Positions 1 to 64,000 of a stretch of DNA of 64,000 bases are shown in pieces. Each line of letters opens with the position of its first letter. Within the stretch, counting starts at the first letter, position 1. Both the position numbers and the translations under genes were made by a program. The stretch lies in the NCBI GenBank assembly GCA_965216795.1, contig OZ244196.1, positions 2,263,496 to 2,327,495 on the forward strand. The letters run 5' to 3'. The notes under the pieces are model-generated. The model made no database searches and was not told the origin of the DNA. It saw only the letters and a list, made by a program, of their open reading frames with translations. The stretch comes from Pseudomonadales bacterium. GTDB taxonomy: Bacteria; Pseudomonadota; Gammaproteobacteria; Pseudomonadales; UBA7434.

Positions 1-893
1 CCTTTGATCTCGATGCGGTAGCCCGTATCAGAACCATCGGACATGGTCGGCCAGTCATCGTGCTCGGTGGTCGGGCGCAATCGATTGACGTGCTCGGTGA
101 TAATCAATGGCTCGCCATTGACGATGCCCTGCAGCTGGAAATGCACGCCATCGCATTGCCCCGGCTCAACATTGCCCATCAGCGTCTCCAACGGTTCGGT
201 TGCCTCTGAGCGATCATAAACTTCGCGAATCTCTTCAACCTCGACGCCCATGGCGTCGGCCATCAGGTAGGTCATCGCGCCCCAGGTCGCAATCAGCGCA
301 TTCTTCTTTGCCAGTGGCGGTTTGAAGTCCATCGGCCTTGCAAAGCCAAAGGCCCAGCCAGTGTAGTCAGGGTCAGGGTAGCCCGCGTAGTTCATCATTT
401 CGGTAATGCGAATGGAGTCGACGCGCTCGCTCAGCCCAGCCAGTGCGATCGGGAAGATATCGCCCGAAGCGCCCGGGTCGATACCCGAGGTCATTAACGT
501 GGTTTGCCCTTTTTGGCAGGCTTGTTCAAGCCGTTCGACAACGTCTTTGTTCATCGGCGCGGCGGGGTAATTCAGCGACGGGTTGGCGCTGCTGACGACG
601 TTGATGCCGGCCTCGAGCATACGGCACATGTCATCGACGTAGCCGGGGTTGAAATTATGGTTGGTCGTGTAGCAGATGCAGTCGGGTTTTAGCGCAAGCA
701 GCCCGTCGATATCGTTGCTGGCCAGCACACCCGTCGGTTTTTGGTAGGCGCACAGGTCGCCCGCATCGCGCCCCTGTTTGCTGTCGCTGTGGGCAAACAG
801 GCCCACCAGGTCAAGCTCGCTGTGATTGATAATGCCGCTGAGTGCATAAGTGCCAACGTTGCCGGTTGTCCACTGGATAACGCGATAGCCCAC
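1..893 (-). CDS. NAD(P)-binding oxidoreductase, DapB-N-terminal-domain family (3' end cut by window edge)
   Basis: Not in the ORF track because it runs off the window. My translation from GTG at 893 (GAGG 7 nt upstream) reads VGYRVIQWTTGNVGTYALSGIINHSELDLVGLFAHSD... and stays open to position 1. The N-terminal Rossmann-type TGNVG loop is typical of dihydrodipicolinate-reductase-like / amine dehydrogenase proteins. Confidence 0.6.
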   Translation of the reverse strand, partial: MGYRVIQWTTGNVGTYALSGIINHSELDLVGLFAHSDSKQGRDAGDLCAYQKPTGVLASNDIDGLLALKPDCICYTTNHNFNPGYVDDMCRMLEAGINVVSSANPSLNYPAAPMNKDVVERLEQACQKGQTTLMTSGIDPGASGDIFPIALAGLSERVDSIRITEMMNYAGYPDPDYTGWAFGFARPMDFKPPLAKKNALIATWGAMTYLMADAMGVEVEEIREVYDRSEATEPLETLMGNVEPGQCDGVHFQLQGIVNGEPLIITEHVNRLRPTTEHDDWPTMSDGSDTGYRIEIK

Positions 894-1049
894 GATTGTT
901 TACCTCTATACCAATACGATAGCCAGATTCTAAACCAGCGATGGGTGCGCGCAATGAACATAGCGCCTTGTTGTGGGTGCCCGTGAGTACAGTTCGTGGG
1001 AGCTTATGCACATTGCCGATTGGTAACCGCGAAACCATAACCGGCTGCC

Positions 1050-2351
1050 GTGGGGTTTTTGGTACACTCCATGCCCCCGATTCGAGCAGCCACCCTTTGT
1101 ATGAGCGAAGCACTGCACCTTAAACAGTTCACGCACGTCAAGCATACCCGCAGCCTGCAGATGCGGTTAATGAACGCGGCAGGCAAGCTGGCGCCCGGCT
1201 ATATGCGTCCCAACGCTGAGGCCTGGTGGGAGGCCGCGCAGGCCAGCATTCGGCAGGAGTACCCCGGCCGGGATATCCAGCCCACCGATGATGCCAAAGC
1301 GGCGCTCAATGCGCTGGTCGACTCGATTAACCAAAGCACCCGGCTCAATCTGGTCGGTCGGTTCTCGGCGTTTGATGATTCCCGGCGTATGGCGCGCAAT
1401 CACCTGCGAATCCAGGCCTTTGTCGAATCGCACCCTGAGGTGCTCGATACCGAAATTCCTGCTCCTGTATTTGTCATTGGCATGCCGCGCACAGGCACGA
1501 CGTATTTGCACACCCTGCTCGCGCAGGACCCGAGGCATCGCTCGATACCTTACTGGGAGAGCTTTGAGCCGGTGCCGGCACCCAATAAGCCCGACCAGCG
1601 CATCGAGCGACTCAACAAGATGCTGGCCGGGCTCGATGAGGTATCGCCCGGCTACCATGCCATCCACCCGATGACGGCCGAGATGACCGAAGAGTGCGTG
1701 GCGCTATTTATGAACGCCTTTCGCACCATGCAGTTTGATATCCAGTACCGGGTGCCCGAGTATGTGAGCTGGCTCCAGGGGCAGGACGCAGAGATTGCTT
1801 ATCGCGCTTATCTGGAGCAGTTAAAGATAATCCAGTACCTGCGACCCTGTGGTGAGCGCTTTGTCTTGAAAGACCCGGCGCACACTTTGCACCTGCCGAC
1901 CATATTGAAGGTGTTTCCCAACGCAAGGTTTGTATTCACGCATCGTGACCCGGCAAAATCGATATCATCCATTTGCAGCCTGTACGCCTACACGCGCGCC
2001 ATGTTCAGTGATGATGTCAAGCCCCACGCCATCGGCGAGGAGATCATCAATGGCTTTTGGCCAGCGGGGCTGGAAGAGGCGATGCGCTTTCGCGCGTCTC
2101 TGCCCAAAGAACAATACGCCGACGTCCGGCAAATGGACATGCGCCACGATGCAGTCGATGCAATACGCCGTGCCTACCGTGATCTGGGTATTACCTTCGA
2201 TAATGTCGCCGAGCAGGCACTGGTCAACCGGCTTGAAGAAGAGCGCAGGCAGCCGCGCCATCGCCACGAGCACTCGCCCGAGGGCTTTGGCTTGACCGCA
2301 GGGCGTATTCGCGAGCGTCTGCACGATTATGTGCAGGCTTTTGATCTGTAG
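1050..2351 (+). CDS. sulfotransferase family protein
   Basis: 433-aa ORF. It has a PAPS 5'-phosphosulfate-binding loop VIGMPRTGTTYLHTLL and a downstream FTHRDP motif typical of bacterial sulfotransferases. The true start is uncertain (in-frame Met at 1071 and 1101). Confidence 0.7.
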   Translation: MGFLVHSMPPIRAATLCMSEALHLKQFTHVKHTRSLQMRLMNAAGKLAPGYMRPNAEAWWEAAQASIRQEYPGRDIQPTDDAKAALNALVDSINQSTRLNLVGRFSAFDDSRRMARNHLRIQAFVESHPEVLDTEIPAPVFVIGMPRTGTTYLHTLLAQDPRHRSIPYWESFEPVPAPNKPDQRIERLNKMLAGLDEVSPGYHAIHPMTAEMTEECVALFMNAFRTMQFDIQYRVPEYVSWLQGQDAEIAYRAYLEQLKIIQYLRPCGERFVLKDPAHTLHLPTILKVFPNARFVFTHRDPAKSISSICSLYAYTRAMFSDDVKPHAIGEEIINGFWPAGLEEAMRFRASLPKEQYADVRQMDMRHDAVDAIRRAYRDLGITFDNVAEQALVNRLEEERRQPRHRHEHSPEGFGLTAGRIRERLHDYVQAFDL

Positions 2352-2383
2352 CTAAAATGATGTGTAATTAAAAGAGAGTATTC

Positions 2384-3394
2384 ATGGGTAAAAAAGTACT
2401 GATCACCGGCGCGACCGGCTTTATTGGCAACCACGTCACCCGCCTGTGCCTGGAAAAGGGCGACCAGGTGCGCGTGATGGTCATGCCGGGCGAAGATCGC
2501 TCGGCGCTCGACGGTATGGACGTTGAGTTTGTTGAGGCCAACCTGCTCGATGCCTCGTCGCTGGGCAAGACCGTGAAGGGCATTGAGCAAGTCTACCATC
2601 TCGCGGCGCTGTTCAAGGTCTGGACCAAGGATCCGCACCTGCACCACAAGATCAACGTCGAGGGTGCGCAGGCGCTGATGCGCGCCGCGCAGGCCGAAGG
2701 CGTCGAAAAGGTTGTGTTTACAAGCAGTATTGCCGCGCTGGGCTTACCCAATGACCCGAACGTACCCATGAACGAAGACAACGTCTTCGACTGTTGGGAC
2801 ATGGCAGGCCCGTACATCCTGTCAAAGTACATCAGCCACCAGCTCGTGCAGGGCATGGTGAGCCGCGGTCTTGACGCGACGATTGTCATGCCGTGCTTTC
2901 CGTTCGGGCCGGGCGATCGTATGCCCACGCCAACCGGCACAATCATCCTTGGCGTGTTGCAGGGCAAAATGAACAACTGGTTTAGTGGTGGTCTAGCAGC
3001 GGGCGATGTGCGCGATGTGGCAGCAGGTCATGTGCTGGCCATGGAAAAAGGCGAGATCGGCGATTCGTACATTCTGGGCAATGCCCAGGGCAACCTGACT
3101 CACCGCGAGTTCGCGCAAATGGTGGGCCGCATTGCCGGTGTAGACGGTGTTGCAGAGAAACAGATTTCCGACAGTATGATGCTGCGTGTCGGCAAGCTGA
3201 TGGACGTCTATTCAAACCTGACCGGCAGGGAGCCGATGACGACCCTGGCCAATAGCCGCTATGCGCTGAGCAAACCCTTTGTTGATCCTTCGAAAGCGAT
3301 TGAAAAACTGGGGCTGCCGCAAAGCTCGCTGGAGCAGGCGGTACAGGATTCGATTGACTGGTTTCGCGCTAACGGCTACGTCGACGCGAAGTAG
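2384..3394 (+). CDS. NAD-dependent epimerase/dehydratase (extended SDR)
   Basis: 336 aa. N-terminal ITGATGFIGNHV Rossmann motif and a YILSKY catalytic Yxx(x)K region. AAGAGAG Shine-Dalgarno before the ATG. Confidence 0.85.
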   Translation: MGKKVLITGATGFIGNHVTRLCLEKGDQVRVMVMPGEDRSALDGMDVEFVEANLLDASSLGKTVKGIEQVYHLAALFKVWTKDPHLHHKINVEGAQALMRAAQAEGVEKVVFTSSIAALGLPNDPNVPMNEDNVFDCWDMAGPYILSKYISHQLVQGMVSRGLDATIVMPCFPFGPGDRMPTPTGTIILGVLQGKMNNWFSGGLAAGDVRDVAAGHVLAMEKGEIGDSYILGNAQGNLTHREFAQMVGRIAGVDGVAEKQISDSMMLRVGKLMDVYSNLTGREPMTTLANSRYALSKPFVDPSKAIEKLGLPQSSLEQAVQDSIDWFRANGYVDAK

Positions 3395-3400
3395 GCCCGG

Positions 3401-3419
3401 CACAGGCCATCGGCCTGTG
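3401..3419. terminator. hairpin between convergent genes (possible bidirectional terminator)
   Basis: Perfect inverted repeat CACAGGCC-ATC-GGCCTGTG lying between the stop at 3394 (+) and the stop at 3446 (-). The flanking T-runs are weak. Confidence 0.45.
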
Positions 3420-3445
3420 TCTCTCGACGACAAAAATAAGCGCGA

Positions 3446-4477
3446 CTAGTTTTTCAGGTCGGTAATGACCGCGCGGCCCACATACTTACCGGCTTCGAGT
3501 TCATCGAAGATATCGCCCAGCTCCGACAGTGCGCCCACGCGCCCGACGTGGCTTTTGACTTTGCCCGCCGCGGCCAGGTCAACCAGTTCGCGCATGTCCT
3601 GGACGTTGCCTGCCGCTGAATAGATGACTGTTGCATCCCTGAAGAAAAACTCAAAGGGGTTGAGCTCGATATTGCCCTCGCTGGTGGCTGGTAGCGCAAC
3701 TGCCACAAACAGCCCCTTTTGCTTGAGCAGCTGGAATCCCAGGTTAAAGCCTGCCATTTTGGCTGAGAAAACAATCGCCGCATCGACGCCGCTTCCAAAG
3801 GCGCTATGAATTGCCTCCAGTGCGCCTGCCGGTTCAACCGCCAGGTCGGCGCCCAGTGATTCAATAAATTCAAGTTTTTCAGCGCCAATGTCGATGCCGA
3901 CGACCCGGTAGCCACAGGCTTTGGCCAACTGGATTGCGTAATGGCCAAGCCCTCCGGCAGCACCGATGAGCGCGACAACCGAGCCGGGTTGCACATCGTG
4001 CTTTTGCAGCTTCTTCACGGCGGCGTAGGCCGTTAAGCCTCCGCAGGCCAGTGGCGCTTCTTCATCGCCAACATTGTCGGGCACTTTCACCAGCGATTTG
4101 GCCCACACGCAGAATTGCTCGGCGAAGGTGCCCATGATGACCTGGTTCTGCGGGCAGTGACGGGGTTCACCCTGCAGGCAGTACTCACAGGCGCCGCACC
4201 AGTAATTGCCGCTGGCACCACCCAGGCCCAGGATAACCCTATCGCCCACGGCAACGAACTGCTCGGCTCCTGGACCTACGGCCTCGACAATGCCAATCGC
4301 CTCATGACCGATCACTTCACTTTGCGGAATGCCCATCCAGTCGCCGCGCATAATGTGCAGGTCGGAATGACACACACCCGCAGCGCTGATTTTTATCAGC
4401 GCCTGCTCAGGGCCGGGTTTGGGGCTTGGAAGATCCTGGATTTCGAGCTTACCGTCGGTGATTCTTGCTGCTTTCAT
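3446..4477 (-). CDS. zinc-dependent alcohol dehydrogenase (MDR family)
   Basis: 343 aa. Zn-ADH signature GVCHSDLH...GHEAIGIV, structural-zinc cysteines CGACEYC, and a GAAGGLG nucleotide loop. Confidence 0.9.
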   Translation of the reverse strand: MKAARITDGKLEIQDLPSPKPGPEQALIKISAAGVCHSDLHIMRGDWMGIPQSEVIGHEAIGIVEAVGPGAEQFVAVGDRVILGLGGASGNYWCGACEYCLQGEPRHCPQNQVIMGTFAEQFCVWAKSLVKVPDNVGDEEAPLACGGLTAYAAVKKLQKHDVQPGSVVALIGAAGGLGHYAIQLAKACGYRVVGIDIGAEKLEFIESLGADLAVEPAGALEAIHSAFGSGVDAAIVFSAKMAGFNLGFQLLKQKGLFVAVALPATSEGNIELNPFEFFFRDATVIYSAAGNVQDMRELVDLAAAGKVKSHVGRVGALSELGDIFDELEAGKYVGRAVITDLKN

Positions 4478-4575
4478 TGTTGCCTCGGTGCCGTAGTGAT
4501 CGAGCGGTCGTGATGACGCGTTAAACAGGTGTATTGAACCGAAGTTAGCGCCGCGCAGGTATTAGCATATAGTCA

Positions 4576-5445
4576 TCAAACGTCGGGCCGGGGCATATCG
4601 CTAAAGTCGCTGCGTGGCTGGTTGGAGGCCAAATGAGCCTCAAGCCGGTTGAGCTGGGCCTTGATGTCGTTGAGTTGCCGAGCCATGTCTTCGCGCTCCT
4701 GGTGGGCCTGCTCGACTTCTTCGGCATTGTGTTCAGCGGTCATGACCTCGAGTATCGTGCCGACCATCATGTTCAGGAATACAAACGCGGCGAAAAAGAT
4801 AAACGAAACAAAGTAGAGCCAGCTCAGCGGGAACACCGCCATCGTCTCATACATCACATCGGTCCAGTCTTCGAAGGTGGCAACCCGGAACAGGGTGAGC
4901 ATTGCGATAGAGACATCGCCCCAGAGCGCATCGTTGATGTTGGCAAAAAACAGCGAGCCGATCGCAGCGTATATATAGAAAATGATAAACATCAGCAGCG
5001 CGATATAGCCCATTTTCGGGATCGCCTTGAGCAGTGCATTGATCAGCAGCCTCAGCTGCGGTACCACCGATACCAGCCGCAATACCCGGAATACGCGCAG
5101 CAGGCGGCCGATCAGTACGGCCTGGGCATTGTCGAGTGGCACCAGGCTGCCGATTACGATGAGGGTGTCAAAGATATTCCAGCCGTCTTTGAAAAACTGC
5201 GACTTTTTGGGGTGAGCGGCAAAGCGCAGCAGTATCTCGAGCAAAAAGAACAGGGTAATGCCAACATCGGCAACGCCCAGTACCGAGAGCGCAGTAGGTG
5301 GCAGGTCATAGGTTTTCGCGCCGATCGTCAGCGCAGAGAGGATGATGATAAAAATCACCGAGCCCTGGAAGACTTTACTTTGCTCTACCCGGTGCAATAA
5401 CAGGCTCGCGCGTCGCAAACGCGAAGGGTTTTCTTCGACAACCAT
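4576..5445 (-). CDS. voltage-gated ion channel, bacterial NaChBac/BacNav-like (single 6-TM domain)
   Basis: 289 aa. S4 voltage sensor RLLRVFRVLRLVSVVPQLR, pore/selectivity region TLFRVATFEDWTDVMYE, and a C-terminal coiled-coil neck (EEVEQAHQEREDMARQLNDIKAQLNRLEAHL). Confidence 0.85.
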   Translation of the reverse strand: MVVEENPSRLRRASLLLHRVEQSKVFQGSVIFIIILSALTIGAKTYDLPPTALSVLGVADVGITLFFLLEILLRFAAHPKKSQFFKDGWNIFDTLIVIGSLVPLDNAQAVLIGRLLRVFRVLRLVSVVPQLRLLINALLKAIPKMGYIALLMFIIFYIYAAIGSLFFANINDALWGDVSIAMLTLFRVATFEDWTDVMYETMAVFPLSWLYFVSFIFFAAFVFLNMMVGTILEVMTAEHNAEEVEQAHQEREDMARQLNDIKAQLNRLEAHLASNQPRSDFSDMPRPDV

Positions 5446-5524
5446 AAGTTCAGGATCCAGCGAAAAGCAGACACTGCGCGCACTGCACAGGCAGCGGCGC
5501 CGACCAGCGACAGCTTACTGGATT

Positions 5525-6139
5525 TTAGAAACGACAGGAACCGCGCAGCGGCTTGATGGCTTCGTAAAGGCCAGTGGTAATGAACTCGGCGGCGACGGGC
5601 TTGCCGCCAAAAGGCGTGACTTCGGCGCTGAGACGATCGTAGCGCATCATGCGTTTGATCAGCAGGATGTCACTGCCGCGCGAGGTCACGGTCTGGAAAT
5701 CATCGGCAATAGACCAGACCGCTACCCGGTGCGGGATCGCGTCAAAGTCGGTGCGCATCCGGATTGAGCCCTGGCCCACGTAGAGCTTCCAGTCGAGTGA
5801 GATGCGCGACTTGCCGCTCTCGCAGTGTACGGTCAGCTCGGGCCGTACACTGCCTGATTCGGTCTCAAGCTGTGTTTCTGAGGCGGTGGTCAAGCGCATT
5901 GCCATGGCACCGGTTTCGGGGTTGATCGCCTGGGTGAGCGTCCAGCTGCCCGGCGCCACTGCCTCGGCCGTGTCGGTGCTGCTGGCAATCGATTCGGCCA
6001 GTGCGTCGTAGCAGGCCAGTCGCTCCTCGTCGCCGGTGAGTGCGGCGCAGTCGAGGATGCGTTGCTGGTCGAGGGCCAGGGCCTGGCTAGTGGCAACCCC
6101 GGCCAGCGCCAGGGCGGCGATGATTTGTCGTGTGATCAA
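5525..6139 (-). CDS. exported hypothetical protein
   Basis: 204 aa with a clear signal peptide (MITRQIIAALALAGVATSQALA). I recognise no family motif. Confidence 0.55.
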   Translation of the reverse strand: MITRQIIAALALAGVATSQALALDQQRILDCAALTGDEERLACYDALAESIASSTDTAEAVAPGSWTLTQAINPETGAMAMRLTTASETQLETESGSVRPELTVHCESGKSRISLDWKLYVGQGSIRMRTDFDAIPHRVAVWSIADDFQTVTSRGSDILLIKRMMRYDRLSAEVTPFGGKPVAAEFITTGLYEAIKPLRGSCRF

Positions 6140-6372
6140 CGGCTTATCCGGTACGTTTTAGTGCACCCACCAACGGGTGTCGCTTCCATTATACGCATTT
6201 GTAGCTGGCCCAGACCTCTGTCGATGGCCGATTTGCTCTATCTAATGCCGGTCGGCTGCTTATGCGAGTAGTTTTGTTGATGTATTCATGGCGTGGTATC
6301 GCTAGTATGGTTAGCCAGGCCTGTCGTTAGACAGCTGGCTCCAGACGATGACATCAATAATAAGGGTTAGGC

Positions 6373-8013
6373 ATGAACACTGCTGTTTCGATTATCAAAC
6401 CATTTACCGGCCGACCTGCGGCGCAAGGCTGGCGGTCGCTTATTACCAGCTTGCCTTGCCTGCTGCTGTGCTTGCTGCTTGCCGCCCGGGCCAACGCGCA
6501 CCCTGAAACCGCGCCAATACGCATCACGCTGGATGATACCTTGCTCCAGTCCTCTTCGCTGACCACCGCGCAACAACAGGCCGCCAACGATGCGGCGCAA
6601 AACGTTGCCGCATTGCTCGAGTCAGCACTGGACGTGCAGCCACTGATTAGCTCGGTGAACGTCATCGGCAGCTGTGTGACCGGTTTTATGAGTGCCCCCG
6701 TGAGCGTATCGGCACCCGATACTGATTTGCTGGTGCTGCTGTCGGCAGACGCGGTTGGCGTTTCGGTAACGGGCGGTTTCTGCCAGTTTGATGCCTTCGG
6801 TCGGCCTATTGCTGCGCAACTCAACTTTCCGCCTGTTGCCATGGCGGGCATCGCAGCGACCAGCGAACAACTGGAAGACACGGTGCTCAAGCAATTCATG
6901 ACGATGTTGGGTTTTAGCGGCTCCCGATTCTCGACTTATCGCGATGGTATAGGCGGGCCCCTGCGCTCCAACGTAACAACGACCTATTCGCAAGGGGGCA
7001 AGACGGTCGAAGCTGTTGTAACGCCCAATGCGCTGGCCGCCGCCCGTGATCACTTTGATTGCCCGACGCTGGCCGGTGTCGAGCTCGAAGATGGAGCGTC
7101 CCAAACCGGCTGGGAAACCCGTATCTACGACGGCGAAATCATGAGCGGTGAGACGACAATCTCCAACGACAGGGCTTTGAGCGCAATTACACTGGGCCTG
7201 CTTGAAGACACTGGCTGGTACATACCCGATTACAGCGTTGCCGAGCCATTCTCCTGGGGCAAGGGCGAGGGTTGTGGTTTTGCCCAAAACACCTGCGACA
7301 CCTTTGGCCCCGAATACTTTTGCGCGCCGACGGCACGGGCCTGCAATGCCGACCGAACTGCAGCGGCCTCCTGTTCGCTGGTGCAGTACCCTTCTGATTT
7401 ACCGCCCAACTTCCAGTATTTTGCCGATCCAAAGCAGGGTGGTCTGTCACAGCTTGCCGATTATTGCCCGCGCTACGCGCCTATTGCCCCCGTTTGTGCG
7501 GATGACTCCCAGCCGCTGACTTCAACGGACATTATTCGTGGCATTACGCGAGGCCCTGATGCAGCGTGCTTTGATGCAACGCTGGTGCAAAACCCGTTCC
7601 CTCCCCCGAGTTCGCCGCTGGCCAACTGCTATACCGCTGTCTGCAGCGGCTCGACGATCGACATCACCGTAGGTGGCAACACAGTCTCTTGCCCGACCGG
7701 CGGCGGGTCGATCAGCTTCCCGGGTTTTGGCGGCACGCTCGACTGCCCGCCGGTGGCCGAGTATTGCAGCGTCTGCGGTGATGGTGCGATTACCCACGAA
7801 GAAACCTGCGACGATGGTAACGACCTGAACGGCGATGGCTGCTCGGCAATGTGCAAAATCGAAACCGATTATCGCTGCAACGGTATTCCCTCGCTGTGTT
7901 CCAGCGCGGCGCCGCTGTCGGTGCCGCTGGTCTCGCCGCTGGGCTGGCTGGCGTTAATGGCCGCGCTTGCTGCAATTGGCGGGGTTGTGCTCAAGCGCGC
8001 CGCCAGAAAGTGA
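6373..8013 (+). CDS. leishmanolysin (peptidase M8)-like exported protein, predicted catalytically inactive, with C-terminal cysteine-rich repeat and membrane anchor
   Basis: 546 aa. M8 hallmark LLEDTGWYIPDYSVAEPFSWGKGEGCGF. At the position aligning to HExxHxLGFS it reads KQFMTMLGFS, and at the SHWExR third-ligand position it reads TGWETR. The C-terminal CGDGAITHEETCDDGNDLNGDGCSAMCKIE is a myxococcal-type Cys-rich repeat, followed by a hydrophobic helix and KRAARK. Confidence 0.75.
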   Translation: MNTAVSIIKPFTGRPAAQGWRSLITSLPCLLLCLLLAARANAHPETAPIRITLDDTLLQSSSLTTAQQQAANDAAQNVAALLESALDVQPLISSVNVIGSCVTGFMSAPVSVSAPDTDLLVLLSADAVGVSVTGGFCQFDAFGRPIAAQLNFPPVAMAGIAATSEQLEDTVLKQFMTMLGFSGSRFSTYRDGIGGPLRSNVTTTYSQGGKTVEAVVTPNALAAARDHFDCPTLAGVELEDGASQTGWETRIYDGEIMSGETTISNDRALSAITLGLLEDTGWYIPDYSVAEPFSWGKGEGCGFAQNTCDTFGPEYFCAPTARACNADRTAAASCSLVQYPSDLPPNFQYFADPKQGGLSQLADYCPRYAPIAPVCADDSQPLTSTDIIRGITRGPDAACFDATLVQNPFPPPSSPLANCYTAVCSGSTIDITVGGNTVSCPTGGGSISFPGFGGTLDCPPVAEYCSVCGDGAITHEETCDDGNDLNGDGCSAMCKIETDYRCNGIPSLCSSAAPLSVPLVSPLGWLALMAALAAIGGVVLKRAARK

Positions 8014-8014
8014 T

Positions 8015-8620
8015 ATGCCCAAAAACCAGCGCGAGATCGCATCTGAGGCCAGGCGGCGAGCGGTACTAAAAGCCGCTGGCTGGCAGTTTGCCGAGGCTGG
8101 TTATAAAGGCACAACCGCAGAGCAAATCGCGAGCGCTGCAGGCGTATCGAAAGGGCTGGTGTTTCACCTGTTCGGCAGTAAAGAGAAGTTGTTCGACTCA
8201 GTGCTCGAGGATGGCATTGCCCAATGGGCCATGCTCTCTGAGTATCGCGCTGGCGATGATGACAGCGCTTATGCGAACACGCTGCGCAACCTGTTCGTTG
8301 CGTCCTTCGATTTTATAGAGCAGCACCCGATACTGTTGCTGCTGATGCGCGAGCAGGGCTCGGAACGCATGCAAAGCGGCATGAAAAAAGTTGCCAGCGG
8401 CAATCGACGTTGGCGCAAGCGCATCGAGAAGACCCTGTCAGACGGTATCGATGCCGGCCAGTTCAAGCCCGGCATCGATATTGTGCGCACGGCCATTATC
8501 TTTCACGCCCTGCAGATCTCGCTGATCCAGAGCATGTACAAGCAGGGCAAAATCCAGTTGCTCGATCGCAAGCTCATCGAGCAGGCAGCCAATATCATTG
8601 TCGACTCAGTGATAACCTGA
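8015..8620 (+). CDS. TetR/AcrR family transcriptional regulator
   Basis: The N-terminal HTH (ILKAAGWQFAEAGYKGTTAEQIASAAGVSKGLVFHLFGSKEKLF) is the TetR signature. I chose the ATG at 8015, immediately after the upstream stop, rather than the track start at 7967, which overlaps the preceding gene. Confidence 0.85.
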   Translation: MPKNQREIASEARRRAVLKAAGWQFAEAGYKGTTAEQIASAAGVSKGLVFHLFGSKEKLFDSVLEDGIAQWAMLSEYRAGDDDSAYANTLRNLFVASFDFIEQHPILLLLMREQGSERMQSGMKKVASGNRRWRKRIEKTLSDGIDAGQFKPGIDIVRTAIIFHALQISLIQSMYKQGKIQLLDRKLIEQAANIIVDSVIT

Positions 8621-10042
8621 TCAATCGAAGATCGGGTCGAGCCTGTGGAACAACGGGTTTTTGTCATCGGGGTTGGTGCCGGCGATAATCATCGACAGTC
8701 GAAGCGTTCGGCGATGGCCCAGTTGCACCAGTTGGGTATCCAGTGCTGTGTTCTCTTCGGCAATTAACGCGGTAATCGCTGCATCGGCCTGCTCGATGTT
8801 GTCAAAGCCCTGTCCGGTGAGTGCAGCGATATCCTGAATGGTCTCGCGCTCGAACCAGTCGCGGTAGCGTGCGTAGTTCATCAGGAAAGCCGGAATCGCG
8901 TGCAGCAGCTCGCGCTCCCAGGGCTCAAAGGCGCTGCTGGTCGGCAGGTTGTCGATATCGACCAGCATCTTGCGAAAGCCAATATCTTCCCAGCGCTTGA
9001 TAACGGGTGTGGGCAGTTCCAGGTCGTAGTCCAGCTCTATGCCCTGCAGTTCGGCGATGGCCTCAAAGGCCCGGCGCGTAATGCTGGTGTATTCCAGTAC
9101 GCCCTCAATCCAGTTGCCGCCCTGTGCTTCGGGCAGCATAAAGAATTTGGCAGCGACGCCGGCCATTTGCAGAAAAGCAACCGTGTGGTAACCAATGGCG
9201 CGCCAGTCGAGCGCGGTGCCGGTGACCTGTTCGTAGTGGCGATACAGCGCGGGGATATCACCCATGTTCTCGTAGGGGTGGCGGCCGCGAAAACAGGCCA
9301 GGTCCCAGTGGATGTCGCCGATGTCGGCAATCTCAAAATCAAGTAATGCCAATACGTCGGTGCCCGATGACATAAACTGCCCGGCATCGCCGGCGATAAA
9401 GCGTGCCTCGTTGCGATGCATGGGCACATTGCGGCGCAACCAGCGCTGCAGGAACTCCTGCTCCGGGTCTATATTGCCAGCCATGCTGCCGTTCTGGTAC
9501 ATGCGCTCGGTAGCACCCAGTGCAATTTCTTCGGGGGTTTGTGGTGGCGTGGCAAGCTGCTTGATGTGTGCGAATTTTTCTACTGGCACCTCGTGCACGG
9601 CCGCCAGGTCAGACATATAGTTGAGCATGGCCTGCCAGCGTTCGTCACTCATCGTCGAGGGGTTTTCGATCGCGGTGTGCAGCATGCCAGGTGCGCGATC
9701 TTCGGTATCGATCCACTCCATGACAAAGGCCTTGGGCGAGTCGACCCAGCCGTAGATATGCGGCACCTTGATACCGTTGGCCTCAAGCGTTTCCATCACC
9801 TGCATTTCAAACTTGAGGTTATCCGGGTCGGCGATGGGGCGGTTGCCACGAAACAGTACGGCTTTTTGCTCGCCGCCTGCGGTATAGCTCACTTTCCACT
9901 GGGGCCGCCAACGCTCCAGTCGGGTGATGTCGGTCACCTCGCCCTGCAGCTGGTCTTTGACCCAGGCTTTAATGCCTGCGTGCTGCTGCGCCTCGAGTGC
10001 GTCGGCCTGGGTAATGGCTGCAGATTCTGCTGCTGTGGTCAT
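8621..10042 (-). CDS. phosphotransferase (APH/choline-kinase-like) family protein
   Basis: Kinase-like catalytic region IAGDAGQFMSSG...LLDFEIADIGDIHWDLA. I prefer the start at 10042 (GGGAG Shine-Dalgarno 7 nt upstream) over the track start at 10093. Confidence 0.7.
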   Translation of the reverse strand: MTTAAESAAITQADALEAQQHAGIKAWVKDQLQGEVTDITRLERWRPQWKVSYTAGGEQKAVLFRGNRPIADPDNLKFEMQVMETLEANGIKVPHIYGWVDSPKAFVMEWIDTEDRAPGMLHTAIENPSTMSDERWQAMLNYMSDLAAVHEVPVEKFAHIKQLATPPQTPEEIALGATERMYQNGSMAGNIDPEQEFLQRWLRRNVPMHRNEARFIAGDAGQFMSSGTDVLALLDFEIADIGDIHWDLACFRGRHPYENMGDIPALYRHYEQVTGTALDWRAIGYHTVAFLQMAGVAAKFFMLPEAQGGNWIEGVLEYTSITRRAFEAIAELQGIELDYDLELPTPVIKRWEDIGFRKMLVDIDNLPTSSAFEPWERELLHAIPAFLMNYARYRDWFERETIQDIAALTGQGFDNIEQADAAITALIAEENTALDTQLVQLGHRRTLRLSMIIAGTNPDDKNPLFHRLDPIFD

Positions 10043-10140
10043 TGCTATGCTCCCATGGGCTGGATGATTGAGAGCAGGATAGGGCGGTTTCATTGACCCT
10101 GCAATGCGCCAAGGGTCAATGAATTTCCGACTGGCTGGCG

Positions 10141-11028
10141 CTAGGGCGAGCCTGCGCCACCCACCGCAACGCTTATCGCGTCGATACGGGCATTACCAGG
10201 CGCCAGCTCGCCAGCGCCGGGCAGCGCACTTGCTACCGCAATAAAGAGTGTTTGCCGCTGCGGCCCGCCCAGCGCGCAGGCAATGGGCGCTGCGCCGTCG
10301 GCCAGGCGCACCGTGTCGGTGACCTCGCCACTCTTGAGCACCCGACTCACGCGCCGCCCCATTGGGTCGGCAAACCACACGGCGCCTTCGGCATCGACGC
10401 AAATGCCATCGGGAGGCGCGTAGTCATTGCCCGCCTCGGGCACCAGCTCGGCAAACACCCGGCGATTTAACAGCGCGCCATTGCTGGCAATATCGAATGC
10501 AAACAGCCGCGAGCCGCCTGACTCGGCGACGATGAGTGTTTTACCATCTGCCAAAATGGCATGGCCATTGGGTGCGAACAGATCGCTGGCAGCAAGACCA
10601 GCCGAGCCATCGGCATTGACGCGAATGCTGTGGCCAGGCTCAGTGGGGTAGTTATCACTATGAACCTTGTAGGCCATGTCGCCCAGCCAGGCGGTTCCAT
10701 CGCTGCGCACTACCATATCGTTGATATCGCCGGTAGCGAGTGCTGATACATCGGCGTGTACGACCAGCGAGCCATCGGCCTCCAGCCGCCGTACTTGCCG
10801 GCTTTCCATTGCGACCAACAGCAAGCGACCATCGGGCACCCAGCCCAGGCCTGAAGGGTAGTCATCATCGAGTGTGCAAACCACTTCGGGTTCGCTACCG
10901 AGCGATGCCCGCAGCACCTGGTGCGCGTTCATATCGACAAACCAGAGCTGGTCGTTGTACCAGCGCGGTGACTCTATAAACTGGAAGCCGGTGTACAAGG
11001 TCTGGGTGACGGTGTGTTCATTAGTCAT
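10141..11028 (-). CDS. SMP-30/gluconolactonase/LRE-like beta-propeller protein
   Basis: ESPRWYNDQLWFVD at the N-terminus and repeated propeller blades (PDGICVDAEGAVWFADP, PNGHAILADGKTLIVAES). Start taken at Met32 of the track ORF (ATG at 11028). Confidence 0.8.
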   Translation of the reverse strand: MTNEHTVTQTLYTGFQFIESPRWYNDQLWFVDMNAHQVLRASLGSEPEVVCTLDDDYPSGLGWVPDGRLLLVAMESRQVRRLEADGSLVVHADVSALATGDINDMVVRSDGTAWLGDMAYKVHSDNYPTEPGHSIRVNADGSAGLAASDLFAPNGHAILADGKTLIVAESGGSRLFAFDIASNGALLNRRVFAELVPEAGNDYAPPDGICVDAEGAVWFADPMGRRVSRVLKSGEVTDTVRLADGAAPIACALGGPQRQTLFIAVASALPGAGELAPGNARIDAISVAVGGAGSP

Positions 11029-11176
11029 TGTCGCAACCTGCCGAGTCGGTTTGCGCACAGTATATGAGTAAACCGGGCTGGCGATGCTTAACGATGCGTA
11101 GTGCCGATACCGAGTGTGCACAGATTGCGGACGATCTATTCACTCAGGCCGCGTTATTGTGTCTAATACCAGCCCT

Positions 11177-12802
11177 ATGACCGCTTTCGATTACATCATC
11201 ATCGGCGCCGGCACCGCCGGTTGCCTGCTCGCCAACCGCCTGTCGGCCAATAGCCGTAACAGCGTTTTGTTACTGGAGGCGGGCGAGCGCGATAGGGGCC
11301 CGCTGTTTAAGGTGCCTATTGCCTTTGGCGCGCTCTATGCCAACCCCCGCTACAACTACTGCATGAACTCCGAGCCCGAGCCGGGCCTCGACAACCGCCG
11401 CGTCGACCAGCCGCGGGGCAAGGTGCTCGGCGGTACCAGCGCGATTAACGGCATGATCTATGCCCGCGGCCAGCGCGAAGATTTCGATCACTGGGCGGAG
11501 CTGGGCAACCATGGCTGGGGTTACAGCGATGTGCTGCCGTACTTCAAGCAGCACGAGCGCAATAGCGACCTCGACGATGAATACCACAACACCCAGGGCG
11601 AGTACCCCATGTCGAATGGGCGCTTTCGACCCGACTGGACCGAGTGGTACCTCGAGGCTGCCGAGTCCGCCGGCATCGTGCGCAACCCCGACATCAATGG
11701 CGCAAGCCCCTTTGGCATTGACTATGCGCAACTGAGCCAGCTCAATGGCAGTCGCTACAGTTCGGCCAGGGCCTTTATCGAACCGATTGAAGCCTCGCGG
11801 CAAAACCTGACCGTGTTGACGGAAGCGCGAGTGACGCGCTTGCTGGTAGAAGGCCAGCGCGTTACCGGTGTTGAGGTTCAGCAGGGCGATGAGCAGCGCA
11901 GCTATACGGCTAACAAAGAAACCGTGCTGAGTGCCGGTACCTTCCATTCGCCGCAGATACTGATGCTCTCAGGTATTGGTGATGCCGCCGAGCTGCAGGC
12001 GCAGGGTATTGATGTCGCTCACCACCTGCCCGGTGTCGGCAAGAACCTGCAGGAGCACATTGGCGTTGATGTCGTCCACGAGTCGGCGCAAGGCCTGACG
12101 ATGCGCGAGTACTTTATGCCGCACCGGCTCATTGCCTCGCTGTTTGAATACCTGTTTAAAGGTACCGGCATGCTGACCTTCCCCGGTGCTGTGGTTTCGG
12201 GGTTTGTGCACAGCTCGGGTGATTTCTCGAAACGGCCCAATATCCAACTGGTGTTCTCGCCGGCAGCCACGCTGGGCAACGATGATGGCTCGACCGATCG
12301 CATTAACATTGTGCGCGGCCTGACCTCGATGGCCTACCCGGTGCGCCCCGATGCGCGCGGTACTGTATCGCTGCAATCAGCCAGCATCGACGATGACCCC
12401 GTCATCCGCCATAACTTTTTGCAAAGCGAGCGCGATTGCCGTGAGATGATCGAGTCAGTGCGCCTGCAGCGCAGCGTGTTTGCACAGCCCTGCCTGCAGG
12501 GCAAAGTGGGTGCCGAGCTGCAGCCAGGCGTGGCGGCACAAAGCGATGATGAGATTTTGGCTTACGCGCGCAGCAATGCCCACGGCTGTTACCACCCGGT
12601 GGGTACCTGCAAAATGGGTAGTGACGCGATGGCAGTCGTCGACAGCCAGTTAAAGCTGCATGGCCTCGAAGGCCTGCGCGTCGTTGATGGCTCGATCATG
12701 CCGACCGTGACTTCGGGCAATACCAACGCACCGATAGCGATGATTGCCGAAAAGGCCGCCGCGATGATTCTGGGCAGCACAACGGGAGTAAACCGGTCAT
12801 GA
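11177..12802 (+). CDS. GMC family oxidoreductase (choline dehydrogenase-like flavoprotein)
   Basis: FDYIIIGAGTAGCLLANRLS FAD loop, GGTSAINGMIYARG, and C-terminal GMC signature HPVGTCKMG. Start at the internal ATG 11177. Confidence 0.9.
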   Translation: MTAFDYIIIGAGTAGCLLANRLSANSRNSVLLLEAGERDRGPLFKVPIAFGALYANPRYNYCMNSEPEPGLDNRRVDQPRGKVLGGTSAINGMIYARGQREDFDHWAELGNHGWGYSDVLPYFKQHERNSDLDDEYHNTQGEYPMSNGRFRPDWTEWYLEAAESAGIVRNPDINGASPFGIDYAQLSQLNGSRYSSARAFIEPIEASRQNLTVLTEARVTRLLVEGQRVTGVEVQQGDEQRSYTANKETVLSAGTFHSPQILMLSGIGDAAELQAQGIDVAHHLPGVGKNLQEHIGVDVVHESAQGLTMREYFMPHRLIASLFEYLFKGTGMLTFPGAVVSGFVHSSGDFSKRPNIQLVFSPAATLGNDDGSTDRINIVRGLTSMAYPVRPDARGTVSLQSASIDDDPVIRHNFLQSERDCREMIESVRLQRSVFAQPCLQGKVGAELQPGVAAQSDDEILAYARSNAHGCYHPVGTCKMGSDAMAVVDSQLKLHGLEGLRVVDGSIMPTVTSGNTNAPIAMIAEKAAAMILGSTTGVNRS

Positions 12803-13638
12803 AGATCCGAATGATCATGCTGTTTACGCTGGCAGCCCTGGCGTATTCGGTAACCTTGAATGCCCAAACTTCAGATGTAGAGATCGTCGCTGTTGAAGAT
12901 GTCCAGTGGGGCTACCTGAATCCGTTGCGCGGTGACAAGAGCCCGGGCGCCGCTGAGCTTTGGGGCGATCGCAGTAAAGATGCTGCTACCGGTATGTTGG
13001 TGCGGTTCAAACCCGGGTTCGCATCGCCACCGCACATTCATAACATCACCTACCGGGGTGTTGTGATCGAGGGGTTGTTGCACAACGATGATCCCGAGGC
13101 GGCCAAGCTGTGGATGCCGACCGGCTCGTTCTGGACCCAGCCAGCCGGTGACAACCATATTACCGCTGCCAACGGCGACACCAACCTGATATTCCTGGAG
13201 ATCGAGAGCGGGCCTTATCTGGTCAAGCCGTCGAAAGAGGCCTTTGATAACGGTGAGCGGGCCGTCAACCTGCACGCCTCCAATCTCGTTTGGTTGGGCG
13301 CGGATGCGCTAACAGCGGTGAATGCTTCGGGTGTTGAGGTGGCATCGCTCTGGGGCCAGTCTGGTAGCGGTGAGCCATGTGGCGCCCTGGTCAGGCTGCC
13401 CGCCGGGTTTAGCGGCAGTATCGCGGCAGACGCTGGTGAGTTCCGGCTTGTGGTGATCGACGGCCAATTGTTGTTTAACCCGGTCGACAAGCAAGAGCAG
13501 CGCAGTCTTTTGCCAGGTAGCTATGTCGGGTTTGCGGAGTCTGCAGGCGCTGTGACGCATACGCTCAGCATCGCTGCCGATGAAGAAACCCTGGTCTATA
13601 TACGTACCGAGGGTCGCTACACCATTCAGGGGCTATGA
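12799..13638 (+). CDS. exported cupin-like protein (DUF4437-like, tentative)
   Basis: 279 aa with a signal peptide (MKIRMIMLFTLAALAYSVTLNA) and a PPHIHN cupin-type His cluster. Its start overlaps the GMC stop (ATGA). The family name comes from memory only. Confidence 0.55.
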   Translation: MKIRMIMLFTLAALAYSVTLNAQTSDVEIVAVEDVQWGYLNPLRGDKSPGAAELWGDRSKDAATGMLVRFKPGFASPPHIHNITYRGVVIEGLLHNDDPEAAKLWMPTGSFWTQPAGDNHITAANGDTNLIFLEIESGPYLVKPSKEAFDNGERAVNLHASNLVWLGADALTAVNASGVEVASLWGQSGSGEPCGALVRLPAGFSGSIAADAGEFRLVVIDGQLLFNPVDKQEQRSLLPGSYVGFAESAGAVTHTLSIAADEETLVYIRTEGRYTIQGL

Positions 13639-13645
13639 TGCCTCG

Positions 13646-14476
13646 TTACCACTGGGCAACATCAACACCATAGTATCGACAAAGCTGTTCATAAAGCGCG
13701 GGCAGCTTTTCTTTCATTTGTCGGGGCTTTTCGAAAAACGACTCAGTAATAACGGCAAAAAACTCGACGGCAGACTCGGCACCGTAGCTGTCGATGACTG
13801 TATTGTGATGCTCATCGACGCGATCAAGGAACGCCTCGTATTCCCGACTCAGCACCTGCGCCCATTCGCGGTAGTGGGCCGGCTCCCTGAGAATGGGCAA
13901 GCCATCCATGATCTCGTTTTCTTCATCGAGCTTGTGCGCAAACTCGTGAACCACCACATTATGGGCATCTTCCGGGTTGCCAGAGCCGTGAGCGACGTAA
14001 TTCCAGGCCAGGACGATAGGGCCGCGATACCACGACTCGCCCGAACGATGCTCGTAGTGCGTTTGGGTCACGCCAGCGGCATCTTCATCGGTGGTGGGTG
14101 CGTGATAAGAGTCCGGGTAGACCAGGATTGTCTCGAAGCCAGGGTAGATAGGCTCGGTGCGCGTTAGCACCAGCAGGCAGGCATTGCCGGCAATGGTCAG
14201 GCGCACGCGATCGTTGATCTCGAAGCCCCCGCGACCGACAAACACTTTGGTCGCAAGAAAGTAGTTGATATGGCCGTGGTAAATCGGTTTGAGCGCTTCG
14301 GGCATTTTGCTGGCCAGCGGCACCTGCTCTTCGAGCAGTGTTAACCAGTCCGCAGGCAGTGGCGTGGCGTAAAGACGCGCGCGCTTTCTGTCGCGCAGGT
14401 AGCCGCGCAACCGCCAGGTAGCGAACGCCGTGGCAAACGCCACCGCGACAAGCAGAAAATATTGCAGCGGAGTCAA
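13646..14476 (-). CDS. zinc metallopeptidase, MtfA/M90-like
   Basis: 276 aa with an N-terminal TM helix and VVHEFAHKLDEEN (HExxH followed by acidic residues), as in the Mlc-titration-factor peptidase family. Confidence 0.7.
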   Translation of the reverse strand: MTPLQYFLLVAVAFATAFATWRLRGYLRDRKRARLYATPLPADWLTLLEEQVPLASKMPEALKPIYHGHINYFLATKVFVGRGGFEINDRVRLTIAGNACLLVLTRTEPIYPGFETILVYPDSYHAPTTDEDAAGVTQTHYEHRSGESWYRGPIVLAWNYVAHGSGNPEDAHNVVVHEFAHKLDEENEIMDGLPILREPAHYREWAQVLSREYEAFLDRVDEHHNTVIDSYGAESAVEFFAVITESFFEKPRQMKEKLPALYEQLCRYYGVDVAQW

Positions 14477-14518
14477 GCGGCTGGCCTCACCGCCGTGTGC
14501 CAGTTTCAGGTTGCCTAC

Positions 14519-15352
14519 TCATTTGAACTGTAACAGTAGCTCTGGCGAATCGTTAAAGTCGCGGGTATTGGTGCCCAGCCGAACGGCAGTCTCTGCGATA
14601 CCATCAGAATAGGAATGACAGACGTTGCGCCGCGACGGTGCATCATCGAGTGGCGTGCCAGCCAGCTTCGAAGTATCAAAGCGCTGTGACTGTGCCACGA
14701 AATAGCCCTTTTGCAGTACATGCGCTGCTTCAAGCGCATCGCCCTCAAAGGACTGCCTCGCCCAGGCCGAAAAACCCTTGAACAGGGTGTTGCCCTGAAG
14801 CGCTTGCGGTTCGACGACGGCAAAGCTTCTGGTAAGCCAGCGATGCACTAATGCGCCATCGCGATACACACAGGCTTCGCTGCCCTCATCGGTCTCATCG
14901 GTCACCGTCACATCGTAGAGCACCTCGGTCAGGGCGCCGCCGCTCAGGCCGCGTGCGTGCACGATGGCGAGAATCGACAGGTCGTACAGGTGGGTGCAGT
15001 TGGCAAAGGGGTTGCCGTTTTTGTTGATGTCCTCGGCGCTGGTGCCCAGTGTAATGCCCACCAACTCTTGCAGGGGCTCAAGGGCGCCGGGGCAGGTCGA
15101 AGCCGGGTAGCGCACCGGGTCGCCATGAATGGCGGTAACGCGCTCTCCATCGTGCTCGATGCGGGTCCGAAAACCGTGTTGGGTATCTTCGAGCTCGCCG
15201 AAGATGTCGGGGCGGGGGCCGCTGCCGGGCAGCGCTGTTAGTCGAATACGGCGCCGGAATATCCCGGTACCGTAATTGGGATTAATAAAGGCATCACCTT
15301 GCGTGTTCTGCAGGGCTTGCTCGATGCTGCCGGTTGGTTTTTTGTCGGACAT
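14519..15352 (-). CDS. hypothetical protein (DUF2889-like, tentative)
   Basis: Long GC-typical ORF of 277 aa. The motifs ELEDTQHGFRTRIEHDG...RYPASTCPGA...CTHLYDL match my memory of DUF2889. Unverified. Confidence 0.5.
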   Translation of the reverse strand: MSDKKPTGSIEQALQNTQGDAFINPNYGTGIFRRRIRLTALPGSGPRPDIFGELEDTQHGFRTRIEHDGERVTAIHGDPVRYPASTCPGALEPLQELVGITLGTSAEDINKNGNPFANCTHLYDLSILAIVHARGLSGGALTEVLYDVTVTDETDEGSEACVYRDGALVHRWLTRSFAVVEPQALQGNTLFKGFSAWARQSFEGDALEAAHVLQKGYFVAQSQRFDTSKLAGTPLDDAPSRRNVCHSYSDGIAETAVRLGTNTRDFNDSPELLLQFK

Positions 15353-15466
15353 GGGCTGCCGATTCGATGGCTGAAATCGGGCAGTATAAATGCAGCGCGG
15401 ACGCGCGAGAACGGCAAATTGGGTCGGAGCGACCCGCTCCTCGTTGGACTATTTTCTGAGTGGTAT

Positions 15467-15494
15467 AAGAAAGGGGGCTATTGCCCCCTTTCTT
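15467..15494 (-). terminator. Rho-independent terminator downstream of the cold-shock gene
   Basis: Perfect hairpin AAGAAAGGGGGC-TATT-GCCCCCTTTCTT 20 nt beyond the csp stop. A GC core stem is followed by a T-rich tract on both strands. Confidence 0.7.
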
Positions 15495-15513
15495 TGATTG
15501 CCGGTGCTAATCG

Positions 15514-15735
15514 CTACAGTGGGCGAATGTTGGCAGCCTGGGGACCTTTCTGGCCCTGAGTCACAGTGAACTCAACCTTCTGGCCTTCAGCAAGGGTCTT
15601 GAAGCCGTCACCGACAATTGCGCTGAAATGTGCGAAGACATCGGGGCCTGAGGATTGCTCAAGAAATCCAAAGCCCTTTGACTCGTTAAACCATTTGACG
15701 GTACCTGATACTGTTTCTGACATAGTAAAACTCAT
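15514..15735 (-). CDS. cold-shock protein, CspA family
   Basis: [15 protein letters not shown] (RNP1) and DVFAHFSAI (RNP2). 73 aa, or 69 aa from the second Met. Confidence 0.9.
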
Positions 15736-16100
15736 ACATTAATAGAAAGATTTCTCCTGCTTGTTACAAGCAAGAGGTGGTAGAAAATAGACTGACTGGC
15801 TAGAAAATTGAGATCGGAAAGCGCTGCCTGGCAGGCAGCTGTCGAGCAGAAAATTCAGAGAAAGGCTCATTTCTGGCCGCGACCATATAGACGGATGGCA
15901 TTATTGTCAAAAGATTTCGGCAAAATGCGCGAAAATGCGGAGAAATATCGCTTTTTCGTGCCTATTTGCTCGATTTCATTCGCTATAAGGGGCCAGATGC
16001 CTTACAGTGCGCGCCTCTGGGGCAGGCCACCTACCTATGGCCATATGCTGTTCCTCACCCTGCCGCAAAGCTTCTTTGCCGCCAACCGGTCATTCACACA

Positions 16101-17537
16101 TTGAAAACATTTAAAACCCTGGGCCTGTCTGGCCCAATTCTCTCGGCTGTTGCCCGCAAAGGCTACGAATCGCCATCACCCATCCAGGCCAGTGCGATTC
16201 CGCCCATGCTCGAGGGCGCCGATGTCGTTGCCTCGGCGCAAACCGGCACCGGCAAGACCGCCGCGTTTACCCTGCCAATACTCGAGCGCCTGTCGCGGGG
16301 CAAGCCTGCAAAGTCGAACCAGGTACGCGCATTGATCCTGACACCGACCCGCGAGTTGGCCGCGCAGGTCGCCGACAGCGTTGCCACCTATGGTCGCAAG
16401 CTGCCGCTGCGCTCGGTGGTCGTGTACGGCGGCGTCAAGATCAACCCGCAGATGATGAAGCTGCGCAAGGGCGCCGACATCCTGATTGCGACGCCCGGCA
16501 GGCTGCTGGATCTTGCGCAGCAAAATGCCGTGAAGTTCGACCAACTGGAAATACTGGTGCTCGACGAAGCCGATCGCATGCTCGATATGGGCTTCATTCG
16601 CGATATCCAGCGCATCATCAAGCTGTTACCCGAGCGTCGACAGACGGTACTGTTTTCGGCCACGTTCTCGAAAGAGATCAAAAAGCTGGTGGATCGCATT
16701 GTTCGCAACCCGGTGACCGTCTCGGTCGCGCCAGAAAATGTCACGGCCGACCAGATTACCCAGCGGCTCTACCCGGTGAGCCAGCGCCAGAAGTCCGGCC
16801 TGCTGCGCAAGCTGCTGTATGCCAGCGACTGGAACCAGGTGCTGGTGTTTACCCGCACGAAACATGGCGCCAACAAGCTGGCGGCCTTCCTCGAAAAAGA
16901 GGGCATACCCACCGCAGCGATTCATGGGAACAAAAGCCAGGGGGCGCGGACCCGTGCCCTTCGAGAATTCAAGAACCACGAGATCAGTGTGCTGGTCGCC
17001 ACCGACATTGCCGCAAGGGGGCTCGACATAAACCAGCTGCCCCAGGTGGTGAACTATGACCTGCCCAACGTGCCCGAAGACTATGTACACCGCATTGGCC
17101 GAACGGGCCGCGCGGGTGCCTCGGGCCTTGCCGTGTCATTGGTCTGTGCCGATGAGTTTGCGCAGCTGCGCGCCATCGAGAACCTGACCGGCCATATTAT
17201 CGAGCGCGAAGTCGTGGAAGGTTTTGAGCCGGGCGTGCCGCTGCCTGAATCAATAGAAGGTGAAGTGTTTCGCGCACCGAAAAAGAAACGACCGGCCTCG
17301 AAGCGAAAACCTGCCAAAAGCCAGCGTGGATCAAACGGTGCCGATAGCAAGCCCAGGAAACCCCGCAAGAAAAAAGCGGGTGGTAAGTCTGCTAGCGCAA
17401 GCAAGGCTGAACACACTGGCAAGCCAGGCAGAAGCGGTAAGCCCAAGCCAGGCAAGAAGCCAGCGGGTAAAAAGTCTGCAGGCAACAAATCGAAGAAGCA
17501 TCGAGCTGCCGGTCATCGGATGGCCGCAAGCGCCTAG
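16101..17537 (+). CDS. rhlE: ATP-dependent DEAD-box RNA helicase, RhlE-like
   Basis: Q-motif GYESPSPIQ, motif I AQTGTGKT, motif [13 protein letters not shown], and [10 protein letters not shown], with a Lys/Arg/Gly-rich C-terminal tail. I prefer the TTG at 16101 ([10 protein letters not shown] aligns with the usual RhlE N-terminus) to the track ATG at 15966. The start is uncertain. Confidence 0.85.
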
Positions 17538-17577
17538 TGGTGCTTGCGCTGCGTGCCAGTATCAGCGCCCCGCTGTG

Positions 17578-19041
17578 TTAGCCCACATCAAAGCTCGACA
17601 GGTTAACCTGCTCAACCCGCTCGCTGTAGCGGGCAAAGTTGTGCGGCCATTGCGTGACGATATTCCCCTGGGGTGATCGGTAGTAATCGTTGGCACCCGA
17701 GCGCCAGACCTCCACGCTGTCGAGCTCTTTTTGTAGTTCGGCGTTGTAGCTGTCCATCACCTCGCGTTTGACGTCGAGCCAGCGCGCGCCGGCCTGGTCG
17801 GCCTCATCGAGCAGCCGCATCATGAACTCTATCTGGTACTCGAGCATCAGGATAATCGAGTTGCCGCCATTGGTATTGGGGCCGTAGAGCATGAACAGGT
17901 TGGGAAAGCCGCTGGTGGTAACACCGTAGTGCGCTTTGGGGCCCTGTTGCCAGGCCTCGTTGAGCGACTGGCCGTTGCGACCATAGATATCGACTACGCT
18001 GGCAAACTGTTGGGTTTCAAAGCCGGTGGCCAGGATAATCGCGTCGACCTCGCGCTCGCTGCCATCTTCGCAGACCACAGACCCTGGTGTAATACGAGTG
18101 ATCGGGTCGGTGACCAGCTCGACATTGCTGCGGTTAAACGTTTGCAGGTAGTTGTTTGAAGCCAGCGGACGCTTGGCGCCAAACGGGTGGTCGGGCGTGA
18201 GCTTGGCGCGCAGCTCGGGGTCTTCGACAACCTGCAGCGCGTCGCGGCCCATTTGCTCGGCGACCTCGAAGAATTCTGGCTCGGTATAGGTCAGCGACAG
18301 CTCAACCACATCGTACAGCGCCTGCCGGCTATCGGCCATCAGCTGCGGGTTTTCACGAAAAGCCGCGCGCTGCTCGTCGGTGTAGGGTTCATCATCTTTT
18401 GCCAGGACCCAGTTGGGCGTGCGCTGGAACACATAGAGCTGTTCAACGTCTTTGGCCACTTCGGGCACAAACTGCACCGCGCTGGCCGCGCTGCCAATCA
18501 CTGCCACCCGCTTGCCGCGCAGGTCGTAGTCATGGTTCCAGGCTGCGGAATGCCATAGCGCGCCACCAAAATCGTTCAGGCCTTCGATATTCGGGTAAAC
18601 CGCAGGGCCAAACATGCCCACCGAGCTGACCAGGAACTGGGCATCAACAATATGCTCGCCGCCATCGACATCGGTAATTGCCAGCTGCCAGCGCTGGGTG
18701 TCTTGCTGCCAGCGGGCAGAGTTGACCGTGGTGCCCAGCCGCAGGTGCGGCACCAGCCCGTAGTCGTTGGCGATGGTTTCAAAGTACTCGCGAATCTCGG
18801 GCTGCGGCGGGAACGGCCGCGACCAGTCGGGGTTGGGCGCAAAGGAATAGCAATAAAGGTGGCAGGCAATATCGCAGGCCGCACCGGGGTAGGTGTTGCG
18901 CTGCCAGGTGCCGCCGACGCGGGGCTCGCGGTCAAAGATCAAAAAATCGCTGCAGTCTTTTTCGAGTAGCTTGATGCCGGTGCACAAACCGCCGGCGCCC
19001 GCGCCGATGATCGCGAAGCGCGTGGAAATAACCTCTGCCAT
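17578..19041 (-). CDS. flavin-dependent (Baeyer-Villiger-type) monooxygenase
   Basis: FAIIGAGAGGL FAD loop, BVMO fingerprint FGGALWHSAAW (FxGxxxHxxxW), and a second Rossmann loop VIGSAASAVQ. Confidence 0.85.
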   Translation of the reverse strand: MAEVISTRFAIIGAGAGGLCTGIKLLEKDCSDFLIFDREPRVGGTWQRNTYPGAACDIACHLYCYSFAPNPDWSRPFPPQPEIREYFETIANDYGLVPHLRLGTTVNSARWQQDTQRWQLAITDVDGGEHIVDAQFLVSSVGMFGPAVYPNIEGLNDFGGALWHSAAWNHDYDLRGKRVAVIGSAASAVQFVPEVAKDVEQLYVFQRTPNWVLAKDDEPYTDEQRAAFRENPQLMADSRQALYDVVELSLTYTEPEFFEVAEQMGRDALQVVEDPELRAKLTPDHPFGAKRPLASNNYLQTFNRSNVELVTDPITRITPGSVVCEDGSEREVDAIILATGFETQQFASVVDIYGRNGQSLNEAWQQGPKAHYGVTTSGFPNLFMLYGPNTNGGNSIILMLEYQIEFMMRLLDEADQAGARWLDVKREVMDSYNAELQKELDSVEVWRSGANDYYRSPQGNIVTQWPHNFARYSERVEQVNLSSFDVG

Positions 19042-19271
19042 TACTCACCTCTTGGCAATGATGGTGCTCTCACCAGTCTAACGCTACTGGCGCCCTAAAC
19101 CGCATTAAATTTGATCAACGGCTATGTGTAAATCCCGGTCGCCATTGAGGCTTTTTACAAGCCCTAACAATCGCCGGATTCTACTGGCCGCAGCCTGCTG
19201 CTAGACTCGCCGGTTAACGCCTACCTGCGCCGCCCAGATGCGGCCACAACATTCACCCTTTGGAGACGACC

Positions 19272-20096
19272 ATGCAAGATATTGACCTCAGTTCACTGTA
19301 CGAACAGGCCATTACCTACGTGACAACCTACGGCCTGCAGTTTTTGCTTGCCCTGGTGGTGTTGATTGTGGGCCTGTGGATCATCAAGCGCGTCACAAAT
19401 ATGGTGCACAACCAGCTGATGCACCACCTGAACGATGACACCTTGTCGAAGTTTTTGAGCAGCGCGCTCGACATTGCATTGAAGGTGATGCTGGTTATTA
19501 GTGTCGCGTCGATGATCGGCATACAAACGACATCGTTCCTGGCCGTAGTGGGTGCCGCAGGCCTGGCCATTGGCATGGCGTTGCAGGGTAGTTTGTCGAA
19601 CCTGGCGGGCGGTGTGATGCTGCTGATCTTCCGGCCGATTCGGGTGGGTGACTATATTGCCGCGCAGGGCCACGAGGGTATTGTCACCGACATTGGTATC
19701 TTTGTAACGCGTCTTGAGACCTTCGACAAGCGGCATATCATTTTGCCCAACGGGCCGTTGAGCAACGGTGACCTGGTGAACTTTACCTCGAGTGAGGTTC
19801 GTGCGGTGGAGATTACCTTTGGTATTGCCTACGACGATGATATTCGTGCGGCGCGCGATGCGCTCACCAGCCTGATGAACAGCGACGAGCGCGTACTAAA
19901 AGACGAGTCGAACGTCATCGCGGTATGTGAGCTGGGCGATAGCTCAGTGAATATCCTCTATCGCGTGTTCATTAAAACCGCTGACTACTGGGATTACTTT
20001 TTTGAAACCCAGGAGAAAGGCAAGCTGGCACTCGAGGCCGCAGGTTGTACTATCCCGTTTCCGCAGCGGGATGTGCACTTTTACCCGCAGGGGTGA
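19272..20096 (+). CDS. mechanosensitive ion channel, MscS family
   Basis: Three N-terminal TM helices, then the MscS core LSNLAGGVMLLIFRPIRVGDYI...GIVTDIGIFVTRLETFDKRHIILPN. ATG at 19272 is preceded by GGAGA. Confidence 0.85.
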   Translation: MQDIDLSSLYEQAITYVTTYGLQFLLALVVLIVGLWIIKRVTNMVHNQLMHHLNDDTLSKFLSSALDIALKVMLVISVASMIGIQTTSFLAVVGAAGLAIGMALQGSLSNLAGGVMLLIFRPIRVGDYIAAQGHEGIVTDIGIFVTRLETFDKRHIILPNGPLSNGDLVNFTSSEVRAVEITFGIAYDDDIRAARDALTSLMNSDERVLKDESNVIAVCELGDSSVNILYRVFIKTADYWDYFFETQEKGKLALEAAGCTIPFPQRDVHFYPQG

Positions 20097-20130
20097 TGGT
20101 TTTCCTCGGGTATGGCCGATCTTCGGGTGG

Positions 20131-20754
20131 TTAGCTCTTTTTAGCGCGAACGCCCGCAAGACCGGCCATGGCCGAGGCAAAGAACCAGAACGCAGCGGGC
20201 AGCGGGATTTCTGCAGCGAATACCGCATAGACGCTGGGGCCCTGGTCTGAAGAATCCCAGTCATCGAAATCGAACCCAAAACCGCTCGCGCCGCCGAACA
20301 CCGAGTCGTTGAACCCTGTTCCGCCACCGGCACCGTTGCGTGCGCCCATCGTATTGACCAGCCCGGTATTCGCGGCACCCAGCTCAAAGGGGATGTAGGC
20401 TGTACACACGCTCAGGCTAGAGCAGCCAAGCGTGAGCTCAGGGTCAGTATCAAAATCGGCAGGGGCAATGGGGGTATTGAGAAACACCTGGTCCAGCAGT
20501 GCCTGGGCGGCCGCTGCAGCACCTGCCTGGGTGGTGAATGCAAAATCGGTAATGGGGTCATCGCAGCCGCTGAAAATTTGCTGGCAAGTTCCTTCAACAA
20601 AAGCGACAGCATAAGTGCCGGAAAACCCTGAAACGGTGATACCCGAAGCACTGATGAGTTGGCCGCCACTAATGTTGAGTGTGGCCGCGTGAGCAGGACT
20701 CGCCAGACCCAGTAATAGTAGCGGCAGTGAGAAAATTCGCAGGACAGATTTCAT
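20131..20754 (-). CDS. exported protein with PEP-CTERM-like (VPLPA-type) C-terminal sorting tail
   Basis: Signal peptide MKSVLRIFSLPLLLLGLASPAHA. The C-terminus IPLPAAFWFFASAMAGLAGVRAKKS is motif + TM helix + basic tail. Confidence 0.65.
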   Translation of the reverse strand: MKSVLRIFSLPLLLLGLASPAHAATLNISGGQLISASGITVSGFSGTYAVAFVEGTCQQIFSGCDDPITDFAFTTQAGAAAAAQALLDQVFLNTPIAPADFDTDPELTLGCSSLSVCTAYIPFELGAANTGLVNTMGARNGAGGGTGFNDSVFGGASGFGFDFDDWDSSDQGPSVYAVFAAEIPLPAAFWFFASAMAGLAGVRAKKS

Positions 20755-20895
20755 GGTCAGCCCCTGACGTTATTGTTACGTTTTGAGCAAATTCTAAGCG
20801 ATGGTCTGTGTTTGGGTCAACGACACAAGTGTTAGATATATGGGGCTTGAATCAAGAGTGACGGGCGATTATTTAATGTCAAATCAACAACTTGG

Positions 20896-21552
20896 CTATC
20901 GGTATTGCTGTTTGCGTCGGTAATGGACAATACAGGTAAAGACCAGGCCCATCAAAAACACGGCCGCCTGAGGGAGTGGCACTTCGATGCCCTGAAGGTC
21001 TACCTGGGTAACGGTGATTGCATCCAGTGTGATGCCGGCAACGCCAGCAACGAGTGAGGTAAACCGTAGCTTGGTGGTGGCGCTGTCTGCGGTGAAGAAA
21101 TCATCGAAGTAAAGATGTTGGGAAAAGGCGTAAAGCTGCGGATCATGCTCGATGGTTCTGTCCAGCAGAATGATGTTGCCCTCTGTTTCGACGCGGGCCT
21201 CGCCCAGTGTCAGGCCCAGGTTGTTGTTTCTCGCGTAGTAAAAGGCCAGCTGGTAGACCTGGCCGGGCGTTGTCGCAAAACTGGTTTCAATGATGGCCGC
21301 TCCCGGTGAGCCAGCCAGGTCGATGGCTTGCGCAAGATCGTAGGCAACAGCCTCGGGGCGGGCGGCGGCTTCGTAGATGTCGACGCTGCCGCCAAGTACA
21401 TCCCAGGTTGTATCGGCGGTAACAAACGAGCTGCCAATGCCGTAGGTGGTGAAGTTGGCGGTATCGGGTACTTCGAAGCTCTCTGACAGTATGACCTGCG
21501 CATACAGGTTCGAAGTGGCAATGAAAAGCACAAAGGCGATGGCAGCACGCAT
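20896..21552 (-). CDS. exported protein with PEP-CTERM-like C-terminal sorting tail
   Basis: Start moved to Met57 (MRAAIAFVLFIATSNLYAQ signal peptide). C-terminus VPLPQAAVFLMGLVFTCIVHYRRKQQYR. Confidence 0.65.
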   Translation of the reverse strand: MRAAIAFVLFIATSNLYAQVILSESFEVPDTANFTTYGIGSSFVTADTTWDVLGGSVDIYEAAARPEAVAYDLAQAIDLAGSPGAAIIETSFATTPGQVYQLAFYYARNNNLGLTLGEARVETEGNIILLDRTIEHDPQLYAFSQHLYFDDFFTADSATTKLRFTSLVAGVAGITLDAITVTQVDLQGIEVPLPQAAVFLMGLVFTCIVHYRRKQQYR

Positions 21553-21835
21553 AGTGCGTTCCCCGTAATTATCTGGTTTTAGCGTTCCGCCCCTCATTGT
21601 GCAAAAACCACGCGCGGTACACAACAAGAACCTGTCAATGACCAGGCCGCTTGGATAAGCGGCTGTGTTCAAATAGTTGTACTGGCGCAACTGCGTGGGT
21701 GTGAACGCCAGCCAGATCAATGACTTAGTGCAGTAGAGAGGCGTACCATCCCTGATACTATTGTGTCGTGCATTTGCGGCTGGCAGACTGGGGTGGGCTC
21801 AGCTTGATCGCATTAACGGAAGAAGGTTGCTTGGT

Positions 21836-22288
21836 ATGACACAACGCGAAGAAATCGAAAAACACTTTTTAGCCTTTGAGAAAATCCATGAAGGCTGTTT
21901 TGAAGGCCGCGAAGACTGGGGCGCCCTGGCTGACTTTATGGTGCCGGATATCGACTACACCGACCCTGGCTGGGGCCGCATGCACGATCGTGATACCGTC
22001 ACGCAGTTTTTACGCGACAGTATGAAGGGGCTTGAGGACTGGGACTTCCCGATGCGCTGGTATGCGATTGAGGGTGAGCACGTCATCAAGAAGTACAGCA
22101 TGACGCTGAAGTTCAAAGACACCGACTATGACATTTCGGGCGTGTATATGATGCACTATGCCGGTGATGGCAAGTTCGACTGGATCGAAGACCAGCTGAA
22201 CATGACCCACTTTATGACGGTGATGCGCAACAGCGGTTGGCAGCCGGGGCCGGGGTTTATTGCACCCAGGAACCTGAACTGGGACTGA
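21836..22288 (+). CDS. NTF2/SnoaL-like fold protein (tentative)
   Basis: About 150 aa from ATG 21836. The size and the pattern of aromatic/acidic residues resemble SnoaL-like proteins. I recognise no definitive motif. Confidence 0.5.
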   Translation: MTQREEIEKHFLAFEKIHEGCFEGREDWGALADFMVPDIDYTDPGWGRMHDRDTVTQFLRDSMKGLEDWDFPMRWYAIEGEHVIKKYSMTLKFKDTDYDISGVYMMHYAGDGKFDWIEDQLNMTHFMTVMRNSGWQPGPGFIAPRNLNWD

Positions 22289-22319
22289 TTACCGCAGCCA
22301 GCCCCCACAAGCCATAGCG

Positions 22320-23747
22320 TCAATTGGGCCCGGGAGGGCGCTCTTGTGCTTCAGCCTGCGCCGTTTTCGCCAGGTCTTGCCGGATGCTCCGGGCGGCAAA
22401 CAGGCAGAACACCACGCTAAATAGCGGTGCGATTGCCGGCACCAACAGCGAGTAGCGCAGTGCATCTTCGCCAAAGCGCATATCAAAGGAATCGCTCAAT
22501 ACCCCCACCAGCAGTGGGCCGACCATCATCCCTACAAAGGTGCTGACCGTTGTGCTAATGGCCGGCGCCATGGCGCGCATACGCAACTTGGCCAGACCCT
22601 GTATCGTGGCCAAAAACGGCGCAGTAAAAAATGAGCCGAGCACTGAGCCGACAATACTGAATAAAAACGCCACCGGCATATCGGGCAGGCCCAGCGGTAG
22701 CGGCAGGCGGTGATCGGCAGGCCACAATAAAAAGGCGCAAAGAATCGGAATACTCAAGGCCTGGCCGAGCGCGGGTACCCACATGTACCAGCGCTTGTCG
22801 CTCGCGCCAAAGCGGTCGGCGAACACTCCGCCCAGGTAAATGCCCAGCAGGGCTGGCAAGGGGCTGGTAAGAAAGTACCAGGTGCCGGCTTCGCCCGTGC
22901 CCATATCGTACAGGCGAATCAGGAATGACGGCTCCCATAAATTGCGGCCCATGGACGCAAACAGCGAAAAGGCGTTGGCGCAGAGAATACATATAAAGGT
23001 GGTCATGCCCAGCATGTACTTGACCACACCCCAGAACGAATCGCTTTGCGCCTTGCGGGCCGTGGTTTCGCTGGCGCCGCGCATCGGTTCACGCACGGTC
23101 AAGCGCATTAACACGGCCAGCAAAATGCCGGGCACGCCTGCGGCAACAAAGGCCCAGCGCCAGCCCCAGATTTCGTTGATCCAGCCGCCGACCACCATGC
23201 CCAGGCCCATGCCGACAATGGCGCCCATTGATACCACCGACAAACCACGTGCGCGGCGCTCGGGCGGTACATAATCAGATAGCAACGAGATGCTGGGTGC
23301 AGTACCGCCGGCTTCGCCAATACCGACACCCATACGGCATATAAACAGCTGCACAAAATTCTGTACCGAGGCGGTGGCAACAGTAAACCCGCTCCAGATA
23401 AACAAAGACGCAGCAACAATGCTGCGGCGCACGCCGTAATCGGCCCAGCGGGCAATCGGTATCGCGGTAATGGTGTAGACCAGCGTAAAGGCCAGGCCCA
23501 TGGCCGCGCCCATTTGCGTATCAGACAGGCCAAACTCGGCCTTGATGGGTTCGACCAGAATCGACAGGATGGTCCGGTCGATGGTGCTGAACACCATCAC
23601 CAGAAAGATGATGCTGAGTACGTAGCGGGTGTAGCCGATGGAGTAGGGGTGATGGGTGTTCATTGCGGTTCCCGGCACGTTGCGGTTCATGCCCTGGTTT
23701 TTTGTTGTAGGCCGCAATGTTTCGATTGTATAACGGCTTCGATACAT
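22320..23747 (-). CDS. MFS transporter
   Basis: About 12 predicted TM helices. The MFS loop motif ARWADYGVRRSI (D-R/K-x-G-R-R-like) lies between TM2 and TM3. Start is ambiguous (Met at 23747, 23690 or 23663). Confidence 0.85.
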   Translation of the reverse strand: MYRSRYTIETLRPTTKNQGMNRNVPGTAMNTHHPYSIGYTRYVLSIIFLVMVFSTIDRTILSILVEPIKAEFGLSDTQMGAAMGLAFTLVYTITAIPIARWADYGVRRSIVAASLFIWSGFTVATASVQNFVQLFICRMGVGIGEAGGTAPSISLLSDYVPPERRARGLSVVSMGAIVGMGLGMVVGGWINEIWGWRWAFVAAGVPGILLAVLMRLTVREPMRGASETTARKAQSDSFWGVVKYMLGMTTFICILCANAFSLFASMGRNLWEPSFLIRLYDMGTGEAGTWYFLTSPLPALLGIYLGGVFADRFGASDKRWYMWVPALGQALSIPILCAFLLWPADHRLPLPLGLPDMPVAFLFSIVGSVLGSFFTAPFLATIQGLAKLRMRAMAPAISTTVSTFVGMMVGPLLVGVLSDSFDMRFGEDALRYSLLVPAIAPLFSVVFCLFAARSIRQDLAKTAQAEAQERPPGPN

Positions 23748-23898
23748 TTAAGGAGCAAGCGCCCCTTTGAATGGGCCTTTTATTCTTACGTTTGGTTAAA
23801 AAAGCGGGCTTTCACGATACGGTATGCTGCGAACACGCCAGCCGCTGCTTTTGCAAGCAAAGCAAATATAATAAGGGCCTGATACCTGGGAGAATAGT

Positions 23899-26142
23899 AT
23901 GCCTACTGAAACCGTTTACCGATCGTGCCCAACCTGCGAGGCCTCCTGCGGGCTGGCACTCGAGGTCGATCGCGCTGAAAACCGGGTGGTTTCGATTAAG
24001 GGCAACCCCGATGATCCGCGCTCCAAAGGCTATGTCTGCGCCAAGTCGCAGGCATTCAACTATGTGTATGAAGACCCGGACCGTTTGCGCGCACCGGTCA
24101 AGAAAACCCCCAACGGCTGGGAAGAATGCAGCTGGGACGAGGCGCTCAAACTGGCCGGCGAAGGCCTTCGCAAGATTCGTGAAGAGCACGGCAAAGATTC
24201 GCTGGCCGTTTACTATGGCGAACCCAATGGGCATAACGCAGGCACCAACCTGTATACCCAGATGCTCATTCAAACCATCGATACCGAACGGTTTTTTACG
24301 CCTGCCAACCTCGACCAGCTACCGCAGGAAGTCGCGCTCCACCTGATGATTGGCGATGGCTGGTTCTACCCGGTGCCCGATATTGACCGCACCGATTTAT
24401 TTATTTGTATGGGCGGCAACCCGGTGGTCTCGCAGGGTTCGCTAATGGGCGCGCCCGATGTGAAAAGCCGGCTCAAGGCATTGAATGAGCGCGGCGGCAA
24501 GTCGGTCGTCATCGACCCACGGCGCACAGAGACGGCCGAGGCTTGCGATAAGCACCTGTTTATTCGCCCGGGCACTGATGCCTACTTTTTGCTGGCCTTT
24601 CTCAATGAGGTGTTTGCGCAAGGCTGGCAGCAGCTTGGCCACCTGACCGACCATACCGATGGTCTTGAAGGTTTGCAGGAGCTGGCAGCCAACTACCCGC
24701 CCGAGCGGGTCGCCGACATAACTGGCATTGCGGCTAGTGATCTGCGAGAGTTGGTGGCTACCTACTGCAGCACCGAAAAAGCCGTACTCTATAGCCGCAT
24801 TGGGCTATGTACTCAAAAGTTCGGCACGCTGGCCTCGTGGTTGGTGTACTGCATTAACATCGTCACCGGGCACTTTGATCGTGAAGGCTGCATGATGTTT
24901 ACCCGCCCTGCGACCGGCCAATTTGAACCCACCGATGAAGTCAAACCCCTGGAGCGCGATCGCTTTCATGCGCGCTCAACCGGGTTCCCGGAAATACGCG
25001 GCATGTTGCCCGCCTCGCATTTTGGCAAAGAGCTTGCCTACCCCGGCGATGAAAACGGCAACGACAAGATACGCGGCATGCTCACGCTGGCGGGTAACCC
25101 GGTGATCAGCGTGCCCAACGGCAAGCTGATTCGTGAAGGTTTAGAGCAGCTCGATTTTTACGTCGCGATTGATATCTATATTAACGAGACGACCTCACAG
25201 GCTGATGTGATTCTGCCGCCGATCCACCAACTGGAGCACACCAATTACGATTTGCTCTGGGCGACCTTTAGCAGCACCAACTTTGCGGCCTTTAGCCCAC
25301 GCGTGCTAGAACCCCAGGCCGATGGCCTTGAGCAATGGGAGATTATGCTGCGCCTGTTGGGGGGCATGCTCGATACGCCCTGGGAAGTGCTCGATGACCT
25401 GATGGCCGATGGCATGGCCGCCCAGGTCGCCGCTGGCCTGCAGGCTGACTACCCCGAAGTGACAAGCGAGTTGGTGAAAGAGACCATGGGCGGCGAGCGC
25501 TGCTACGAGCGCTACCTCGATACCCTGTTGCGCGCCGGGCCCTATGGCGACAAGTTTGGTCAGCGTGAGGGCATTAACCTGCAAGCACTGATCGATGCCG
25601 GCGGCACAATGAGCTTTGGCCCCATGCAATCGCAAATGCCGGCCTTGTTGCGCACCGAGGGCAAGCGTATTCAGTTAATGCATGATTGCCTGCTTGATGA
25701 TATTCCGCGCCTGAACCGGGGCCTGGAAGAGGGCCTGTATCAAAAAGACAAATACCTGTTGGTGGGTCGGCGGCAGATACGCGATATGAATTCATGGCTG
25801 CACAACATTCATGCCTATATCAAAGGCAAGAACCGTTGCACCTTGCTCGTTAACCCCAGCGATGCCCAGGCCGTGGGTGTGAGTGATGGCAAGTCGGTGA
25901 CCATTCGCTCACGCAAGGGCGAAGTGGTGGCCGAAGTCGCCGTGAGCGATGAAATGATGCCGGGTGTCGTGAGCCTGCCGCATGGTTGGGGCCATATTTA
26001 TAAAGACAGCAGGCAGGCTCTGGCCAATGGTCGCTACCCGGGTTCGAGTTGTAACGATCTGGTTGACGATGACGAGCTGGATATTCCCTCGGGGAGCAGT
26101 GTGGTTAATGGGGTTGAGGTTGAGTTGATTGCGGTGGTGTGA
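23899..26142 (+). CDS. molybdopterin-dependent oxidoreductase (Fdh/Nap-like catalytic subunit, stand-alone)
   Basis: 747 aa. N-terminal 4Fe-4S motif CPTCEASCG...YVCAKS, central MopB-type domains, and a C-terminal molybdopterin-dinucleotide-binding beta-barrel (TIRSRKGEVVAEVAVSDEMMPGVVSLPHGWGH). Confidence 0.85.
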   Translation: MPTETVYRSCPTCEASCGLALEVDRAENRVVSIKGNPDDPRSKGYVCAKSQAFNYVYEDPDRLRAPVKKTPNGWEECSWDEALKLAGEGLRKIREEHGKDSLAVYYGEPNGHNAGTNLYTQMLIQTIDTERFFTPANLDQLPQEVALHLMIGDGWFYPVPDIDRTDLFICMGGNPVVSQGSLMGAPDVKSRLKALNERGGKSVVIDPRRTETAEACDKHLFIRPGTDAYFLLAFLNEVFAQGWQQLGHLTDHTDGLEGLQELAANYPPERVADITGIAASDLRELVATYCSTEKAVLYSRIGLCTQKFGTLASWLVYCINIVTGHFDREGCMMFTRPATGQFEPTDEVKPLERDRFHARSTGFPEIRGMLPASHFGKELAYPGDENGNDKIRGMLTLAGNPVISVPNGKLIREGLEQLDFYVAIDIYINETTSQADVILPPIHQLEHTNYDLLWATFSSTNFAAFSPRVLEPQADGLEQWEIMLRLLGGMLDTPWEVLDDLMADGMAAQVAAGLQADYPEVTSELVKETMGGERCYERYLDTLLRAGPYGDKFGQREGINLQALIDAGGTMSFGPMQSQMPALLRTEGKRIQLMHDCLLDDIPRLNRGLEEGLYQKDKYLLVGRRQIRDMNSWLHNIHAYIKGKNRCTLLVNPSDAQAVGVSDGKSVTIRSRKGEVVAEVAVSDEMMPGVVSLPHGWGHIYKDSRQALANGRYPGSSCNDLVDDDELDIPSGSSVVNGVEVELIAVV

Positions 26143-26344
26143 CGGTTGAATTTAGCGTGACAGCCCGACTACTTACGCTAAAGGTCGTCGCATCGAAAGA
26201 ATATGAGGTGTGTAATGTGAACGTCACCAAAATACAAATTGCGACTAGCTGAGTAGCTTTCGGAGATCTGCGTCACCGCTGGTGAACCCACAAGTAGCGC
26301 AACTAATACAAAGAAACGTGAGGCTATTTGCATGGGTCGTTTCT

Positions 26345-27571
26345 CTAGGGAGCAAGTCGCCGCGCTGAATGTTGGCGCCGCTCTCGCAAAATTGACTGGC
26401 GCTCCTTGGCGCTCACGTATTTGGAGTCAGCGGGCAGGTGCTTCGCTAACTCAGCGACATTGACCACCTTGATCGAGGGCGTCGCCGGCGCGGTGTCGGT
26501 GGTCACGCGCCAGTTAAAAACGCCATGGCTGTGGCCTGCTATATCGATCCAGTTAGCCAGGCCGGGATCGGTGGCAGAAACAATGAGCCGGTATTTGCCA
26601 TCTGAATCTCTGTGGCTTTGAAAATTATTCAGGCTGGTTTGTCGGCTGACGGTATCGAGCAGTTCGCCCCAGGGTTGATAGAAGGAAAACCCCCAGTAGC
26701 GAGCTTTGGGGTCATCAAACTCGATAATCATTGCCTGGTCGTTATTCAAATTCCAGTGGCCCGGTGCAAACTGGCTGCCCAGATGGGTCACCTGAATGCG
26801 TCGTGGCGGTGTAATGCTGTTGTCTGGAATGTTGCCGTGATACTGCTGGGTAATGCCTACCCAGAGCTTTAGAAACCAGTCCATCTCATCGTCGAGGCCA
26901 TCTACAATTTCCTTGAACGATGCGGGTGTGAGTACTGAGGCGGGTCGATCGAGGGTGTCTAGCCTTTCGATCATGAGCTGGCCTTTACGTTCGATATTCC
27001 AGTCGCCAAACACCTGGTAAATCGTCATGCTAAAAACATCATCTGCCATGGGCAGCCAGTTTTCGCCCATTTCTTTCGCGCTGATAAAGAGCTCGAAGCG
27101 GCCTTCGCTATCGGTCTTTAAATCTTCGCCGCGGATGCGGGCTCTTGCCCCCGACTCACCTTCTAGCGCGGTTCGAGAATAGACCCCAAAAATCGTCTGG
27201 TTCACTGAACCCAACTTGCCCCAGATACGATATATGCCATTGGGGTCGAGCGTAGCCGTAATGTAATGCGTGTCGGGGTTAGGATAACCAAAGCCCGGGT
27301 TGTACAGCAGGCGCGGCAAATGATGATCGGCATAGACCACCTGTTCGCGTAGGTAGTGCACGAGATTTTTCGCCAGATACATACTGGCTTCGGCGCGATC
27401 GGTATCGGTTTCTGCAACAGGGCTCTTGATTAACGCGGCTTCAATGTCGGCAAGACCTGCCAGGTTGTTGGCAAGCGGCGTTTCAGTGGGCTTAGATGGC
27501 GAGTCAGCGCACGCCAGGGCGCTGACGGCGCTGAGACTCATGGCTAACAAAAAACATTGTAGTGTTGACAT
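26345..27571 (-). CDS. exported hypothetical protein
   Basis: 408 aa with signal peptide MSTLQCFLLAMSLSAVSALACA. Codon usage is typical of the GC-rich core. Family not recognised. Confidence 0.55.
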   Translation of the reverse strand: MSTLQCFLLAMSLSAVSALACADSPSKPTETPLANNLAGLADIEAALIKSPVAETDTDRAEASMYLAKNLVHYLREQVVYADHHLPRLLYNPGFGYPNPDTHYITATLDPNGIYRIWGKLGSVNQTIFGVYSRTALEGESGARARIRGEDLKTDSEGRFELFISAKEMGENWLPMADDVFSMTIYQVFGDWNIERKGQLMIERLDTLDRPASVLTPASFKEIVDGLDDEMDWFLKLWVGITQQYHGNIPDNSITPPRRIQVTHLGSQFAPGHWNLNNDQAMIIEFDDPKARYWGFSFYQPWGELLDTVSRQTSLNNFQSHRDSDGKYRLIVSATDPGLANWIDIAGHSHGVFNWRVTTDTAPATPSIKVVNVAELAKHLPADSKYVSAKERQSILRERRQHSARRLAP

Positions 27572-27770
27572 GAACCGGTGCTCCGAAATTGGCGAGTCTT
27601 GTTACCAGTGGATTGTCCCGTATCGTAACAGAATTAAAGGAGGTAGCTCCCTTTACCGCTAGTTGCCGTTGTGTAAGCGTTAGATTGCGATTTAGGCAGG
27701 TTTTTAGCGAACACAAGGGGTTGTGGTAGGATTGAAGCCCCCTAATATAAAGCGTTACGGAGGTACTCCC

Positions 27771-28433
27771 ATGAAAACACTCGTTCGCTATTCCCTGGTT
27801 GCTTCAACGTTTTTCCTTGGTTCTCAATTACATGCAGCGACGGTTACCGGTGTTACCTGGTTCTCTGGCGTGGGGTCGGTTGCCGGAGAGTCGGCAAGTA
27901 CAACGGCCCCGGGCAACGATAACGTCGTGGGTGACTCGCCCAATGTGCTCTCGATACTGCAAAAGCATTACCTTGCCATTGGCCCTGTTGACCTGGTGTT
28001 TAGCCTGGTCGATGACGGCGGTACGACCGAATACCGTGTCATCGAGGGTGTGGATAACAGCACCGGGCTCGACTGGAGCGGTTATCACATTGAGCTTGGC
28101 TTTGGTTCTGGGGCCAGCTTTGTTAAATCGGTCGCCGGTGACGGCCTTGATTTTGATGCGCCCGATTTTGATTCTACGGTCGACTTTAACCCGCCTTCGC
28201 CCGGGTTCTTTCCTACGGTGACGTTCCCTACCGAGGACGACCTGGTAGCCAGTGGCGGCACACACGTGGCCGGGGATTACGCGCTTAACTATATCTTTCA
28301 CATTGATGTGCCCGACGGTATCGACTCCTTTACGATTCGCCAGTCGCCCATAGCCGCGAACGTGCCAGTGCCAGCGGCTGCCTGGTTGTTTGGTTCGGCG
28401 CTGTTGGGTTTAGGGTGGTTCAGGAAGCGTTAA
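27771..28433 (+). CDS. exported protein with PEP-CTERM-like C-terminal sorting tail
   Basis: ATG at 27771 preceded by GGAGG. Signal peptide MKTLVRYSLVASTFFLGSQLHA. C-terminus VPVPAAAWLFGSALLGLGWFRKR. Confidence 0.7.
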   Translation: MKTLVRYSLVASTFFLGSQLHAATVTGVTWFSGVGSVAGESASTTAPGNDNVVGDSPNVLSILQKHYLAIGPVDLVFSLVDDGGTTEYRVIEGVDNSTGLDWSGYHIELGFGSGASFVKSVAGDGLDFDAPDFDSTVDFNPPSPGFFPTVTFPTEDDLVASGGTHVAGDYALNYIFHIDVPDGIDSFTIRQSPIAANVPVPAAAWLFGSALLGLGWFRKR

Positions 28434-28457
28434 TTGCACTAAAGCGAGAGTTAAACT

Positions 28458-30620
28458 ATGAAGTTTTATCGCCGTTTTCTCAACATCATTATCTTCGCGC
28501 CAGTATTGTTGTTAGCGCCATTGGTCAATTCGGCTGTGCTCGACCCGGATAGCTTTGCTTCGCTGGGCACACTCAACTTGACCAGTGGCGATTACACCTT
28601 TGATACCACGGCGATGACGCTGGTCGAAAACAGCGCGCCGGGTACCGTGCTGTTTACTGGCGTCGAAGATAACCAGCGCGGGCAGGCCGATAGTTTTGGC
28701 GGTGGCAGTACGACGGTTGGCGCCAGTGGCATTCCGTACATTGCGGTGTTTACGTTCGATAACATTACGATCGACGGCACCAGCAGCATTACGATCACTG
28801 GTAACCGCGCTCTCGCGCTTTTATCGAAGAATGATATCTACCTCAACGAGCATCTGTCGGTGGACGCGCCATTGCCACCTGCGAGCGGAACGCCAGCTGC
28901 GGCGCTTGGCTCCCCGGGTGGCCCTGGCGGATTTGCCGGTGGAACACCCGGAGTAAACGGCGGCCAGGGCCTTGGGCCCGGCGGTGGCCCGGCACATCCC
29001 AACGCCACCACGCCCTCTAACGCTGCCAGTTTCGGCAGTGTTGGTTTCGTTAACACTGCCGCGGCACCCACTTACGGCGATTTATCGCAAGCCCTGCAAG
29101 GGGGTAGTGGCGGCGCCTCGAGTACAAGTTTCGGCAATGCGGGTGGCGCTGGCGGCGCTGGGGCCATTGCCCTGGTCGCTAATGGCACAACTACGGTCGA
29201 TAGCAGTGGGTTGGTGTCGGCGCGCGGATCGACGTGGCAGAAAAACGGTGTCGCAACCGGTGGTAGTGGTAGCGCGGGTGGCATTATCGTGACCGGCAAC
29301 GAGCTCGTGCTCAACGGTTCGCTCGATGCCTCGTACAACAGCCCAACACCGCCTGGAGGGTCGTTCATTGGCGGTGCAGGCCGTGTACTGGTTGGTGGTC
29401 TCGACAACTACGTGGTTGGCACAACGCCAACAACGCCGGCGTCTGCTGCCAGTGTTTCGGTTGTTGGGCCTTCAAACGACGGCTGGCTAACCATAGAGCC
29501 TCGCAATACCTTTGTACCGTTCGGCCAAACGCTTGAGCTGGGCAACGCGACCGTAGAGCTTCAGGCGCCCACGTTATCGGATATTGGCATTGAAGTTGTT
29601 CCGGGTAACCTCTCTGTGGGTGGCGAAATCACAGTGCCCACCGGCGGCATCAGTTACAACGCAAGTATCGCGTTAACCGGGCCGCTGGGTTCATCCATCG
29701 TCAATGGTTCAGATACGCTGACCATCGATAGCAGTCTATCGGGTACCGGCACGGTCAATGTGCCTGTTGTCGTTAGCACTGGTGGCACGCTGAACATGAT
29801 TGCAGACAGACTAACGTTCCCCGGTGATGGTGTCGCCAACGACGATGGCCTGGTGAACCTCGGCGAGATGAACTTGATCAACTCAGAAATCAATGGCGAT
29901 GTGCGTTCACCTGTAGGCTCGGTGATTAATGTAGCCGGCACTGCAACATTCAATGGTTTGTTTTCTGGCGCGGGTACGTTCTCGGGCACTTCGAATTTGA
30001 TAACGTTCAATGGCGGTTATTCGCCCGGCGACAGCCCGGCAGCAATCAGTTTTGGCGGTGATGTGTCGCTCACATCGGGCAATACGCTGTTAATGGAGAT
30101 CTTTGGCAACGTTGCAGGCAGTGGCTACGACCAGCTAACAGTCGCAGGCAATTTAGCGATTGGCGGCGTAATTGATTTATTTGTCGACCCGCTGCTGACA
30201 TTAAACGCAGGCGACACTTTTAGCCTACTTGGCTGGAATACGGTGGCAGGGCAGTTCGCCTCAGTGCTCGGTATTCAGCAAGCGAATGACCTCGATATCG
30301 CGATTCGCTACAACGCGGGAGATATGGTGGCCAAAGTAGTACCGCGAGGTGATGTCAATGACGACGGTATCGTCAATGGAGATGACCTCTCAGTCATTGC
30401 GGCGAATGCCGGGTTGGCAACTACCAGTTATTTCAGTGGTGATGTTAATGGCGATGGCTTGGTAGATAACTCTACTGGCCCCGGCTCAGATCGCTCATTG
30501 GTCGAGGCGGCGATTTTAAGCGCTGGCGCACAGACTGTGCCGCTTCCGTTCTGGATGCCGTTGTTTTTGCTCGCGTTAGCGGCAATGGCTTATCGTTTGA
30601 AATCGGGAGTTTATCGGTAG
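28458..30620 (+). CDS. large exported Gly-rich beta-helix-like protein with dockerin-type Ca-binding repeats and PEP-CTERM-like tail
   Basis: 720 aa. It has a signal peptide, a Gly/Ala-rich segment (GGAGGAGA...), two dockerin/EF-hand-like repeats (GDVNDDGIVNGDDLSVI and GDVNGDGLVDNS), and the C-terminus VPLPFWMPLFLLALAAMAYRLKSGVYR. Confidence 0.7.
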   Translation: MKFYRRFLNIIIFAPVLLLAPLVNSAVLDPDSFASLGTLNLTSGDYTFDTTAMTLVENSAPGTVLFTGVEDNQRGQADSFGGGSTTVGASGIPYIAVFTFDNITIDGTSSITITGNRALALLSKNDIYLNEHLSVDAPLPPASGTPAAALGSPGGPGGFAGGTPGVNGGQGLGPGGGPAHPNATTPSNAASFGSVGFVNTAAAPTYGDLSQALQGGSGGASSTSFGNAGGAGGAGAIALVANGTTTVDSSGLVSARGSTWQKNGVATGGSGSAGGIIVTGNELVLNGSLDASYNSPTPPGGSFIGGAGRVLVGGLDNYVVGTTPTTPASAASVSVVGPSNDGWLTIEPRNTFVPFGQTLELGNATVELQAPTLSDIGIEVVPGNLSVGGEITVPTGGISYNASIALTGPLGSSIVNGSDTLTIDSSLSGTGTVNVPVVVSTGGTLNMIADRLTFPGDGVANDDGLVNLGEMNLINSEINGDVRSPVGSVINVAGTATFNGLFSGAGTFSGTSNLITFNGGYSPGDSPAAISFGGDVSLTSGNTLLMEIFGNVAGSGYDQLTVAGNLAIGGVIDLFVDPLLTLNAGDTFSLLGWNTVAGQFASVLGIQQANDLDIAIRYNAGDMVAKVVPRGDVNDDGIVNGDDLSVIAANAGLATTSYFSGDVNGDGLVDNSTGPGSDRSLVEAAILSAGAQTVPLPFWMPLFLLALAAMAYRLKSGVYR

Positions 30621-30794
30621 CGCTCGTTGCGACCCGCATTTTGCTGGTGGCGAACGCGTACGAGCGAGACGCCACATCCACTGTGAAGCTGCCCGCGTAG
30701 TGGGGAGCTATTTTCAAGTAGACCGGTCGGACGTCGGGCTAAGCGTCTTTCATTCAATAGGGGGTATTGGTGGGGATGTTCCATGGGCTCAGTG

Positions 30795-30807
30795 TGGTGC
30801 CAGGGGC
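30795..30807. repeat. distal att direct-repeat fragment (copy of tRNA-Phe 3' terminus, part 1)
   Basis: TGGTGCCAGGGGC versus tRNA 55022-55035 TGGTGCCCAGGGGC (identical except for one missing C). It sits exactly at the composition break. Confidence 0.6.
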
Positions 30808-31135
30808 TCTATCACATAATCGCTATATGTTATTGTTTTTAATGAGGTATTTGAATGTGGTCCAGGCGATATACCATCAAATGTACCATCATTTTCTAAT
30901 CGAATCATCCAGATGGGTATCTTCCCTTCCATCAGCCAGGGCGTTTGACTAAAACCTTGCAAACCCTCCTCGCATTGAGGTCTATGACGCGTTTGGTGTT
31001 TGGTTGCAGGGCCGAATAAAATCAATTTTTTAATTACGCTTTGGCTCAAATTTATCTCGAAGGCAAGTAAGTTAGACAGCATGCTACGGGGCCGCCCTCT
31101 ACACGCCTCCGATTTGCTTAACCAAAAAACTCGCT

Positions 31136-33484
31136 ATGAAGACGCCTGACACACGCCAAAAAGATCGGAAAGAACCGTTCGACGCCCCAAACTTGAACAG
31201 TCTATTTATAGAGCCTGAAGCAAGCGTTGACAAAAAGCAGTCTCAAAATGCCAGTTACCTGCGCCGTGAATTTTGTATCGATAAGCCGTTTTCAAAAGCC
31301 ACCTTACTAGCAACAGCCTGTGGCCTATATAAAGGTTTTGTGAATGGCTCGCCTATATCAACAAACCAGTTATTGCCTGGTTGCACCTTCTACAAGAAAC
31401 GCCTGCAGTACCAGGTCTATGACGTCAGCTCACTGCTCAGACAAGGTAGCAACGCCATAGGAGTGATACTAGGTAGTGGTTGGTATCGTGGCAAGCTAGG
31501 TGTTCAGTCGAAGCGCTACCATTATGGGGAAAAGGTTAAGCTTCTTTCCGTCTTGGAAATTGAATTCGATGACGGCAGCAAACAAGTGATCACTACGGAT
31601 AATCTGTGGAAAGCGACGCAAGATGGCCCGATAAGAAGTCATGACCTCAAAGATGGCGAGCACTATGACGCGACACGTGAAATGGAAGGTTGGGATCAGC
31701 CCGGATTTGACGACCACAATTGGCATGAAGTCTATCCAGCAACGTTTGATGCTTCATTAGTGCCTACTGAAGGTGAGCAAGTCGCTGAAAGAGAGCGCTT
31801 TAAACCAACGGTGTTAATCACACCCGATGGTTCTACGGTACTCGATTTTTCTCAGAATCTCGTCGGCTACGTTGAGTTTTCGGTAGATGGAACAGAGGGC
31901 CAAACGGTCAAGCTGACGCACGGAGAAACGCTCGATGAAAACGGCAACTTCACGCTAAAAAACGTCAATATGGAGAACCCCTTTTTTTCTGCCCCAAAGA
32001 GCCTGCGGCTGCAGCAAGAAGTTGAGGTGAGACTAAAAAATGGTGCGATGACCTACAAACCCTCTTTCTCCGTACATGGGTTTCGCTATGTAAAGCTGGA
32101 GAACTGGCCAGGTGATGTTGACCCCGCGCGCTTTACCGCAATAGCGCTGTATTCTGATATAGAAGAGACTGGTCATTTCGAATGCTCACACCCGATGATC
32201 AACCAGCTCTTCAAAAACGCTGTCTGGAGCCAGAAGGGTAATTTTGTTGATATCCCAACCGATTGCCCAACGCGAGAAAGAGCCGGCTGGACGGGTGACA
32301 TCGCTTCATTTTGCGAAGCGGGAACCTACCAGATGGACACCTACAACTTTCTCTCCAGGTGGATGAAAGATGTCGCGCTACAACAAGAAAGTAATGGCAA
32401 AGTGCCTAGCATTGTCCCTGAGGTGGGCGTCTCAAAAATTTCTGATGGCAGCGCAGGCTGGGCAGATGTGGCGACCATCGTTCCTTATACCCTCTATAAA
32501 ATGTACGGCGACAAAACCATCTTAAAAGAGCAATACGCCAGCATGAAAATGTGGGTGGACTTTGTCGACCGGCGCGCAAAGAAGACGCGCTTTTGGAACA
32601 AATTAAAAGGCAACCCTAATCTGGATTACCTGGTCGACACAGGCTTTCACTTTGGCGAGTGGCTCGAACCTGGCCATAGTATGGGCAAGGATCTCATAAA
32701 ATGCTTCGTATATTCTGATGCCGAGGTAGCAACAGCCTACTTTGCCTACTCCGCTAACCTGCTGTCGCAGATGGCCGGGATACTGGGTAGCAGCGATGAC
32801 CAGCAAAAATACCTGGACATCTCCCAGAAAGCCAAAGATGCCTATCGTCATGCGTTTACCGACAACGGCATCGTCCAGTCGAAACGCCAGGCACGCTATG
32901 TTCGACCCATTGCGCTGGACTTATTGCCCGAAGATGATAAACGCAAAAACGCGTTATTACTCAACGATATGATCGTAGAAAACCAATACCGTATTGGTAC
33001 CGGGTTTTTGACAACGCCATTTATTCTTCCTGTGCTTACCGACTACGGCTATCTCGAAAGCGCGTACAGGATGATCGAAAACGAAGATATACCGGGATGG
33101 CTATACAACGTTAAAAATGGCGCCACAACAATTCTAGAGAATTGGGAAGGTATCGGCACGGACGGAAAGCCTGTCGACTCATTTAATCACTACGCGTTTG
33201 GTGCGGTCACCCAATGGCTTTTCACCCATGTTGCAGGTATTACACCTTTGGAGCCTGGCTTTCAAAAAATCCAGATTCGCCCCTTTCCCGGTGGCAGCTT
33301 GACCCATGCAAACTGCACCTATAAAAGTGTCGCCGGCCCGATAAAAAGCAGTTGGCTGATAGAAAACTCGACGTTTTACTTGACAGTTGAGACTCCATCC
33401 CCGACCACGGTCATATTACCTGATGGTGGAGTGCACCAGCCTTCAGCAGGAAAGCATACATTTACGTCGCAGATACCTGCCTAG
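31136..33484 (+). CDS. alpha-L-rhamnosidase (glycoside hydrolase family 78)
   Basis: 782 aa with the GH78 hallmark DIPTDCPTRERAGWTGD, plus the typical N-terminal YLRREF...A.LLATACGLYKGFVNG and the C-terminal catalytic (alpha/alpha)6 region FNHYAFGAV. Confidence 0.85.
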   Translation: MKTPDTRQKDRKEPFDAPNLNSLFIEPEASVDKKQSQNASYLRREFCIDKPFSKATLLATACGLYKGFVNGSPISTNQLLPGCTFYKKRLQYQVYDVSSLLRQGSNAIGVILGSGWYRGKLGVQSKRYHYGEKVKLLSVLEIEFDDGSKQVITTDNLWKATQDGPIRSHDLKDGEHYDATREMEGWDQPGFDDHNWHEVYPATFDASLVPTEGEQVAERERFKPTVLITPDGSTVLDFSQNLVGYVEFSVDGTEGQTVKLTHGETLDENGNFTLKNVNMENPFFSAPKSLRLQQEVEVRLKNGAMTYKPSFSVHGFRYVKLENWPGDVDPARFTAIALYSDIEETGHFECSHPMINQLFKNAVWSQKGNFVDIPTDCPTRERAGWTGDIASFCEAGTYQMDTYNFLSRWMKDVALQQESNGKVPSIVPEVGVSKISDGSAGWADVATIVPYTLYKMYGDKTILKEQYASMKMWVDFVDRRAKKTRFWNKLKGNPNLDYLVDTGFHFGEWLEPGHSMGKDLIKCFVYSDAEVATAYFAYSANLLSQMAGILGSSDDQQKYLDISQKAKDAYRHAFTDNGIVQSKRQARYVRPIALDLLPEDDKRKNALLLNDMIVENQYRIGTGFLTTPFILPVLTDYGYLESAYRMIENEDIPGWLYNVKNGATTILENWEGIGTDGKPVDSFNHYAFGAVTQWLFTHVAGITPLEPGFQKIQIRPFPGGSLTHANCTYKSVAGPIKSSWLIENSTFYLTVETPSPTTVILPDGGVHQPSAGKHTFTSQIPA

Positions 33485-33532
33485 CAGCATAGCTTCGGGT
33501 TTGGCTGTATGAGGCCGGGTATCGAGTGGGTA

Positions 33533-33543
33533 GGAATCGAACC
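33533..33543. repeat. att direct-repeat fragment (copy of tRNA-Phe T-arm segment, part 2)
   Basis: GGAATCGAACC is identical to tRNA positions 55036-55046, the 11 nt that directly follow the segment copied at 30795-30807. The T-loop is conserved in many tRNAs, so on its own this is weak evidence. Confidence 0.4.
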
Positions 33544-33680
33544 GGTTCCCTTGATAAATCAAAAAAGGAAAAGTCCTTTTATAACAACTCACTAACCAAG
33601 ATTTGTTCCATTCAGGGGCGCAATCACGATAATCACATAACTAATTGATATATAATGTATATTTCCCCTTCTATTTGATC

Positions 33681-33700
33681 ATATACCCCCAGATATACCC
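33681..33700 (+). repeat. tandem ATATACCC(C) motif pair near left island end (candidate integrase arm-type sites)
   Basis: ATATACCCCCAGATATACCC. A near-identical tandem pair (ATATACCCCAGAAATATACCCCC) lies at 54886-54908 next to the integrase, in the same orientation. Confidence 0.5.
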
Positions 33701-34090
33701 ATGAAGGTGTCTACCTCATTGCAAGACATTTACGTGAATGGGCCGATTGGCCGATGAGGGCGGCGTAGCTAAATTTTATTGTTGAGGTGATACTGCCTCT
33801 CTTTACGCTCCCCCAGCATACCGAGCATCATCGAGAAATCCTAAAAGGCCAAAGCTGTACAAACGGGGATAGGTGCTGTTTAGTGGCCTGTTTTTGAGCC
33901 TAGAGTGTAATACTCTGAGCGGCAAAGCTTTACCTCCTAGCTGAAAACAGAGCGCCACCCTGCAAGTAAAATCTGACGTTTTTGCGACGATATATTTTAT
34001 TGTTGAAGTTAAGATATGTCGGTGCTCAAAATGGCAATTAGACCTATCAGAAAAATTGGACTGATTGGTTGAATTTTCGAGGATATTTGG

Positions 34091-35407
34091 ATGTCAGAAG
34101 ATGAGATGATTGCAGCGATAAGTGCTCGCTTAGTTTTCGAGGCGGAAAAGTCAATAGACAGAAACGGTAAGGATACTGATCCTCGTGTTGCGGCTATTGC
34201 TATTGGGGTTGATAGAAGCGCTCGTCACATCGAAGAAATCTCTGTGGGTACGCAGACGTTAGAGGTGGTTGTCGCCCATCGAAGTGAATTCTATGCAGAT
34301 GAGCATGCTGAATTCACTTTGCTAGAGAGAAAACTAATTAATGAGACTGTAAACGGCGACAGCTATAGACTGTTCGTAACTTTGGAGCCTTGTTCAAAGC
34401 GTGGCGAAACGAAGCGGCCGTGCGCTGAGAGGGTGATTAAAAGAGGGTTGACGAAAATAACAATTGGCATGCTTGATCCCAACCCAAAGATATTTGGTAA
34501 CGGTGTGCATCGGTTGCTGAAAGCGGGCGTGAAAATCGATTACTTGCCGCCCTCTGCAAGAGAGAATATTCGTGCTATCAATGAAGATTTTATCGACGAT
34601 CAACGAAGAACCTTCTCTTTCAGAGACTTTATTAAGGAGCTTCCGCAAGCCTTCATATATCCAAAAGAAGCATATCTGTATTCAGTTTACGTTTTATTTC
34701 GACACTATAGCCCTGAGAAGATAGCTGGTATAGAGAGCCTTCTAGATACAGAGCCGCATGATGATAGTCAAGGTCGGCAGAAATACAGCGTTGTTATTGC
34801 AAACACCGCATTGAACACGTTTCTGGATCCGCATGAATTTCAGGCGTCACTGGCCCAGGGTTTTGCGGAGAACCGCGGATTGGAGCGAATCTACCTGATA
34901 TGCACTAACAAAGATATTGCAAAGGTTAAGCGGCTTTACGACAGCGATTCACGTTACCGCGAAGAAATTGACTACATTCTTGAAAGCCGTAACAGTGCTA
35001 TTTCTGTGTGTATTGTTGCTGATGAGCCAGAAGTCCTTGAGGTTTCGCAGGACCAGATGGCGAGTCGATCAGCAGAGGTAGGCGAGCAAAGTGCTGGTGC
35101 GTTAGAGAATAGCGCTGATGATAGTAAAGGAGTGATTTTGTTTGGCGAAGATCCACTTGAAAGCGCGCCGGATGGGCTGCCACATTTTGCTGTGGTTCGA
35201 CAGGGGGTGCCCTTACATGATCCAGAAGCTGAAGAGGATGGTGTTGTCAGTCACCGATTGTTCGCAGTTGTAGCTTCCAATAACCTCGCTTATAGAAAAA
35301 AAATGGTACAGAGATGGAAAGAGTGTCAGGGTGTTTTACAGAGTAGTGCTAGAAGTGGGGAGTTGAAGGATCTGAGGTGGTGGCTGCCCAAGATTGAAAA
35401 CTCTTGA
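34091..35407 (+). CDS. RibD/CDA-type zinc deaminase domain fused to a roughly 270-aa domain of unknown function
   Basis: 438 aa. Deaminase zinc motifs ADEHAEFTLLE (HAE) and VTLEPCSKRGETKRPCAERV (PC...PC with RibD-like long spacing), followed by GMLDPNPKIFGNGVHRLLKAGVKI as in the RibD N-domain. The C-terminal two-thirds has no motif I recognise and contains an acidic low-complexity stretch. Confidence 0.7.
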   Translation: MSEDEMIAAISARLVFEAEKSIDRNGKDTDPRVAAIAIGVDRSARHIEEISVGTQTLEVVVAHRSEFYADEHAEFTLLERKLINETVNGDSYRLFVTLEPCSKRGETKRPCAERVIKRGLTKITIGMLDPNPKIFGNGVHRLLKAGVKIDYLPPSARENIRAINEDFIDDQRRTFSFRDFIKELPQAFIYPKEAYLYSVYVLFRHYSPEKIAGIESLLDTEPHDDSQGRQKYSVVIANTALNTFLDPHEFQASLAQGFAENRGLERIYLICTNKDIAKVKRLYDSDSRYREEIDYILESRNSAISVCIVADEPEVLEVSQDQMASRSAEVGEQSAGALENSADDSKGVILFGEDPLESAPDGLPHFAVVRQGVPLHDPEAEEDGVVSHRLFAVVASNNLAYRKKMVQRWKECQGVLQSSARSGELKDLRWWLPKIENS

Positions 35408-36522
35408 TTGAGGAAAGTACAGTGGATGCCAGGCTAAAGGCGGCTGAGGCCTTAAAAGATTGGGGTAGAAATGAGTATGAGGTGGTATATGGTACAAGCG
35501 TGGAGGCCTTCGCTGGCGTTGGCGCCAAGCACTCCCTAAAAATCTCGGGCGCAAAAGGGCCTGAAGGGGCGTGGTCAGAAATTCAAGCCTTTATGAAGGC
35601 AAATGAGAATTGTCCAGCCGTTTTTCAAATTGGTTTTGACATTCATTATGCTGAAGATCGGACTATTGGTACTATTTTTATTCCGGACCGGGTAGAGCAA
35701 TTCAAGTCTGAAAGTGGTGCAGATCATAAAGATAGCGCCAATCACGTGAGCGAATATGTTGGTAGCAGTGAAGTATCACATGTCGAGACAGTTAAACGTG
35801 CTCTAGATTGGATTGGTGGTGACAAGAGTAGAAGATTAACTGTCGCGAGGCGTGAAATTCTAGATTATCGAGGCGATCTGTTGGATTCGGTGCAATTTGG
35901 CCCTCGCTTTGATGAAGAGGCGCTTACTAGATCCTGTTATTTTCGCTCTCCAGATCTCGCTTTTTTAAGTCAAAGCCCCGAGCTGCTCGCTATGGGTAAG
36001 GGGCCGACATTTAGTACCTATAAACTGTCAGGAACTGCGGGCCTAGACTCCCGAGACGAAGAAATGCTTTCTGACATTAAGCTTGCCGAGGAGCATGATC
36101 TTTCTGCGGCGGCGATGCTTGCATCGTTGAGCAAGTTAGGTCACTGCAGGCGATTGCCGGCAGTGGTTTATCGCTGCGGTGCTTTGAAACATATAATGAG
36201 TGAGTTTAAAACAGACATAGGTTTAAGCTCTTCGTTCATTGACTGCGTAGAGGCAGTCTTTCCAGTTGGTGCTAATCCGGTAAGCTCAGGTCTCGATATG
36301 CTTGTGAAGCTAGAAAAATCAAATAGAGGACCATACTACGGGGTATATGGGATCATTGAACCGGATATGAGTTATTCGGTCTCACAGAATATTAGATCTA
36401 TATTTCTGCGAGATGGCGTCTATGAGGTCTGGGTGGGCGGATGCGTTACTTGGCGTTCAGATCCAGTCGATGAATGGAATGAAACGGAGTTGAAACTAGC
36501 TAGTTGTCCTAAGTTAATATGA
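35404..36522 (+). CDS. chorismate-utilising enzyme family protein (TrpE/PabB/EntC-like core, short and divergent)
   Basis: 372 aa. Family motifs SPELLAMGKGPTFSTYKLSGTAG (SPE...GT) and NRGPYYGVYGIIEPDMSYSVSQNIRSIFLRDGVYEVWVGGCVTWRSDPVDEWNETELK (RGxYxGxxG...IR...GxGxV..S.P..E..ET..K). The TTG start overlaps the upstream stop (TTGA). Confidence 0.7.
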   Translation: MIEESTVDARLKAAEALKDWGRNEYEVVYGTSVEAFAGVGAKHSLKISGAKGPEGAWSEIQAFMKANENCPAVFQIGFDIHYAEDRTIGTIFIPDRVEQFKSESGADHKDSANHVSEYVGSSEVSHVETVKRALDWIGGDKSRRLTVARREILDYRGDLLDSVQFGPRFDEEALTRSCYFRSPDLAFLSQSPELLAMGKGPTFSTYKLSGTAGLDSRDEEMLSDIKLAEEHDLSAAAMLASLSKLGHCRRLPAVVYRCGALKHIMSEFKTDIGLSSSFIDCVEAVFPVGANPVSSGLDMLVKLEKSNRGPYYGVYGIIEPDMSYSVSQNIRSIFLRDGVYEVWVGGCVTWRSDPVDEWNETELKLASCPKLI

Positions 36523-37229
36523 ATCAATTATACACTTACGAATCCTTTCGAGCGAAGCTCTGGCGTATTGCGGCTAGAAAAGCGAGCAAGGCGCATCCCT
36601 GGTTTAGTCTCATCATTGACAGAAAATTGACTAGAGAGCAGGTCATTGCTGGTGAGATGCAGCATTATCTAAGGGTTTTGAAAAATGAGGACTTTTATAG
36701 GTCCATTCTAAAAAATGCTGAGGCTGAAGGCGATGAGCGAGTCATTAACGTTGCAAGGGCCAACTATGAAGAGGAGGTCTTATGCGATCCTAGTCATGCC
36801 GATTTGCTCTTCCAGCTGCTTGATGAGGCTGGTTATGCGAAAGAACACTGTGTGGCCGTTTCTCCGTCTAATTCGACACGTTTCGCAATCGACAGTATTT
36901 TAAGATTCTGTGAGGAGAAGTCTGCGATTGAGGGCATCGCATTTACAGCTTTTGTCGAAGCTCAAAACGCTGGTGAGAAAGGCGTTGCTTATAAGGTGTA
37001 TCAAGCGTTAACAGAGCATTATGGCTTTAGCAAGCATGGTGCAGAAACATTTCTTGAGCATTCAATTGTGGATGAAGAGCACGGAAAACGTCAGATTGAT
37101 CTAGTTTGTGAGGTGGCTACAGATATAGAGCTTCAGGCAAGGATCATAAATGCCGTTGAGGCTGGCACAACGACTTTCTCCATAGAGTGGAGTGGTCATC
37201 TTGAGGCGGCGCTAGGATTGAGAGATTAA
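36519..37229 (+). CDS. heme-oxygenase-like diiron oxidase (CADD/PqqC/TenA-superfamily iron-containing redox enzyme)
   Basis: 236 aa. N-terminal HPWFSLIIDRKLTREQVIAGEMQHYLRV. Candidate diiron ligands lie in the canonical spacing: E-x6-H (EEEVLCDPSH), FVEAQNAGE, and HSIVDEEH (H-x3-D-x2-H). The ATG overlaps the upstream stop (ATGA). Confidence 0.65.
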   Translation: MNQLYTYESFRAKLWRIAARKASKAHPWFSLIIDRKLTREQVIAGEMQHYLRVLKNEDFYRSILKNAEAEGDERVINVARANYEEEVLCDPSHADLLFQLLDEAGYAKEHCVAVSPSNSTRFAIDSILRFCEEKSAIEGIAFTAFVEAQNAGEKGVAYKVYQALTEHYGFSKHGAETFLEHSIVDEEHGKRQIDLVCEVATDIELQARIINAVEAGTTTFSIEWSGHLEAALGLRD

Positions 37230-37978
37230 CCAAATCTTTCCATAAGCGGCTTCTCGATAGCTTGTAGATACAAGTAGTTTATCAATCCCCCTGTGATCAT
37301 TAGTGCAAATATCCCTAGGTACATCTCTTCATAAAGGAATGCTCTACTTGCGTCTAGGATAAATCTGCCAATACCATCGCTTCCGATTATCATATCGGAG
37401 GCTACAGCAACGATAAGAGAAATGGGTATTGAGATTCTTATGCCGGTGATTATTGACGGAATCGCTGGGGCGAATAAAAAATGGTACGCTCTTTTTTGTC
37501 GAGTTAGTGGTAGTACTAACCCGAGGTCTTTGGTTCGGGGATCAATGTTGGTGGCTCCAGAAAGAGTGTTTATCAATATTGGCCATGATGCGCCGAAGAA
37601 AACAACAAATATTTTCATGGTGTCGTCAATTCCTAGGAATAGACTTGCGACGGGGATTAAAGCGATTGGAGCAAGCGGGCGGAATAGCTCGATAATTGGT
37701 AGTGACAGCGCTCGTAACGTTGGCAGGTTTCCTAGCAGCAAGCCGAGTGGAACCATTAGTAGGGTCGCGAAACTTAGTCCCGCTATGGCTCTATAAAGCG
37801 TGATTGCGATGTCTAGAGGTATTGATGGCCAGCTGTTTGCGGAGAATCCTTGAGAAAAGATGCTGAATATACTAGGAAATAGTTTTGGGTCTGGTGCCAA
37901 CTTAGCTAAAACAGTCAGTTCCCATGTCAGAATGAACAGGGATATAGAGGCTACTGAGTAGATAAATCGTTTCATCAT
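37226..37978 (-). CDS. ABC transporter permease (NitT/TauT family)
   Basis: Six TM helices with an EAA-like loop region (ASWPILINTLSGATNIDPRTKDLG). Start ATG at 37978 overlaps the ATPase stop (ATGA). Its stop shares the tetranucleotide TTAA (37226-37229) with the convergent gene. Confidence 0.85.
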   Translation of the reverse strand: MMKRFIYSVASISLFILTWELTVLAKLAPDPKLFPSIFSIFSQGFSANSWPSIPLDIAITLYRAIAGLSFATLLMVPLGLLLGNLPTLRALSLPIIELFRPLAPIALIPVASLFLGIDDTMKIFVVFFGASWPILINTLSGATNIDPRTKDLGLVLPLTRQKRAYHFLFAPAIPSIITGIRISIPISLIVAVASDMIIGSDGIGRFILDASRAFLYEEMYLGIFALMITGGLINYLYLQAIEKPLMERFG

Positions 37979-38733
37979 GCATCGACCAGATACGAATATA
38001 TCTCTTGCCACTTCTCACCGTAATCGGCAACGCTATCGGTTGGATCGTCGGAGTTTATGCGTCGGTTCTCAATTGCCATATCTTTGATAACACTAAAGCC
38101 ATCTTTTCCCACAATAATGATCCGGTCACTCAGGCGAATTGCTTCATCAATATTGTGGGTAACCAATAGAACGCCTGGGCTCTTAGAGCTTGTCTTAAAT
38201 ATATCTAGAACGTCTTTTTGCAATTTAAGTCTCGAGATGTAATCCAGCGCTCCGAAGGGCTCATCAAGCAGCCACCAGCTTCGATTGCCAGCGATACAGC
38301 GGGCTAGTGAAACTCGCTGCTGCATGCCTCCTGACAGTTGGTTGGGGAATTTTTGATAGTCGTCCACTGAAAGCCCGGCGATACTTAAGGCTCTTGCGGC
38401 TAATTTCTGCCGCAACCAAATACTGCCCACATTTTCTTCAATTCCTAAAGCGACGTTATCTAGGGCTGAGAGCCAGTTGAGCAAAGAGGCGGAAGCATCT
38501 TGAAACGCATATGCACAATGGCTATGAGCCTCCTTAACTTGGGTGCCATCAAGAGAAATATGTCCTTGCAGCGGCTCCAAGAGGCCGCAAATCAACCTTA
38601 GGAGAGTAGACTTTCCGCATCCCGATGGGCCTAGAATTGTCGTCCACTCTTCGTGACGCAGCTCAAAGCTGAGATTATCTATCAGCGACCGATTATCACT
38701 GAAGTTGTAAGTTAGGTCTCGAACCTGGATCAC
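37975..38733 (-). CDS. ABC transporter ATP-binding protein (NitT/TauT family)
   Basis: Walker A GPSGCGKSTLLRLI, signature LSGGMQQRVSLAR, Walker B WWLLDEPFGALD, and an H-loop VTHNIDEA. Confidence 0.9.
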   Translation of the reverse strand: MIQVRDLTYNFSDNRSLIDNLSFELRHEEWTTILGPSGCGKSTLLRLICGLLEPLQGHISLDGTQVKEAHSHCAYAFQDASASLLNWLSALDNVALGIEENVGSIWLRQKLAARALSIAGLSVDDYQKFPNQLSGGMQQRVSLARCIAGNRSWWLLDEPFGALDYISRLKLQKDVLDIFKTSSKSPGVLLVTHNIDEAIRLSDRIIIVGKDGFSVIKDMAIENRRINSDDPTDSVADYGEKWQEIYSYLVDA

Positions 38734-38755
38734 GATGCGCTCGATTTAACTTTGC

Positions 38756-39730
38756 CTATTGGCTCTGTGATATAAAGCCAATATCAATAAGTAAGTTCTT
38801 TACCCAATCTAGGTTTTCTTGTAAAACTTCTGCGTTAAACTTGGGCAAATTCATCGTTTCTAGTTTTTCCGCAGGCATGCCAGTGTATTCGGAGATCGCA
38901 GATTGTAAGATCTCTTCGTTTTCATCAATAAGTACCGTGGAATCTTCCATGGCTAGTACAAACTTCCTAGCTAGCATTTGGTTTTTTGCCAACCAATCCG
39001 TATTGGCCACATACATAGTCATTTGGAAGCTTGATTTGGTGTCCGCGACGTGATGGGCTGCCAGCGATAGCTCGGGGTTCCCGAGAGCAGGTGACAGAAA
39101 TGGCTCTATCATAGATGCATACTCGACTGAACCAGCTAGAAGCTGTGCTTCCATCTGAGAAAACGGCATCTCAATAAATTCTATATTTGCATGTTCTCGC
39201 CCGACAGTAGTTAAGTAAGCGACAGAGAATGCATGATCTAGGCTTTTGTTTACATTAATCGCAAACCGAGATCCTTCAACGTCTTCAAGACCATCGCTAG
39301 ATGTGACGATACCCTGGTAAGGGTTACTGGTCGTTTGGACTGATCCTCCAACCACTGGTGAAACTTTAAAGCCACGATCTCTCGCTTGGACGTATGGCAC
39401 CGTTCCAGTGAATCCGAACTCAAGATCTCCGGTTATCACGCCTTGAAGGATTATGGCGCCCCCTTGCGCCTTGACGAGTTCTACATCTAAACCGTGTTTC
39501 AGGAATAACCCATTCTGCTTAGCAACATAGAGTTGAGCTGAGTCCGCAATTGGGATATATCCGACCTTTATTTTCTGGACCAATATTTCGTTCTGTGAAG
39601 GGGGCTCTCTATCGCTGCACGCAGAGATACAAAGCAGTGCTGACACAATTGTCGTCCATAGAAGAAATCTAGGCGCCCGGAAGATACAAAATATATTATA
39701 TAAATGGAGATGGGTGCTGTTAGATCTCAT
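38756..39730 (-). CDS. ABC transporter substrate-binding lipoprotein (NMT1/THI5- or sulfonate/nitrate-binding-like)
   Basis: Start moved to Met59 of the track ORF. This gives a signal peptide ending in the lipobox LLCISAC and removes the overlap with the recombinase gene. The periplasmic-binding-protein type-2 fold pattern (KIKVGYIPIADSAQLYVAKQNGLF) is typical of NitT/TauT SBPs. Confidence 0.75.
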   Translation of the reverse strand: MRSNSTHLHLYNIFCIFRAPRFLLWTTIVSALLCISACSDREPPSQNEILVQKIKVGYIPIADSAQLYVAKQNGLFLKHGLDVELVKAQGGAIILQGVITGDLEFGFTGTVPYVQARDRGFKVSPVVGGSVQTTSNPYQGIVTSSDGLEDVEGSRFAINVNKSLDHAFSVAYLTTVGREHANIEFIEMPFSQMEAQLLAGSVEYASMIEPFLSPALGNPELSLAAHHVADTKSSFQMTMYVANTDWLAKNQMLARKFVLAMEDSTVLIDENEEILQSAISEYTGMPAEKLETMNLPKFNAEVLQENLDWVKNLLIDIGFISQSQ

Positions 39731-39809
39731 GCTATTGTCCAGAAATTCAAAGTTGCTGAAGGGCTTTAATTTAGCGCATAAATGCCTGATATAGCTATAG
39801 TTTGGTCTG

Positions 39810-40940
39810 TTAATCCTCCAGATTAGCCAGTTTCTGAGGATCAAATAGGTTGGCTCTCGAAGCAAGCTTGTCAGCAACTTTGTCTGCGAAGACTTCGATC
39901 GCATTGGGCATATCGCCTATCTGTTTAAGTCTGGATAGGATTTCTTGCTGCCGCCTGTTCTGAATTTCACCATAGCTGTAGAAGGTGGTAAGCACGCCTT
40001 GGTGGCCTAGATTTTGGCTCCATGCCTTAAACTCCTCTGGAGAGCGGCACCTCTTCTCGCCCAGTAAGACTAATGTGTCCCGGAAAGTGTGAGGATTCGT
40101 GTAAGGTATTTCGGCTTTTTGGAAGGCTTGTTTGAAAATACGACGAACTGGGCCCGAGTTTGACCAATGTTCCCTGCTAAGTCTCTGGCTGGACGTTTCT
40201 TTCTGGCCGGGGGGCGTAGGTTTTGATTTTGGAAATATTGGGTCGTTTGGAGTAAATCTCTCTTGGTTGGTCAGGTGCTGTATCCAGTCTTGAACAATGA
40301 CTTCAAATTCCTCGCCCACGGGAAAAAAGTAGCTTGTAAATGACTTGCTTGCTTTAGTTTTGACCTCTCGGGCGTCCTGGTAGAGTGATCGGTTGGGCAG
40401 ATCTAGGTGCTTCAGTTTGAAGCTGATCACAGCTGAATCTCTTGCCCCGGTCAGAAGAATGAAGGCGACTAACGCGCGATCTCTCATCTCAGTAGAAGTC
40501 CTTGTCGGCATGCTATCCACCACCGTGGCAATATCTTCAATTGTGGGTACGTGCTTCCTGCGAGTGGCCCTAGCTATTCTGTCTTCCTTGGCGGAGAGGT
40601 TGAAGTACTCTGCATGGGGGTAAGCAATCTTTGATTTGTAGCCCTTCTGTAACGCCAGCCACTCAAAAAAGGCCTTCAGCTGCCTCAGAGTATGACTTAA
40701 CGTAGACTTGCTCAGAGGCTTGCCAGAGCGCTCTCCCAGAGCCTTGGCCAGTTTGTGCTTGAATCCAGTTGCCTGCTCTTTACAGAAGGTCTTGAAGCTT
40801 CTGTGGTTAGTATATGCTTCAAATCGAGACAGCGCCTTAGCAGCGGTATCAATCGTAGAGGCGTCATAGCGTTTGGCCTCTTTGAGAAAATCAAAATACT
40901 CGCGCTTGATCCGCTCGTTTTCTGGGTTGTATTTAGCCAT
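39810..40940 (-). CDS. tyrosine recombinase / phage-type integrase (second integrase of the island)
   Basis: 376 aa. Catalytic residues in order: LLTGARDSAV (Arg), NPHTFRDTLV (H-x-x-R), LGHQGVLTTFYSYG (His...Tyr), with an N-terminal SAM-like core-binding domain. Confidence 0.85.
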   Translation of the reverse strand: MAKYNPENERIKREYFDFLKEAKRYDASTIDTAAKALSRFEAYTNHRSFKTFCKEQATGFKHKLAKALGERSGKPLSKSTLSHTLRQLKAFFEWLALQKGYKSKIAYPHAEYFNLSAKEDRIARATRRKHVPTIEDIATVVDSMPTRTSTEMRDRALVAFILLTGARDSAVISFKLKHLDLPNRSLYQDAREVKTKASKSFTSYFFPVGEEFEVIVQDWIQHLTNQERFTPNDPIFPKSKPTPPGQKETSSQRLSREHWSNSGPVRRIFKQAFQKAEIPYTNPHTFRDTLVLLGEKRCRSPEEFKAWSQNLGHQGVLTTFYSYGEIQNRRQQEILSRLKQIGDMPNAIEVFADKVADKLASRANLFDPQKLANLED

Positions 40941-41036
40941 CGTTACTTACCTATCTGAAGTCACCATTTAAAGGGCGTGCGTAGCAATCTATTAATTGTC
41001 ATTAGTGCCAGTGGGTGGCGGGCCAGCTGAGCGTGC

Positions 41037-41417
41037 CTAGTTGGATAATTTTGATCGACTAATGAATCGGACCATCCGATTACCGCATATGTTGCAATCA
41101 CCGGTTAGGCGGCCCGTTTTGCTGTCTTGCGCCATAAACTCGACGCTGTTCTGGGTCGGTTTGCGTGGTTCTTTACAGCACATGCAGTAGAACTCGTCAG
41201 GCTTACATCGGCGTTTTCTTGACTTTTTCCTCGCCTGAATGAATGACCTTAGATCTGAACCGTGAACAAGTAGGGGTCTATTCGAGTCTATGGTTTCGAG
41301 TCCAGACTTAAGCCAGCGATGAATAGTATTCCTGTGACAACTGAAGAGGTCGGCTACTTCATCGAGGCGGTAGCAGCGATTCTGCTTGACTAGATAGGGG
41401 TTCAGTTTGCGATTCAT
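41037..41417 (-). CDS. HTH DNA-binding protein with C-terminal zinc ribbon
   Basis: 126 aa from ATG 41417. HTH region YRLDEVADLFSCHRNTIHRWLKSGL and two CxxC pairs (CMCC...CNIC). It sits one base after the AlpA-like gene. Confidence 0.6.
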   Translation of the reverse strand: MNRKLNPYLVKQNRCYRLDEVADLFSCHRNTIHRWLKSGLETIDSNRPLLVHGSDLRSFIQARKKSRKRRCKPDEFYCMCCKEPRKPTQNSVEFMAQDSKTGRLTGDCNICGNRMVRFISRSKLSN

Positions 41418-41418
41418 G

Positions 41419-41616
41419 CTACTGAATCCTTGAGTCGCGCTCTTCGACACGTGCTGCAATCCAGGCCAGCACATCTTCTTCTACCCAACCAACAGACCGG
41501 CCACCCAGCGAAACTTGATGGGGAAAGAGGTTGGCCTGCATGCGGCGGTAAATAGCGCTACGGGATAGGCCGGTGAGTTCTTTAACTGCGGGTAATCGAA
41601 GAATCTTGCGATACAT
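41419..41616 (-). CDS. AlpA-family phage/island regulatory protein (excisionase-like HTH)
   Basis: LRLPAVKELTGLSRSAIYRRMQANLFPHQVSLGGRSVGWVEEDVLAWI is the AlpA/Xis-type signature. Start taken at the internal Met (41616). Confidence 0.75.
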   Translation of the reverse strand: MYRKILRLPAVKELTGLSRSAIYRRMQANLFPHQVSLGGRSVGWVEEDVLAWIAARVEERDSRIQ

Positions 41617-41726
41617 AGTGATCAATCCTGATATGTCGTTGGATATGATCACGATTAGATAGGGAGCGAGCTTCTGTCACACTCCTTGTCATAGGACGAG
41701 CGCTTGTACGAGCATAAGCTATTGAT

Positions 41727-42611
41727 TTACAGAGCGTTTGGATAAGTGTCCGTCAGAACTTTTTTGATCACCTCGGCCTCGCGGTTGTCAGCGCCAACCT
41801 CTTCAACAAGCCATTCAATCAGGTTGCCGGTCTTCTGGATGAGTCTTTGGCTTTGCTGCCATTCGGGGAACTCATTGATTGCTTTGGTTGCTTTGCGCTT
41901 TAGGTCTCGCCAGTATGGACTCTTAGCCAGCCCGCTGATTTCATCTCGACTAGATCTCGCAGACTCACCTGCAGCGGCTAGCTGGTCTTCAGGGGCTCGC
42001 CGTTTGACGAGTTCTATCAAATCCGCAGGCAACTGAATCTCGAGCCGAGCGGCCCACTGGATGAATTGAAGGGGAGGGGTAGTTGGGGATAGTTCAAAGT
42101 TTGAAATTGCCCTATCAATCAGCTCGCGCACTCTAGCGTACTCGAGAGCGAAGTCGGACCAGTTTGCTTCTTGCTTTAAGATCTCTAAGCTCAAGATTAA
42201 GGGAGAATAGCCAAAGCTCAGCGCCGCCATTTCGTCTAGATTCCAGAATGCTAAGCGGCTGTAGTGATCAGTGTCGGCGGGGAGTGGTAGTTCCGCTATC
42301 TCGGCGAATTCCTCAAGCATCTCTTGGTCAGCGATCTCGCTCTCTTCGTGAACGACGGATGCGAACTCTTCATCATCTAACTTGGCAAGATCGCTGCGGA
42401 CAGATTCCGCCTGTTCTTTAATTTTCGCAGTGAAGGCGGGGCGTTCACGCTCTGGAATCGACCGATTTATCCAGAATCTTTGGGTTAGCTCCGGCCTTCT
42501 AAAGGCAATGAAATCGGGTACTCGCCGGTTAACAATAAATTCGACAGCGCGCTTACGGGGGGTTGGCCGCATAACAGGGTCCGCAGTGTAAAAATCCTGA
42601 TTATGCGACAT
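41727..42611 (-). CDS. hypothetical protein (island-borne)
   Basis: 294-aa ORF in the same orientation as the recombinase module, with an acidic central region. I recognise no motif. Confidence 0.5.
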   Translation of the reverse strand: MSHNQDFYTADPVMRPTPRKRAVEFIVNRRVPDFIAFRRPELTQRFWINRSIPERERPAFTAKIKEQAESVRSDLAKLDDEEFASVVHEESEIADQEMLEEFAEIAELPLPADTDHYSRLAFWNLDEMAALSFGYSPLILSLEILKQEANWSDFALEYARVRELIDRAISNFELSPTTPPLQFIQWAARLEIQLPADLIELVKRRAPEDQLAAAGESARSSRDEISGLAKSPYWRDLKRKATKAINEFPEWQQSQRLIQKTGNLIEWLVEEVGADNREAEVIKKVLTDTYPNAL

Positions 42612-42946
42612 CCTGGGATTAAATTAAGGCTTCATGCGCACTTTCTTGCCGCCACCCATCAAGCGGGCGCGACCCAGTGAGCTAAATCATATCAAATGGA
42701 CGCTATGGCGATAGTAACCGCACACAAAGCTCGATCTGTTACTACGAGATGGCCGTTGGTGGCACAGCCGCCCGCTACATAGTTGGCCTAGTTGCGTTGT
42801 ATTAGGGGTTGGTGGTGCGTTAGCCTATCGCTTAAGGTTTTGTGCAGGGAAGGCCTTGGAGTTCGTAATATATTGCTGGATGAATATACAGTATTATTGA
42901 TCGCCAATACCTCTTTTCCCATTAAGATCCAGAAGGCTAATATCGC

Positions 42947-43909
42947 GTGAATTTTGATCTATTTTCGGATCTCCCTCCAATCAAGTTTAATCCGTCTAAG
43001 GTGGCTTTCGGGCGCCATGAAACGTTCGGCTTGCGCTACAGCTGGCTGCCAAAGGGCTTCCACGCATTGCAAGAGAATCCAGCGATATTCGACTCAGAGG
43101 ATGCTACCGTGGCCCTGGGCGTCGGCAAGAATATGGTGTCGAGTATCCGCTTTTGGCTGAGAGCGACGCAGATGATGCACGCTGCAAAGCCAGAGCCCAC
43201 GAAGCTAGGTGAGAGGGTGCTAGATCGCGAGTCGGGATACGATCCATTCTTGGAGGATGAAGCCACAATCTGGCTACTACATTGGTTGCTTTGCACCAAT
43301 ACAACCTGGGCAACGTCTTGGTACTGGTTCTTTAATCGGTACCATAAGACTGAGTTCACTAGCCAGGAGCTAACTTCTGCGCTTTCAGACTTCGTCAAGG
43401 AAGAGATTCATCAAGCTCGCCGTCCGTCGGCAAGCACAATAAAGAACGATGCGGGTCTGATTCACCGGATGTACTCACAGTCGAAAGGCATAGGCCGGAT
43501 GCCCTTGGAGGAGGCACTGGATTCTCCACTATCTTTATTGCGTTTGATTACGCAGTCTTCTGCAGGCCGATCATTCCGATCGGCTCCGCAGTCCGATCGC
43601 TCTTTGCCGATTGGAATACTCGGTTTTGCCGTCTCTCAGCTTTTTCATGCCAAAGATGTGAACCTGATCCCGATCGAAGATTTGATGTATTCGAAGGACG
43701 GATTTCCAGCGCCGGGCTCTTTGTTTAGGTTGACTGAGGGAGTACTACTTCAAAAATTAGAGATGTTGGTTGATTACATTCCAGGAAATCTCGTAGTGCG
43801 TGAGACCGCTGGAATACACCAGCTCTATGCTACAAAGTCTTTGAATCCAACAGATTATTTGGATTGGCACTACGAGAGCGCCGATAGTGGCTCAGGAGTG
43901 GCGGCATGA
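42947..43909 (+). CDS. sspB: SspB-like protein (DUF4007 family) of ssDNA phosphorothioation systems
   Basis: 320 aa with a GTG start. The N-terminal FGRHETFGLRYSWLPKGF matches the conserved DUF4007 opening motif as I remember it. It lies directly upstream of, and overlap-coupled to, a large P-loop ATPase and a PAPS-reductase-like gene, which is the sspBCD arrangement. Confidence 0.65.
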   Translation: MNFDLFSDLPPIKFNPSKVAFGRHETFGLRYSWLPKGFHALQENPAIFDSEDATVALGVGKNMVSSIRFWLRATQMMHAAKPEPTKLGERVLDRESGYDPFLEDEATIWLLHWLLCTNTTWATSWYWFFNRYHKTEFTSQELTSALSDFVKEEIHQARRPSASTIKNDAGLIHRMYSQSKGIGRMPLEEALDSPLSLLRLITQSSAGRSFRSAPQSDRSLPIGILGFAVSQLFHAKDVNLIPIEDLMYSKDGFPAPGSLFRLTEGVLLQKLEMLVDYIPGNLVVRETAGIHQLYATKSLNPTDYLDWHYESADSGSGVAA

Positions 43910-46900
43910 AGTTTGCTAATAAGCTTAATGTCAATAGCCATTACACACGATCGATTAACCTCGAGCGAGATGCAGACTCGCTAGGAGTTGTTCAATCATA
44001 TATCCCGACCTCCAGAGCGTTGCGTACGCTTGGCCGGATGACGGAAACATTTCACGAACAAACAGCCCCTAGGGCTTGGTCTCTGGTTGGGCCTTACGGT
44101 TCTGGTAAGTCTTCTTTCTCAATCTTTAGCTCTAAACTGCTCGATAATCCAAGGTCAAAGACAACTCAATCAGCGATCAAGGTGCTTGCTGATGTGGAGG
44201 ATTCGCTCGCCACACAATTTAAGGCACAGACTAGGGGTACCAAGGGTTTCCTGAGCGTGTTGATCACGGGTTCGCCAGAGCCTATGACGCGGCGAATTGT
44301 TAATGCGCTTTCGGAGGCTGCGGGTCGGTATTGGTCAGATCGGAAGGGCAAGAAGCCTACCATTCTCAAGCGTCTCGCAAGTGCCGATGCTGGAGAGTTG
44401 TCTTCTAATGATTTGCTTGCGCTGATAAAAGAGCTACAAATTCAGCTGGAGAAAGCAGGATGTCCTGGAATCCTGCTCATCATTGATGAGCTAGGTAAGT
44501 TCCTAGAGTATGAGGCCCGCCATTACGGCGCCAATGATATCTTTTTGTTGCAGACGCTTGCAGAACACGCCTGTTCAGGCGGGAAGGTTAACCTATATCT
44601 GTTTGTTCTCTTGCACCAATCTTTTGAGCAATATGCGAAAGGGCTTGGTGAAAATTTAAGGAACGAATGGTCAAAGGTCCAGGGGCGCTTCGAGGAGGTG
44701 CCATTCCTCGAGTCCGCGGAGCAAACTCTGCGCGTTGTCTCAGCAGCGTTCGATCATAACCTGTCAGCTGGCGACAAGCGCCAGCTGAAGAAAGCTATGC
44801 AGTCTCATGTTGATGTCTTGGCTCGTGTAGATGCCTTGCCAGGTGTGATGACTCGTGAGGAGAGTGTCAAGCTCTTTTCCGATTGCTATCCATTGCATCC
44901 CATCTCTGCCATCTTGCTGCCTCTTCTGTGCCAGAAGATCGCGCAGAATGAGCGAACGCTCTTTAGCTATCTAGGGAGCCAAGAAGACTTTGGTGTTCAA
45001 TCAATCGTTGATGAATTGGTGAGTATCGATGAGTACATCTACCCTGACCAGATTTTCGACTATTTTATTGCGAACCAGTCCGCCGCCATAGGAGACTACC
45101 TAACTCACAGGCGATGGGTTGAAGTTGTCACAGCGATGGAGCGTTTAGGGGATGCTTCTGAGCTACAAGTCCGCATTCTCAAAACCATTGGCATACTGAA
45201 TATCGTAGGCGCCAAGGGGGGGTTCAAGCCGTCCAAAGACCTACTCTCTATCTGTTTTCCTAGCAAGGCTGCCTTGACTAAAGCGTTGAAAGCACTAGAG
45301 GCAATTTCGGTCATTACTTTCCGTAAGTTCAACGGTGAGTACCGTGTTTGGCAGGGTAGTGATTTTGACTTGGAGGATGCGCTTCAGGAAGAAGTTAACA
45401 ACCTCGGCATCTTTTCTTTGGCTGAGGAGCTTAACCGCTCTCAGTCATTGCTACCGATTGTCGCGCGCCGGTACAGCGTGACAAGTGGGACTCTGCGCTA
45501 CTTTCGACCCATCTTTGTCGATGCTAAAAATTATATAAAGATTGATCGTGGCTCAAATGATCCTAGGATAATATTTTTTCTAGCGGGCGGGCAGGATGAT
45601 GAAGCTCTCTTTCAAGATGAAGTTCGAGAGCACTTCTCTAAGCTAGACCTAATAGCCTTGTGTAAGAACGGCGCCCAATTGCGAGAGGCGGTTGCAGAGT
45701 GTGAGGCGCTCAAGCGCGTTCAGATTAACCGCCATGAGTTGAATGCCGATCCCGTCGCTAAACGGGAGTATGAAGATCGATTGTCGTTGGCTGAGCAGGC
45801 CGAGACCTTTTTGTTGCAACAATTGGTCGAAGAGCCGGACCTAAGCCAGTGGTATTGTGAAGGACGGCATTATTCTGCGCATAATAAACGGCAGCTTCAG
45901 AATGTGATGAGTACGGTCTTGGAGGCAGCCTATGATAAGTCGCCCATCATAGATAATGAGCTTATCAATCGAGATAGGCCTTCATCTCAGGCGGCGGCTG
46001 CGCGGAATCAGCTCCTTTATCGCATGCTGTCGCGTGGCGATCAAGAAGATTTGGGCATAGAAAAGTTTCCCCCTGAAAAGGCAATCTATCGTTCATTACT
46101 CAAGGCAACAGGGCTGCATAAACGCGCAAAAAGTGGAGAGTGGCAGTTCTACGCTCCGACCAGTCGAGGTGCTGCGGCCGCACGATATGCAAATTTATAT
46201 CCGGCCTGGCAGGCGATCGATGCCTTCCTAGATTCTACGGAGGCTGCGCCCAAATCCTTTGTAGAGCTGAACGCTAAGTTGATGTCGACACCATATGGAA
46301 TTAAGGCGGGCCTTCTTCCGATTTTGTACGTTGCCAACTACATAATCAATCAGCATGAGATAGCCATCTATGAAGGGGGCCGGTATCGGCCTGAGTTTAC
46401 CGAAGAGATGATCGACCGGTTCGTTAAGCGCCCTGATGAATTCGCATTTCAGCGGTTTCGTATCAAGGGTCTTCGAGCGTCCCTCTTTAGGCAGTATTCG
46501 AAAGTCATACATGGCGACACTGAGCAGCGCTCAATCTTAGATCTGGCCAAGCCTCTAGCCACGTTCATGTCCCAGTTACCAGAGTACACGCGTAAGACTC
46601 GTCGCGGTGTTGGTAAGAGTGCCCAGGCGGTGCGCACTGCGTTTGAACTCTCAAAGTCTCCTGAAGCGCTACTGTTCGATGCGTTGCCGGAAGCGCTGGG
46701 TTTCGAAGGTTTGTCTGAAAGTTCTGATGAGGCTGTCCTAGGTCAGTTTGCTGAGGATCTTACAGATAGCTTAAGAGAGTTGAAGCTGGCTCACAGCAAT
46801 CTAGTGCTTGGGCAGCGTCAGTTGTTGGCGCGGTCAATTGGCTGTGACGAGAATTCAGATCTTTCAGAGTTGAGGATCAATATCGTCGGCTTATGCAGTG

Positions 46901-47418
46901 GTCTAGAAGGCTTTACCGTAGACAGGCAAGGCGTCGCTGCACTTTTGAAACGAATTTCTAACAAAGCCCGATCAGATGAAGAGTGGCTTGAGAACATATT
47001 GATGTTTTTAGGGCACAAACCTACAAAGTCTTGGTTAGATAGCGATCAGGACAACGCTGAGCACAGATTGAATGACTTTGCTCGGCGTATCATCGATCTT
47101 CAGCAGCTGAGCTTGCATACGAAGAAGCGAGATAAGCATTCGGGTGATTTTGATGTTTACTTGCTGCGTAGTGTGAAGACGAACAGTGAATTCTACGACG
47201 AGGTCGTTGTCGTCGATGAGCAGAAGCGGCAGAGTGTTCAGGCGACGCGAGATTCGCTCGAAGCCACTCTTCGAGAACTCGGCGACAACGACCTGAAGCT
47301 TGCGGCATTGGCTCAGGTTGTGGATACATTTTTGGCGGAATCGCGCGAGTCATCGAAGGCGCGCGGGAAGCCAAAGGTCAAAAAAGTGCGAAAGATGCGA
47401 GCGATGAGTGAGTCATGA
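43906..47418 (+). CDS. sspC: SspC-like large P-loop NTPase
   Basis: 1170 aa. Walker A LVGPYGSGKSSF and Walker B ILLIIDELGKFLEY. ATGA overlaps at both ends. Its size and position match SspC (a BrxC-like ATPase architecture). Confidence 0.65.
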   Translation: MKFANKLNVNSHYTRSINLERDADSLGVVQSYIPTSRALRTLGRMTETFHEQTAPRAWSLVGPYGSGKSSFSIFSSKLLDNPRSKTTQSAIKVLADVEDSLATQFKAQTRGTKGFLSVLITGSPEPMTRRIVNALSEAAGRYWSDRKGKKPTILKRLASADAGELSSNDLLALIKELQIQLEKAGCPGILLIIDELGKFLEYEARHYGANDIFLLQTLAEHACSGGKVNLYLFVLLHQSFEQYAKGLGENLRNEWSKVQGRFEEVPFLESAEQTLRVVSAAFDHNLSAGDKRQLKKAMQSHVDVLARVDALPGVMTREESVKLFSDCYPLHPISAILLPLLCQKIAQNERTLFSYLGSQEDFGVQSIVDELVSIDEYIYPDQIFDYFIANQSAAIGDYLTHRRWVEVVTAMERLGDASELQVRILKTIGILNIVGAKGGFKPSKDLLSICFPSKAALTKALKALEAISVITFRKFNGEYRVWQGSDFDLEDALQEEVNNLGIFSLAEELNRSQSLLPIVARRYSVTSGTLRYFRPIFVDAKNYIKIDRGSNDPRIIFFLAGGQDDEALFQDEVREHFSKLDLIALCKNGAQLREAVAECEALKRVQINRHELNADPVAKREYEDRLSLAEQAETFLLQQLVEEPDLSQWYCEGRHYSAHNKRQLQNVMSTVLEAAYDKSPIIDNELINRDRPSSQAAAARNQLLYRMLSRGDQEDLGIEKFPPEKAIYRSLLKATGLHKRAKSGEWQFYAPTSRGAAAARYANLYPAWQAIDAFLDSTEAAPKSFVELNAKLMSTPYGIKAGLLPILYVANYIINQHEIAIYEGGRYRPEFTEEMIDRFVKRPDEFAFQRFRIKGLRASLFRQYSKVIHGDTEQRSILDLAKPLATFMSQLPEYTRKTRRGVGKSAQAVRTAFELSKSPEALLFDALPEALGFEGLSESSDEAVLGQFAEDLTDSLRELKLAHSNLVLGQRQLLARSIGCDENSDLSELRINIVGLCSGLEGFTVDRQGVAALLKRISNKARSDEEWLENILMFLGHKPTKSWLDSDQDNAEHRLNDFARRIIDLQQLSLHTKKRDKHSGDFDVYLLRSVKTNSEFYDEVVVVDEQKRQSVQATRDSLEATLRELGDNDLKLAALAQVVDTFLAESRESSKARGKPKVKKVRKMRAMSES

Positions 47419-48266
47419 TGATTGACGTAAGTCAGAGCGACGATGTTCGGCATGTGCTAGGGCTGTCTGGTGGCAAAGATAGCGCTGCTTTGGCCATCTA
47501 CCTTAAGGATAAGTATCCGGAAATACATTCCAAGGTCGAATATTTCTTTTCTGATACTGGCGCGGAGCTTTCAGAAGTCTACGAGTTTCTTGATAAGCTT
47601 GAAGCCTACTTAGGAAAGGAGATTATTAGATTGTCGAGTGGCCGTGATTTCGATCACTGGCTCAAGGTTCATAATGGGATGCTTCCGTCAGCGAAGGCGC
47701 GTTGGTGTACACGCTATATGAAGATCAGGCCTTTCGAGGCGTTTGTTAAAGATGACCCAGTTATCTCTTATATAGGTATTCGCGCTGACGAAAATAGAGA
47801 GGGTTACATTAGTAAGAAGTCGACTATCTCCGCAGTATTTCCTTTCATTGAAGATGGCCTTGTAAGAGATGATATTTTTAGAATTCTAGAAGATAGCGTG
47901 GGCATTCCCGAATATTACAGATGGCGATCTAGGTCAGGTTGCTATTTTTGCTTCTTCCAGCGGCAGGACGAGTGGCTTGGTTTGAAGCGGAACCACCCGG
48001 ACCTTTTTGAAAAGGCGCGTCAGTATGAGAATCGTCTGCGGGAAAAATTTGATTGGAAAGATGGAAAAATTCCAGTCGAGGCAAAAGGCTTTACTTGGTC
48101 GCCCGAAGGTACGATTGAACAAAGAGTTGCTCGCGCTGAGGAGCGAGAGAAAACACAAGGGCTGATCGCTTCGAGTAATGGCAATAGTGAGCGATGGCAG
48201 GATTCTGTCAGGGCCATGGTCGATGATGATCCTGAAGATCAGGCGTGCTTGATATGTAGCCTCTGA
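47415..48266 (+). CDS. sspD: SspD/DndC-like PAPS-reductase-family ATP pyrophosphatase
   Basis: 283 aa. PP-loop LGLSGGKDSAALAIYL, the ARWCTRYMKIRPF motif of the PAPS reductase fold, and cysteine clusters SGCYFCFF and CLICSL. Confidence 0.75.
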   Translation: MMIDVSQSDDVRHVLGLSGGKDSAALAIYLKDKYPEIHSKVEYFFSDTGAELSEVYEFLDKLEAYLGKEIIRLSSGRDFDHWLKVHNGMLPSAKARWCTRYMKIRPFEAFVKDDPVISYIGIRADENREGYISKKSTISAVFPFIEDGLVRDDIFRILEDSVGIPEYYRWRSRSGCYFCFFQRQDEWLGLKRNHPDLFEKARQYENRLREKFDWKDGKIPVEAKGFTWSPEGTIEQRVARAEEREKTQGLIASSNGNSERWQDSVRAMVDDDPEDQACLICSL

Positions 48267-48268
48267 GT

Positions 48269-50401
48269 ATGGAAATCGATAAGCTCAAGCCGATCTACTT
48301 TCCAAAAGAGTGCGATATTGACTCTGAACTTTTCCTGCCCCTCGCTTCTTCCACCAGTAGTTTAGATTGCATGGTGGGTTACTTCACCAGTGGCTCACTC
48401 TCTGAGCTAGCTAGATCAATAGCATGCTATCTTAAGTCGCGCCGTGATTCGGTAATGCGATTGATAATTAGCCCAAATCTATCCGAACAGGATGTCAAGG
48501 CGCTGAGATTTGCCCTGGAAAATCAAGGCAATATGATCCCGATTCTTTTCCCGGATTTTCATATATCTGAAGATAGCTTAAGAGCAAACTGCGTTAAAGC
48601 GCTTTGCTATTTGGTTGCGAGTGGAAGACTTGACGTAAAAGTGGCATTTCAAACTGAAGGCCTATTCCACACCAAGTGCTGGTTGTTTGAACTGCCAAAA
48701 GGAAATGTTGCGGTGCATGGCTCAAGTAATGCCACTAAATCCGGGCTGCTTAAGAACTTCGAGCAGCTGGCCGTGTCCCGCTCTTGGCTTGGCGAAGACT
48801 CGCGTCAAACATATATAGAGCTAAAAGCACGATTTGACGATATATGGTGTAACAATTACGGGGGGATAACATGCAGCCCCTTATCGAATCGCTCTTTAGA
48901 TTATGTTAAAGAGGTTAGTGAGAAGATAAAAGTAGTTGGTCCCGAACTTGAATCAGCGTTTTTAGAATCACTATGCGCTGATTTGCTTAAGGAATTGTCA
49001 GCTTCTCGAGAGGAGGATTTTGAATATAGAGCGCCTAAACTCTCAATCCCTCCATGGTTAAATTTCCAAGATGGGCCTTTCAGGCATCAAGGTGATGCAA
49101 TTGCGGCCTGGGAAGCAAACGAGCGAAGGGGGATTCTCTCTATTGCGACCGGGGGCGGTAAAACTCTCACCTCTCTTGTGGCGGCTGCGAGGTTGCAGAA
49201 GATTTGCGATCCGCTTTTTATTCTAATAGTGGTCCCAACTAACCCCTTAGCTGTGCAATGGCTGGGAGAGGTAAAAGAATTTGGCGTGCAGGCCAAATCA
49301 AGCAGTGATCGCTCAGGTGGAAGCTCCGCCAAACAGCTGAAAGATGTGCGGCGCAATCTATCGCTCCATACTTCGACGGTTGAAATATTTATAACAACTT
49401 ATGATTCGCTTAGTGGGAGCTTAGCGCAACCAATATCAGATATCGCACGAACATACCAATCGCTGATTATTGCAGATGAAGTACATAATATGGGGTCTGC
49501 TCGGTTTGTATCTAAGCCGCCTGACGATTTCAAATTTCGATTAGGGCTTTCTGCGACATACGAAAGGCAATTTGATGATGATGGGACCGCATTTCTCCTA
49601 GCTTACTTTGGCGGCGCGGTATATGAATATAGCCTGAAGGAAGCAATCGGTCGGTGCCTAGTACCATTTGACTACTTTCCGAATCGTGTGGGGCTTGATC
49701 CTAGTGAAGAGCAAGAGTTTTTAGACCTAACATATGAGATTAGAAAGCTTGCATACGCTTTTGGGGCTAGCGAGGGCGATTCTTCGAGGCAGAAGCTAGA
49801 TCAGCTTATATTTAAGCGTCGGCGTATTATAGAGGCTGCCAGTCAAAAGGTTACAGCTTTCAAGGCGTTGCTCCCAGTGGATAAGCGCACGATAAAGCGA
49901 ACTTTAGTGTTTTGTACAGACAAGCATCCAGAGCAGCTCGATGATGTGAATTTAGTTCTGAATGAGTTGGGCTTGCAGTTTCACCAGGTGACCCAGGAAG
50001 AGACTGGCAACCGAACCAAGTTGAATTCAATTATTCAGGAATTTAGTAGCGGTAATTTGCAGGCGTTGACCTCAAAGCGAGTCCTTGATGAAGGATTCAA
50101 CGTTCCACAAACGGAAGTAGCCTATCTATTGGCTAATCAAACTGGTGTACGACAGTGGGTGCAAAGATTGGGGCGAGTTTTGCGTCTATCTCCAAAAACG
50201 AACAAAAGTAAGGCGTTAGTTTACGATTTCGTAGTAATGCCGCCTGTTGTTTCTGATGTAATGGATGAAGACTACAAGCTCTTAGTCAAGAATGAATACG
50301 ATCGCGTCGCATTTTTCTCGGAGCATAGTGAGAATGGATTGGAGAGGGGCGGTTCTATTTTGTTAATGCAAGAAATGATGGATCTATTGAGGAAGCAATG
50401 A
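48269..50401 (+). CDS. PLD-family nuclease / SF2 (DEAH-type) helicase fusion; putative PT-dependent restriction component
   Basis: 710 aa. HKD motif FHTKCWLFELPKGNVAVHGSSNATKSG (HxK...GSxN). Helicase motif I SIATGGGKT, motif II IIADEVHN, motif III LSAT, and motif VI QWVQRLGRVLR. Confidence 0.75.
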   Translation: MEIDKLKPIYFPKECDIDSELFLPLASSTSSLDCMVGYFTSGSLSELARSIACYLKSRRDSVMRLIISPNLSEQDVKALRFALENQGNMIPILFPDFHISEDSLRANCVKALCYLVASGRLDVKVAFQTEGLFHTKCWLFELPKGNVAVHGSSNATKSGLLKNFEQLAVSRSWLGEDSRQTYIELKARFDDIWCNNYGGITCSPLSNRSLDYVKEVSEKIKVVGPELESAFLESLCADLLKELSASREEDFEYRAPKLSIPPWLNFQDGPFRHQGDAIAAWEANERRGILSIATGGGKTLTSLVAAARLQKICDPLFILIVVPTNPLAVQWLGEVKEFGVQAKSSSDRSGGSSAKQLKDVRRNLSLHTSTVEIFITTYDSLSGSLAQPISDIARTYQSLIIADEVHNMGSARFVSKPPDDFKFRLGLSATYERQFDDDGTAFLLAYFGGAVYEYSLKEAIGRCLVPFDYFPNRVGLDPSEEQEFLDLTYEIRKLAYAFGASEGDSSRQKLDQLIFKRRRIIEAASQKVTAFKALLPVDKRTIKRTLVFCTDKHPEQLDDVNLVLNELGLQFHQVTQEETGNRTKLNSIIQEFSSGNLQALTSKRVLDEGFNVPQTEVAYLLANQTGVRQWVQRLGRVLRLSPKTNKSKALVYDFVVMPPVVSDVMDEDYKLLVKNEYDRVAFFSEHSENGLERGGSILLMQEMMDLLRKQ

Positions 50402-50610
50402 GCGTATCTTACAAAAAAGTCAATCAGATGATTGAGGAGCAAGTTGATCTGTCTTCATTGGAGGCCGCACAGAAACGTATATTGAAGGACTTGTGCAAAC
50501 GCATCTATTCTTTGGAGTCGGCAATTGACAAATCGTCGTCTTCGCACCTAATTAGCGAGTTGAAGGGAGAGGTTTCTGTAAAGGCTGATGATTTTGGGAG
50601 GGCAGAATGA
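50398..50610 (+). CDS. 70-aa hypothetical protein (micro-ORF coupled on both sides)
   Basis: ATGA overlaps with both the upstream (50398-50401) and downstream (50607-50610) genes, and it exactly fills the gap between them. Predicted helical. No known motif. Confidence 0.55.
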   Translation: MSVSYKKVNQMIEEQVDLSSLEAAQKRILKDLCKRIYSLESAIDKSSSSHLISELKGEVSVKADDFGRAE

Positions 50611-52745
50611 AGCTGCTAAGGGCTAGTTTCGTAAATTTCAGGCTGCTTAAAGACTTAACACTGGATTTTTCGACTGATGCTGACAAGCCGCTTACTGTTA
50701 TCCGTGCCGCGAATGAGACTGGGAAAACAACTTGCCAATACGGATTGATGTGGGCGTTGTATGGGTCTAAGGAGGCTTTGCCAAGGCGAGGAGATTATTC
50801 GTTGTTCCCCGCAGATCTAAAGTCAGAAGGTGTAAAAAAAGTAGAGGTTTCTGTCGAAATAGAGTTTGTTGTGGATAGCGTGGTAAGCACAGGTAGAGGG
50901 ACGAGCGAAATTGAGTCGAAGACATATAGGTTGATACGTTCTTGTATGGAGTATCCAGGTGACGGATCGAGCCAGAGTAGAGATGCGGAGCGTGTTCAGA
51001 TGTCTTTGGTTACGCCCTCGGGAACTGAAATAGTTCCTGAAAATGAAATGCAGGCAATAATAGCGGCTGGACTCCCCGCGGCGCTTAAGGACGTTTATTT
51101 CACTGATGGCGATAGCGCCATGACCTTTATTGAGGCTGCCGCAACGGCAGGAGTCAAGAGAAAGCGAGTAAGTGGTGCTATTGAGTCATTATTAGGTATA
51201 GAAATACTCAAGGCTACTGGCTCTCATCTAAACCAAGTAGCAAAAAAATTTAGCGGAGAAATTGATAATACTGATTATCAGGCTGAGCTGGAAAAACTAA
51301 ATGATCAAATCGACGGTCATCAGGAGGACATAGCAGAATGGAATTTAGAGCTTTCTGAGTTTGAGTCGCAGGCAACTGAGGGGGCTCAGCGGCTCAAAAC
51401 GCTCAAGGCGCAAATTGAAGATGCGTTGAAGCAGGGGGATAAGGAGCAGCTTGCGAAGCGACTCGCGAGTGTAGAGGCAGATAAGAGGCGCCTCATTTCA
51501 AATGCGGATACCCATCTAAATCAGCTGGCAAGACTAGTCTCTAGTGAGGACGTGTCAAAGATATTTGTCTCTGACATGGCAATTGCAGCCAAGGAGCTAT
51601 TGGCGAAGCAGCACCAAGATAAAAAGCTTCCTAAAGCGGACATCCCTATACTTGAAGAGCTTTTGGCTCGGGAGGACTGCTTTTGTGGCAGCGACCTGTC
51701 ACAGGATACTGAGCCAGGCCGTGCTAGGAGGTCCCTTATAGAGAAGACTATCGAAGATAGCGCTGAAATGGACAAAATTCAGGAAGAGGCTACCAGCCTA
51801 TACTACCGCTCCACAAGTGAATCCTATGACGGTATTGCGCCTGCCTGGAAGCGCGAGTATGCGTCGACCCAGGGGGCCTATCAAAATGTGCGTCAGAGTT
51901 TGAGTGAGAAGGAATCAGAGAGTCAAAGTTTGGATGAGACTATTCGTCACTTAGATGACTCAATGGTTACAGAGCTAAAGGAGCAGGAAGGGGTTGTTGC
52001 TGAAAAGTTGAGTAGGCTGCGTACGAGTTTAGGGATGACGGAGCAGAAAATACAGGATGCCTCGGAAAGATTGGCTGAGGCTCAAAAGGATCTCTCTAAG
52101 GTAGAGAAAAAGCTTGGGCGAACTAACACATCCGCGAGCAAGTTAACGCTTGCGAGATTAGCGCAGAAAGTGTTTGAGGGTGTCGTGGAAAGGCTGAAAG
52201 GCGAGGAGCTTAGGCGTGTAAGTGAGGAGATGAACAGAATATTTTTAGAAATGATTGGCTCTGATCCCGAGGGGAATGACCTGACCCTGATCACTAGGGC
52301 AGAACTCACTGAAGAGTACGATATAGTTGTTTATGGGCCGGATGGCCACCAGCTAGATCCAGATCAAGACCTGAATGGTGCTTCGCGCCGGGCAATTACG
52401 TTAGCATTCATATTAGCCTTAACAAAAGTATCTGAGGTCGAAGCGCCGAACGTAATAGATACCCCGTTGGGCATGATGTCTGGGTTTGTGAAGCAATCAG
52501 TTTTGCTGCAAACGATACGAGAGGGTAGCCAAGTAGTTTTATTTCTCACGCATGATGAAATAAAAGGTGTTGAGCATATATTAGACCAGTACGCCGGCCT
52601 AGTTTACACCCTGACAAATCCAGCGCACTACCCCAAGATCCTTAAAAATCAACCAGAGGTCAGTGATGCTCGCATACTGCGCTGCGCATGTGATCATAAA
52701 GCGTCTTGTAGTATCTGCGCCAGGAAAGATTTGGAGGTGGCATGA
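50607..52745 (+). CDS. SMC/Rad50-like AAA ATPase, DndD-like
   Basis: 712 aa. Opens MKLLRASFVNFRLLKDL..., then Walker A RAANETGKTT and a long central coiled coil with a CFCG hook-like motif. The C-terminal part has LNGASRR (signature-like), VIDTPLGMMSG and VVLFLTHDE (Walker B/D-loop), as in DndD-type proteins. Confidence 0.75.
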   Translation: MKLLRASFVNFRLLKDLTLDFSTDADKPLTVIRAANETGKTTCQYGLMWALYGSKEALPRRGDYSLFPADLKSEGVKKVEVSVEIEFVVDSVVSTGRGTSEIESKTYRLIRSCMEYPGDGSSQSRDAERVQMSLVTPSGTEIVPENEMQAIIAAGLPAALKDVYFTDGDSAMTFIEAAATAGVKRKRVSGAIESLLGIEILKATGSHLNQVAKKFSGEIDNTDYQAELEKLNDQIDGHQEDIAEWNLELSEFESQATEGAQRLKTLKAQIEDALKQGDKEQLAKRLASVEADKRRLISNADTHLNQLARLVSSEDVSKIFVSDMAIAAKELLAKQHQDKKLPKADIPILEELLAREDCFCGSDLSQDTEPGRARRSLIEKTIEDSAEMDKIQEEATSLYYRSTSESYDGIAPAWKREYASTQGAYQNVRQSLSEKESESQSLDETIRHLDDSMVTELKEQEGVVAEKLSRLRTSLGMTEQKIQDASERLAEAQKDLSKVEKKLGRTNTSASKLTLARLAQKVFEGVVERLKGEELRRVSEEMNRIFLEMIGSDPEGNDLTLITRAELTEEYDIVVYGPDGHQLDPDQDLNGASRRAITLAFILALTKVSEVEAPNVIDTPLGMMSGFVKQSVLLQTIREGSQVVLFLTHDEIKGVEHILDQYAGLVYTLTNPAHYPKILKNQPEVSDARILRCACDHKASCSICARKDLEVA

Positions 52746-53176
52746 TGTCTGATAATCCATATGCTTCCTACAATATTGAAATTCCTCGAAACTATTCTGA
52801 TGAGGTGAAGCGATTCTGCAGGTCCGGCGGTGGTAGAGATACCTATGAGTTTGCTCCTTTTGAAAGGCAAGTTGATCTTTGGTATTTCTCTTTCATCTAT
52901 GCAGTAGCGGAGGGGTTGGATCCAATTGTGAGTAAAGATGGCTCAAACATTACGCCTGCATCTATACTTTCCACTAATTCATATAGGATTACTCATATAA
53001 AGCTTGCGTACTTAGGGCGCTATAAGGATTTGCAGCAGCTGGCGGATCATAGAATGGTATTTGATTATGCGCTGGGCATGGCCAATGCTGGAATGCCTTA
53101 TGTGCTGCAATTATTGAAGGATCCAGATGAAAGGCCGTTGTGGTCGTTGCTTGACGAAATCGAACGCAGACCGTAA
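52742..53176 (+). CDS. 144-aa hypothetical protein, last gene of the PT-type operon
   Basis: Its ATGA start overlaps the ATPase stop. I can name no motif with confidence. It may correspond to small 'phosphorothioation-associated' proteins, but this is unverified. Confidence 0.55.
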   Translation: MMSDNPYASYNIEIPRNYSDEVKRFCRSGGGRDTYEFAPFERQVDLWYFSFIYAVAEGLDPIVSKDGSNITPASILSTNSYRITHIKLAYLGRYKDLQQLADHRMVFDYALGMANAGMPYVLQLLKDPDERPLWSLLDEIERRP

Positions 53177-53619
53177 CGCTAGCTTGCCCGTTTCCTCCGG
53201 CCAATATGAAACCATCTTGCTGTCTACTATAGAGACGTGGCATCCTAATGATCACTGCAATTTATCGTTGGCTATTTCCATCGCATTTTTGGTGTTAAAG
53301 GTTGATCGGTACTTTATCTTTAGCTCTCCTCTGGCGTTCTTTTCAATTTGTCTATCTCGATATGGTTCCTCGGCAATTTTCTTGGTGTTCCAGTTCGGGT
53401 GCCAGAGGAAAATTGAGTGGAAGTTTTAGTGAGTATCGCCATCGTCTGTTGATGAGAATGTGCGGCACTTTTTTCACCGCGGCATAATCAAATTTGTGTT
53501 TTCTGAGCTTCTCTTTGGTGTATTCTCGCGCGCCTTAAATCTGATGCTTGGTTCTGTCTGTACAGTAGAGATCGGAATAGGCCTTGTTTAGGGTCTCAAG
53601 AAGAGGATGATTAAACCAT

Positions 53620-54828
53620 TCACGCTTTCTTGTATAGCCGCGTCTTTTGTTTCAGTCCATCTAGGTAATTTGCCCAGGTTTGCATCATTTCGCGCCTCTG
53701 TGCTAGGTGCTGCGTTCTATTGTAGGCGCGTCCAAGTGGATCCCTTACTTCATGAGCGAGCTGGTGTTCTATAAATTTTAGGTCAAAGTTTAGCTCCTCA
53801 TCTAGAATCGTTCTGGCTGAAGCTCTAAAACCATGCGCTGTGTGATCTTCGGTTCTATAGCCTAGCCTGCGAAGAGCAGCATTGATGGCGTTGTCGCTCA
53901 TGCATCGGCGCCGAGATCTTTCTCCAGTAAAAACGTAGTTGAAGTGCCCGGTGATCGGTCGCAAAGATGATATGAGCTCCACTGCCTGTCTCGCTAAGGG
54001 TACGATATGATCCTGCTTCATTTTAATTTTGTTGGCAGGTATGCGCCATTCGGCTAAATCTAAGTCTATATCTTTCCATTCCATGCTCCTTAGTTCTCCT
54101 GGTCTGACAAAGACTAAGGGGGCTAGCTTCAATGCCGTGGCGACAATAATCGAGCCACTATAGCCATCTATGGCTCGCAATAGTTCGCCGAACCTCTCGG
54201 GGTCGGTGATTGCCGGAAAGTGGCGCTGCTTCGGCGTCTTAAGGGCGCCTTTAAGGCCGTGAGAAGGGTCGCGCTCTGTACGCCCCGTGGCAATCCCGTA
54301 GCGGAATATTTGTCCAGCAATCTGTTTGGTGCGCCTAGTAGTCTCTAGGGCGCCTCTAGCCTCGATTATTCGGAGGCATTCGAGGAGGGCGGGAGAAGAA
54401 ATGTCGCTGATCGCGGTTTTACCAAGATATGGAATTAGATTGTTTGCTAGCAAACTCTGCTGCTTCTTGACGTGGGATAGGGCCCAGTTATCTTTTTCTT
54501 TCTCAAACCACTCCCATGCCACAGCTTCAAAGCTATGAGAGTGCGTAGCTTCCAATGCAAACCTGCGCTTCTTTCTCTCTTCCATGGGGTCTAGGTCGTC
54601 GCGTAGCAGCCTCCTAGCAGCGTCTCTCCTTTCTCTCGCCTCCTTCAGCGAAACCTCTGGATATACCCCGAAAGCCATTACCTTCTCTTTGCCGCCAAAT
54701 CGGTAGCGAAACCTCCAGTATTTGGCTCCATCTTTTCTGACGAGGACATAAAGCCCTTTTTCGTCGTATTGCTTGAAGTCGCGCTCTTTGGCGGCTAGAT
54801 GCTTAACCTTGACATTGGTCAGGGCCAT
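53620..54828 (-). CDS. int: P4-type tyrosine integrase (DUF4102 N-terminal arm-binding domain)
   Basis: MALTNVKVKHLAAKERDFKQYDEKGLYVLVRKDGAKYWRFRYRFGGKEKVMAFGVYPEVSLKEARERRD is the classic P4-integrase N-terminus. Catalytic HGFRASARTIL and LAHEV...AYNR follow. It lies 194 bp from the tRNA 3' end. Confidence 0.9.
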   Translation of the reverse strand: MALTNVKVKHLAAKERDFKQYDEKGLYVLVRKDGAKYWRFRYRFGGKEKVMAFGVYPEVSLKEARERRDAARRLLRDDLDPMEERKKRRFALEATHSHSFEAVAWEWFEKEKDNWALSHVKKQQSLLANNLIPYLGKTAISDISSPALLECLRIIEARGALETTRRTKQIAGQIFRYGIATGRTERDPSHGLKGALKTPKQRHFPAITDPERFGELLRAIDGYSGSIIVATALKLAPLVFVRPGELRSMEWKDIDLDLAEWRIPANKIKMKQDHIVPLARQAVELISSLRPITGHFNYVFTGERSRRRCMSDNAINAALRRLGYRTEDHTAHGFRASARTILDEELNFDLKFIEHQLAHEVRDPLGRAYNRTQHLAQRREMMQTWANYLDGLKQKTRLYKKA

Positions 54829-54864
54829 TTTGGTCCTCCAGATCACCAGAAAGAGGGGCTAGTA

Positions 54865-54908
54865 GATACCCCAATGAGAAATTCGATATACCCCAGAAAT
54901 ATACCCCC
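54865..54908 (+). repeat. three (G/A)ATA(TA)CCCC motifs between integrase and tRNA (candidate arm-type sites)
   Basis: GATACCCC (54865-72), ATATACCCC (54886-94) and ATATACCCCC (54899-908). The last two form a tandem pair nearly identical to 33681-33700. Confidence 0.5.
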
Positions 54909-55021
54909 ATCTAGCGTGGATCTGGAGGTTCGCGAGGGGAAGAAGCGGGACCAATTATACCGCTAACTGCATGTAATTATTATAAAAAAAGGATGTGCTG
55001 GGAACTGTTGGAATTTGCACA

Positions 55022-55097
55022 TGGTGCCCAGGGGCGGAATCGAACCACCGACACGGGGATTTTCAATCCCCTGCTCTACCGACTGAGCTACCTGGGC
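55022..55097 (-). tRNA. tRNA-Phe (anticodon GAA)
   Basis: The reverse complement reads GCCCAGGTAGCTCAGTCGGTAGAGCAGGGGATTGAAAATCCCCGTGTCGGTGGTTCGATTCCGCCCCTGGGCACCA. It is 76 nt with an encoded CCA, an anticodon loop TTGAAAA, and a canonical cloverleaf, and is near-identical to E. coli tRNA-Phe. Confidence 0.95.
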
Positions 55098-55153
55098 GTG
55101 AACCTTGGGCGCGGGGGCCAGGGCGGCCTCCGGGGCGGAAAAAAAGAGCGCGT

Positions 55154-55182
55154 ATTAAACCCGCACGATTAAGCTTAGTCAA
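55154..55182 (-). promoter_or_regulatory. candidate sigma70 promoter for tRNA-Phe
   Basis: On the minus strand: TTGACT - 17 nt - TTTAAT, followed by a GC-rich discriminator (ACGCGC), about 55 nt upstream of the mature tRNA 5' end. Confidence 0.5.
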
Positions 55183-55221
55183 GAAAAAGCCACCAGCCAC
55201 GCGGGTTTGCGGCGAATTGGG

Positions 55222-55494
55222 CTAGTTTTCGGGTGGCACGTAGCCCTCGGCCTGCTCGTAGTCCTCACCGGCCAAAAACTTCTCCATCTGCTCGGTCAAA
55301 AACTGCCTGTCGGCGGCCTCGCGCATATTGAGGTGCTTCTCGTTAATCAGCATGGTCTGGTGCTTCTGCCACTCATCCCAGGCCTGGGCCGACACCTCAT
55401 TAAATATCGCCTCGCCTTTGGGGCCGGGGTAGGGCGGGCGCTCCAGGCCCGGCATGTCCTTCTGGTATTTACGGCAAAAAACAGTCCTACTCAT
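55222..55494 (-). CDS. yggX: oxidative-damage protection / Fe(II)-trafficking protein YggX
   Basis: 90 aa. [57 protein letters not shown] is the YggX signature. It sits in the conserved position downstream of mutY. Confidence 0.9.
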
Positions 55495-55501
55495 GGCAAT
55501 C

Positions 55502-56575
55502 TCATTCGGTTACAGCGGTCTCGACCAGCTTGTTCAACAGCTTCTGCACCGGCGCCGCCAGCCCCACCTGGGCAGGCTCAGCCGGGTCATACCACAGCCA
55601 TTGCTCGCCATCGGCCAGCTCGCTGGGCGCCTGGGCCCGACATTCTACGGGCGTGATATCCAGATGAAAATGGCTAAAGGTATGGCGCAGCACCGGCCAG
55701 TTGCCCACCGTTTCAGCCTCAAAACCTTCATTGTTAGTAAGCACTAACTTATCTTCTGGTAGGCCCCACAGGCCACCCCATACACCCGAGGGCGGGCGCT
55801 TCTGCAGCAACACCCGGCCCGCCGGGTCCACCAGCAAAAACATCTCGGTCTCGCGCACGGGTATCTGTTTCTTCGGCTTCTTGCCCGGGTAGGCAGCCTG
55901 GGCCCCCTCGGTCCGCGCCTGGCAGCTGGCGGCCAGCGGGCAGGCCTCACAAGCGGGTTTGCTGCGGGTACACAGCGTCGCCCCCAAATCCATCATCGCC
56001 TGGGTATAGTCGGCAATGCGCTGCGCAGGCAGCAGGCCCTCGGCCACCGCCCACAGCGCTTTGGCGACGGCCGTCTGCCCCGGCCAGCCGGCCACCGCAA
56101 AATGCCTGGCCAGTACCCGCTTTACATTGCCATCCAGTATGACTGCCTGTTTTTTATACGCAATCGCGACGATGGCGCCTGCCGTCGAGCGGCCAATTCC
56201 TGGCAGCTCGCTCAGGGCCTCGACCGTATCGGGGAACACCCCGCCATGCTCATCCACCACCAGCTGGGCACAGTGATGCAGGTTGCGGGCCCGCGAGTAA
56301 TAACCCAGCCCCGACCAGTGGTGCAATACCTCATCATCGCTGGCCGCGGCCAGATCCTGCACGCTCGCAAACGAGTCCATAAAGCGCTCGTAGTAGGGGA
56401 TCACGGTCTTCACCTGGGTCTGCTGCAGCATAATCTCCGACACCCAGACCCGGTAGGGGTTAATGTCCTGCTGCCAGGGCAGGTCTTTGCGGCCGTGCAC
56501 ATCAAACCAGGCCAGTACCTGTTCGGCGAAGTCGGGGGGTAAATTGAGGTGGGTTGGGGGTACAGCGGCGTTCAT
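55502..56575 (-). CDS. mutY: A/G-specific adenine DNA glycosylase MutY
   Basis: 357 aa. [35 protein letters not shown], Hh[16 protein letters not shown], a 4Fe-4S loop [17 protein letters not shown], and a C-terminal NUDIX-like domain. Confidence 0.9.
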
Positions 56576-56639
56576 GCCGCCATGCTAGCCGATTCTGGCG
56601 AGATGAAAAAACCGATTAATCGGCCGCAGCTAAGGCGGC

Positions 56640-56668
56640 TTGACACTCGCTGCAAGCCTGAATATGAT
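56640..56668 (+). promoter_or_regulatory. near-consensus sigma70 promoter upstream of the VOC gene
   Basis: TTGACA - 17 nt - TATGAT, ending 34 nt before the ATG at 56702. Confidence 0.55.
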
Positions 56669-56680
56669 AGCTGTCATATT
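56661..56680. promoter_or_regulatory. palindromic operator candidate overlapping the -10 element
   Basis: AATATGA-TAGCTG-TCATATT has perfect 7-bp arms with a 6-bp spacer. It has the same ATATGA-N6-TCATAT geometry as the site at 57695-57714. Confidence 0.4.
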
Positions 56681-56701
56681 TAAAAGAATGCAGGTGCCAT
56701 C

Positions 56702-57064
56702 ATGGGTAATCCGGTCGTTCATTTTGAAATTATCTCGGCGCAATCCGGGCAGTCGCAGCAGTTTTATGCCGAGCAGTTCGGCTGGCAGGTGAATGCCGAC
56801 AACCCCATAGGCTATGGCGCGGTCGATACTGGCGCGGGCACTGAGTCGCTGCGCGGCGGCATCGCCAACCCCTATCCTGGCACCAGCGACAGCTACGTCA
56901 CCTTTTATATTGGTGTGGGTGACATAGAGCAGACACTCGAGCAGCTCACCGCAGCGGGTAGCAGTATCGCGATACCCGTTATCGACTTACCCGGTGGTGC
57001 GAAAATGGCGCAGTTCATTGACCCCTTTGGCTCCCGAGTCGGTTTATTGCAATCGCCTGCGTAG
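56702..57064 (+). CDS. VOC/glyoxalase-family protein
   Basis: 120 aa. The opening MGNPVVHFEIISAQSGQSQQFYAEQFGW and C-terminal AQFIDPFGSRVGL are typical of glyoxalase/bleomycin-resistance fold proteins. Confidence 0.75.
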   Translation: MGNPVVHFEIISAQSGQSQQFYAEQFGWQVNADNPIGYGAVDTGAGTESLRGGIANPYPGTSDSYVTFYIGVGDIEQTLEQLTAAGSSIAIPVIDLPGGAKMAQFIDPFGSRVGLLQSPA

Positions 57065-57089
57065 GCAGCAGGGCAGTGGCGTTACTGGG

Positions 57090-57668
57090 TTACTGGCTGC
57101 AGCTATTTAATGCAGCATCGAGCAGTTCACGTTGCAGTTTGTTATCGTCGATGGCGCGGGCAAGGATCAGGGCGCCAACGCAGGTGGCAATACCAGCGAG
57201 TGCTTCGGGTTTTGGGTCGCGGTCGCCAGGTAGCAGGCGCGACCAGGTTTTAACGAACGACTTGAAGGCACGGGTAAAGCCAGCGCGCGCACCTTTGCCG
57301 GCACGGGCAACATCAACAGCGCAGGAGGCCATCGTGCAGGCAGGGCCAATGACTTCGGTCCGTTTGGGGTTTAAATAAGCCTGCAGTGCCTGTGCGAGCG
57401 CCTCGTCGTTGGCAACATTGTTCGCTTGCAGCTGCTCGAGTTGTTTTTCAAACTCGAACTGCTCGGCAACCACGGCTGCGAACAGCGCGTCTTTAGAGTC
57501 GAAGTGGGCATAAAAACCGCCGTGAGTCAGGCCCGCAGCGGTCATGACTTTGGCAACACTTGCATTCTGCGTGCCCGATTTGCGCATCAACGTGCCTGCG
57601 GCAGCAAGAATCTTAGCGCGGGTTTTGTCGATGTGGTCCTGGCTGTAACCCATGGTGGTAATGCCCAA
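57090..57668 (-). CDS. TetR/AcrR family transcriptional regulator
   Basis: 192 aa. N-terminal HTH ILAAAGTLMRKSGTQNASVAKVMTAAGLTHGGFYAHFDSKDALF. Confidence 0.85.
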   Translation of the reverse strand: MGITTMGYSQDHIDKTRAKILAAAGTLMRKSGTQNASVAKVMTAAGLTHGGFYAHFDSKDALFAAVVAEQFEFEKQLEQLQANNVANDEALAQALQAYLNPKRTEVIGPACTMASCAVDVARAGKGARAGFTRAFKSFVKTWSRLLPGDRDPKPEALAGIATCVGALILARAIDDNKLQRELLDAALNSCSQ

Positions 57669-57694
57669 ATTGTTTGGCGGTGGTATCAGGTTTA

Positions 57695-57714
57695 TATATG
57701 TTATCCATCATATA
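57695..57714. promoter_or_regulatory. palindromic operator candidate in the TetR divergent promoter region
   Basis: TATATGT-TATCCA-TCATATA lies 27 nt upstream of the TetR start codon, between divergent genes. It shares 15 of 20 positions with 56661-56680. Confidence 0.4.
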
Positions 57715-57755
57715 TCAGCACGGCGGCAAGGGCTATAGGCTTCTCGCTAAGAACG

Positions 57756-58064
57756 ATGTCGCTGGGAACAGTGTCGCCAAGGACAGTATTGCCAGAGTCG
57801 CCTATGGGTTGGTTAACGCCTTTGTCGCTATGTATTGCCAGCGGGATGCTGTTGTTAGTCTGGCCTTATGTGTTCAATGTCGAAGGCCCCGATCAACTGG
57901 CCTTACTTATTCCTTTGTCGATGGCTGCGGTCGTGCATCTACTTGCCTGGCCGCTGTCGTTGCTCATGTCGCTTCGCCAACAGTCCAGGGTCGGTTTGCT
58001 TACAACGGGTCTCTATGGGGTGGCGGTCATCGCCTGGGCTGTGCTGAGTAGCGTGATTGAATAG
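57756..58064 (+). CDS. small integral membrane protein (hypothetical)
   Basis: Only the 3' third of track ORF 57426-58064 lies outside the antisense TetR gene. From ATG 57756 it encodes about 102 aa with three hydrophobic helices. The start is uncertain. Confidence 0.4.
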   Translation: MSLGTVSPRTVLPESPMGWLTPLSLCIASGMLLLVWPYVFNVEGPDQLALLIPLSMAAVVHLLAWPLSLLMSLRQQSRVGLLTTGLYGVAVIAWAVLSSVIE

Positions 58065-58067
58065 TTT

Positions 58068-58808
58068 ATGAATAACAACATTACCTTACATCGTTTTCCG
58101 TTTTCGAACTTTTGCGAAAAGGTCAACTGGGCTTTCGAGCGCAAGAAAATACCGTATGACGCTGTTGATCACCTGCCGTTCAAGCATATGCGGCCGCTTA
58201 AAAAACTCAGCGGCCAAACGGCCGTGCCGGTGATTGAAACCGGTAGTGGTGAGGTTATTGCGGGTTCTGCAGGCATCATCGATCACCTCGAAATGTTGGT
58301 CCCACACCATGCTTTGTATCCAGGCGACAGAGTACAAAAAACTGAAGCACTGGAATGGCAGGCCAGGCTCGATGCAATGGGTGCTGCTGTACGCGGTGCA
58401 ATGTTCTACGACTATCTGCAAGATCGCTCGTTCTTTCACAAAATGATTACCGATGGTGGCGCCGGCGGGGTCAGCTACAAGCTGATGTTCTATGCGATGT
58501 CGCCTGTGCTCGCATCAATGCTCAAAAAGAAAGAGCCCGACCCTGAGGTGTTCAGAAGCACCATTTTTCAGATGCTTGATGACATCGCTCAGGAAGTCGG
58601 GTCTGGGGGTTATCTTGTTGGCGATCAGTTCTCTGTGGCCGACTTAACGGCCGCGTCACTGCTCTACCCATTGTGTTATCCAAAAGGAACACCGGGGGCA
58701 GCGTTTGCACGCAGTACAGCAACGGGCAGCGATTGGCTGGCGAGATGGGAGGGGCACGAAGCGCTGGGCTATATCGAGTCGATCTATCGCCAGCATCGAC
58801 ACGTTTAG
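58068..58808 (+). CDS. glutathione S-transferase-like protein
   Basis: 246 aa. N-terminal thioredoxin-like GST domain (ITLHRFPFSNFCEKVNWAFERKKIPYDAV...QTAVPVIE) and a C-terminal helical domain with GDQFSVADLTAASLL. Confidence 0.7.
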   Translation: MNNNITLHRFPFSNFCEKVNWAFERKKIPYDAVDHLPFKHMRPLKKLSGQTAVPVIETGSGEVIAGSAGIIDHLEMLVPHHALYPGDRVQKTEALEWQARLDAMGAAVRGAMFYDYLQDRSFFHKMITDGGAGGVSYKLMFYAMSPVLASMLKKKEPDPEVFRSTIFQMLDDIAQEVGSGGYLVGDQFSVADLTAASLLYPLCYPKGTPGAAFARSTATGSDWLARWEGHEALGYIESIYRQHRHV

Positions 58809-58820
58809 AAGAGGTTATCG

Positions 58821-59837
58821 ATGATGTTGCTCCGCTCTCTGCTGGCCTGTCTTATACTTTTCGCGACTGGCATGGTCGGGTTTTCGATTTACCTCACCTC
58901 GCTCAACGCCGACCCTGTTGCAAAGCCAAGCCGCCAGATGTCTGAGGTCTGGGCGGGCTTCCCGTATCGCTCTCACTACGTCGATGTGCTCGGCGACAAA
59001 ATGCATTACATCGATGAAGGCCCGACTGAAGCGCAAACCTTTCTGTTTTTGCACGGTAATCCGACCTCTTCGTATTTGTGGCGTAAGGTTGTGCCTTCTA
59101 TCGTTGCAGCAGGCCACCGCGCTGTTGCGGTAGACAATATTGGTTACGGCGCCTCCGACCGGCCCGATATCGATTTTTCCTTTAACGACCACGTTATCTA
59201 CATCCATCAGTTTATTGAAGAGCTTGAGTTGAACGACGTTGTACTGGTCGTGCACGACTGGGGTTCGGCGTTTGGCTTTGACTATATGAAGCGCCACCCC
59301 GACAGGGTCAAGGGCCTGGTTTTTATGGAGGCTATGCTGAGAGTTCCCAGATCAGAGAATATGTCGGCGCCCATGCGAATGGTATTCGGCGGTTTTCGAA
59401 CCGGGGGTGTTGGTGAGCTAATGATCCTGGGTGCCAACCTGTTTGTAGAACGTGCCCTGCCAATGAATATTATGCGCGAGCTATCTGCCGAGGAGCACGA
59501 TGCCTACCGCGAGCCTTTCCAGAGCTTTGGTTCCAGATTGCCCACGCTGATGGCGCCTCGTGAAGTGCCCCTCGATGGTGAGCCAGAGTGGGTGGTTGAT
59601 CGTTTACATACTTACACGCATTGGCTGGCAGATAGCGAGCACCCGAAGCTGTTGCTTTACGCCGACCCGGGTGCGCTGGTTAGCCAAGAGCTGGCCGCTG
59701 ACATTGCCCTGAACTGGCGCAACATCGAGGCGCAGTTGGTAGGGCCGGCGCTGCACTATATCCAGGAGGATCTTGGCCCCGAAGTGGGCCAAGCCATCGT
59801 CGCCTGGTACGCGCTTAATTTCCCTAAAGAGGAATAA
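58821..59837 (+). CDS. haloalkane dehalogenase-family alpha/beta hydrolase with N-terminal membrane anchor
   Basis: FLFLHGNPTSSYLWRKVVP (halide-stabilising Trp region), nucleophile elbow VVHDWGSAFGF, and a C-terminal HYIQED (catalytic His). The first roughly 30 aa are hydrophobic (MMLLRSLLACLILFATGMVGFSIYL). Confidence 0.8.
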   Translation: MMLLRSLLACLILFATGMVGFSIYLTSLNADPVAKPSRQMSEVWAGFPYRSHYVDVLGDKMHYIDEGPTEAQTFLFLHGNPTSSYLWRKVVPSIVAAGHRAVAVDNIGYGASDRPDIDFSFNDHVIYIHQFIEELELNDVVLVVHDWGSAFGFDYMKRHPDRVKGLVFMEAMLRVPRSENMSAPMRMVFGGFRTGGVGELMILGANLFVERALPMNIMRELSAEEHDAYREPFQSFGSRLPTLMAPREVPLDGEPEWVVDRLHTYTHWLADSEHPKLLLYADPGALVSQELAADIALNWRNIEAQLVGPALHYIQEDLGPEVGQAIVAWYALNFPKEE

Positions 59838-59860
59838 GCGGCGCGAAAAGCCTAACGGGT

Positions 59861-62047
59861 CTAGCGAAACAGGCCGTCGAGGCCGTCTTTTAGCAAATCC
59901 TTCAGCCCATCGCCGACCTTGTCGCCCAGCTTCTCTTCGAGCTTTTCCTGGGCTTTGTTGCGCAGCTCTTCGCGGGCGATGTTGCCCAGCAGCTGGTCGA
60001 AGCGCGAGTTGTCGAGGCCGCAGCTGTTGTCATCGAAGGTGCCCTTGCACTCCAGCGGCCAGCGAATATCGCGGTAGCGCTGGTTAATGGCGCAGCCTGG
60101 GTCAAACTCGCCGCTGTCGCCGGTGATAATCGCATCCATATCAATCGCGATGCGCTCTCCGGGTATATCAAAGGTGCCGCGGCCCTCGAGCAGCATCACG
60201 TTCATCGCCGCACGCAACTGCTCGATGCTGCCGACGCCGTTGTTCCAGTTGATCTTGCCGCGCACGGCGCCCAGCGTGGTTGTGGTTGGCCACAGCGCCT
60301 CGAGTTTTTCATTGCGCACCTTGGCCACGGCCCGGCAGACGGTGTGCTCGATGTTGAGTTCGCGGTACTCGCCATCGAACAGCTCAAAGTGCGAATCGCC
60401 ATTGAGTGTGCTGCGCCAGTCGGCGATGCTGTTGCCGCGCATTGCCAGGTTGGCGTTGACATCGATATAGCCTGCGACCGGCATGTCGATGGCCATGGCC
60501 TGTACCAGCGGTGCGACCTGCAGTTGGCTCAGGCGCTGTTCGATACGAATGCGGCTGGGCGTATCGCTGTCTTTGCCGGCAACGACTTCGCCGCTGACTT
60601 CCAGCTGGCCCCCATAGAGCTGGGCCGACAGCGGCGCCATATTGAGCGTGCCGTTGCGAAGCGCGCCGCGCAGCAGCAGGCGCTGCAGGTCGAGGCCATT
60701 GAAGCGCACGGCGTCGATATCCAGCTGCAGTTTGCCGTTGGCACTGTGCAGCAGGTACAGCGGTAGCGGTTCATCGTCGCTGCCTTTGTCGTCGTCGCTG
60801 CCGCTCGCATCGCTACTGGCCTGCTGCGCCGATGCGGTGGCGTTGCTGTCGGCCGGCAGGTAGCGGTCGAGGTCAATGGTATCAATGGCGAGCTGCACGT
60901 CGATGGCCGGCACGCCGTCTCCCTTCGGCAACGTAGCCGTTAGCGCACCGGTGGCGCGGGTTTTATCGAGCGTCGCGGTCAAGTCTTCCAGGCGCAGTGT
61001 GCTGCTGCCTTTGTCGCTGCTGTTGTTATTGTTGCTGTCGCTGTAGCTGAACGCACTGTTGAGTGCGAGGCTCTGCAGCGCCTCGGGGTCGGCGGTATCA
61101 ATGGCCGACAGGCCCAGCCGGTTCATCTGCTTGCTCAGCCCGTCGATGCTCAGCGTAATATCGCCATCGAGCACAGTGCCGCTGGTGCTGGCGCTGATGT
61201 TCACGACCACGCTGTCAAAGCGGGCATCGGCGCTGAGCTGTTCAAGCAGCAGTTGTTTGGCATCAATGCGGGCGCTGCCGCTGGCGGTATAGTCGAGCGC
61301 ATCCACATCTTTCTGCAGCCTGGCCTTGCCCTCGATGGCAAAGCGGTCGACCGCAAACTGGCCGTCATTGGCGGCATAGCGCAGCGCGGCCTGCAGCTGC
61401 GCGTTGAATGCGCGCCCGCCGCTGTCGGTAAGCCCCAGGTCGGCATCGATGTTAATGGGTTGGCCGTCGAGGTTGACCTGGCTGGCATCGAGCTGGCTCA
61501 CGGCCAACTGCAGCAGGTGGTCGGCGCCCTGGGCGGCATCGCGGTAGTCGATGGTGATGTCACTAAACTGCATGGTCTGCAGTGACAGCTGCAGAGTCGT
61601 ACGGTTATCGCTATCACTGTCAGCGGCTGCCGTATCGGCGGCGGGGGCATCGGTACTGGCATCGCTGCCGGCCAGGCTGATGCGCTCCCAGTTGCCGCGG
61701 CCCTGGGCATCGCGCGCCAGGTTCAGGGCAATGCCGTTGCCGCCAATCGACTCGATCGAGATCGCTCCGCCCAGTGCGGCCATCAGGTCGACCTTGAGGT
61801 CGAAGGCCTCAATTGTGGCCAGCGGCTCGCCCTCGAGCGCCAGCGCGGTCTGGCCCAGCTGCAGGCCAAAGGGCCACCACTGCCAGTTGAGCTCGCCGGC
61901 AATGCGCAGCTCGAGGTTGCTGTTATCGGCGACCAGCGCCTCGATGCGGGGTTTGAGCTGCTCGCCATCGAGCTGGCTAATCGCCACAACGACCAGCCCG
62001 GCCAGCAATAGCGGGATTAATAACAGCAATAACAGAATCTTGCGCAT
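59861..62047 (-). CDS. AsmA-family outer-membrane biogenesis/lipid-transport protein
   Basis: About 728 aa from ATG 62047 with an N-terminal anchor MRKILLLLLLIPLLLAGLVVVAI. Repetitive beta-rich sequence follows. A conserved AsmA C-terminal region (LNMAPLSAQLYGGQLEVSGEV...) precedes the charged tail. Confidence 0.75.
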   Translation of the reverse strand: MRKILLLLLLIPLLLAGLVVVAISQLDGEQLKPRIEALVADNSNLELRIAGELNWQWWPFGLQLGQTALALEGEPLATIEAFDLKVDLMAALGGAISIESIGGNGIALNLARDAQGRGNWERISLAGSDASTDAPAADTAAADSDSDNRTTLQLSLQTMQFSDITIDYRDAAQGADHLLQLAVSQLDASQVNLDGQPINIDADLGLTDSGGRAFNAQLQAALRYAANDGQFAVDRFAIEGKARLQKDVDALDYTASGSARIDAKQLLLEQLSADARFDSVVVNISASTSGTVLDGDITLSIDGLSKQMNRLGLSAIDTADPEALQSLALNSAFSYSDSNNNNSSDKGSSTLRLEDLTATLDKTRATGALTATLPKGDGVPAIDVQLAIDTIDLDRYLPADSNATASAQQASSDASGSDDDKGSDDEPLPLYLLHSANGKLQLDIDAVRFNGLDLQRLLLRGALRNGTLNMAPLSAQLYGGQLEVSGEVVAGKDSDTPSRIRIEQRLSQLQVAPLVQAMAIDMPVAGYIDVNANLAMRGNSIADWRSTLNGDSHFELFDGEYRELNIEHTVCRAVAKVRNEKLEALWPTTTTLGAVRGKINWNNGVGSIEQLRAAMNVMLLEGRGTFDIPGERIAIDMDAIITGDSGEFDPGCAINQRYRDIRWPLECKGTFDDNSCGLDNSRFDQLLGNIAREELRNKAQEKLEEKLGDKVGDGLKDLLKDGLDGLFR

Positions 62048-62185
62048 CGTGGCCTGGCTCGTGCAAATACCGGGGTTGTCAGGGTTCGACAGCCACTCTG
62101 CGACCAAGTGCCATAAGCATGCAATGGCCTATTCACACTTGGTTACTTTTTCTATAATGCGCGTTTTCCCCGCATGGACCGATCC

Positions 62186-62785
62186 ATGAGCAAGCCCGCC
62201 CGCAAGGCCACCGTTTCTCGCGATACGCTCGAGACGCAAATTACCGTCGAGCTCAACCTCGACGGCACTGGCGAGAGCCAGTTCGATACCGGCATTCCCT
62301 TCCTCGAGCACATGCTCGAGCAGATTGCCCGGCACGGCCTGATCGACCTGGACATCAAGGCCAAGGGTGACCTGCACATCGACGATCACCACACGGTTGA
62401 AGATCTCGGCATCACGATGGGCCAGGCGCTGGTCAAAGCTGTGGGCGACAAAAAGGGCCTGCGCCGCTATGGCCACGCCTACGTGCCGCTCGATGAGGCG
62501 CTCTCGCGGGTTGTGCTCGACCTGTCAGGTAGGCCGGGGCTTGAGTTCAATGTGCCCTTTGTGCGCTCGAGTGTTGGCAACTTCGATGTCGATCTGTTCC
62601 ACGAGTTTTTCCAGGGCTTTACCAACCACGCGCTGGTGACGCTGCACGTCGATTGCCTGCGTGGCGAAAACGCCCACCACCAGATCGAAACCGTGTTCAA
62701 GGCCTTTGGCCGCGCGCTGCGTATGGCGCTCGAATACGATGAGCGCATGGGTGATGTCATGCCCTCCACCAAGGGCACGCTTTAG
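62186..62785 (+). CDS. hisB: imidazoleglycerol-phosphate dehydratase
   Basis: [18 protein letters not shown]...[17 protein letters not shown]...[11 protein letters not shown]...[15 protein letters not shown] are canonical IGPD motifs. Start chosen at the second Met. Confidence 0.9.
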
Positions 62786-62825
62786 CTCGTCTACGTGTCA
62801 GTTCGTTTAGGCCAGGCAGTTCGCA

Positions 62826-63476
62826 GTGAGTAAATCCGTCGACGTCGCCGTCATCGATTACGGCATGGGTAATTTGCACTCCGTGGCAAAGGCCCTGCAG
62901 CACGTGGCGCCCGGCGCGAATGTCTGGGTGGGCGATGACCCACAAACCATTTTGTCGGCAAGCCGGGTGGTCTACCCCGGTGTCGGTGCGATCCGCGACT
63001 GTATTGGTGAGGTGCGAGCGCGTGGCCTCGATGAGGTCATCGTCGAAGCGGCGGCCAGCAAACCCCTGTTGGGCATTTGCGTGGGCATGCAGGGCCTGAT
63101 GCAGCACTCGGTCGAAAACGACGGTGTCGATTGCCTGGGCGTGTTCGATGGCCGGGTTGAATTTTTTGGCGATGCCTTTGCCGCCAACCCGCCGGCCGAA
63201 CGCCTCAAGGTGCCGCACATGGGCTGGAACGAAGTCGTACAGCAATGCGATCACCCGCTGTGGCAGGGTATTGAATCGGGCGCGCGCTTTTACTTTGTGC
63301 ACAGCTACTATGTGCCGGCTGCCGGGCGCAGCGATGTGATCGGCGCCACGCAATACGGCGTTGAACTGGCGGCGATGCTGGCGCGCGATAATATCGCCGC
63401 GGTGCAGTTCCACCCCGAAAAGAGCCACCGCGACGGCTTGCAGCTGCTGCAGAACTTTATGCAGTGGAATGTTTAG
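62826..63476 (+). CDS. hisH: imidazole glycerol phosphate synthase, glutamine amidotransferase subunit
   Basis: [18 protein letters not shown], nucleophile elbow LGICVGMQ, and C-terminal [11 protein letters not shown] start. Confidence 0.9.
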
Positions 63477-63485
63477 GGTTTTGTG

Positions 63486-64000
63486 ATGTTAGTGATACCG
63501 GCAATCGATTTAAAAGACGGGCAGTGCGTGAGACTGCGCCAGGGCCTGATGGATGACAGCACCGTGTTCTCGGATGACCCGGTGGCCATGGCCGCGCGTT
63601 GGGTCGATGCCGGTGCACGTCGCCTGCACCTGGTCGATTTAAACGGTGCCTTCGATGGCAAGCCGGTCAATGGTGAAGTCGTTACTGCTATCGCCAAACG
63701 TTTCCCCGACCTGCCGATACAGATCGGCGGCGGTATCCGCAGCGTTGAAACCATCGAGCACTATTTAGAGGCAGGCGTTGATTACCTCATCATCGGCACC
63801 AAGGCTGTGAAAGAGCCTGAGTTTGTTACCGATGTGTGCAAGCGCTTTGCCGGACATATCATTGTTGGCCTCGATGCCAAAGACGGCATGGTTGCCACCG
63901 ACGGCTGGGCAGAGGTGTCGAGTGTCAAAGCCAGTGATCTTGCCAAACGCTTTGAAGATGACGGCGTCAGCAGCATCGTCTATACCGACATCGCGCGCGA
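63486..64000 (+). CDS. hisA: ProFAR isomerase (3' end cut by window edge)
   Basis: My translation from ATG 63486 reads [56 protein letters not shown]...IQIGGGIRS. It is not in the ORF track because it runs off the window. Confidence 0.9.

What the first reader, a model, noticed from the sequence alone, without database searches (positions are those of the whole stretch)
30795..55046. Composite ~24-kb island at tRNA-Phe with two recombinases and modular cargo
The composition changes sharply at 30.8 kb and at the tRNA. The integrase adjacent to the tRNA 3' end is P4-type. A second, unrelated tyrosine recombinase with AlpA-like genes sits in the middle (39.8-42.6 kb).

The cargo blocks are functionally unrelated (glycosidase; enzyme operon plus transporter; PT defence), suggesting stepwise accretion. 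Flanking core genes (PEP-CTERM protein cluster on the left, yggX-mutY on the right) would be contiguous in an island-free relative.
Basis: partly seen in the sequence, partly recalled or inferred. Interest (0 to 1): 0.55.

Follow-up and report, generated by a model that had tools for sequence, protein, structure and literature searches.

The report
Defence island at tRNA-Phe, two recombinases
This is a real, roughly 24-kb foreign DNA island inserted at a tRNA-Phe gene that carries a phage-defence operon; its "second recombinase" belongs to a widespread conserved island backbone and is not a sign of patchwork assembly, so the find is fairly ordinary but well resolved.

Summary
GC falls from 0.57-0.59 to 0.47 between 30.8 kb and tRNA-Phe (55022-55097, minus strand). 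A P4-type integrase lies 175 nt from the tRNA 3' end.

1. The AlpA / HTH / Xer-like recombinase trio recurs with a P4-type integrase in 14 of 19 related contexts. These sit at ssrA, tRNA-Leu and tRNA-Phe, and most that show cargo carry defence genes. It is a conserved backbone with a swappable integrase-attP cassette, not a second unrelated element.

2. Every 2.7-kb piece of 33.5-55.0 kb shares one tetranucleotide signature. Only the 2.7-kb rhamnosidase block (30808-33532) stands apart.

3. The 3'-terminal 25 nt of the tRNA recur as two contiguous halves, at 30795 and 33533. Each half is followed by integrase arm-like repeats.

The best model is a 21.5-kb element plus a remnant of a second integration.

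The cargo is a seven-gene, translationally coupled sspBCD-pbeABCD operon, and an orphan deaminase / chorismate-binding / CADD-like operon with an ABC transporter. No empty site could be found because no close relative is available. The island is a new variant of a known kind, of modest interest.

The parts
30795..30807 (+). Distal att half-core 1. Copy of the tRNA-Phe 3'-terminal 14 nt (TGGTGCCCAGGGGC) with one C missing.
   Evidence: Unique in the window and sits exactly at the GC step.
30808..33532 (.). Block A, a 2,725-nt integrase-less remnant of a separate integration. It contains a doubtful 97-aa ORF and the rhamnosidase gene.
   Evidence: Its tetranucleotide signature has r=0.67 to host and 0.48 to the rest of the island. 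It is bounded by the two half-cores.
30867..30891 (+). Arm-like direct repeats CGATATACCATCA / ATGTACCATCA, 60 nt inside half-core 1.
   Evidence: (D19). They resemble, but differ from, the ATATACCCC sites next to the integrase.
31136..33484 (+). GH78 alpha-L-rhamnosidase (782 aa).
   Evidence: Four Bac_rhamnosid Pfam domains, E down to 4e-99. NCBIfam rhamnosidase match.
33533..33543 (+). Distal att half-core 2, GGAATCGAACC. It equals tRNA 3' nt 15-25 (T-loop region) and is contiguous in the tRNA with half-core 1.
   Evidence: It is the only other copy in the window, with 0.03 expected.
33681..33701 (+). Arm-type repeats ATATACCCCC-AG-ATATACCCA, the same motif and orientation as next to the integrase. 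Proposed P-arm of the 21.5-kb element.
   Evidence: Five exact ATATACCCC copies in the window against 0.17 expected.
34091..35407 (+). Orphan 438-aa protein with an N-terminal RibD-like / cytidine deaminase domain. First gene of a translationally coupled trio.
   Evidence: The closest homologue is 40% identical over 51% of the length.
35404..36522 (+). Divergent chorismate-binding enzyme (372 aa).
   Evidence: Pfam Chorismate_bind, E=1.4e-30. Below every NCBIfam cut-off.
36519..37229 (+). Haem-oxygenase-like di-iron protein of the CADD / PqqC / TenA fold (236 aa).
   Evidence: weak fol_rel_CADD and PqqC hits.
37226..38011 (-). ABC permease of the nitrate / sulfonate / taurine type.
37975..38733 (-). 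ABC ATPase.
38756..39730 (-). NMT1/SsuA-family substrate-binding lipoprotein. The likely start is at 39730, 79 nt after the recombinase stop.
   Evidence: lipobox LLCISAC.
39810..40940 (-). Xer-like tyrosine recombinase (rec376), hallmark of the island family.
   Evidence: More than 7,000 homologues. Catalytic R, H-x-x-R, H and Y are invariant in 43 relatives.
41037..41417 (-). HTH_17 protein with a C-terminal Cys-rich zinc-ribbon-like tail. Probably starts at 41417, coupled to the alpA stop.
   Evidence: Homologues precede rec in most loci whose upstream side is held.
41419..41652 (-). AlpA-family excisionase/regulator (77 aa).
   Evidence: Pfam Phage_AlpA, E=7e-19. PHROG 'excisionase and transcriptional regulator'.
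41727..42611 (-). Hypothetical 294-aa protein in the slot that relatives fill with unrelated proteins (hyp~390 plus hyp~265, hyp225, hyp258).
   Evidence: No hit in Pfam, PADLOC, NCBIfam or PHROGs. No similarity to its counterparts.
42947..43909 (+). SspB (DUF4007).
   Evidence: PADLOC SspB, 292 bits. Pfam DUF4007, E=5e-77.
43906..47418 (+). SspC ATPase (1170 aa).
   Evidence: PADLOC SspC, 1413 bits. Walker A GPYGSGKS.
47415..48266 (+). SspD, PAPS-reductase-like, with the SGGKDS motif.
   Evidence: PADLOC SspD, 343 bits..
48269..50401 (+). PbeA-like protein with a PLD-like nuclease domain fused to an SF2 helicase.
   Evidence: PADLOC PbeA, 580 bits. PLDc_2, ResIII and Helicase_C domains. TIGR04095 dnd_restrict_1.
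50398..50610 (+). Small 70-aa protein in the PbeB position.
   Evidence: Position only. PbeB is described as a rapidly evolving small protein (PMC10853773).
50607..52745 (+). PbeC, a CxC-type ABC ATPase.
   Evidence: PADLOC PbeC, 168 bits. CxC at residues 358-360 of 712.
52742..53176 (+). 144-aa protein in the PbeD (DndE-cognate) position.
   Evidence: Position and size only; no HMM hit. A 148-aa counterpart sits in the same place on plasmid CP099618.1.
53620..54846 (-). P4-type tyrosine integrase (int408).
   Evidence: 61% identical to the integrase at tRNA-Phe in L052. Catalytic R, HxxR, H and Y are visible.
54864..54907 (+). Three arm-type repeats (AGATACCCC, ATATACCCC, ATATACCCC) just upstream of the int start codon.
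   Evidence: The same GGGGTAyAT repeats lie between tRNA-Phe and int in L052 and L002.
55022..55046 (+). attR core, the 3'-terminal 25 nt of tRNA-Phe (TGGTGCCCAGGGGCGGAATCGAACC on the + strand).
55022..55097 (-). tRNA-Phe(GAA), the integration target.

Best explanation
The low-GC region is a non-conjugative genomic island integrated into the 3' end of tRNA-Phe by a P4-type tyrosine integrase. It belongs to a widespread family of small islands, most of them carrying defence genes.

Conserved backbone of the family. The backbone is the same-strand gene string (variable hypothetical gene or genes) - AlpA - HTH_17/Zn-ribbon - Xer-like recombinase. The P4-type integrase plus attP forms a swappable targeting cassette. 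In the excised circle this cassette would lie between the recombinase and the cargo, in either orientation.

Layout in this window. Integration puts the integrase next to the tRNA and the recombinase module towards the far end. There are two cargo slots:
- Slot 1, between int and the module: a seven-gene sspBCD-pbeABCD operon. It is inferred to mark host DNA with phosphorothioate and attack unmarked DNA.
- Slot 2, between the recombinase and the distal att: an orphan three-enzyme operon and an ABC importer.

Size and structure. The functional unit is about 21.5 kb (33533-55046). The leftmost 2.7 kb (the rhamnosidase block) is the remnant of a second, related integration at the same att site.

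Shown: the anatomy, the repeats, the composition and the recurrence of the backbone.

Inferred: integration and excision by Int408 with AlpA, helper-dependent transfer, the defence function, and any role of the second recombinase.
For: Boundaries and composition.
- Composition step and tRNA.
- P4-type integrase.
- tRNA-derived half-cores at 30795 and 33533.
- ATATACCCC arm-type repeats at both ends, five exact copies against 0.17 expected. They are conserved upstream of int in L052 and L002.

Complete relatives show the same core-plus-arm geometry.
- L102: tRNA-Leu direct repeats at 2406 and 2485 matching 12502, with GTTACCCAG arms at both ends.
- L104: int -> <- type ISP R-M, hyp, hyp, AlpA, HTH, rec ->, then arm-like repeats, then the core nqr operon.

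The backbone recurs with P4-type integrases.
- At ssrA: L085-87, L089, L100.
- At tRNA-Leu: L102. At tRNA-Phe: L052.
- On a Ruegeria replicon filed as a 787-kb plasmid.
- In all, 14 of 19 contexts.
- rec stays 54-59% identical while int ranges from 32 to 61%.

Cargo in relatives is mostly defence: GmrSD, type I, III and ISP R-M, Mrr, and an unclassified reverse transcriptase (RVT_1).

Composition inside the island. 33.5-55.0 kb is coherent in tetranucleotide usage and block A is not.

ssp-pbe operon.. The same gene order occurs on plasmid CP099618.1.

No conjugation, replication or packaging genes were found in Pfam or PHROGs.
Against: - No full-length direct repeat exists. The two half-cores are 13 and 11 nt and lie 2.7 kb apart. 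The arm spacing at 33.5 kb (138 nt) is longer than in L102 and L104 (50-60 nt).
- The window lacks the hyp~390 / hyp~265 pair that most family members carry.
- GC3 differs between backbone genes (0.53-0.56) and part of the cargo (0.40-0.48), so some mosaicism inside the 21.5 kb is real.
- No empty site, circular form or excision evidence is available.
- Five rec contexts show no P4-type integrase. At least two of them look phage- or satellite-like (L094, L097), and a third (L091) may simply have its integrase beyond the contig end.
Confidence: 0.72

Rival explanations
1. Stepwise accretion. Three or more unrelated elements landed one after another. The AlpA-HTH-recombinase module would be the integration machinery of an independent element, for example 33.6-42.7 kb, nested in or abutting a simpler int408 plus Ssp/Pbe island.
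For: - rec-family proteins look like sole integrases in phage-like or satellite-like IMG/VR contigs: L094 with tail genes and L097 with a primase.
- GC3 steps at about 39.8 kb and inside the ssp operon.
- rec identity is not tightly congruent with int identity.
Against: - No direct or inverted repeats link 33.5, 39.7, 42.7 and 53.4 kb.
- The same int ... AlpA-HTH-rec combination is found in 14 contexts, including two complete islands whose ends are defined by the P4-type Int's core and arm sites only.
- The tetranucleotide signature is uniform over 33.5-55.0 kb.
Confidence: 0.15
2. A single 24.25-kb element with attL at 30795. The 11-mer and the ATATACCCC pair at 33.5-33.7 kb would be internal chance or regulatory sequences, and the rhamnosidase is ordinary cargo.
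For: - The 30795 repeat sits exactly at the GC step.
- Its arm-like repeats lie at the canonical +60 nt, as in L102 and L104.
Against: - The 30867-30891 repeats (ACCAT) fit the int-proximal sites (ACCCC) less well than those at 33681-33701 do.
- GGAATCGAACC has 0.03 chance copies expected and starts exactly where the 30795 repeat stops in the tRNA.
- Block A has a different oligonucleotide signature.
Confidence: 0.12
3. Not a mobile island at all, but an old, low-GC but vertically inherited variable region next to a tRNA.
For: No perfect direct repeat and no empty site could be found.
Against: - An intact integrase, arm-type repeats and tRNA-derived cores.
- A 10-point GC gap and a foreign tetranucleotide signature.
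- Homologous backbones at different tRNA and tmRNA genes in other taxa.
Confidence: 0.02

Closest known systems
tmRNA/tRNA-integrating, non-autonomous defence islands such as I23/I44/I55 of Pseudomonas fluorescens and related 'phage defence elements' (PMC12595487)
   Same: - A tyrosine integrase next to the RNA gene.
- AlpA towards the other end.
- Short direct repeats derived from the RNA gene's 3' end.
- Defence cargo in between.
- No conjugation or packaging genes.
- Transfer presumably needs a helper; the Pseudomonas islands are transduced by a jumbo phage.
   Different: - Those islands are described with YqaJ, RadC, inovirus Gp2-like and HTH core genes, and no second recombinase is reported.
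- Here the core is AlpA - HTH/Zn-ribbon - Xer-like recombinase.
- The target here is tRNA-Phe rather than ssrA, although many relatives found here are at ssrA.
Pipolins of Gammaproteobacteria (PMC11551731)
   Same: tRNA-integrated defence islands of about 20 kb. Their conserved core includes two tyrosine recombinases, an IntSXT/P4-like integrase and a second one followed by an excisionase. They are described as bimodular platforms that exchange defence genes.
   Different: - The hallmark primer-independent PolB is absent here, with no polymerase hit.
- The second recombinase of pipolins is IntP2-type, whereas rec376 is Xer-like. Its only PDB sequence match is a weak one to XerH.
P4-like satellites and CP4-57-type cryptic elements with P4-family integrase plus AlpA (own knowledge; SatelliteFinder paper PMC10085698 was listed but not read)
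   Same: The integrase architecture (Arm-DNA-bind_3), the AlpA regulator/excisionase, the tRNA or tmRNA target, and known defence hotspots.
   Different: No primase/helicase (alpha), psu, delta or sid homologues, and no PHROG structural or replication hits.
Phosphorothioate defence systems: SspABCD-SspE, SspABCD-SspFGH and DndCDEA-PbeABCD (PMC8092258, PMC10853773)
   Same: - SspB, SspC and SspD match PADLOC models strongly.
- PbeA (nuclease-helicase), a small PbeB-like ORF, PbeC with a CxC motif, and a PbeD-sized ORF follow in the canonical order.
   Different: - The modification module is Ssp, but the partner is Pbe/CxC rather than SspE or SspFGH. None of the papers I read lists this pairing.
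- sspA is absent from the locus.
- All seven genes overlap or abut as one operon.

Membership tests
tRNA-integrated genomic island with a P4-type tyrosine integrase | Integrase with an N-terminal arm-DNA-binding domain, a central SAM-like domain and a C-terminal catalytic domain | tested here: met
   Arm-DNA-bind_3 (4e-25), Phage_int_M (2e-30), Phage_integrase (1e-17) and PRK09692. R, HxxR, H and Y are present.
tRNA-integrated genomic island with a P4-type tyrosine integrase | Integrase gene next to the 3' end of a tRNA or tmRNA gene | tested here: met
   The int start at 54846 is 175 nt from the tRNA-Phe 3' end at 55022.
tRNA-integrated genomic island with a P4-type tyrosine integrase | Direct repeat of the tRNA 3' segment at the far end | tested here: inconclusive
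   There is no intact 25-nt repeat. Two contiguous pieces exist instead: 13 nt at 30795 (one C lost) and 11 nt at 33533.
tRNA-integrated genomic island with a P4-type tyrosine integrase | Arm-type repeats inside both ends | tested here: met
   ATATACCCC sites at 54864-54907 and 33681-33701. Homologous repeats occur in L052 and L002. The geometry is the same in L102 and L104. Binding was not tested.
tRNA-integrated genomic island with a P4-type tyrosine integrase | Empty site in related genomes, or an excised circular form | not testable with these tools
   The best MutY relative is 65% identical. The left-flank protein has no orthologue. The window's proteins are not in the contig index.
AlpA-HTH-Xer-like-recombinase backbone islands (family delineated here; no name found) | Same-strand order AlpA, HTH_17, recombinase, with a P4-type integrase in the same island | tested here: met
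   Window. Relatives.
AlpA-HTH-Xer-like-recombinase backbone islands (family delineated here; no name found) | Conserved pair of hypothetical proteins (~390 aa and ~265 aa) upstream of alpA | tested here: not met
   The pair is present in L086, L087, L091, L100, L102 and L104. The window has an unrelated 294-aa protein instead, as do L052 and L083.
SspABCD phosphorothioate modification module | SspB (DUF4007), SspC ATPase and SspD PAPS-reductase-like protein in one operon | tested here: met
   PADLOC scores of 292, 1413 and 343 bits. SGGKDS and Walker A motifs.
SspABCD phosphorothioate modification module | SspA cysteine desulfurase in the locus, and an SspE or SspFGH partner | tested here: not met
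   No cysteine desulfurase, SspE or SspFGH match in the island. The literature allows IscS to substitute for SspA.
PbeABCD / CxC ABC-ATPase system | PbeA as a nuclease fused to an SF2 helicase, and PbeC as an ABC ATPase with a CxC motif at the coiled-coil apex | tested here: met
   PbeA scores 580 bits and has PLDc_2, ResIII and Helicase_C domains. PbeC scores 168 bits and has CFC at residues 358-360 of 712. A strict HxKxxxxD pattern was not found in PbeA.
PbeABCD / CxC ABC-ATPase system | PbeB small protein and PbeD DndE-like protein | tested here: inconclusive
   ORFs of 70 aa and 144 aa sit in the right places, but no model matches them. ORFs of equivalent size occur on CP099618.1.
P4-like phage satellite | Primase/helicase and capsid-size or helper-exploitation genes (psu, delta, sid) | tested here: not met
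   No such Pfam or PHROG hits.
Pipolin | Primer-independent family B DNA polymerase | tested here: not met
   No polymerase domain in any island ORF.
Integrative conjugative or mobilizable element | Relaxase, coupling protein or type IV secretion genes | tested here: not met
   None found among the island ORFs scanned.

The most novel reading that the evidence does not exclude
The Xer-like recombinase, with its AlpA and HTH/Zn-ribbon partners, may be the engine of a modular 'platform'. It would catalyse exchange of the neighbouring units, namely the int-attP targeting cassette (found in either orientation and in clades for ssrA, tRNA-Leu and tRNA-Phe) and the defence cargo. The family would then work as an integron-like shuffling system for immunity genes rather than a plain island.

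A smaller novel reading is that PbeABCD is a third restriction partner for single-strand phosphorothioation by SspBCD. That would account for some of the roughly 84% of sspBCD loci that lack SspE or SspFGH.
Probability: 0.1. Interest if true: 0.8.

Novelty: new variant of a known kind. Interest (0 to 1): 0.4.

Why it matters
tRNA-borne defence islands are a main route by which bacteria trade anti-phage systems. This window adds three things:

1. A clean example showing that a "second integrase" need not mean accretion. It marks a large family (more than 7,000 recombinase homologues) with a conserved AlpA-HTH-recombinase core, interchangeable P4-type targeting cassettes and interchangeable defence cargo. 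That gives a practical hallmark for finding such islands and new defence genes.

2. An sspBCD-pbeABCD operon. It is a testable candidate for the missing restriction partner of orphan Ssp modification modules.

3. An orphan deaminase / chorismate-binding / CADD-like operon of unknown chemistry riding in the same element.

None of this overturns current views.

Tried and rejected
- Full-length att repeat. No copy of the 25-nt tRNA end with up to 3 mismatches exists, and the default repeat finder missed the split repeat.
- Other copies of TGGTGCCCAG at 14569, 15040 and 18729. All lie inside ORFs called on the minus strand and read Leu-Gly-Thr codons, so I treat them as codon-usage coincidences.
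- Inversion hypothesis. This held that the rec-to-cargo segment is flipped relative to ssrA-type relatives by site-specific inversion. No inverted repeats link 39.7 kb and 53.4 kb. The layouts are better explained by an int-attP cassette in either orientation.
- Nested rec-element. No shared 9-mers of note among the intergenic regions at 33.5, 39.7, 42.7 and 53.4 kb, apart from the arm motifs.
- Empty-site search.
  - The genome-contig scan with MutY gave only 54-65% relatives.
  - The left-flank 720-aa protein has no orthologue.
  - Exact look-ups of window proteins were not on record.
- Single-protein scans of viral contigs for rec and int found almost nothing. An alignment-based scan gave 7 loci.
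- The deaminase homology search gave no informative context.
- Rfam found no riboswitch or other RNA in the island.
- PADLOC found no known defence model in the enzyme operon, the transporter, the rhamnosidase or the recombinase module beyond generic ATPase and HTH hits.
- No att repeats were found around the Ruegeria mini-element.

Full report
**1. Check of the observation**

ARAGORN and Rfam find one RNA gene in the window, tRNA-Phe(GAA) at 55022-55097 on the minus strand. Its 3' end therefore points into the flagged region.

GC is 0.573 to the left of 30795, 0.473 from 30795 to 55021, and 0.587 to the right. With 200-nt windows the fall lies between 30.7 and 30.8 kb and the rise at 55.0 kb.

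- a GH78 alpha-L-rhamnosidase (31136-33484);
- three overlapping genes for a deaminase-domain protein, a chorismate-binding enzyme and a haem-oxygenase-like/CADD-like protein (34091-37229);
- an ABC importer on the other strand (37226-39730);
- a Xer-like tyrosine recombinase (39810-40940), preceded on the same strand by an HTH_17 protein, an AlpA protein and a 294-aa hypothetical protein;
- SspB, SspC, SspD, PbeA, a 70-aa ORF, PbeC and a 144-aa ORF (42947-53176);
- a P4-type integrase (53620-54846) with Arm-DNA-bind_3, Phage_int_M and catalytic domains.

yggX and mutY follow the tRNA.

**2. The ends of the island**

No intact copy of the tRNA 3' end exists elsewhere in the window. Two pieces of it do exist, in the same orientation.

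- TGGTGCCAGGGGC at 30795-30807 is tRNA 3' nucleotides 1-14 with one C missing. It is unique in the window and sits at the GC step.
- GGAATCGAACC at 33533-33543 is nucleotides 15-25. It is the only other copy in the window, with 0.03 expected. It lies in the gap between the rhamnosidase gene and the enzyme operon.

The two pieces are exactly contiguous in the tRNA.

Next to the integrase start codon there are three repeats of ATATACCCC or AGATACCCC (54864-54907). The same motif occurs twice at 33681-33701, in the same orientation and 138 nt inside the second piece. There are five exact copies in the window against 0.17 expected.

The integrases at tRNA-Phe in two other genomes (L052, 61% identical; L002, 50%) have the same GGGGTAyAT repeats between the tRNA and int. 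I read these as arm-type, or possibly operator, sites of this integrase clade. Binding itself was not tested.

A more diverged pair, ATATACCATCA / ATGTACCATCA, lies 60 nt inside the first piece.

**3. Composition inside the island**

Tetranucleotide-usage deviation was calibrated on 2.7-kb pieces.
- Host pieces correlate with the rest of the host at r=0.83 ± 0.04 (minimum 0.71), and with the island at 0.37.
- Each of the seven 2.7-kb pieces tiling 33.5-52.6 kb correlates with the rest of the island at 0.71-0.80 and with the host at 0.19-0.51. The int-proximal segment (53177-55021) correlates at 0.51-0.70 with the other island segments.
- Block 30808-33532 gives 0.67 to the host and 0.48 to the island.

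So 33.5-55.0 kb behaves as one foreign unit and the rhamnosidase block as something else.

At a finer scale GC3 is 0.53-0.56 for int, the recombinase module and sspB/C. It is 0.40-0.48 for the enzyme/transporter block and for sspD-pbeD. Some older mosaicism is therefore likely.

**4. The second recombinase in its wider context**

The recombinase has more than 7,000 homologues at E ≤ 1e-10. The nearest are 55-59% identical, and the catalytic residues are invariant in an alignment of 43.

I examined 19 distinct genomic contexts. In 14 of them a P4-type integrase lies in the same island.

Two layouts occur.
- Convergent layout. The order is cargo, hyp~390, hyp~265, AlpA, HTH, rec, then the integrase pointing back, then ssrA (L085-87, L089, L100) or tRNA-Leu (L102). 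The rec-int gap runs from a 4-nt overlap up to 6.8 kb. In L087 the gap holds a reverse transcriptase.
- Same-direction layout. The order is tRNA, int, cargo on the other strand, hypothetical gene(s), AlpA, HTH, rec. This is seen in the window, in L052 (tRNA-Phe, type I R-M cargo), in L104 (type ISP R-M cargo) and on a Ruegeria replicon filed as a 787-kb plasmid (no cargo, about 4 kb).

Two relatives are complete.
- L102 is bounded by tRNA-Leu and two copies of its 3' 22 nt. GTTACCCAG arm repeats lie inside both ends.
- L104 ends about 650 nt after rec with arm-like repeats, followed directly by the core nqr operon.

In both, the island ends are explained by the P4-type integrase alone.

If the islands are drawn as excised circles, both layouts have the same order. 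The cargo comes first, then the hyp-AlpA-HTH-rec string, then an int-attP cassette in one or the other orientation.

The recombinase stays 54-59% identical to the window's across these islands. The integrase ranges from 32% (ssrA clade) through 44% (tRNA-Leu) to 51-61%. The targeting cassette has evidently been exchanged on a conserved backbone.

Cargo in relatives is mostly defence: GmrSD, type I, III and ISP R-M, Mrr, and an unclassified reverse transcriptase (RVT_1). Five contexts show no P4-type integrase. At least two of them look like phages or satellites (L094, L097), and L091 may have its integrase beyond the contig end.

**5. What the island is**

I conclude that the window holds a member of this family. 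The element runs from 33533 to 55046 (21.5 kb).
- The sspBCD-pbeABCD operon lies in the slot between int and the backbone.
- The enzyme operon plus ABC importer lies in the slot between rec and the distal att. That slot is 0.6-1.3 kb in L104 and Ruegeria and 6.3 kb here.

The leftmost 2.7 kb is a remnant of another integration event at the same att.

Whether it was inserted into the 25-nt attL or is the residue of an older tandem island is not resolved.
- Insertion into attL explains the contiguous half-cores.
- An older tandem island explains its own arm-like repeats at the canonical +60 nt, but it needs a deletion ending exactly at nucleotide 14/15.

Because attL of the 21.5-kb element keeps only 11 nt of the core, excision may be impaired. 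This is an inference.

No relaxase, secretion, replication or packaging genes were found. Transfer must therefore depend on a helper, as shown for tmRNA islands moved by a jumbo phage (PMC12595487).

**6. The cargo**

The seven ssp/pbe genes overlap by 4 nt or abut, so they form one operon.
- SspB, SspC and SspD match PADLOC models at 292, 1413 and 343 bits.
- PbeA matches at 580 bits and has PLD-like, ResIII and Helicase_C domains.
- PbeC matches at 168 bits and has a CxC motif in the middle of the protein.
- The 70-aa and 144-aa ORFs sit where PbeB (a small, fast-evolving protein) and PbeD (the DndE cognate) are expected (PMC10853773), but they match no model.

sspA is absent from the locus, and the literature accepts IscS as a substitute.

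The papers I read list Dnd-Pbe, Ssp-SspE and Ssp-SspFGH pairings. They also note that about 84% of sspBCD loci have no known partner.

The same sspABCD-pbeABCD order occurs on Sphingomonadaceae plasmid CP099618.1. SspD also abuts PbeA on a Rhizobium plasmid. That makes 2 of 73 SspD-bearing plasmids. The pairing is therefore recurrent but rare, and its function is untested.

The deaminase protein is an orphan, with a best hit of 40% identity over half its length. The chorismate-binding and CADD-like proteins fall below every curated cut-off. No riboswitch was found.

**7. The claim about the flanks**

mutY-yggX-tRNA-Phe is conserved in most of the 80 nearest genomes. These are Cellvibrionales, Halieaceae and other Pseudomonadales, with 54-65% MutY identity.

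Nothing downstream of the tRNA is conserved in 52 loci. The largest shared gene cluster is integrases, found in 6 loci. Twelve of 64 contigs end within 1.5 kb of the tRNA. The site is a hotspot and a synteny break.

No relative is close enough to show an empty site, and the left-flank protein has no orthologue. The contiguity claim therefore cannot be tested here.

**8. Verdict**

The finding is real, and its core reading is right: an island at tRNA-Phe with a P4-type integrase and modular cargo. The inference drawn from the second recombinase is not supported. It is a backbone gene of a widespread island family, not a sign of a second unrelated element.

The nearest precedents are the intY/alpA tmRNA islands and pipolins, which also keep two tyrosine recombinases (PMC11551731). 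The island here lacks the defining genes of pipolins, P4-like satellites and ICEs.

I rate it a new variant of a known kind, with modest interest.

Noticed in passing
window 42947-53176: sspB-C-D and pbeA-B-C-D form one seven-gene operon with 4-nt overlaps. Ssp modification paired with a Pbe/CxC module is not listed in the papers I read. It recurs on plasmid CP099618.1 (with sspA) and on NZ_CP140639.1.
   Followed up: partly
window 34091-37229 and 37226-39730: An orphan, translationally coupled trio: a RibD-like deaminase-domain protein with an unknown 280-aa C-terminal part, a divergent chorismate-binding enzyme, and a CADD/PqqC-like di-iron protein. It sits next to a NitT/TauT-type ABC importer. 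All are below curated family cut-offs, and the chemistry is unknown.
   Followed up: partly
window 40941-41036; also L052, L081, L083, L086, L087, L091 upstream of rec: A conserved DNA motif (ATAAAC ... TAAACAGTGACTT) lies 25-70 nt upstream of the recombinase start. It persists although the proteins are only about 55% identical. It may be a promoter/operator or a recombinase site.
   Followed up: no
L016, L025, L031, L034, L038, L044, L046, L057 and others: Many metagenome-assembled contigs of related taxa stop at or just after tRNA-Phe. This fits strain-variable islands at this site.
   Followed up: partly
L102 2406-2427 and 2485-2506: Two tandem copies of the tRNA-Leu 3' fragment sit at the far end of a related island. 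The second has a single-C deletion in the same part of the acceptor stem as the window's 30795 repeat.
   Followed up: no
window 47415 (sspC/sspD border): GC3 drops from 0.53-0.55 (sspB, sspC) to 0.43-0.47 (sspD to pbeD) inside one operon. This hints at a recombination joint between the modification and effector halves.
   Followed up: no
window 23899-26142 and 28458-30620: The left flank holds two paralogues, 63% identical, of a large protein with a hydrophobic C-terminal tail. Homologues are few and scattered (Myxococcota, Verrucomicrobiota, Planctomycetota). The left flank may itself be a variable region, with GC of 0.52-0.57.
   Followed up: no
window 53177-53619: A stretch of about 440 nt between the PbeD-like gene and the integrase stop contains only short overlapping ORFs with no family hit. 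It may be a decayed gene or a cargo-slot border.
   Followed up: no
L098 (Ruegeria conchae NZ_CP081104.1, 528717-534146): A minimal version of the backbone of about 4 kb: P4-type int, two small hypothetical genes, AlpA, HTH and rec, with no cargo. A third integrase gene sits divergently next to it.
   Followed up: partly

Follow-up and report, generated by a model that had tools for sequence, protein, structure and literature searches.

Two probable stacked elements at a tRNA-Phe gene, the outer one apparently reduced to a GH78 rhamnosidase gene

Described stacked islands and the tRNA-Phe locus

Stacking of elements at tRNA-Phe is a known phenomenon and an ordinary, well-described way for islands to grow. 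The pheV and pheU islands of Enterobacteriaceae are integrated at tRNA-Phe. The Mesorhizobium loti symbiosis island is likewise located at tRNA-Phe (Sullivan & Ronson 1998, cited in PMC4383910). In the ICESt1/ICESt3-related elements of Streptococcus thermophilus, tandem accretion was described with a decayed, integrase-less remnant flanked by att sites (CIME; Pavlovic et al. 2004, Bellanger et al. 2011; reviewed by Guedon et al. 2017, PMC5704250). The Islander study (Hudson, Lau & Williams 2015, PMC4383910) reported tandem island arrays at tRNA and tmRNA genes, and displaced tDNA fragments recurrently damaged at G69–G71, with a small deletion 3 bp upstream of the discriminator.

The window, i.e. 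the whole 64,000-nt stretch of DNA that was analysed (contig OZ244196.1, positions 2,263,496–2,327,495), contained an intact tRNA-Phe(GAA) gene on the minus strand (55022–55097; ARAGORN), which is the integration target. Its 3' end (55022–55041) is the proximal att core (attR), and the synteny from mutY to tRNA-Phe was kept in approximately 60 of 80 related loci. Directly downstream of the tRNA 3' end, and co-oriented with the tRNA, was the gene of a P4-type heterobivalent tyrosine integrase (53620–54846, minus strand). Its Pfam domains Arm-DNA-bind_3 (4e-25), Phage_int_M (2e-30) and Phage_integrase (1e-17) correspond to the arm-binding, core-binding and catalytic domains that a heterobivalent system requires. 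Integrase homologues also followed tRNA-Phe in the loci L052 and L081 (TARA scaffold414951), both with 61% identity, and L002 (Cellvibrio sp. ARAG 10.3, NZ_JBPYCU010000003), with 50%. The GC change-points in the window were at 30808, the inner edge of a displaced tRNA fragment (site A), and at 55023, the tRNA-Phe 3' end. Because of these change-points, the entire 24.2-kb low-GC block at 30808–55021, including the GH78 gene, was considered foreign DNA. The locus shares its target gene, 3'-end integration and short direct repeat with the M. loti and pheV/pheU islands; unlike theirs, its cargo consists of an Ssp/Pbe phosphorothioate defence module and a GH78 gene.

We consider it probable that 30808–55021 comprises two elements of the same family, which would have been stacked at the tRNA-Phe 3' end through site-specific recombination of one and the same kind. 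The inner element E2 (33626–55021, 21.4 kb; delineated with Pfam, PADLOC and GC content) contained a metabolic/ABC cluster, an int2+HTH_17 backbone, the SspBCD-PbeA/PbeC defence genes and the integrase (Pfam, PADLOC), with a GC content of 0.44–0.50 versus 0.54–0.63 for the chromosome. It would be complete: it has its P4-type integrase, both of its arms bear the motif GGGGTAYAT, and it is bounded by att cores, the tRNA on one side and site B on the other. The outer element E1 (30814 to approximately 33612, 2.8 kb), outside the 21.4-kb Ssp/Pbe defence island, would be a decayed remnant that retained its outer junction (site A and a P' arm with diverged arm-type sites) and its GH78 cargo, and lost its integrase and integrase-proximal arm. 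The GH78 gene looks like the only one to have survived in a decayed element that has no integrase and lies beside a larger defence island, and it most likely is not an insertion that split one attachment repeat.

As in the CIME system, two related elements would be neighbours at the 3' end of a single target gene with an internal att site between them, and the outer one is without integrase and mobility genes and keeps att-type junctions and a cargo gene. The three-step CIME history of integration, decay and second integration into the regenerated attR (PMC5704250) fits this map: E1 may have integrated and decayed, after which E2 entered the regenerated tRNA. Alternatively, E1 may have integrated into the attL of E2, or the pair may have arrived as one composite. 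All three histories yield one identical final map. Unlike the CIME system, the host is a gammaproteobacterium (Cellvibrionales/Pseudomonadales-like), the integrase is of the P4 type, the target is tRNA-Phe and no conjugation genes were seen here. A further difference is that the att sites of the remnant have decayed and its integrase-proximal arm is gone, which makes cis-mobilisation doubtful. Efficient excision of either element is not likely now, since sites A and B are both mutated in the T-loop-proximal part of the core.

The locus also resembles the Islander arrays, in that the element ends are marked by an intact tDNA and a series of directly oriented, displaced 3' fragments. It departs from the strict array definition, in which each member has an integrase, because E1 has a fragment (site A) and no integrase; for that reason, automatic detection would yield a single 24-kb island or overlook the inner junction. 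The current understanding of island biology is unchallenged by this case, and its main value lies in correct annotation: the island has three att-type landmarks instead of two, the functional left end for the resident integrase is predicted at approximately 33.6 kb, and the rhamnosidase would belong to a separate module, older or nested.

Paralogy of the outer and inner junctions

Site A (30795–30813, plus strand) is the outermost displaced tRNA-Phe 3' fragment and marks the boundary between chromosome and island. It reads TGGTGCC-AGGGGCtctATC, with 13 of 14 positions matching the tRNA, followed by three mismatches and then ATC. An earlier note on this DNA had described 30795–30807 as TGGTGCCAGGGGC, a copy of tRNA-Phe 55022–55035 minus one C. 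The string was present exactly as described, the missing C belonging to the CCC run, and it is a genuine distal tRNA-Phe repeat. By itself, site A scored no better than approximately 20 other places in a window-wide local-alignment scan against the tRNA; its credibility comes from a start exactly at the CCA end, a correct orientation and an end that falls precisely on the GC change-point 30808. CCA-anchored, displaced 3' fragments of tRNA-Phe were common in the relatives. The far end of the island hence carries a displaced tDNA fragment that is CCA-anchored and in direct orientation, short and with a 1-nt deletion. The missing base falls in G69–G71, at the place of the Islander deletion, 3 bp upstream of the discriminator.

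The homology of site A to the tRNA and to site B went on beyond 30807, with TCT and then ATC at 30811–30813. Since the homology resumes there, 30807/30808 is a 3-nt mismatch within a continuing alignment and not an end. The adjoining 30814–30889 (plus strand), delimited by alignment of A with B, is P'-arm-like sequence of E1 and has AC-ATAATC in common with site B. It contains two candidate arm-type sites on the minus strand, ATGGTATAT (30869–30877) and ATGGTACAT (30881–30889), 12 nt from each other. These sites are diverged (ATGG, not GGGG) and may have decayed or may never have been functional.

Site B (CAGGGGCGCAATC, 33613–33625, plus strand) matched tRNA positions 55029–55041 in 12 of 13 nt. 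From its position and arm sites, it is the putative left end of E2 and would be the internal att core between the two elements; the tRNA terminus (TGGTGCC) is absent or decayed there. Sites A and B were collinear over approximately 100 nt, from the tRNA-like core through the tandem arm-type sites. Their global alignment had 74% identity over 92 columns and a score of 37 (z 9.8), compared to a real-sequence background of 5.6 ± 3.2 (maximum 19), and this score was reached in 0 of 1000 shuffles. The local score was 31, against a real island background of 13.4 ± 2.3. The ten best local matches all fell within the 33.5–34.0 kb spacer, and an independent MAFFT alignment agreed with the paralogy of A and B.

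In the MAFFT alignment, the outer 10 nt of site B resembled 30775–30784, on the chromosomal side of site A. Reading TTGTTCC at site B as a decayed TGGTGCC was weaker than this alignment and was rejected.

According to the two-element model, the chimeric internal att should have the integrase-proximal arm of E1 on its outer side; neither P-arm similarity nor arm-type sites were found in 33485–33612, and a deletion is presumed. A candidate homology between the outer side of B and the integrase-proximal arm was not significant, its score being reached by 104 of 1000 shuffles.

In a one-island interpretation, site A is the only true attL, the GH78 gene is the most distal cargo, and B with its arm sites arose by duplication of the island's own P' arm inside the island or is a second copy with a regulatory role. 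This interpretation would agree with the single integrase with matching arm sites, with a GC content of the GH78 gene inside the range of the island, with an E1 that has no recognisable integrase-proximal arm and with a site B that has no tRNA terminus. We nevertheless regard it as unlikely, as the exact-motif arm sites of the resident integrase are at B and the diverged copies at A, as an identity of 74% is easier to reconcile with two family members that have diverged than with recent duplication inside the island, and as the tRNA-like core of B (12/13) is kept at the canonical distance, a feature that is not required of an arbitrary internal duplicate.

Neither A nor B was individually significant as a tRNA match in the blind scan; the case for both rests on position, mutual homology and arm-site geometry. 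If one takes these background-level alignment scores by themselves, the tRNA-like strings A, B and C (the 11-mer treated below) could be coincidental and the low-GC block could have arrived by another route. Such a coincidence is hardly credible, given that A is anchored at CCA in the correct orientation and meets the GC change-point to the exact base, that the integrase adjoins the tRNA and that the arm-site architecture recurs in independent elements.

Arm-type sites of the resident integrase

A motif scan of the integrase-proximal (P) arm revealed three putative arm-type sites, GGGGTATCT, GGGGTATAT and GGGGTATAT, at 54864–54907 on the minus strand. On the distal (P') arm of E2, tandem GGGGTATAT and TGGGTATAT, 12 nt apart, were detected at 33681–33701, also on the minus strand. 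The motif of the resident integrase, GGGGTATAT, was accordingly counted three times beside its gene and twice at 33681–33701, and exact copies of the motif in the window clustered only at these two places, on one and the same strand. Binding of the integrase at the arm-type sites is putative.

The GGGGTAYAT pairs upstream of the integrase gene were conserved in the window, L052, L081 and L002. An intact attP was available from the viral contigs of L127, whose integrase is 44% identical and which has GGGGTAYAT on both arms. Both arms, P and P', thus repeat the motif in conserved positions, as in heterobivalent systems. In L102, the arm motif was GGGGGCAAC, again present on both arms, so that the motif co-varies between elements, GGGGTAYAT being found in the window and L127. 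The distance from the T-stem edge to the first P' site was 58 nt in L127, 60 nt in L102 and 59 nt at both A and B, and the spacing of the arm-site pair was 12 nt in all four. Conserved arm-site pairs located 58–60 nt from the T-stem edge could serve as a mapping rule where tRNA repeats are short or damaged.

The arrangement resembles the heterobivalent attP of the lambda, P4 and HP1 type, with an arm-binding domain at the N-terminus of the integrase and a 9-bp motif that recurs on both arms as tandem pairs, spaced 12 nt and located at a constant distance from the core. Compared with those systems, binding is deduced here from sequence alone, and the crossover would be at the T-loop or at the T/acceptor junction.

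The GH78 module and the 11-mer downstream of it

The GH78 alpha-L-rhamnosidase gene (31136–33484, plus strand) is an intact 782-aa ORF with all four GH78 Pfam domains. As the earlier note had stated, the interval between its two tRNA-like strings held nothing but two AT-rich spacers and this ORF, and its view of the GH78 segment as a module of its own, with separate boundaries, at the island's distal end was borne out. The gene had an island-like composition (GC 0.485, GC3 0.53) and was the sole gene of E1. No integrase or other recombinase remnant was detected in 30600–34100. E1 is without integration and transfer genes and lies between A and B, both of which are mutated, as would be the case for a remnant. 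The nearest non-self GH78 homologue was 62% identical, and homologues came from diverse phyla; a carbohydrate-active enzyme with its nearest relatives in distant phyla would thus be stranded, as the last gene of a decayed element, beside a phosphorothioate defence island.

Exact-protein look-ups of the GH78 protein and the left-flank protein matched no record, and a genome scan with the latter, a PEP-CTERM-like protein, gave no relatives. The mutY genome scan returned 80 loci, the best only 60–65% identical, and none had the GH78 or left-flank genes, so that they offered neither an empty site nor an island without GH78 for comparison. Homologue searches with GH78 and the first E2 gene gave high identity only in the source genome, the next matches being 62% and 40% identical. 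In the searched collections, neither a same-species or near relative nor a related genome carrying just one of the two elements, E1 or E2, was found. L081, from the metagenome scan with the integrase, and L052, from the genome scan, are the closest tRNA-Phe elements; their distal ends are beyond the stored flanks, and they were compared on the integrase side.

The 11-mer GGAATCGAACC (site C; 33533–33543, plus strand) lies 49 nt past the GH78 stop, and site B is 70 nt further inward. It is an exact copy of tRNA positions 55036–55046, and when joined to 30795–30807 it gives 24 of 25 nt of the tRNA 3' end; both statements of the earlier note were correct. From them, that note had preferred a 25-nt attL (TGGTGCCCAGGGGC/GGAATCGAACC) cut between positions 14 and 15, into 13 + 11 nt, by a 2.7-kb insertion of the GH78 segment (30808–33532). 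The two pieces do abut exactly in tRNA coordinates and in the same orientation, the 11-mer has an expectation of 0.03 occurrences per window and is seldom seen outside tRNA contexts, and the repeats of related elements often include the T-loop (20–24 nt classes; 23 nt in L102), next to which a 14-nt repeat looks short.

Several results spoke against this preferred reading, which we consider distinctly unlikely. The DNA to the right of 30807 is a paralogue of the P' arm to the right of B, with arm sites at the canonical 59 nt; being homologous to that arm, it is not the arbitrary end of an insert. The 11-mer is 146 nt from the distal arm sites, not 58–60 nt. The likeness of A to the tRNA and B has no clean break, resuming after a 3-nt mismatch, and this continuation beyond 30807 makes the exact abutment less telling than it appears. 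The ends of the 2.7-kb segment had neither terminal inverted repeats nor a target-site duplication (GGGGC/TCTAT at 30803–30807, GGGTA/GGAAT at 33528–33532), and the segment had no transposase or mobility gene, GH78 being the only ORF with a family match. Moreover, crossovers at the T/acceptor-stem junction are a recognised class that gives short repeats (PMC4383910), and four other 11-mers of the 76-nt tRNA recur in the window by chance. The alternative that the note had mentioned, two decayed repeats from tandem integrations, is essentially the favoured one, except that the second repeat is at 33613–33625 and is not the 11-mer.

The two readings differ in the related arrangements they predict. 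A split repeat predicts a locus without GH78 that has an uninterrupted 25-mer, TGGTGCCCAGGGGCGGAATCGAACC, followed by GGTTCCCTTGATAAATC (33544 onward). For two stacked elements, an E2-only arrangement would show the chromosomal flank ...GGGCTCAGTG + TGGTGCCCAGGGGCGGAATC + ACGATAATCAC. If B is the attL of E2, the B x attR junction would read ...TGGTGCCCAGGGGCG(G/C)AATCACGATAATC.

The 11-mer is probably not the other half of site A. The probability of some tRNA 11-mer on that strand within the 936 nt of spacers was approximately 0.01–0.03, and outside tRNAs and obvious tRNA fragments the 11-mer occurred twice in 3.3 Mb-strands of related loci. This copy at 33533 is rarer than pure chance would give, and the two-element model gives no account of it. 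A T-loop from an unrelated tRNA remnant, which the earlier note had raised against its own reading, did not explain it either: 30600–34100 gave no Rfam hit at E ≤ 10 (Infernal), and on inspection only 2 of 5 T-stem pairs were in register, without a CCA-type end. The 11-mer and its GGGTA-containing flank, taken as a decayed P arm of a lost integrase, were not significant against four P arms.

In a further reading, the GH78 module would not be dead; it would be an integrase-less 'att cassette' that can still be mobilised. A single cargo gene and a distal arm of its own, carrying variant arm sites (ATGGTAYAT), would make up this minimal element, and the P4-type integrase of a helper island would capture it at, and release it from, that island's distal att site. 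The recombination site of the cassette would include the 11-mer at 33533 and its hairpin. We consider this very unlikely; if true, nested capture at attL would be the way in which islands of this family grow.

The 11-mer lies within a near-palindrome, GGAATCG-AAC-CGGTTCC. A consensus scan listed no terminator-like site at 33533. As a candidate terminator of the GH78 gene, the sequence is without a T-run and forms a 7-bp hairpin in the predicted fold, which has a z-score of −1.4 and is overall not significant.

Repeats at tRNA-Phe and predicted integrase arm sites

The single tRNA in the window, tRNA-Phe(GAA), was located at 55022–55097 on the minus strand, and its 3' end reads TGGTGCCCAGGGGCGGAATCGAACC on the plus strand (55022–55046). 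The earlier note accurately described two tRNA-derived strings with a GH78 rhamnosidase gene between them: 30795–30807 (TGGTGCCAGGGGC) corresponds to the first 14 nt of this end with one C missing, and 33533–33543 (GGAATCGAACC) is an exact copy of the next 11 nt. They are separated by a 328-nt spacer, an intact GH78 ORF of 782 aa with all four GH78 domains (31136–33484) and a 48-nt tail. Neither string was compelling by itself, since about 20 places in the window scored as well as site A (the outer tRNA-Phe 3'-like core, 30795–30813) in a blind local-alignment scan with the tRNA 3' half, and, of the 11-mers in the 76-nt tRNA, five recurred elsewhere in the window, that at 33533–33543 among them. 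Site A gained credibility from its context: it begins at the CCA end, has the same orientation as tRNA-Phe, and the breakpoints of a two-segment change-point analysis of GC (30808 and 55023) fell at its inner edge and at the tRNA 3' end.

A P4-type integrase with arm-binding, core-binding and catalytic domains (53620–54846, minus strand) was encoded directly downstream of tRNA-Phe. The tRNA-to-integrase spacers of the window and of the three relatives with a homologous integrase after tRNA-Phe (L052, L081 with 61% and L002 with 50% integrase identity) were aligned, revealing that a pair of GGGGTAYAT motifs, spaced by approximately 12 nt, is conserved immediately 5' of the integrase gene. Within the window, exact or near-exact copies formed two non-coding clusters and no others, each on the minus strand: three copies at 54864–54907 and two copies 12 nt apart at 33681–33701. 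Two independent elements repeated this both-arm architecture. A 7.5-kb island at tRNA-Met (L102; integrase 49% identical, 23-nt repeat) had a motif of its own, GGGGGCAAC, on each arm. The IMG/VR viral contigs L127–129 (integrase 44% identical) contained an intact attP (e.g. L127 11150–11480), which is useful for reference within this clade of integrases, in the order GGGGTACAT twice, 58 nt, tRNA 3' fragment, terminator, GGGGTATAT/GGGGTACAT with an inverted copy, and integrase gene; the GGGGTAYAT motif was present on both arms and the terminator after the tRNA fragment was strong. Based on the two-cluster distribution and the shared architecture, the GGGGTAYAT copies are predicted arm-type integrase sites, which places the putative distal arm of the resident integrase at ~33.7 kb, not 30.8 kb.

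Paralogous junctions around the GH78 gene

Just outboard of the 33681–33701 sites, an internal att-type core, site B (33613–33625, CAGGGGCGCAATC), matched tRNA positions 55029–55041 at 12 of 13 nt. The sequence inward of B aligned with that inward of A (A: CAGGGGC-TCT-ATCAC-ATAATC...ATATACCAT..ATGTACCAT; B: CAGGGGC-GCA-ATCACGATAATC...ATATACCCC..ATATACCC). The local score was 31 vs 13.4 ± 2.3 for a real-sequence island background, and the ten best matches of the A spacer were all within 33541–34010. Global alignment of 30795–30895 with 33601–33707 gave 74% identity over 92 columns and a score of 37 (background 5.6 ± 3.2, maximum 19; z 9.8) that none of 1000 block shuffles reached; MAFFT reproduced the alignment. 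By one consistent measure, the first distal arm site lay 59 nt from the T-stem edge at both A and B, 58 nt from it in L127 and 60 nt in L102; for the 11-mer at 33533–33543 this distance was 146 nt. Judged by this alignment, A and B are putative paralogous attL-type junctions, each with a tRNA-like core and a distal arm; a single island with an internal duplicate is an unlikely account of them.

The earlier note had favoured a single attL repeat interrupted by insertion of the GH78 segment. The abutment of A and the 11-mer on the tRNA is less meaningful because the alignment of A runs on through the supposed break. An arbitrary insertion would not start with a distal-arm paralogue bearing arm sites at canonical spacing, as found to the right of A, and neither a target duplication, an inverted repeat nor a mobility gene was detected. 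We consider this origin unlikely. The other proposal, two decayed repeats from tandem integrations, was essentially right given the A/B paralogy and the 59-nt spacing, but the second repeat is probably B and not the 11-mer.

Tandem or nested accretion is the probable origin of the locus. The map would be chromosome, A, the outer GH78-only remnant E1 (30814 to ~33612), B, the inner integrase-bearing 21.4-kb island E2 (33626–55021) and tRNA-Phe. Neither a recombinase remnant nor an integrase-proximal arm was found in E1, and the layout matches the CIME pattern, in which elements accrete in tandem and one persists as a decayed remnant, still flanked by att sites but lacking an integrase. Integration and decay of one element, then entry of another at the regenerated attR, would account for it, a history described previously (PMC5704250); nested integration or arrival as a composite are alternatives. 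The structure is of a known kind: Islander contains many tandem arrays at tDNAs, 125 in all (PMC4383910). The same study lists a crossover class at the T/acceptor-stem junction, so a 14–17-nt repeat need not include the T-loop, and notes recurrent small deletions in displaced fragments 3 bp upstream of the discriminator, where site A lacks one G. For annotation the locus has practical value, and it illustrates how island ends can be located by arm-site geometry.

MAFFT also aligned GATTTGTTCCAT (33599–33610), immediately outside the core of B, to GATGTTCCAT (30775–30784) on the chromosomal side of A, a reading that leaves B without 15 nt, the tRNA terminus among them (rough P 0.007). This likeness could have arisen by chance, or it could be a scar left by a deletion that removed the integrase end of E1 and clipped the tRNA terminus of B.

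The 11-mer was part of a near-palindrome, GGAATCG-AAC-CGGTTCC, 49 nt past the GH78 stop, that paired in a predicted fold no better than shuffles and was not followed by a T-run. The T-loop of an unrelated tRNA remnant, another possibility raised earlier, was rejected, with no Infernal match at E ≤ 10 and a T-stem unpaired in register. Similarity of its flank to integrase-proximal arms was not significant. The chance P in spacers was ~0.01–0.03 for any tRNA 11-mer and lower for this one, which on these sequence comparisons can neither be called pure chance nor be assigned to an att core.

Composition and gene content

The GC content was 0.44–0.50 throughout 30808–55021, compared with 0.54–0.63 (GC3 0.59–0.81) for chromosomal genes. 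Since its GC of 0.485 and GC3 of 0.53 match the low-GC block and lie below the chromosomal genes, GH78 is foreign DNA broadly similar to the rest of the island, and not ancestral chromosome as the earlier note had allowed.

Outward from the integrase, the cargo comprised phosphorothioate defence genes, HTH_17 and a second tyrosine recombinase, an ABC transporter and an enzyme trio. The defence module was hybrid (42947–52745): SspB (42947–43909), SspC (43906–47418) and SspD (47415–48266) were followed by PbeA (48269–50401) and a PbeC/DndD-like ATPase (50607–52745). The island showed no cysteine desulfurase of the SspA type, and two small ORFs (52742–53429) matched no family. The second recombinase and HTH_17 (excisionase/AlpA-like) genes (39810–41474) also accompanied a P4-type integrase in two other elements (L052 18774–20260 and L101 7574–9149; 54% and 38–45% identity) and look like a conserved backbone of this island family. 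The cluster at 34091–39904 had no close relatives anywhere. It encoded a RibD-like deaminase fusion of 438 aa, whose next homologue shared 40% identity across half of its length, together with a chorismate-binding enzyme, a protein of the Haem_oxygenas_2/TENA-like (haem-oxygenase-like) type and, in divergent orientation, an NMT1/THI5-type ABC transporter. The cluster may represent a small pathway related to aminobenzoate or pyrimidine. On the left chromosomal flank, the gene at 28458–30620 encoded a surface protein of 720 aa, rich in glycine and threonine and with a C-terminal anchor resembling PEP-CTERM, without a Pfam match or a detectable relative among GTDB species representatives.

Related loci

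High-identity matches for GH78 and the first E2 gene were confined to the source genome. The best mutY relatives were 60–65% identical, and all of these lacked GH78 and the left-flank genes. The nearest non-self GH78 homologues, only 62% identical, were from uncultured organisms of diverse phyla, including Promethearchaeota, Spirochaetota and Chloroflexi, a distribution that suggests long-range transfer. The order mutY then tRNA-Phe was conserved in approximately 60 of 80 Cellvibrionales/Pseudomonadales-like loci, and many of these contigs ended at tRNA-Phe, which marks the site as a hotspot. CCA-anchored repeats in the relatives fell into classes of 17, 20, 23–24 and at least 45 nt. In five loci (L010, L020, L061, L064 and L065), tRNA-Phe was followed at a distance of only 80–180 nt by a 20–24-nt fragment of its 3' end, and the tRNA terminator was also present in a second copy; such arrangements could represent miniature scars flanked by att sites, or very small elements at this hotspot.

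Follow-up and report, generated by a model that had tools for sequence, protein, structure and literature searches.

Here we describe a six-gene module at 34.09 to 39.9 kb of a 64,000-nt stretch of DNA (the window) from a Pseudomonadales bacterium (UBA7434; assembly GCA_965216795.1, contig OZ244196.1, positions 2,263,496 to 2,327,495 of the forward strand). The explanation that we favor, to which we give about as much credence as doubt, is that this is a very rare small-molecule metabolic module that was gained horizontally and lies on a mobile genomic island; all six genes have an island-like GC content of 45 to 46%. Its conserved catalytic core is the couple of genes 2 and 3, which encode an atypical MST enzyme and a CADD-like, heme-oxygenase-like dimetal oxidase (HDO), respectively. 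Since this pair is co-conserved outside the genome, the best reading of the sequences is that it would serve an uncharacterized chorismate-derived small-molecule pathway made of known superfamilies. The combination matches no characterized cluster in Pfam, NCBIfam, PADLOC, PHROGs, Rfam, or the searchable literature, in agreement with an earlier note on this DNA, which knew of no pathway combining these families. The features are listed in Table 1.

Table 1. Features of the module and its borders (positions in the window)
Feature	Position	Strand	Length	Basis or remark
Noncoding leader, 5' of gene 1	33485..34090	+	606 nt	No ORF of note
Gene 1: RibD-type zinc deaminase domain (~1-183) and unassigned C-terminal region (185-438)	34091..35407	+	438 aa	Pfam, NCBIfam, PDB
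Gene 2: MST-family chorismate-binding enzyme, distinct clade	35404..36522	+	372 aa from TTG	Probable start GTG 35422
Gene 3: HDO, CADD-like	36519..37229	+	236 aa	PF14518
ABC transporter permease	37226..38011	-		BPD_transp_1; NtrB/SaoP/TauC/SsuC-like
ABC transporter ATPase	37975..38733	-		ABC_tran; SaoA/TauB/NrtCD-like
NMT1/SsuA-family substrate-binding lipoprotein	38756..39904	-		NMT1 and NMT1_2; SsuA_fam 1.5e-21, below cutoff
Tyrosine recombinase, module border (context, outside the pathway)	39810..40940	-		Phage_integrase and SAM-like N-terminal domain; XerC/D-like

The three plus-strand open reading frames and every motif quoted for them in the earlier note are present, and its family assignments and ligand positions are correct for all three genes. 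Gene 2 belongs to the MST superfamily: it is matched by PF00425 (Chorismate_bind) with an E value of 1.4e-30 and 107 bits (cutoff, 27), and the equivalents of EntC E197, E241, E376, H276, R347, and K380, comprising the general acid Glu, two Mg-binding Glu residues, His, Arg, and Lys, are kept in gene 2 and its clade. The TTGA overlap with gene 1 exists at 35404-35407 but is the less likely start of gene 2; because GTG 35422 has a GAGGA Shine-Dalgarno sequence (35411-35415) 6 nt in front of it and the public version of the protein (P0001) has 366 aa, translation more likely begins at this GTG, 14 nt past the gene 1 stop. Nor is gene 2 truncated, as had been thought: the protein is similar in size to EntC (391 aa), with which it can be aligned from the N terminus on, and it lacks the extra N-terminal domain of TrpE and PabB and nothing else.

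The active site of gene 2 departs from those of the characterized enzymes at two positions. At the water-activating position of EntC K147 (MenF K190), gene 2 has Arg, as do 21 of the 24 clade members compared, and Lys occurs in the protein of locus L042 only. At the position of PabB K274, gene 2 carries a Ser that is invariant, where enzymes of the EntC/MenF type have Ala. Because of the Arg at the water-activating position and the invariant Ser at the position of the covalent PabB Lys, the nucleophile could be other than water. In a single distance tree, calculated without support values, the gene 2 clade forms a distinct MST clade that is sister to the isochorismate synthases, with EntC/MenF as the nearest branch. 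The isochorismate synthase model TIGR00543 is the best NCBIfam model for gene 2 (77.6 bits) and the top-scoring model for 4/4 HDO-linked MST members. We nevertheless rejected an assignment of gene 2 as an isochorismate or salicylate synthase, as the catalytic Lys is replaced by Arg and the TIGR00543 score is far below the cutoff of 224.75. The aminodeoxychorismate synthase PabB was likewise rejected (Ser at K274, Arg at the Gln position, no glutamine amidotransferase [GATase], TIGR00553 score of 63.9 versus a cutoff of 328), as was the anthranilate synthase TrpE (no PF04715 [Anth_synt_I_N] domain, Arg for Gln, no GATase). The scan of the island ORFs revealed neither a glutamine amidotransferase nor a lyase domain, in agreement with the earlier note, which saw no such partner nearby.

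Gene 3, the start of which overlaps the stop of gene 2 in an ATGA at 36519-36522 as described before, is matched by PF14518 with 30.6 bits (cutoff, 28.9), and its top PDB sequence match is CADD (4e-8; 22 to 23% identical). CADD is also the best fold match of the AF2 model (pLDDT of 89.5; TM score of 0.81/0.89; rmsd of 2.2 A), the other fold matches being PqqC, BesC, UndA, PolF, and FlcD. Residues E86-x6-H93, E147, and H181-x3-D185-x2-H188 correspond one-to-one to E81, H88, E142, H174, D178, and H181 of CADD, and these six predicted metal ligands are invariant across 18 family members. The predicted fold and the six-ligand set together place gene 3 in the HDO superfamily. On the other hand, Y27, K152, Y141, and Y170 of CADD are replaced by F29, V160, V146, and T177. 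A Y27F variant of CADD is inactive (PMC9522330), and roles of Lys152, Tyr141, and Tyr170 have been described (PMC11965152). As all four residues are replaced, namely, the sacrificial Tyr27, the amine donor Lys152, and Tyr141 and Tyr170 beside the metals, and the score against the CADD family model TIGR04305, the best NCBIfam match, is 37.8 bits (cutoff, 200), gene 3 was rejected as a self-sacrificing p-aminobenzoate synthase, and the earlier suggestion of CADD-type p-aminobenzoate synthesis as such has to be given up. PqqC was also rejected (TIGR02111 score of 29.5 versus a cutoff of 240; full metal ligand set; no pqq genes nearby). Since gene 3 keeps the six ligands and is without the self-sacrificing residues, its substrate is probably a free, gene 2-derived compound that it oxidizes.

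It could be argued that the module is instead a catalytic, nonsuicidal route to p-aminobenzoate or another folate- or pterin-related aromatic compound, in which case antifolate pressure or auxotrophy for folate, for example, might favor its mobility. Among characterized proteins, gene 3 is closest to CADD of Chlamydia, which makes p-aminobenzoate; PabB is among the MST enzymes; and the substrates of RibD-type deaminases are aminopyrimidines that derive from GTP and are related to pterin precursors. However, we consider this very unlikely: the conversion of aminodeoxychorismate to p-aminobenzoate requires no O2-dependent step, the PabB signature residues are absent from gene 2 just as every CADD-specific catalytic residue is absent from gene 3, and no fol or pab genes are found nearby on the island.

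The earlier note proposed co-conservation outside this genome as a check on the three genes, and it holds for the gene 2-gene 3 pair. Genes 2 and 3 lie side by side in four independent lineages, namely, the window, L003-L005, L010-L013, and L042, with HDO identities to gene 3 of 55% (L003-L005), 57% (L010-L013), and 42% (L042, where the gene order is opposite). Gene 1 is found together with the pair in this window only, so that the trio is not the functional unit that had been envisaged. In 16 of 17 genome loci of the gene 2 clade, the HDO is replaced by a ferritin-like protein with an E/ExxH/E/DExxH signature, the gene for which directly adjoins the MST gene (ferritin-type loci), the 17th locus being cut by a contig end. 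Every locus of the clade with readable context has an adjacent partner with a dimetal signature (an HDO in four lineages and otherwise a ferritin-like protein), and the type of partner follows the MST tree. A Pfam and PDB search of the ferritin-like partner (260 to 280 aa) gave no match. One step further out among the HDO relatives examined, the gene for P0164 (40% identical) adjoins an amidohydrolase gene and not an MST gene. In L003/L004, an asparaginase gene takes the place that the deaminase gene has in the window, upstream of the pair; no transporter was seen in the sequence at hand, which ends at the asparaginase gene on the upstream side.

These neighbors bear on the possibility that gene 2 aminates its substrate, in the manner of the MST enzymes ADC synthase or ADIC synthase: the invariant Ser would take the role of PabB Lys274, the neighboring hydrolase would supply NH3, and the dimetal partner would oxidize or N-oxygenate the amino product. 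Two unrelated NH3-releasing hydrolases, the deaminase in the window and the type I/GatD-like asparaginase of L003/L004, which has similarity to GatD, are encoded directly upstream of the pair, a GATase is absent from every locus examined, and the Ser at the K274 position is invariant. In N-oxygenating HDOs of the SznF/RohS type, an auxiliary helix contributes a carboxylate as the seventh metal ligand (SznF Glu189); an E46/H49 pair on the helix before the ligand helix, a candidate for such a role, is kept in most of the gene 3 family. N-oxygenases occur in both the HDO and the ferritin-like diiron superfamilies (PMC7848743), which would explain why HDO and ferritin-like partners are interchangeable. 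We nonetheless regard this as unlikely, because the sister group of the gene 2 clade, the isochorismate synthases, uses water, because the Gln of aminating enzymes is replaced in this clade by a basic residue (Arg; Lys in L042), and because no NH3-releasing gene is present in L010 or in any ferritin-type locus. Moreover, the E46/H49 pair is absent from the chorismate-linked HDO of L042, which lacks E46, and the L003/L004 asparaginase gene is 120 nt from the pair and may be unrelated.

Upstream of the pair, gene 1 is preceded by the AT-rich leader reported previously (42.6% GC versus 57% in the flank). Within this region, an imperfect direct repeat of 26 nt is located at 33763/33984, and folding z-scores range from -1.7 to +0.3; an Rfam search gave no match at an E value of <=1, and a comparison with noncoding DNA of related loci revealed no similarity. 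Gene 1 is a CDA-fold zinc deaminase: its zinc motifs, H72-A-E74 and P100-C101-x9-C111, are as reported and invariant in the gene 1 family (H72, E74, C101, and C111), and the fold matches. Pfam matches are Inv-AAD and dCMP_cyt_deam_1, and RibD/RibG/Rib2 proteins give the best PDB sequence and fold matches, with further fold matches to TadA and cytosine deaminase. RibD is also best in NCBIfam, with TIGR00326 scoring 60.9 bits (cutoff, 156) over the deaminase part only (model positions 41-143 of 343). With a score below the equivalog cutoff and no PF01872 (RibD_C reductase) domain, a bifunctional RibD was rejected. The AF2 model is confident for residues 1-183 and has a pLDDT of <50 for residues 185-397; a Pfam scan of the C-terminal half gave no match, and this segment is shared with P0039 and P0040 only.

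The earlier note regarded the three genes as an orphan operon; however, the stop of the convergent permease gene overlaps the gene 3 stop at 37226-37229, and the same type of transporter is co-conserved with the module elsewhere. In L010, genes for the substrate-binding protein, permease, ATPase, chorismate enzyme, and HDO follow one another on one strand, and in L014/L016 the importer is operonic with gene 1-like deaminases; the SsuA-family importer thus belongs with the module. P0040, the second-closest relative of gene 1, comes after the ATPase and permease in L014, and a signal-anchored ORF is located 3' of P0039. The ATPase of the window is 33% and 29% identical to those of L010 and L014, respectively. 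The likely start of the binding lipoprotein is Met59 near 39730, before the lipobox ISAC (...LLCISAC), the 5' extension of its ORF to 39904 overlapping the recombinase gene. An equivalog-level assignment as a sulfonate, taurine, or nitrate importer was rejected (SsuA_fam, 76.9 versus 163.5; TauA, 20 versus 304).

Alternatively, only genes 2 and 3 may form a functional pair, with gene 1 and the ABC importer making up a separate uptake and deamination module for salvage or nitrogen scavenging that is a neighbor by chance. We think this rather unlikely, although several observations fit. The gene 1-like deaminases in the ABC operons of L014/L016 have no MST or HDO gene in view, no deaminase accompanies the pair in L003-L005, L010, and L042, and the importer genes of the window are convergent and not cotranscribed with genes 1 to 3. 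However, gene 1 is on the same strand as gene 2 and <=14 nt away, and the same type of transporter shares one operon with the pair in L010. Furthermore, the L014 and L016 contigs end right after the deaminase or at the start of the binding protein, so that the pair could lie beyond, and the three submodules are linked pairwise in independent loci.

The tRNA-Phe island also carries an SspBCD and PbeA/C defense system, which forms a separate block beyond the recombinase gene. This shared location, the presence of other HDO-type loci on mobile elements (with a T4SS and recombinase in L010, a transposase in L003, and an integrase fragment in L042), and the occurrence of deaminases in some defense systems are the grounds for viewing the module as a metabolite-based or nucleotide-modifying antiphage defense module, an option raised in the earlier note that we consider extremely improbable. 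A PADLOC scan of five module proteins (genes 1 to 3, permease, and substrate-binding protein) gave no match, and with related loci outside defense contexts, a known antiphage system was rejected. A PHROGs search gave one weak, unannotated match only, and there were no viral contig relatives. Relatives of the module occur in ordinary or biosynthetic contexts, those of the ferritin type being located among housekeeping and tailoring genes, and a binding protein-dependent importer is not a defense feature and points to metabolism. Finally, the module and the Ssp/Pbe block are not contiguous, as the recombinase gene and an unassigned ORF lie between them.

Returning to a chorismate-derived pathway, we infer chorismate as the substrate and propose the following order of steps. 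The Mg2+-dependent MST enzyme would bind chorismate and, by the allylic substitution typical of its family, form a dihydroaromatic acid that is 2-substituted and thus isochorismate-like. The product of gene 3, whose translation would be coupled to that of gene 2, would then use O2 at an Fe/Fe or Fe/Mn center to oxidize this free, labile acid by hydroxylation, oxidative decarboxylation/aromatization, or N-oxygenation; in contrast to CADD, its own tyrosine would not be consumed. The SsuA-family lipoprotein-dependent importer and the RibD-like deaminase would be lineage-specific accessories that take up and deaminate a second compound, probably amino-heterocyclic or nucleotide-like, which may feed or be joined to the pathway.

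Several known systems resemble parts of this module. Gene 2 shares with EntC and MenF the size class, the Chorismate_bind fold, the general acid Glu, the Mg2+ ligands, and the His, Arg, and Lys residues, but the partner in its clade is a dimetal oxidase and not EntB, MenD, or PchB. With PabB and TrpE, it has in common the superfamily, the Mg2+/chorismate site, and a polar Ser at the PabB Lys274 position, whereas the ammonia-side Gln, Lys274, the Anth_synt_I_N domain, and a GATase or lyase partner are lacking. Gene 3 has the seven-helix heme oxygenase-like fold and the six ligands, in the same spacing, of CADD (CT610) and NePabS; however, CADD acts alone and independently of chorismate, while the gene 3 type always adjoins an MST enzyme in the four closest lineages. 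Gene 1 resembles RibD/RibG in its CDA fold, its HAE and PCx(8-9)C zinc motifs, and its LDPNP...G.G motif and differs by having a rare, unmodeled C-terminal region and no RibD_C reductase domain; it is one of the many stand-alone RibD-like deaminases, a large group whose fusion partners vary widely. The importer has the families and three-component architecture of SsuABC, TauABC, and NrtABC (NMT1/COG0715 binding proteins, including ThiY), but all three components are below every equivalog cutoff, and it is linked to MST/HDO and deaminase genes and not to desulfonation or nitrate genes. As for the pathway as a whole, in aureothin and chloramphenicol biosynthesis, a PabAB-like MST enzyme is followed by a diiron N-oxygenase, AurF or CmlI, that acts on the chorismate-derived aromatic compound. 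The common logic is that a chorismate-utilizing enzyme is encoded with an O2-activating diiron enzyme; however, those systems combine canonical PabAB with ferritin-like AurF or CmlI inside large polyketide or nonribosomal clusters, whereas the module described here is minimal and combines an enzyme of another MST clade with an HDO or, elsewhere, a ferritin-like protein.

Gene 2, the chorismate-utilizing enzyme of the module, belongs to the Chorismate_bind family (E=1.4e-30) and is complete, and the earlier note's description of it as truncated does not hold: the protein has the size of EntC and is without only the extra N-terminal domain of TrpE and PabB. Alignment with E. coli EntC, MenF, PabB, and TrpE revealed that it retains Glu as the general acid, the two Glu residues that bind Mg2+, and the chorismate-holding His, Arg, and Lys. 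Two positions set it apart. Where isochorismate and salicylate synthases have a water-activating Lys and TrpE and PabB have a Gln, gene 2 has an Arg, and at the position of the covalent Lys274 of PabB, which is Ala in EntC, MenF, and TrpE, it has a Ser. Judged by sequence, the superfamily of chorismate-utilizing enzymes (MST) contains a previously unrecognized clade with this Arg/Ser signature. Among species-representative genomes, a hand-designed degenerate DNA pattern for the signature PE[LV]L-x10-YKLSGT identified 17 genuine members of the clade, and in a distance tree the entire clade is sister to EntC/MenF. No match to gene 2 was found on plasmids.

In 16 of the 17 clade loci, a ferritin-like partner protein of 260 to 280 aa, termed FL, is encoded directly upstream of the MST gene; the 17th locus ends at a contig edge. 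The motifs E, ExxH, E, and DExxH are invariant in FL and correspond to a ferritin-like diiron signature; FL has no match in Pfam or among PDB sequences. The idea that FL is a divergent heme-oxygenase-like dimetal oxidase (HDO), the family of gene 3, was rejected (hhalign probability, 0.7%). HDO-linked and FL-linked MST members fall apart in the distance tree, and the top-scoring model for the HDO-linked members is isochorismate synthase. FL-MST loci come from genomes and metagenomes (L001, L006, L008, L009, and L021 to L040); those of the species-representative genomes stem from Sphingomonadales, Arenimonas, Rhizobium, Rheinheimera, and Myxococcota and Verrucomicrobiota metagenome-assembled genomes. 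The loci show two architectures. In one, FL and MST are accompanied by a CapK-type ligase and a methyltransferase; in the other, a UDP-glycosyltransferase is convergent with them. A protein with a predicted dimetal signature, belonging to one of two unrelated folds, thus adjoins the MST gene at each clade locus with a readable context.

The earlier note had treated the three plus-strand genes as a unit. Outside this genome, it is genes 2 and 3 that co-occur, being adjacent in three further lineages (table), and the deaminase, the importer, and the MST-HDO pair stand together only in the window. These three submodules are linked pairwise across independent loci, because the type of transporter found here recurs in an operon with the pair in L010 and with a gene 1-like deaminase, P0040, in L014. 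Downstream of a second gene 1 relative, P0039, comes a signal-anchored ORF that is similar to the beginning of the L010 binding protein. The best models for the binding proteins and permeases are of the SsuA/TauC/NrtB type, always under the cutoff. At the head of the L010 operon is a protein of 449 aa that has membrane helices at its N terminus, no Pfam match, and no relation to gene 1. In L003/L004, a type I (AnsA/GatD-like) asparaginase gene sits where the window has the deaminase, 120 nt upstream of the pair.

Features of the window and of related loci (window coordinates unless a locus is named)
Feature	Position	Strand	Description
GH78 alpha-L-rhamnosidase	31136-33484	+	four Pfam domains, 48.5% GC
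Leader repeat, first copy	33763-33788		26 nt
Leader repeat, second copy	33984-34009		26 nt
Gene 1	34091-35407	+	ORF, 438 aa
Gene 2	35404-36522	+	ORF, 372 aa counted from TTG
Gene 3	36519-37229	+	ORF, 236 aa
Binding-protein ORF	38756-39904	-	
Second tyrosine recombinase	39810-40940	-	
Unassigned ORF	41727-42611	-	294 aa
SspBCD + PbeA/PbeC block	42947-52745	+	phosphorothioate system
P4-type integrase with tRNA-Phe	53620-55097	-	Arm-DNA-bind_3, Phage_int_M, Phage_integrase
tRNA-Phe	55022-55097		directly beside integrase
L003-L005			pair; type I asparaginase upstream, transposase nearby
L003/L004 asparaginase	30-1100 (locus)	+	AnsA/GatD-like
L010-L013			SBP-permease-ATPase-chorismate enzyme-HDO, single strand; T4SS and recombinase genes adjoin
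L010 449-aa protein	4596-5945 (locus)	+	heads the operon
L042			HDO, then chorismate enzyme; integrase fragment downstream

The best-supported reading of the module is a two-step one, in which gene 2 converts chorismate and gene 3 oxidizes the product; we infer its chemistry in its entirety. Gene 2 would turn chorismate.Mg2+ into an isochorismate-like product, and the translationally coupled gene 3, with an Fe/Fe or Fe/Mn site, would use O2 to oxidize this product, which would be free and labile. The importer and the deaminase would most likely serve for the uptake, and then the deamination, of another compound, an amino-heterocyclic one. In the main rival reading, gene 1, like the asparaginase of L003/L004, would be the ammonia donor of an aminating MST enzyme. 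While this would account for the presence of two different NH3-releasing hydrolases in the same position and for the absent amidotransferase, it conflicts with the kinship of the clade with water-using synthases, and L010 and the FL-type loci have no gene for an NH3-releasing hydrolase.

Gene 1 itself is a zinc deaminase over residues 1 to 183. The HAE and PCx9C motifs read from the sequence earlier (H72-A-E74 and P100-C101-x9-C111) are indeed there and are invariant across relatives, and RibD is the best match in NCBIfam (deaminase part only, under the cutoff), as it is among PDB sequences and in the fold comparison. Residues 185 to 438 resisted modeling (AF2 pLDDT below 50), and a Pfam search as permissive as E<=10 found nothing in them; about 100 of them are common to P0039 and P0040 only. 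A metagenome scan for this C-terminal region returned nothing beyond one already-known contig. Word-indexed searches of 5.8 billion clusters yielded two relatives each for this region and for gene 3 and about 14 for gene 2 (28 to 37% identity). Among the relatives of gene 1, stand-alone RibD-like deaminase domains are joined to a wide variety of partners, namely, HATPase_c_4/RecG-like, SAM methyltransferase, HAD phosphatase, guanylate kinase, adenylate cyclase, TPR, and periplasmic-binding domains. These fusions look like a large, uncharacterized deaminase radiation.

All three plus-strand ORFs were recovered at the positions proposed earlier, and the sequence confirms the ATGA stop/start overlap of genes 2 and 3. 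The TTGA overlap described for genes 1 and 2 is there as well, but gene 2 more likely starts at the GTG at 35422, 14 nt past the gene 1 stop, since a GAGGA Shine-Dalgarno sequence lies 6 nt before this codon and the public database entry, P0001, has 366 aa. Whichever start holds, genes 1 and 2 are closely packed. The earlier note had missed that the stop codons of gene 3 (+) and of the convergent ABC permease gene (-) overlap at 37226 to 37229. With the genes converging on overlapping stops and no terminator between them, the two operons would be expected to collide in transcription. Further along the minus strand, the second tyrosine recombinase gene overlaps a 5' extension of the binding-protein ORF. 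The protein has a lipoprotein signal ending in ISAC after Met59 and probably starts at this Met (about 39730), ahead of the lipobox.

The leader 5' of gene 1 is non-coding and spans 606 nt with a GC content of 42.6%, compared with about 46% for genes 1 to 3 and 57% for the chromosome flank. A riboswitch or structured leader was rejected, as an Rfam search of 33300 to 41200 at E<=1 gave no match, sliding-window folding was not significant, and no similarity to the non-coding DNA of related loci was found. The leader contains an imperfect direct repeat (81% identical copies, 221 nt apart), which may represent paired operator sites or have arisen by chance. The GH78 gene lies immediately to the left of the leader, and because of its low GC content, the low-GC region starts before the module. 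The integrase and tRNA-Phe mark the right end of this island. For a left repeat of the tRNA-Phe 3' end, the best alignment was no better than shuffles, and chance was taken to explain an 11-nt GGAATCGAACC match at about 33536.

The island also carries a bona fide, complete-looking phosphorothioate defense system, with strong PADLOC scores throughout, made up of SspB (DUF4007), SspC (1170 aa), SspD (PAPS reductase-like), a PbeA-like PLD-helicase, and a PbeC/DndD-like AAA protein. The second tyrosine recombinase and an unassigned ORF, which has no Pfam or PADLOC match, stand between this block and the module. PADLOC gave no match for the five module proteins scanned (genes 1 to 3, the permease, and the binding protein), PHROGs gave one weak, unannotated match, to gene 2, and scans of viral contigs found no relatives, the sole pattern match being without homology. 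The neighbors of the FL-type relatives are ordinary genes. For these reasons, the anti-phage role that had been raised for the module is not supported beyond shared residence on a mobile element.

Gene 3 is an HDO with a score exceeding the Pfam cutoff, and its top NCBIfam and PDB sequence matches are of the CADD family. Its confident AF2 model (pLDDT, 89.5) superposes best on CADD (TM, 0.81/0.89; rmsd, 2.2 A). The six predicted metal ligands, E86, H93, E147, H181, D185, and H188, were borne out: they pair one-to-one with those of CADD and do not vary among 18 relatives, the most distant of which is 21% identical. When 1.84 billion representatives were searched exhaustively with a gene 3 profile in HMMER, 12 matches passed E<1e-30 and 52 passed E<1e-10, with fragments making up many of these. 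There were no relatives in 185,579 species-representative genomes or JGI metagenome contigs and no close ones on plasmids. The 26%-identical HDOs of Cupriavidus, Caballeronia, and Skermanella lie in unrelated ferredoxin/aldehyde-dehydrogenase neighborhoods. The pathway is very rare and uncharacterized, with all parts coming from known superfamilies, and in keeping with the view that no known pathway combines them, the literature and libraries searched contained no description of an MST enzyme that has an HDO or the FL family as its partner. Together, the MST clade and its dimetal partners outline a pathway that is small and scattered widely, and its product may be a new aromatic compound.

CADD makes p-aminobenzoate only at the cost of its own tyrosine and lysine, and we know of no close relative of CADD that uses a small-molecule substrate. 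In gene 3, the sacrificial Tyr27 of CADD is replaced by Phe29, which is invariant among the three closest members, and Lys152, Tyr141, and Tyr170, whose roles have been described (PMC11965152), are replaced by Val, Val, and Thr. Given these four replacements and the inactivity of CADD Y27F (PMC9522330), gene 3, going by its residues, cannot use a CADD-style self-sacrificing mechanism. A seventh ligand is diagnostic of N-oxygenating HDOs (PMC7848743). At the level of sequence, an E46/H49 pair is kept in most members of the gene 3 family, L042 excepted. It seems rather improbable that a multi-turnover gene 3, acting on free substrate from a new type of chorismate enzyme, with nitrogen coming from non-canonical hydrolases that can replace one another (the CDA-fold deaminase in this locus, an asparaginase in others) and not from a glutamine amidotransferase, constitutes an unknown O2-dependent chorismate route to an amino- or N-oxygenated aromatic. 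If true, such a route could be the catalytic form from which the p-aminobenzoate pathway of Chlamydia descends.

In summary, this locus presents a CADD-like scaffold in which the metal site is kept and all sacrificial residues are gone, tied to a chorismate enzyme in four lineages. Gene 3 is a candidate, open to direct testing, for an enzyme that acts catalytically on a substrate derived from chorismate, and is of relevance to research on CADD, other HDOs, and chorismate enzymology.
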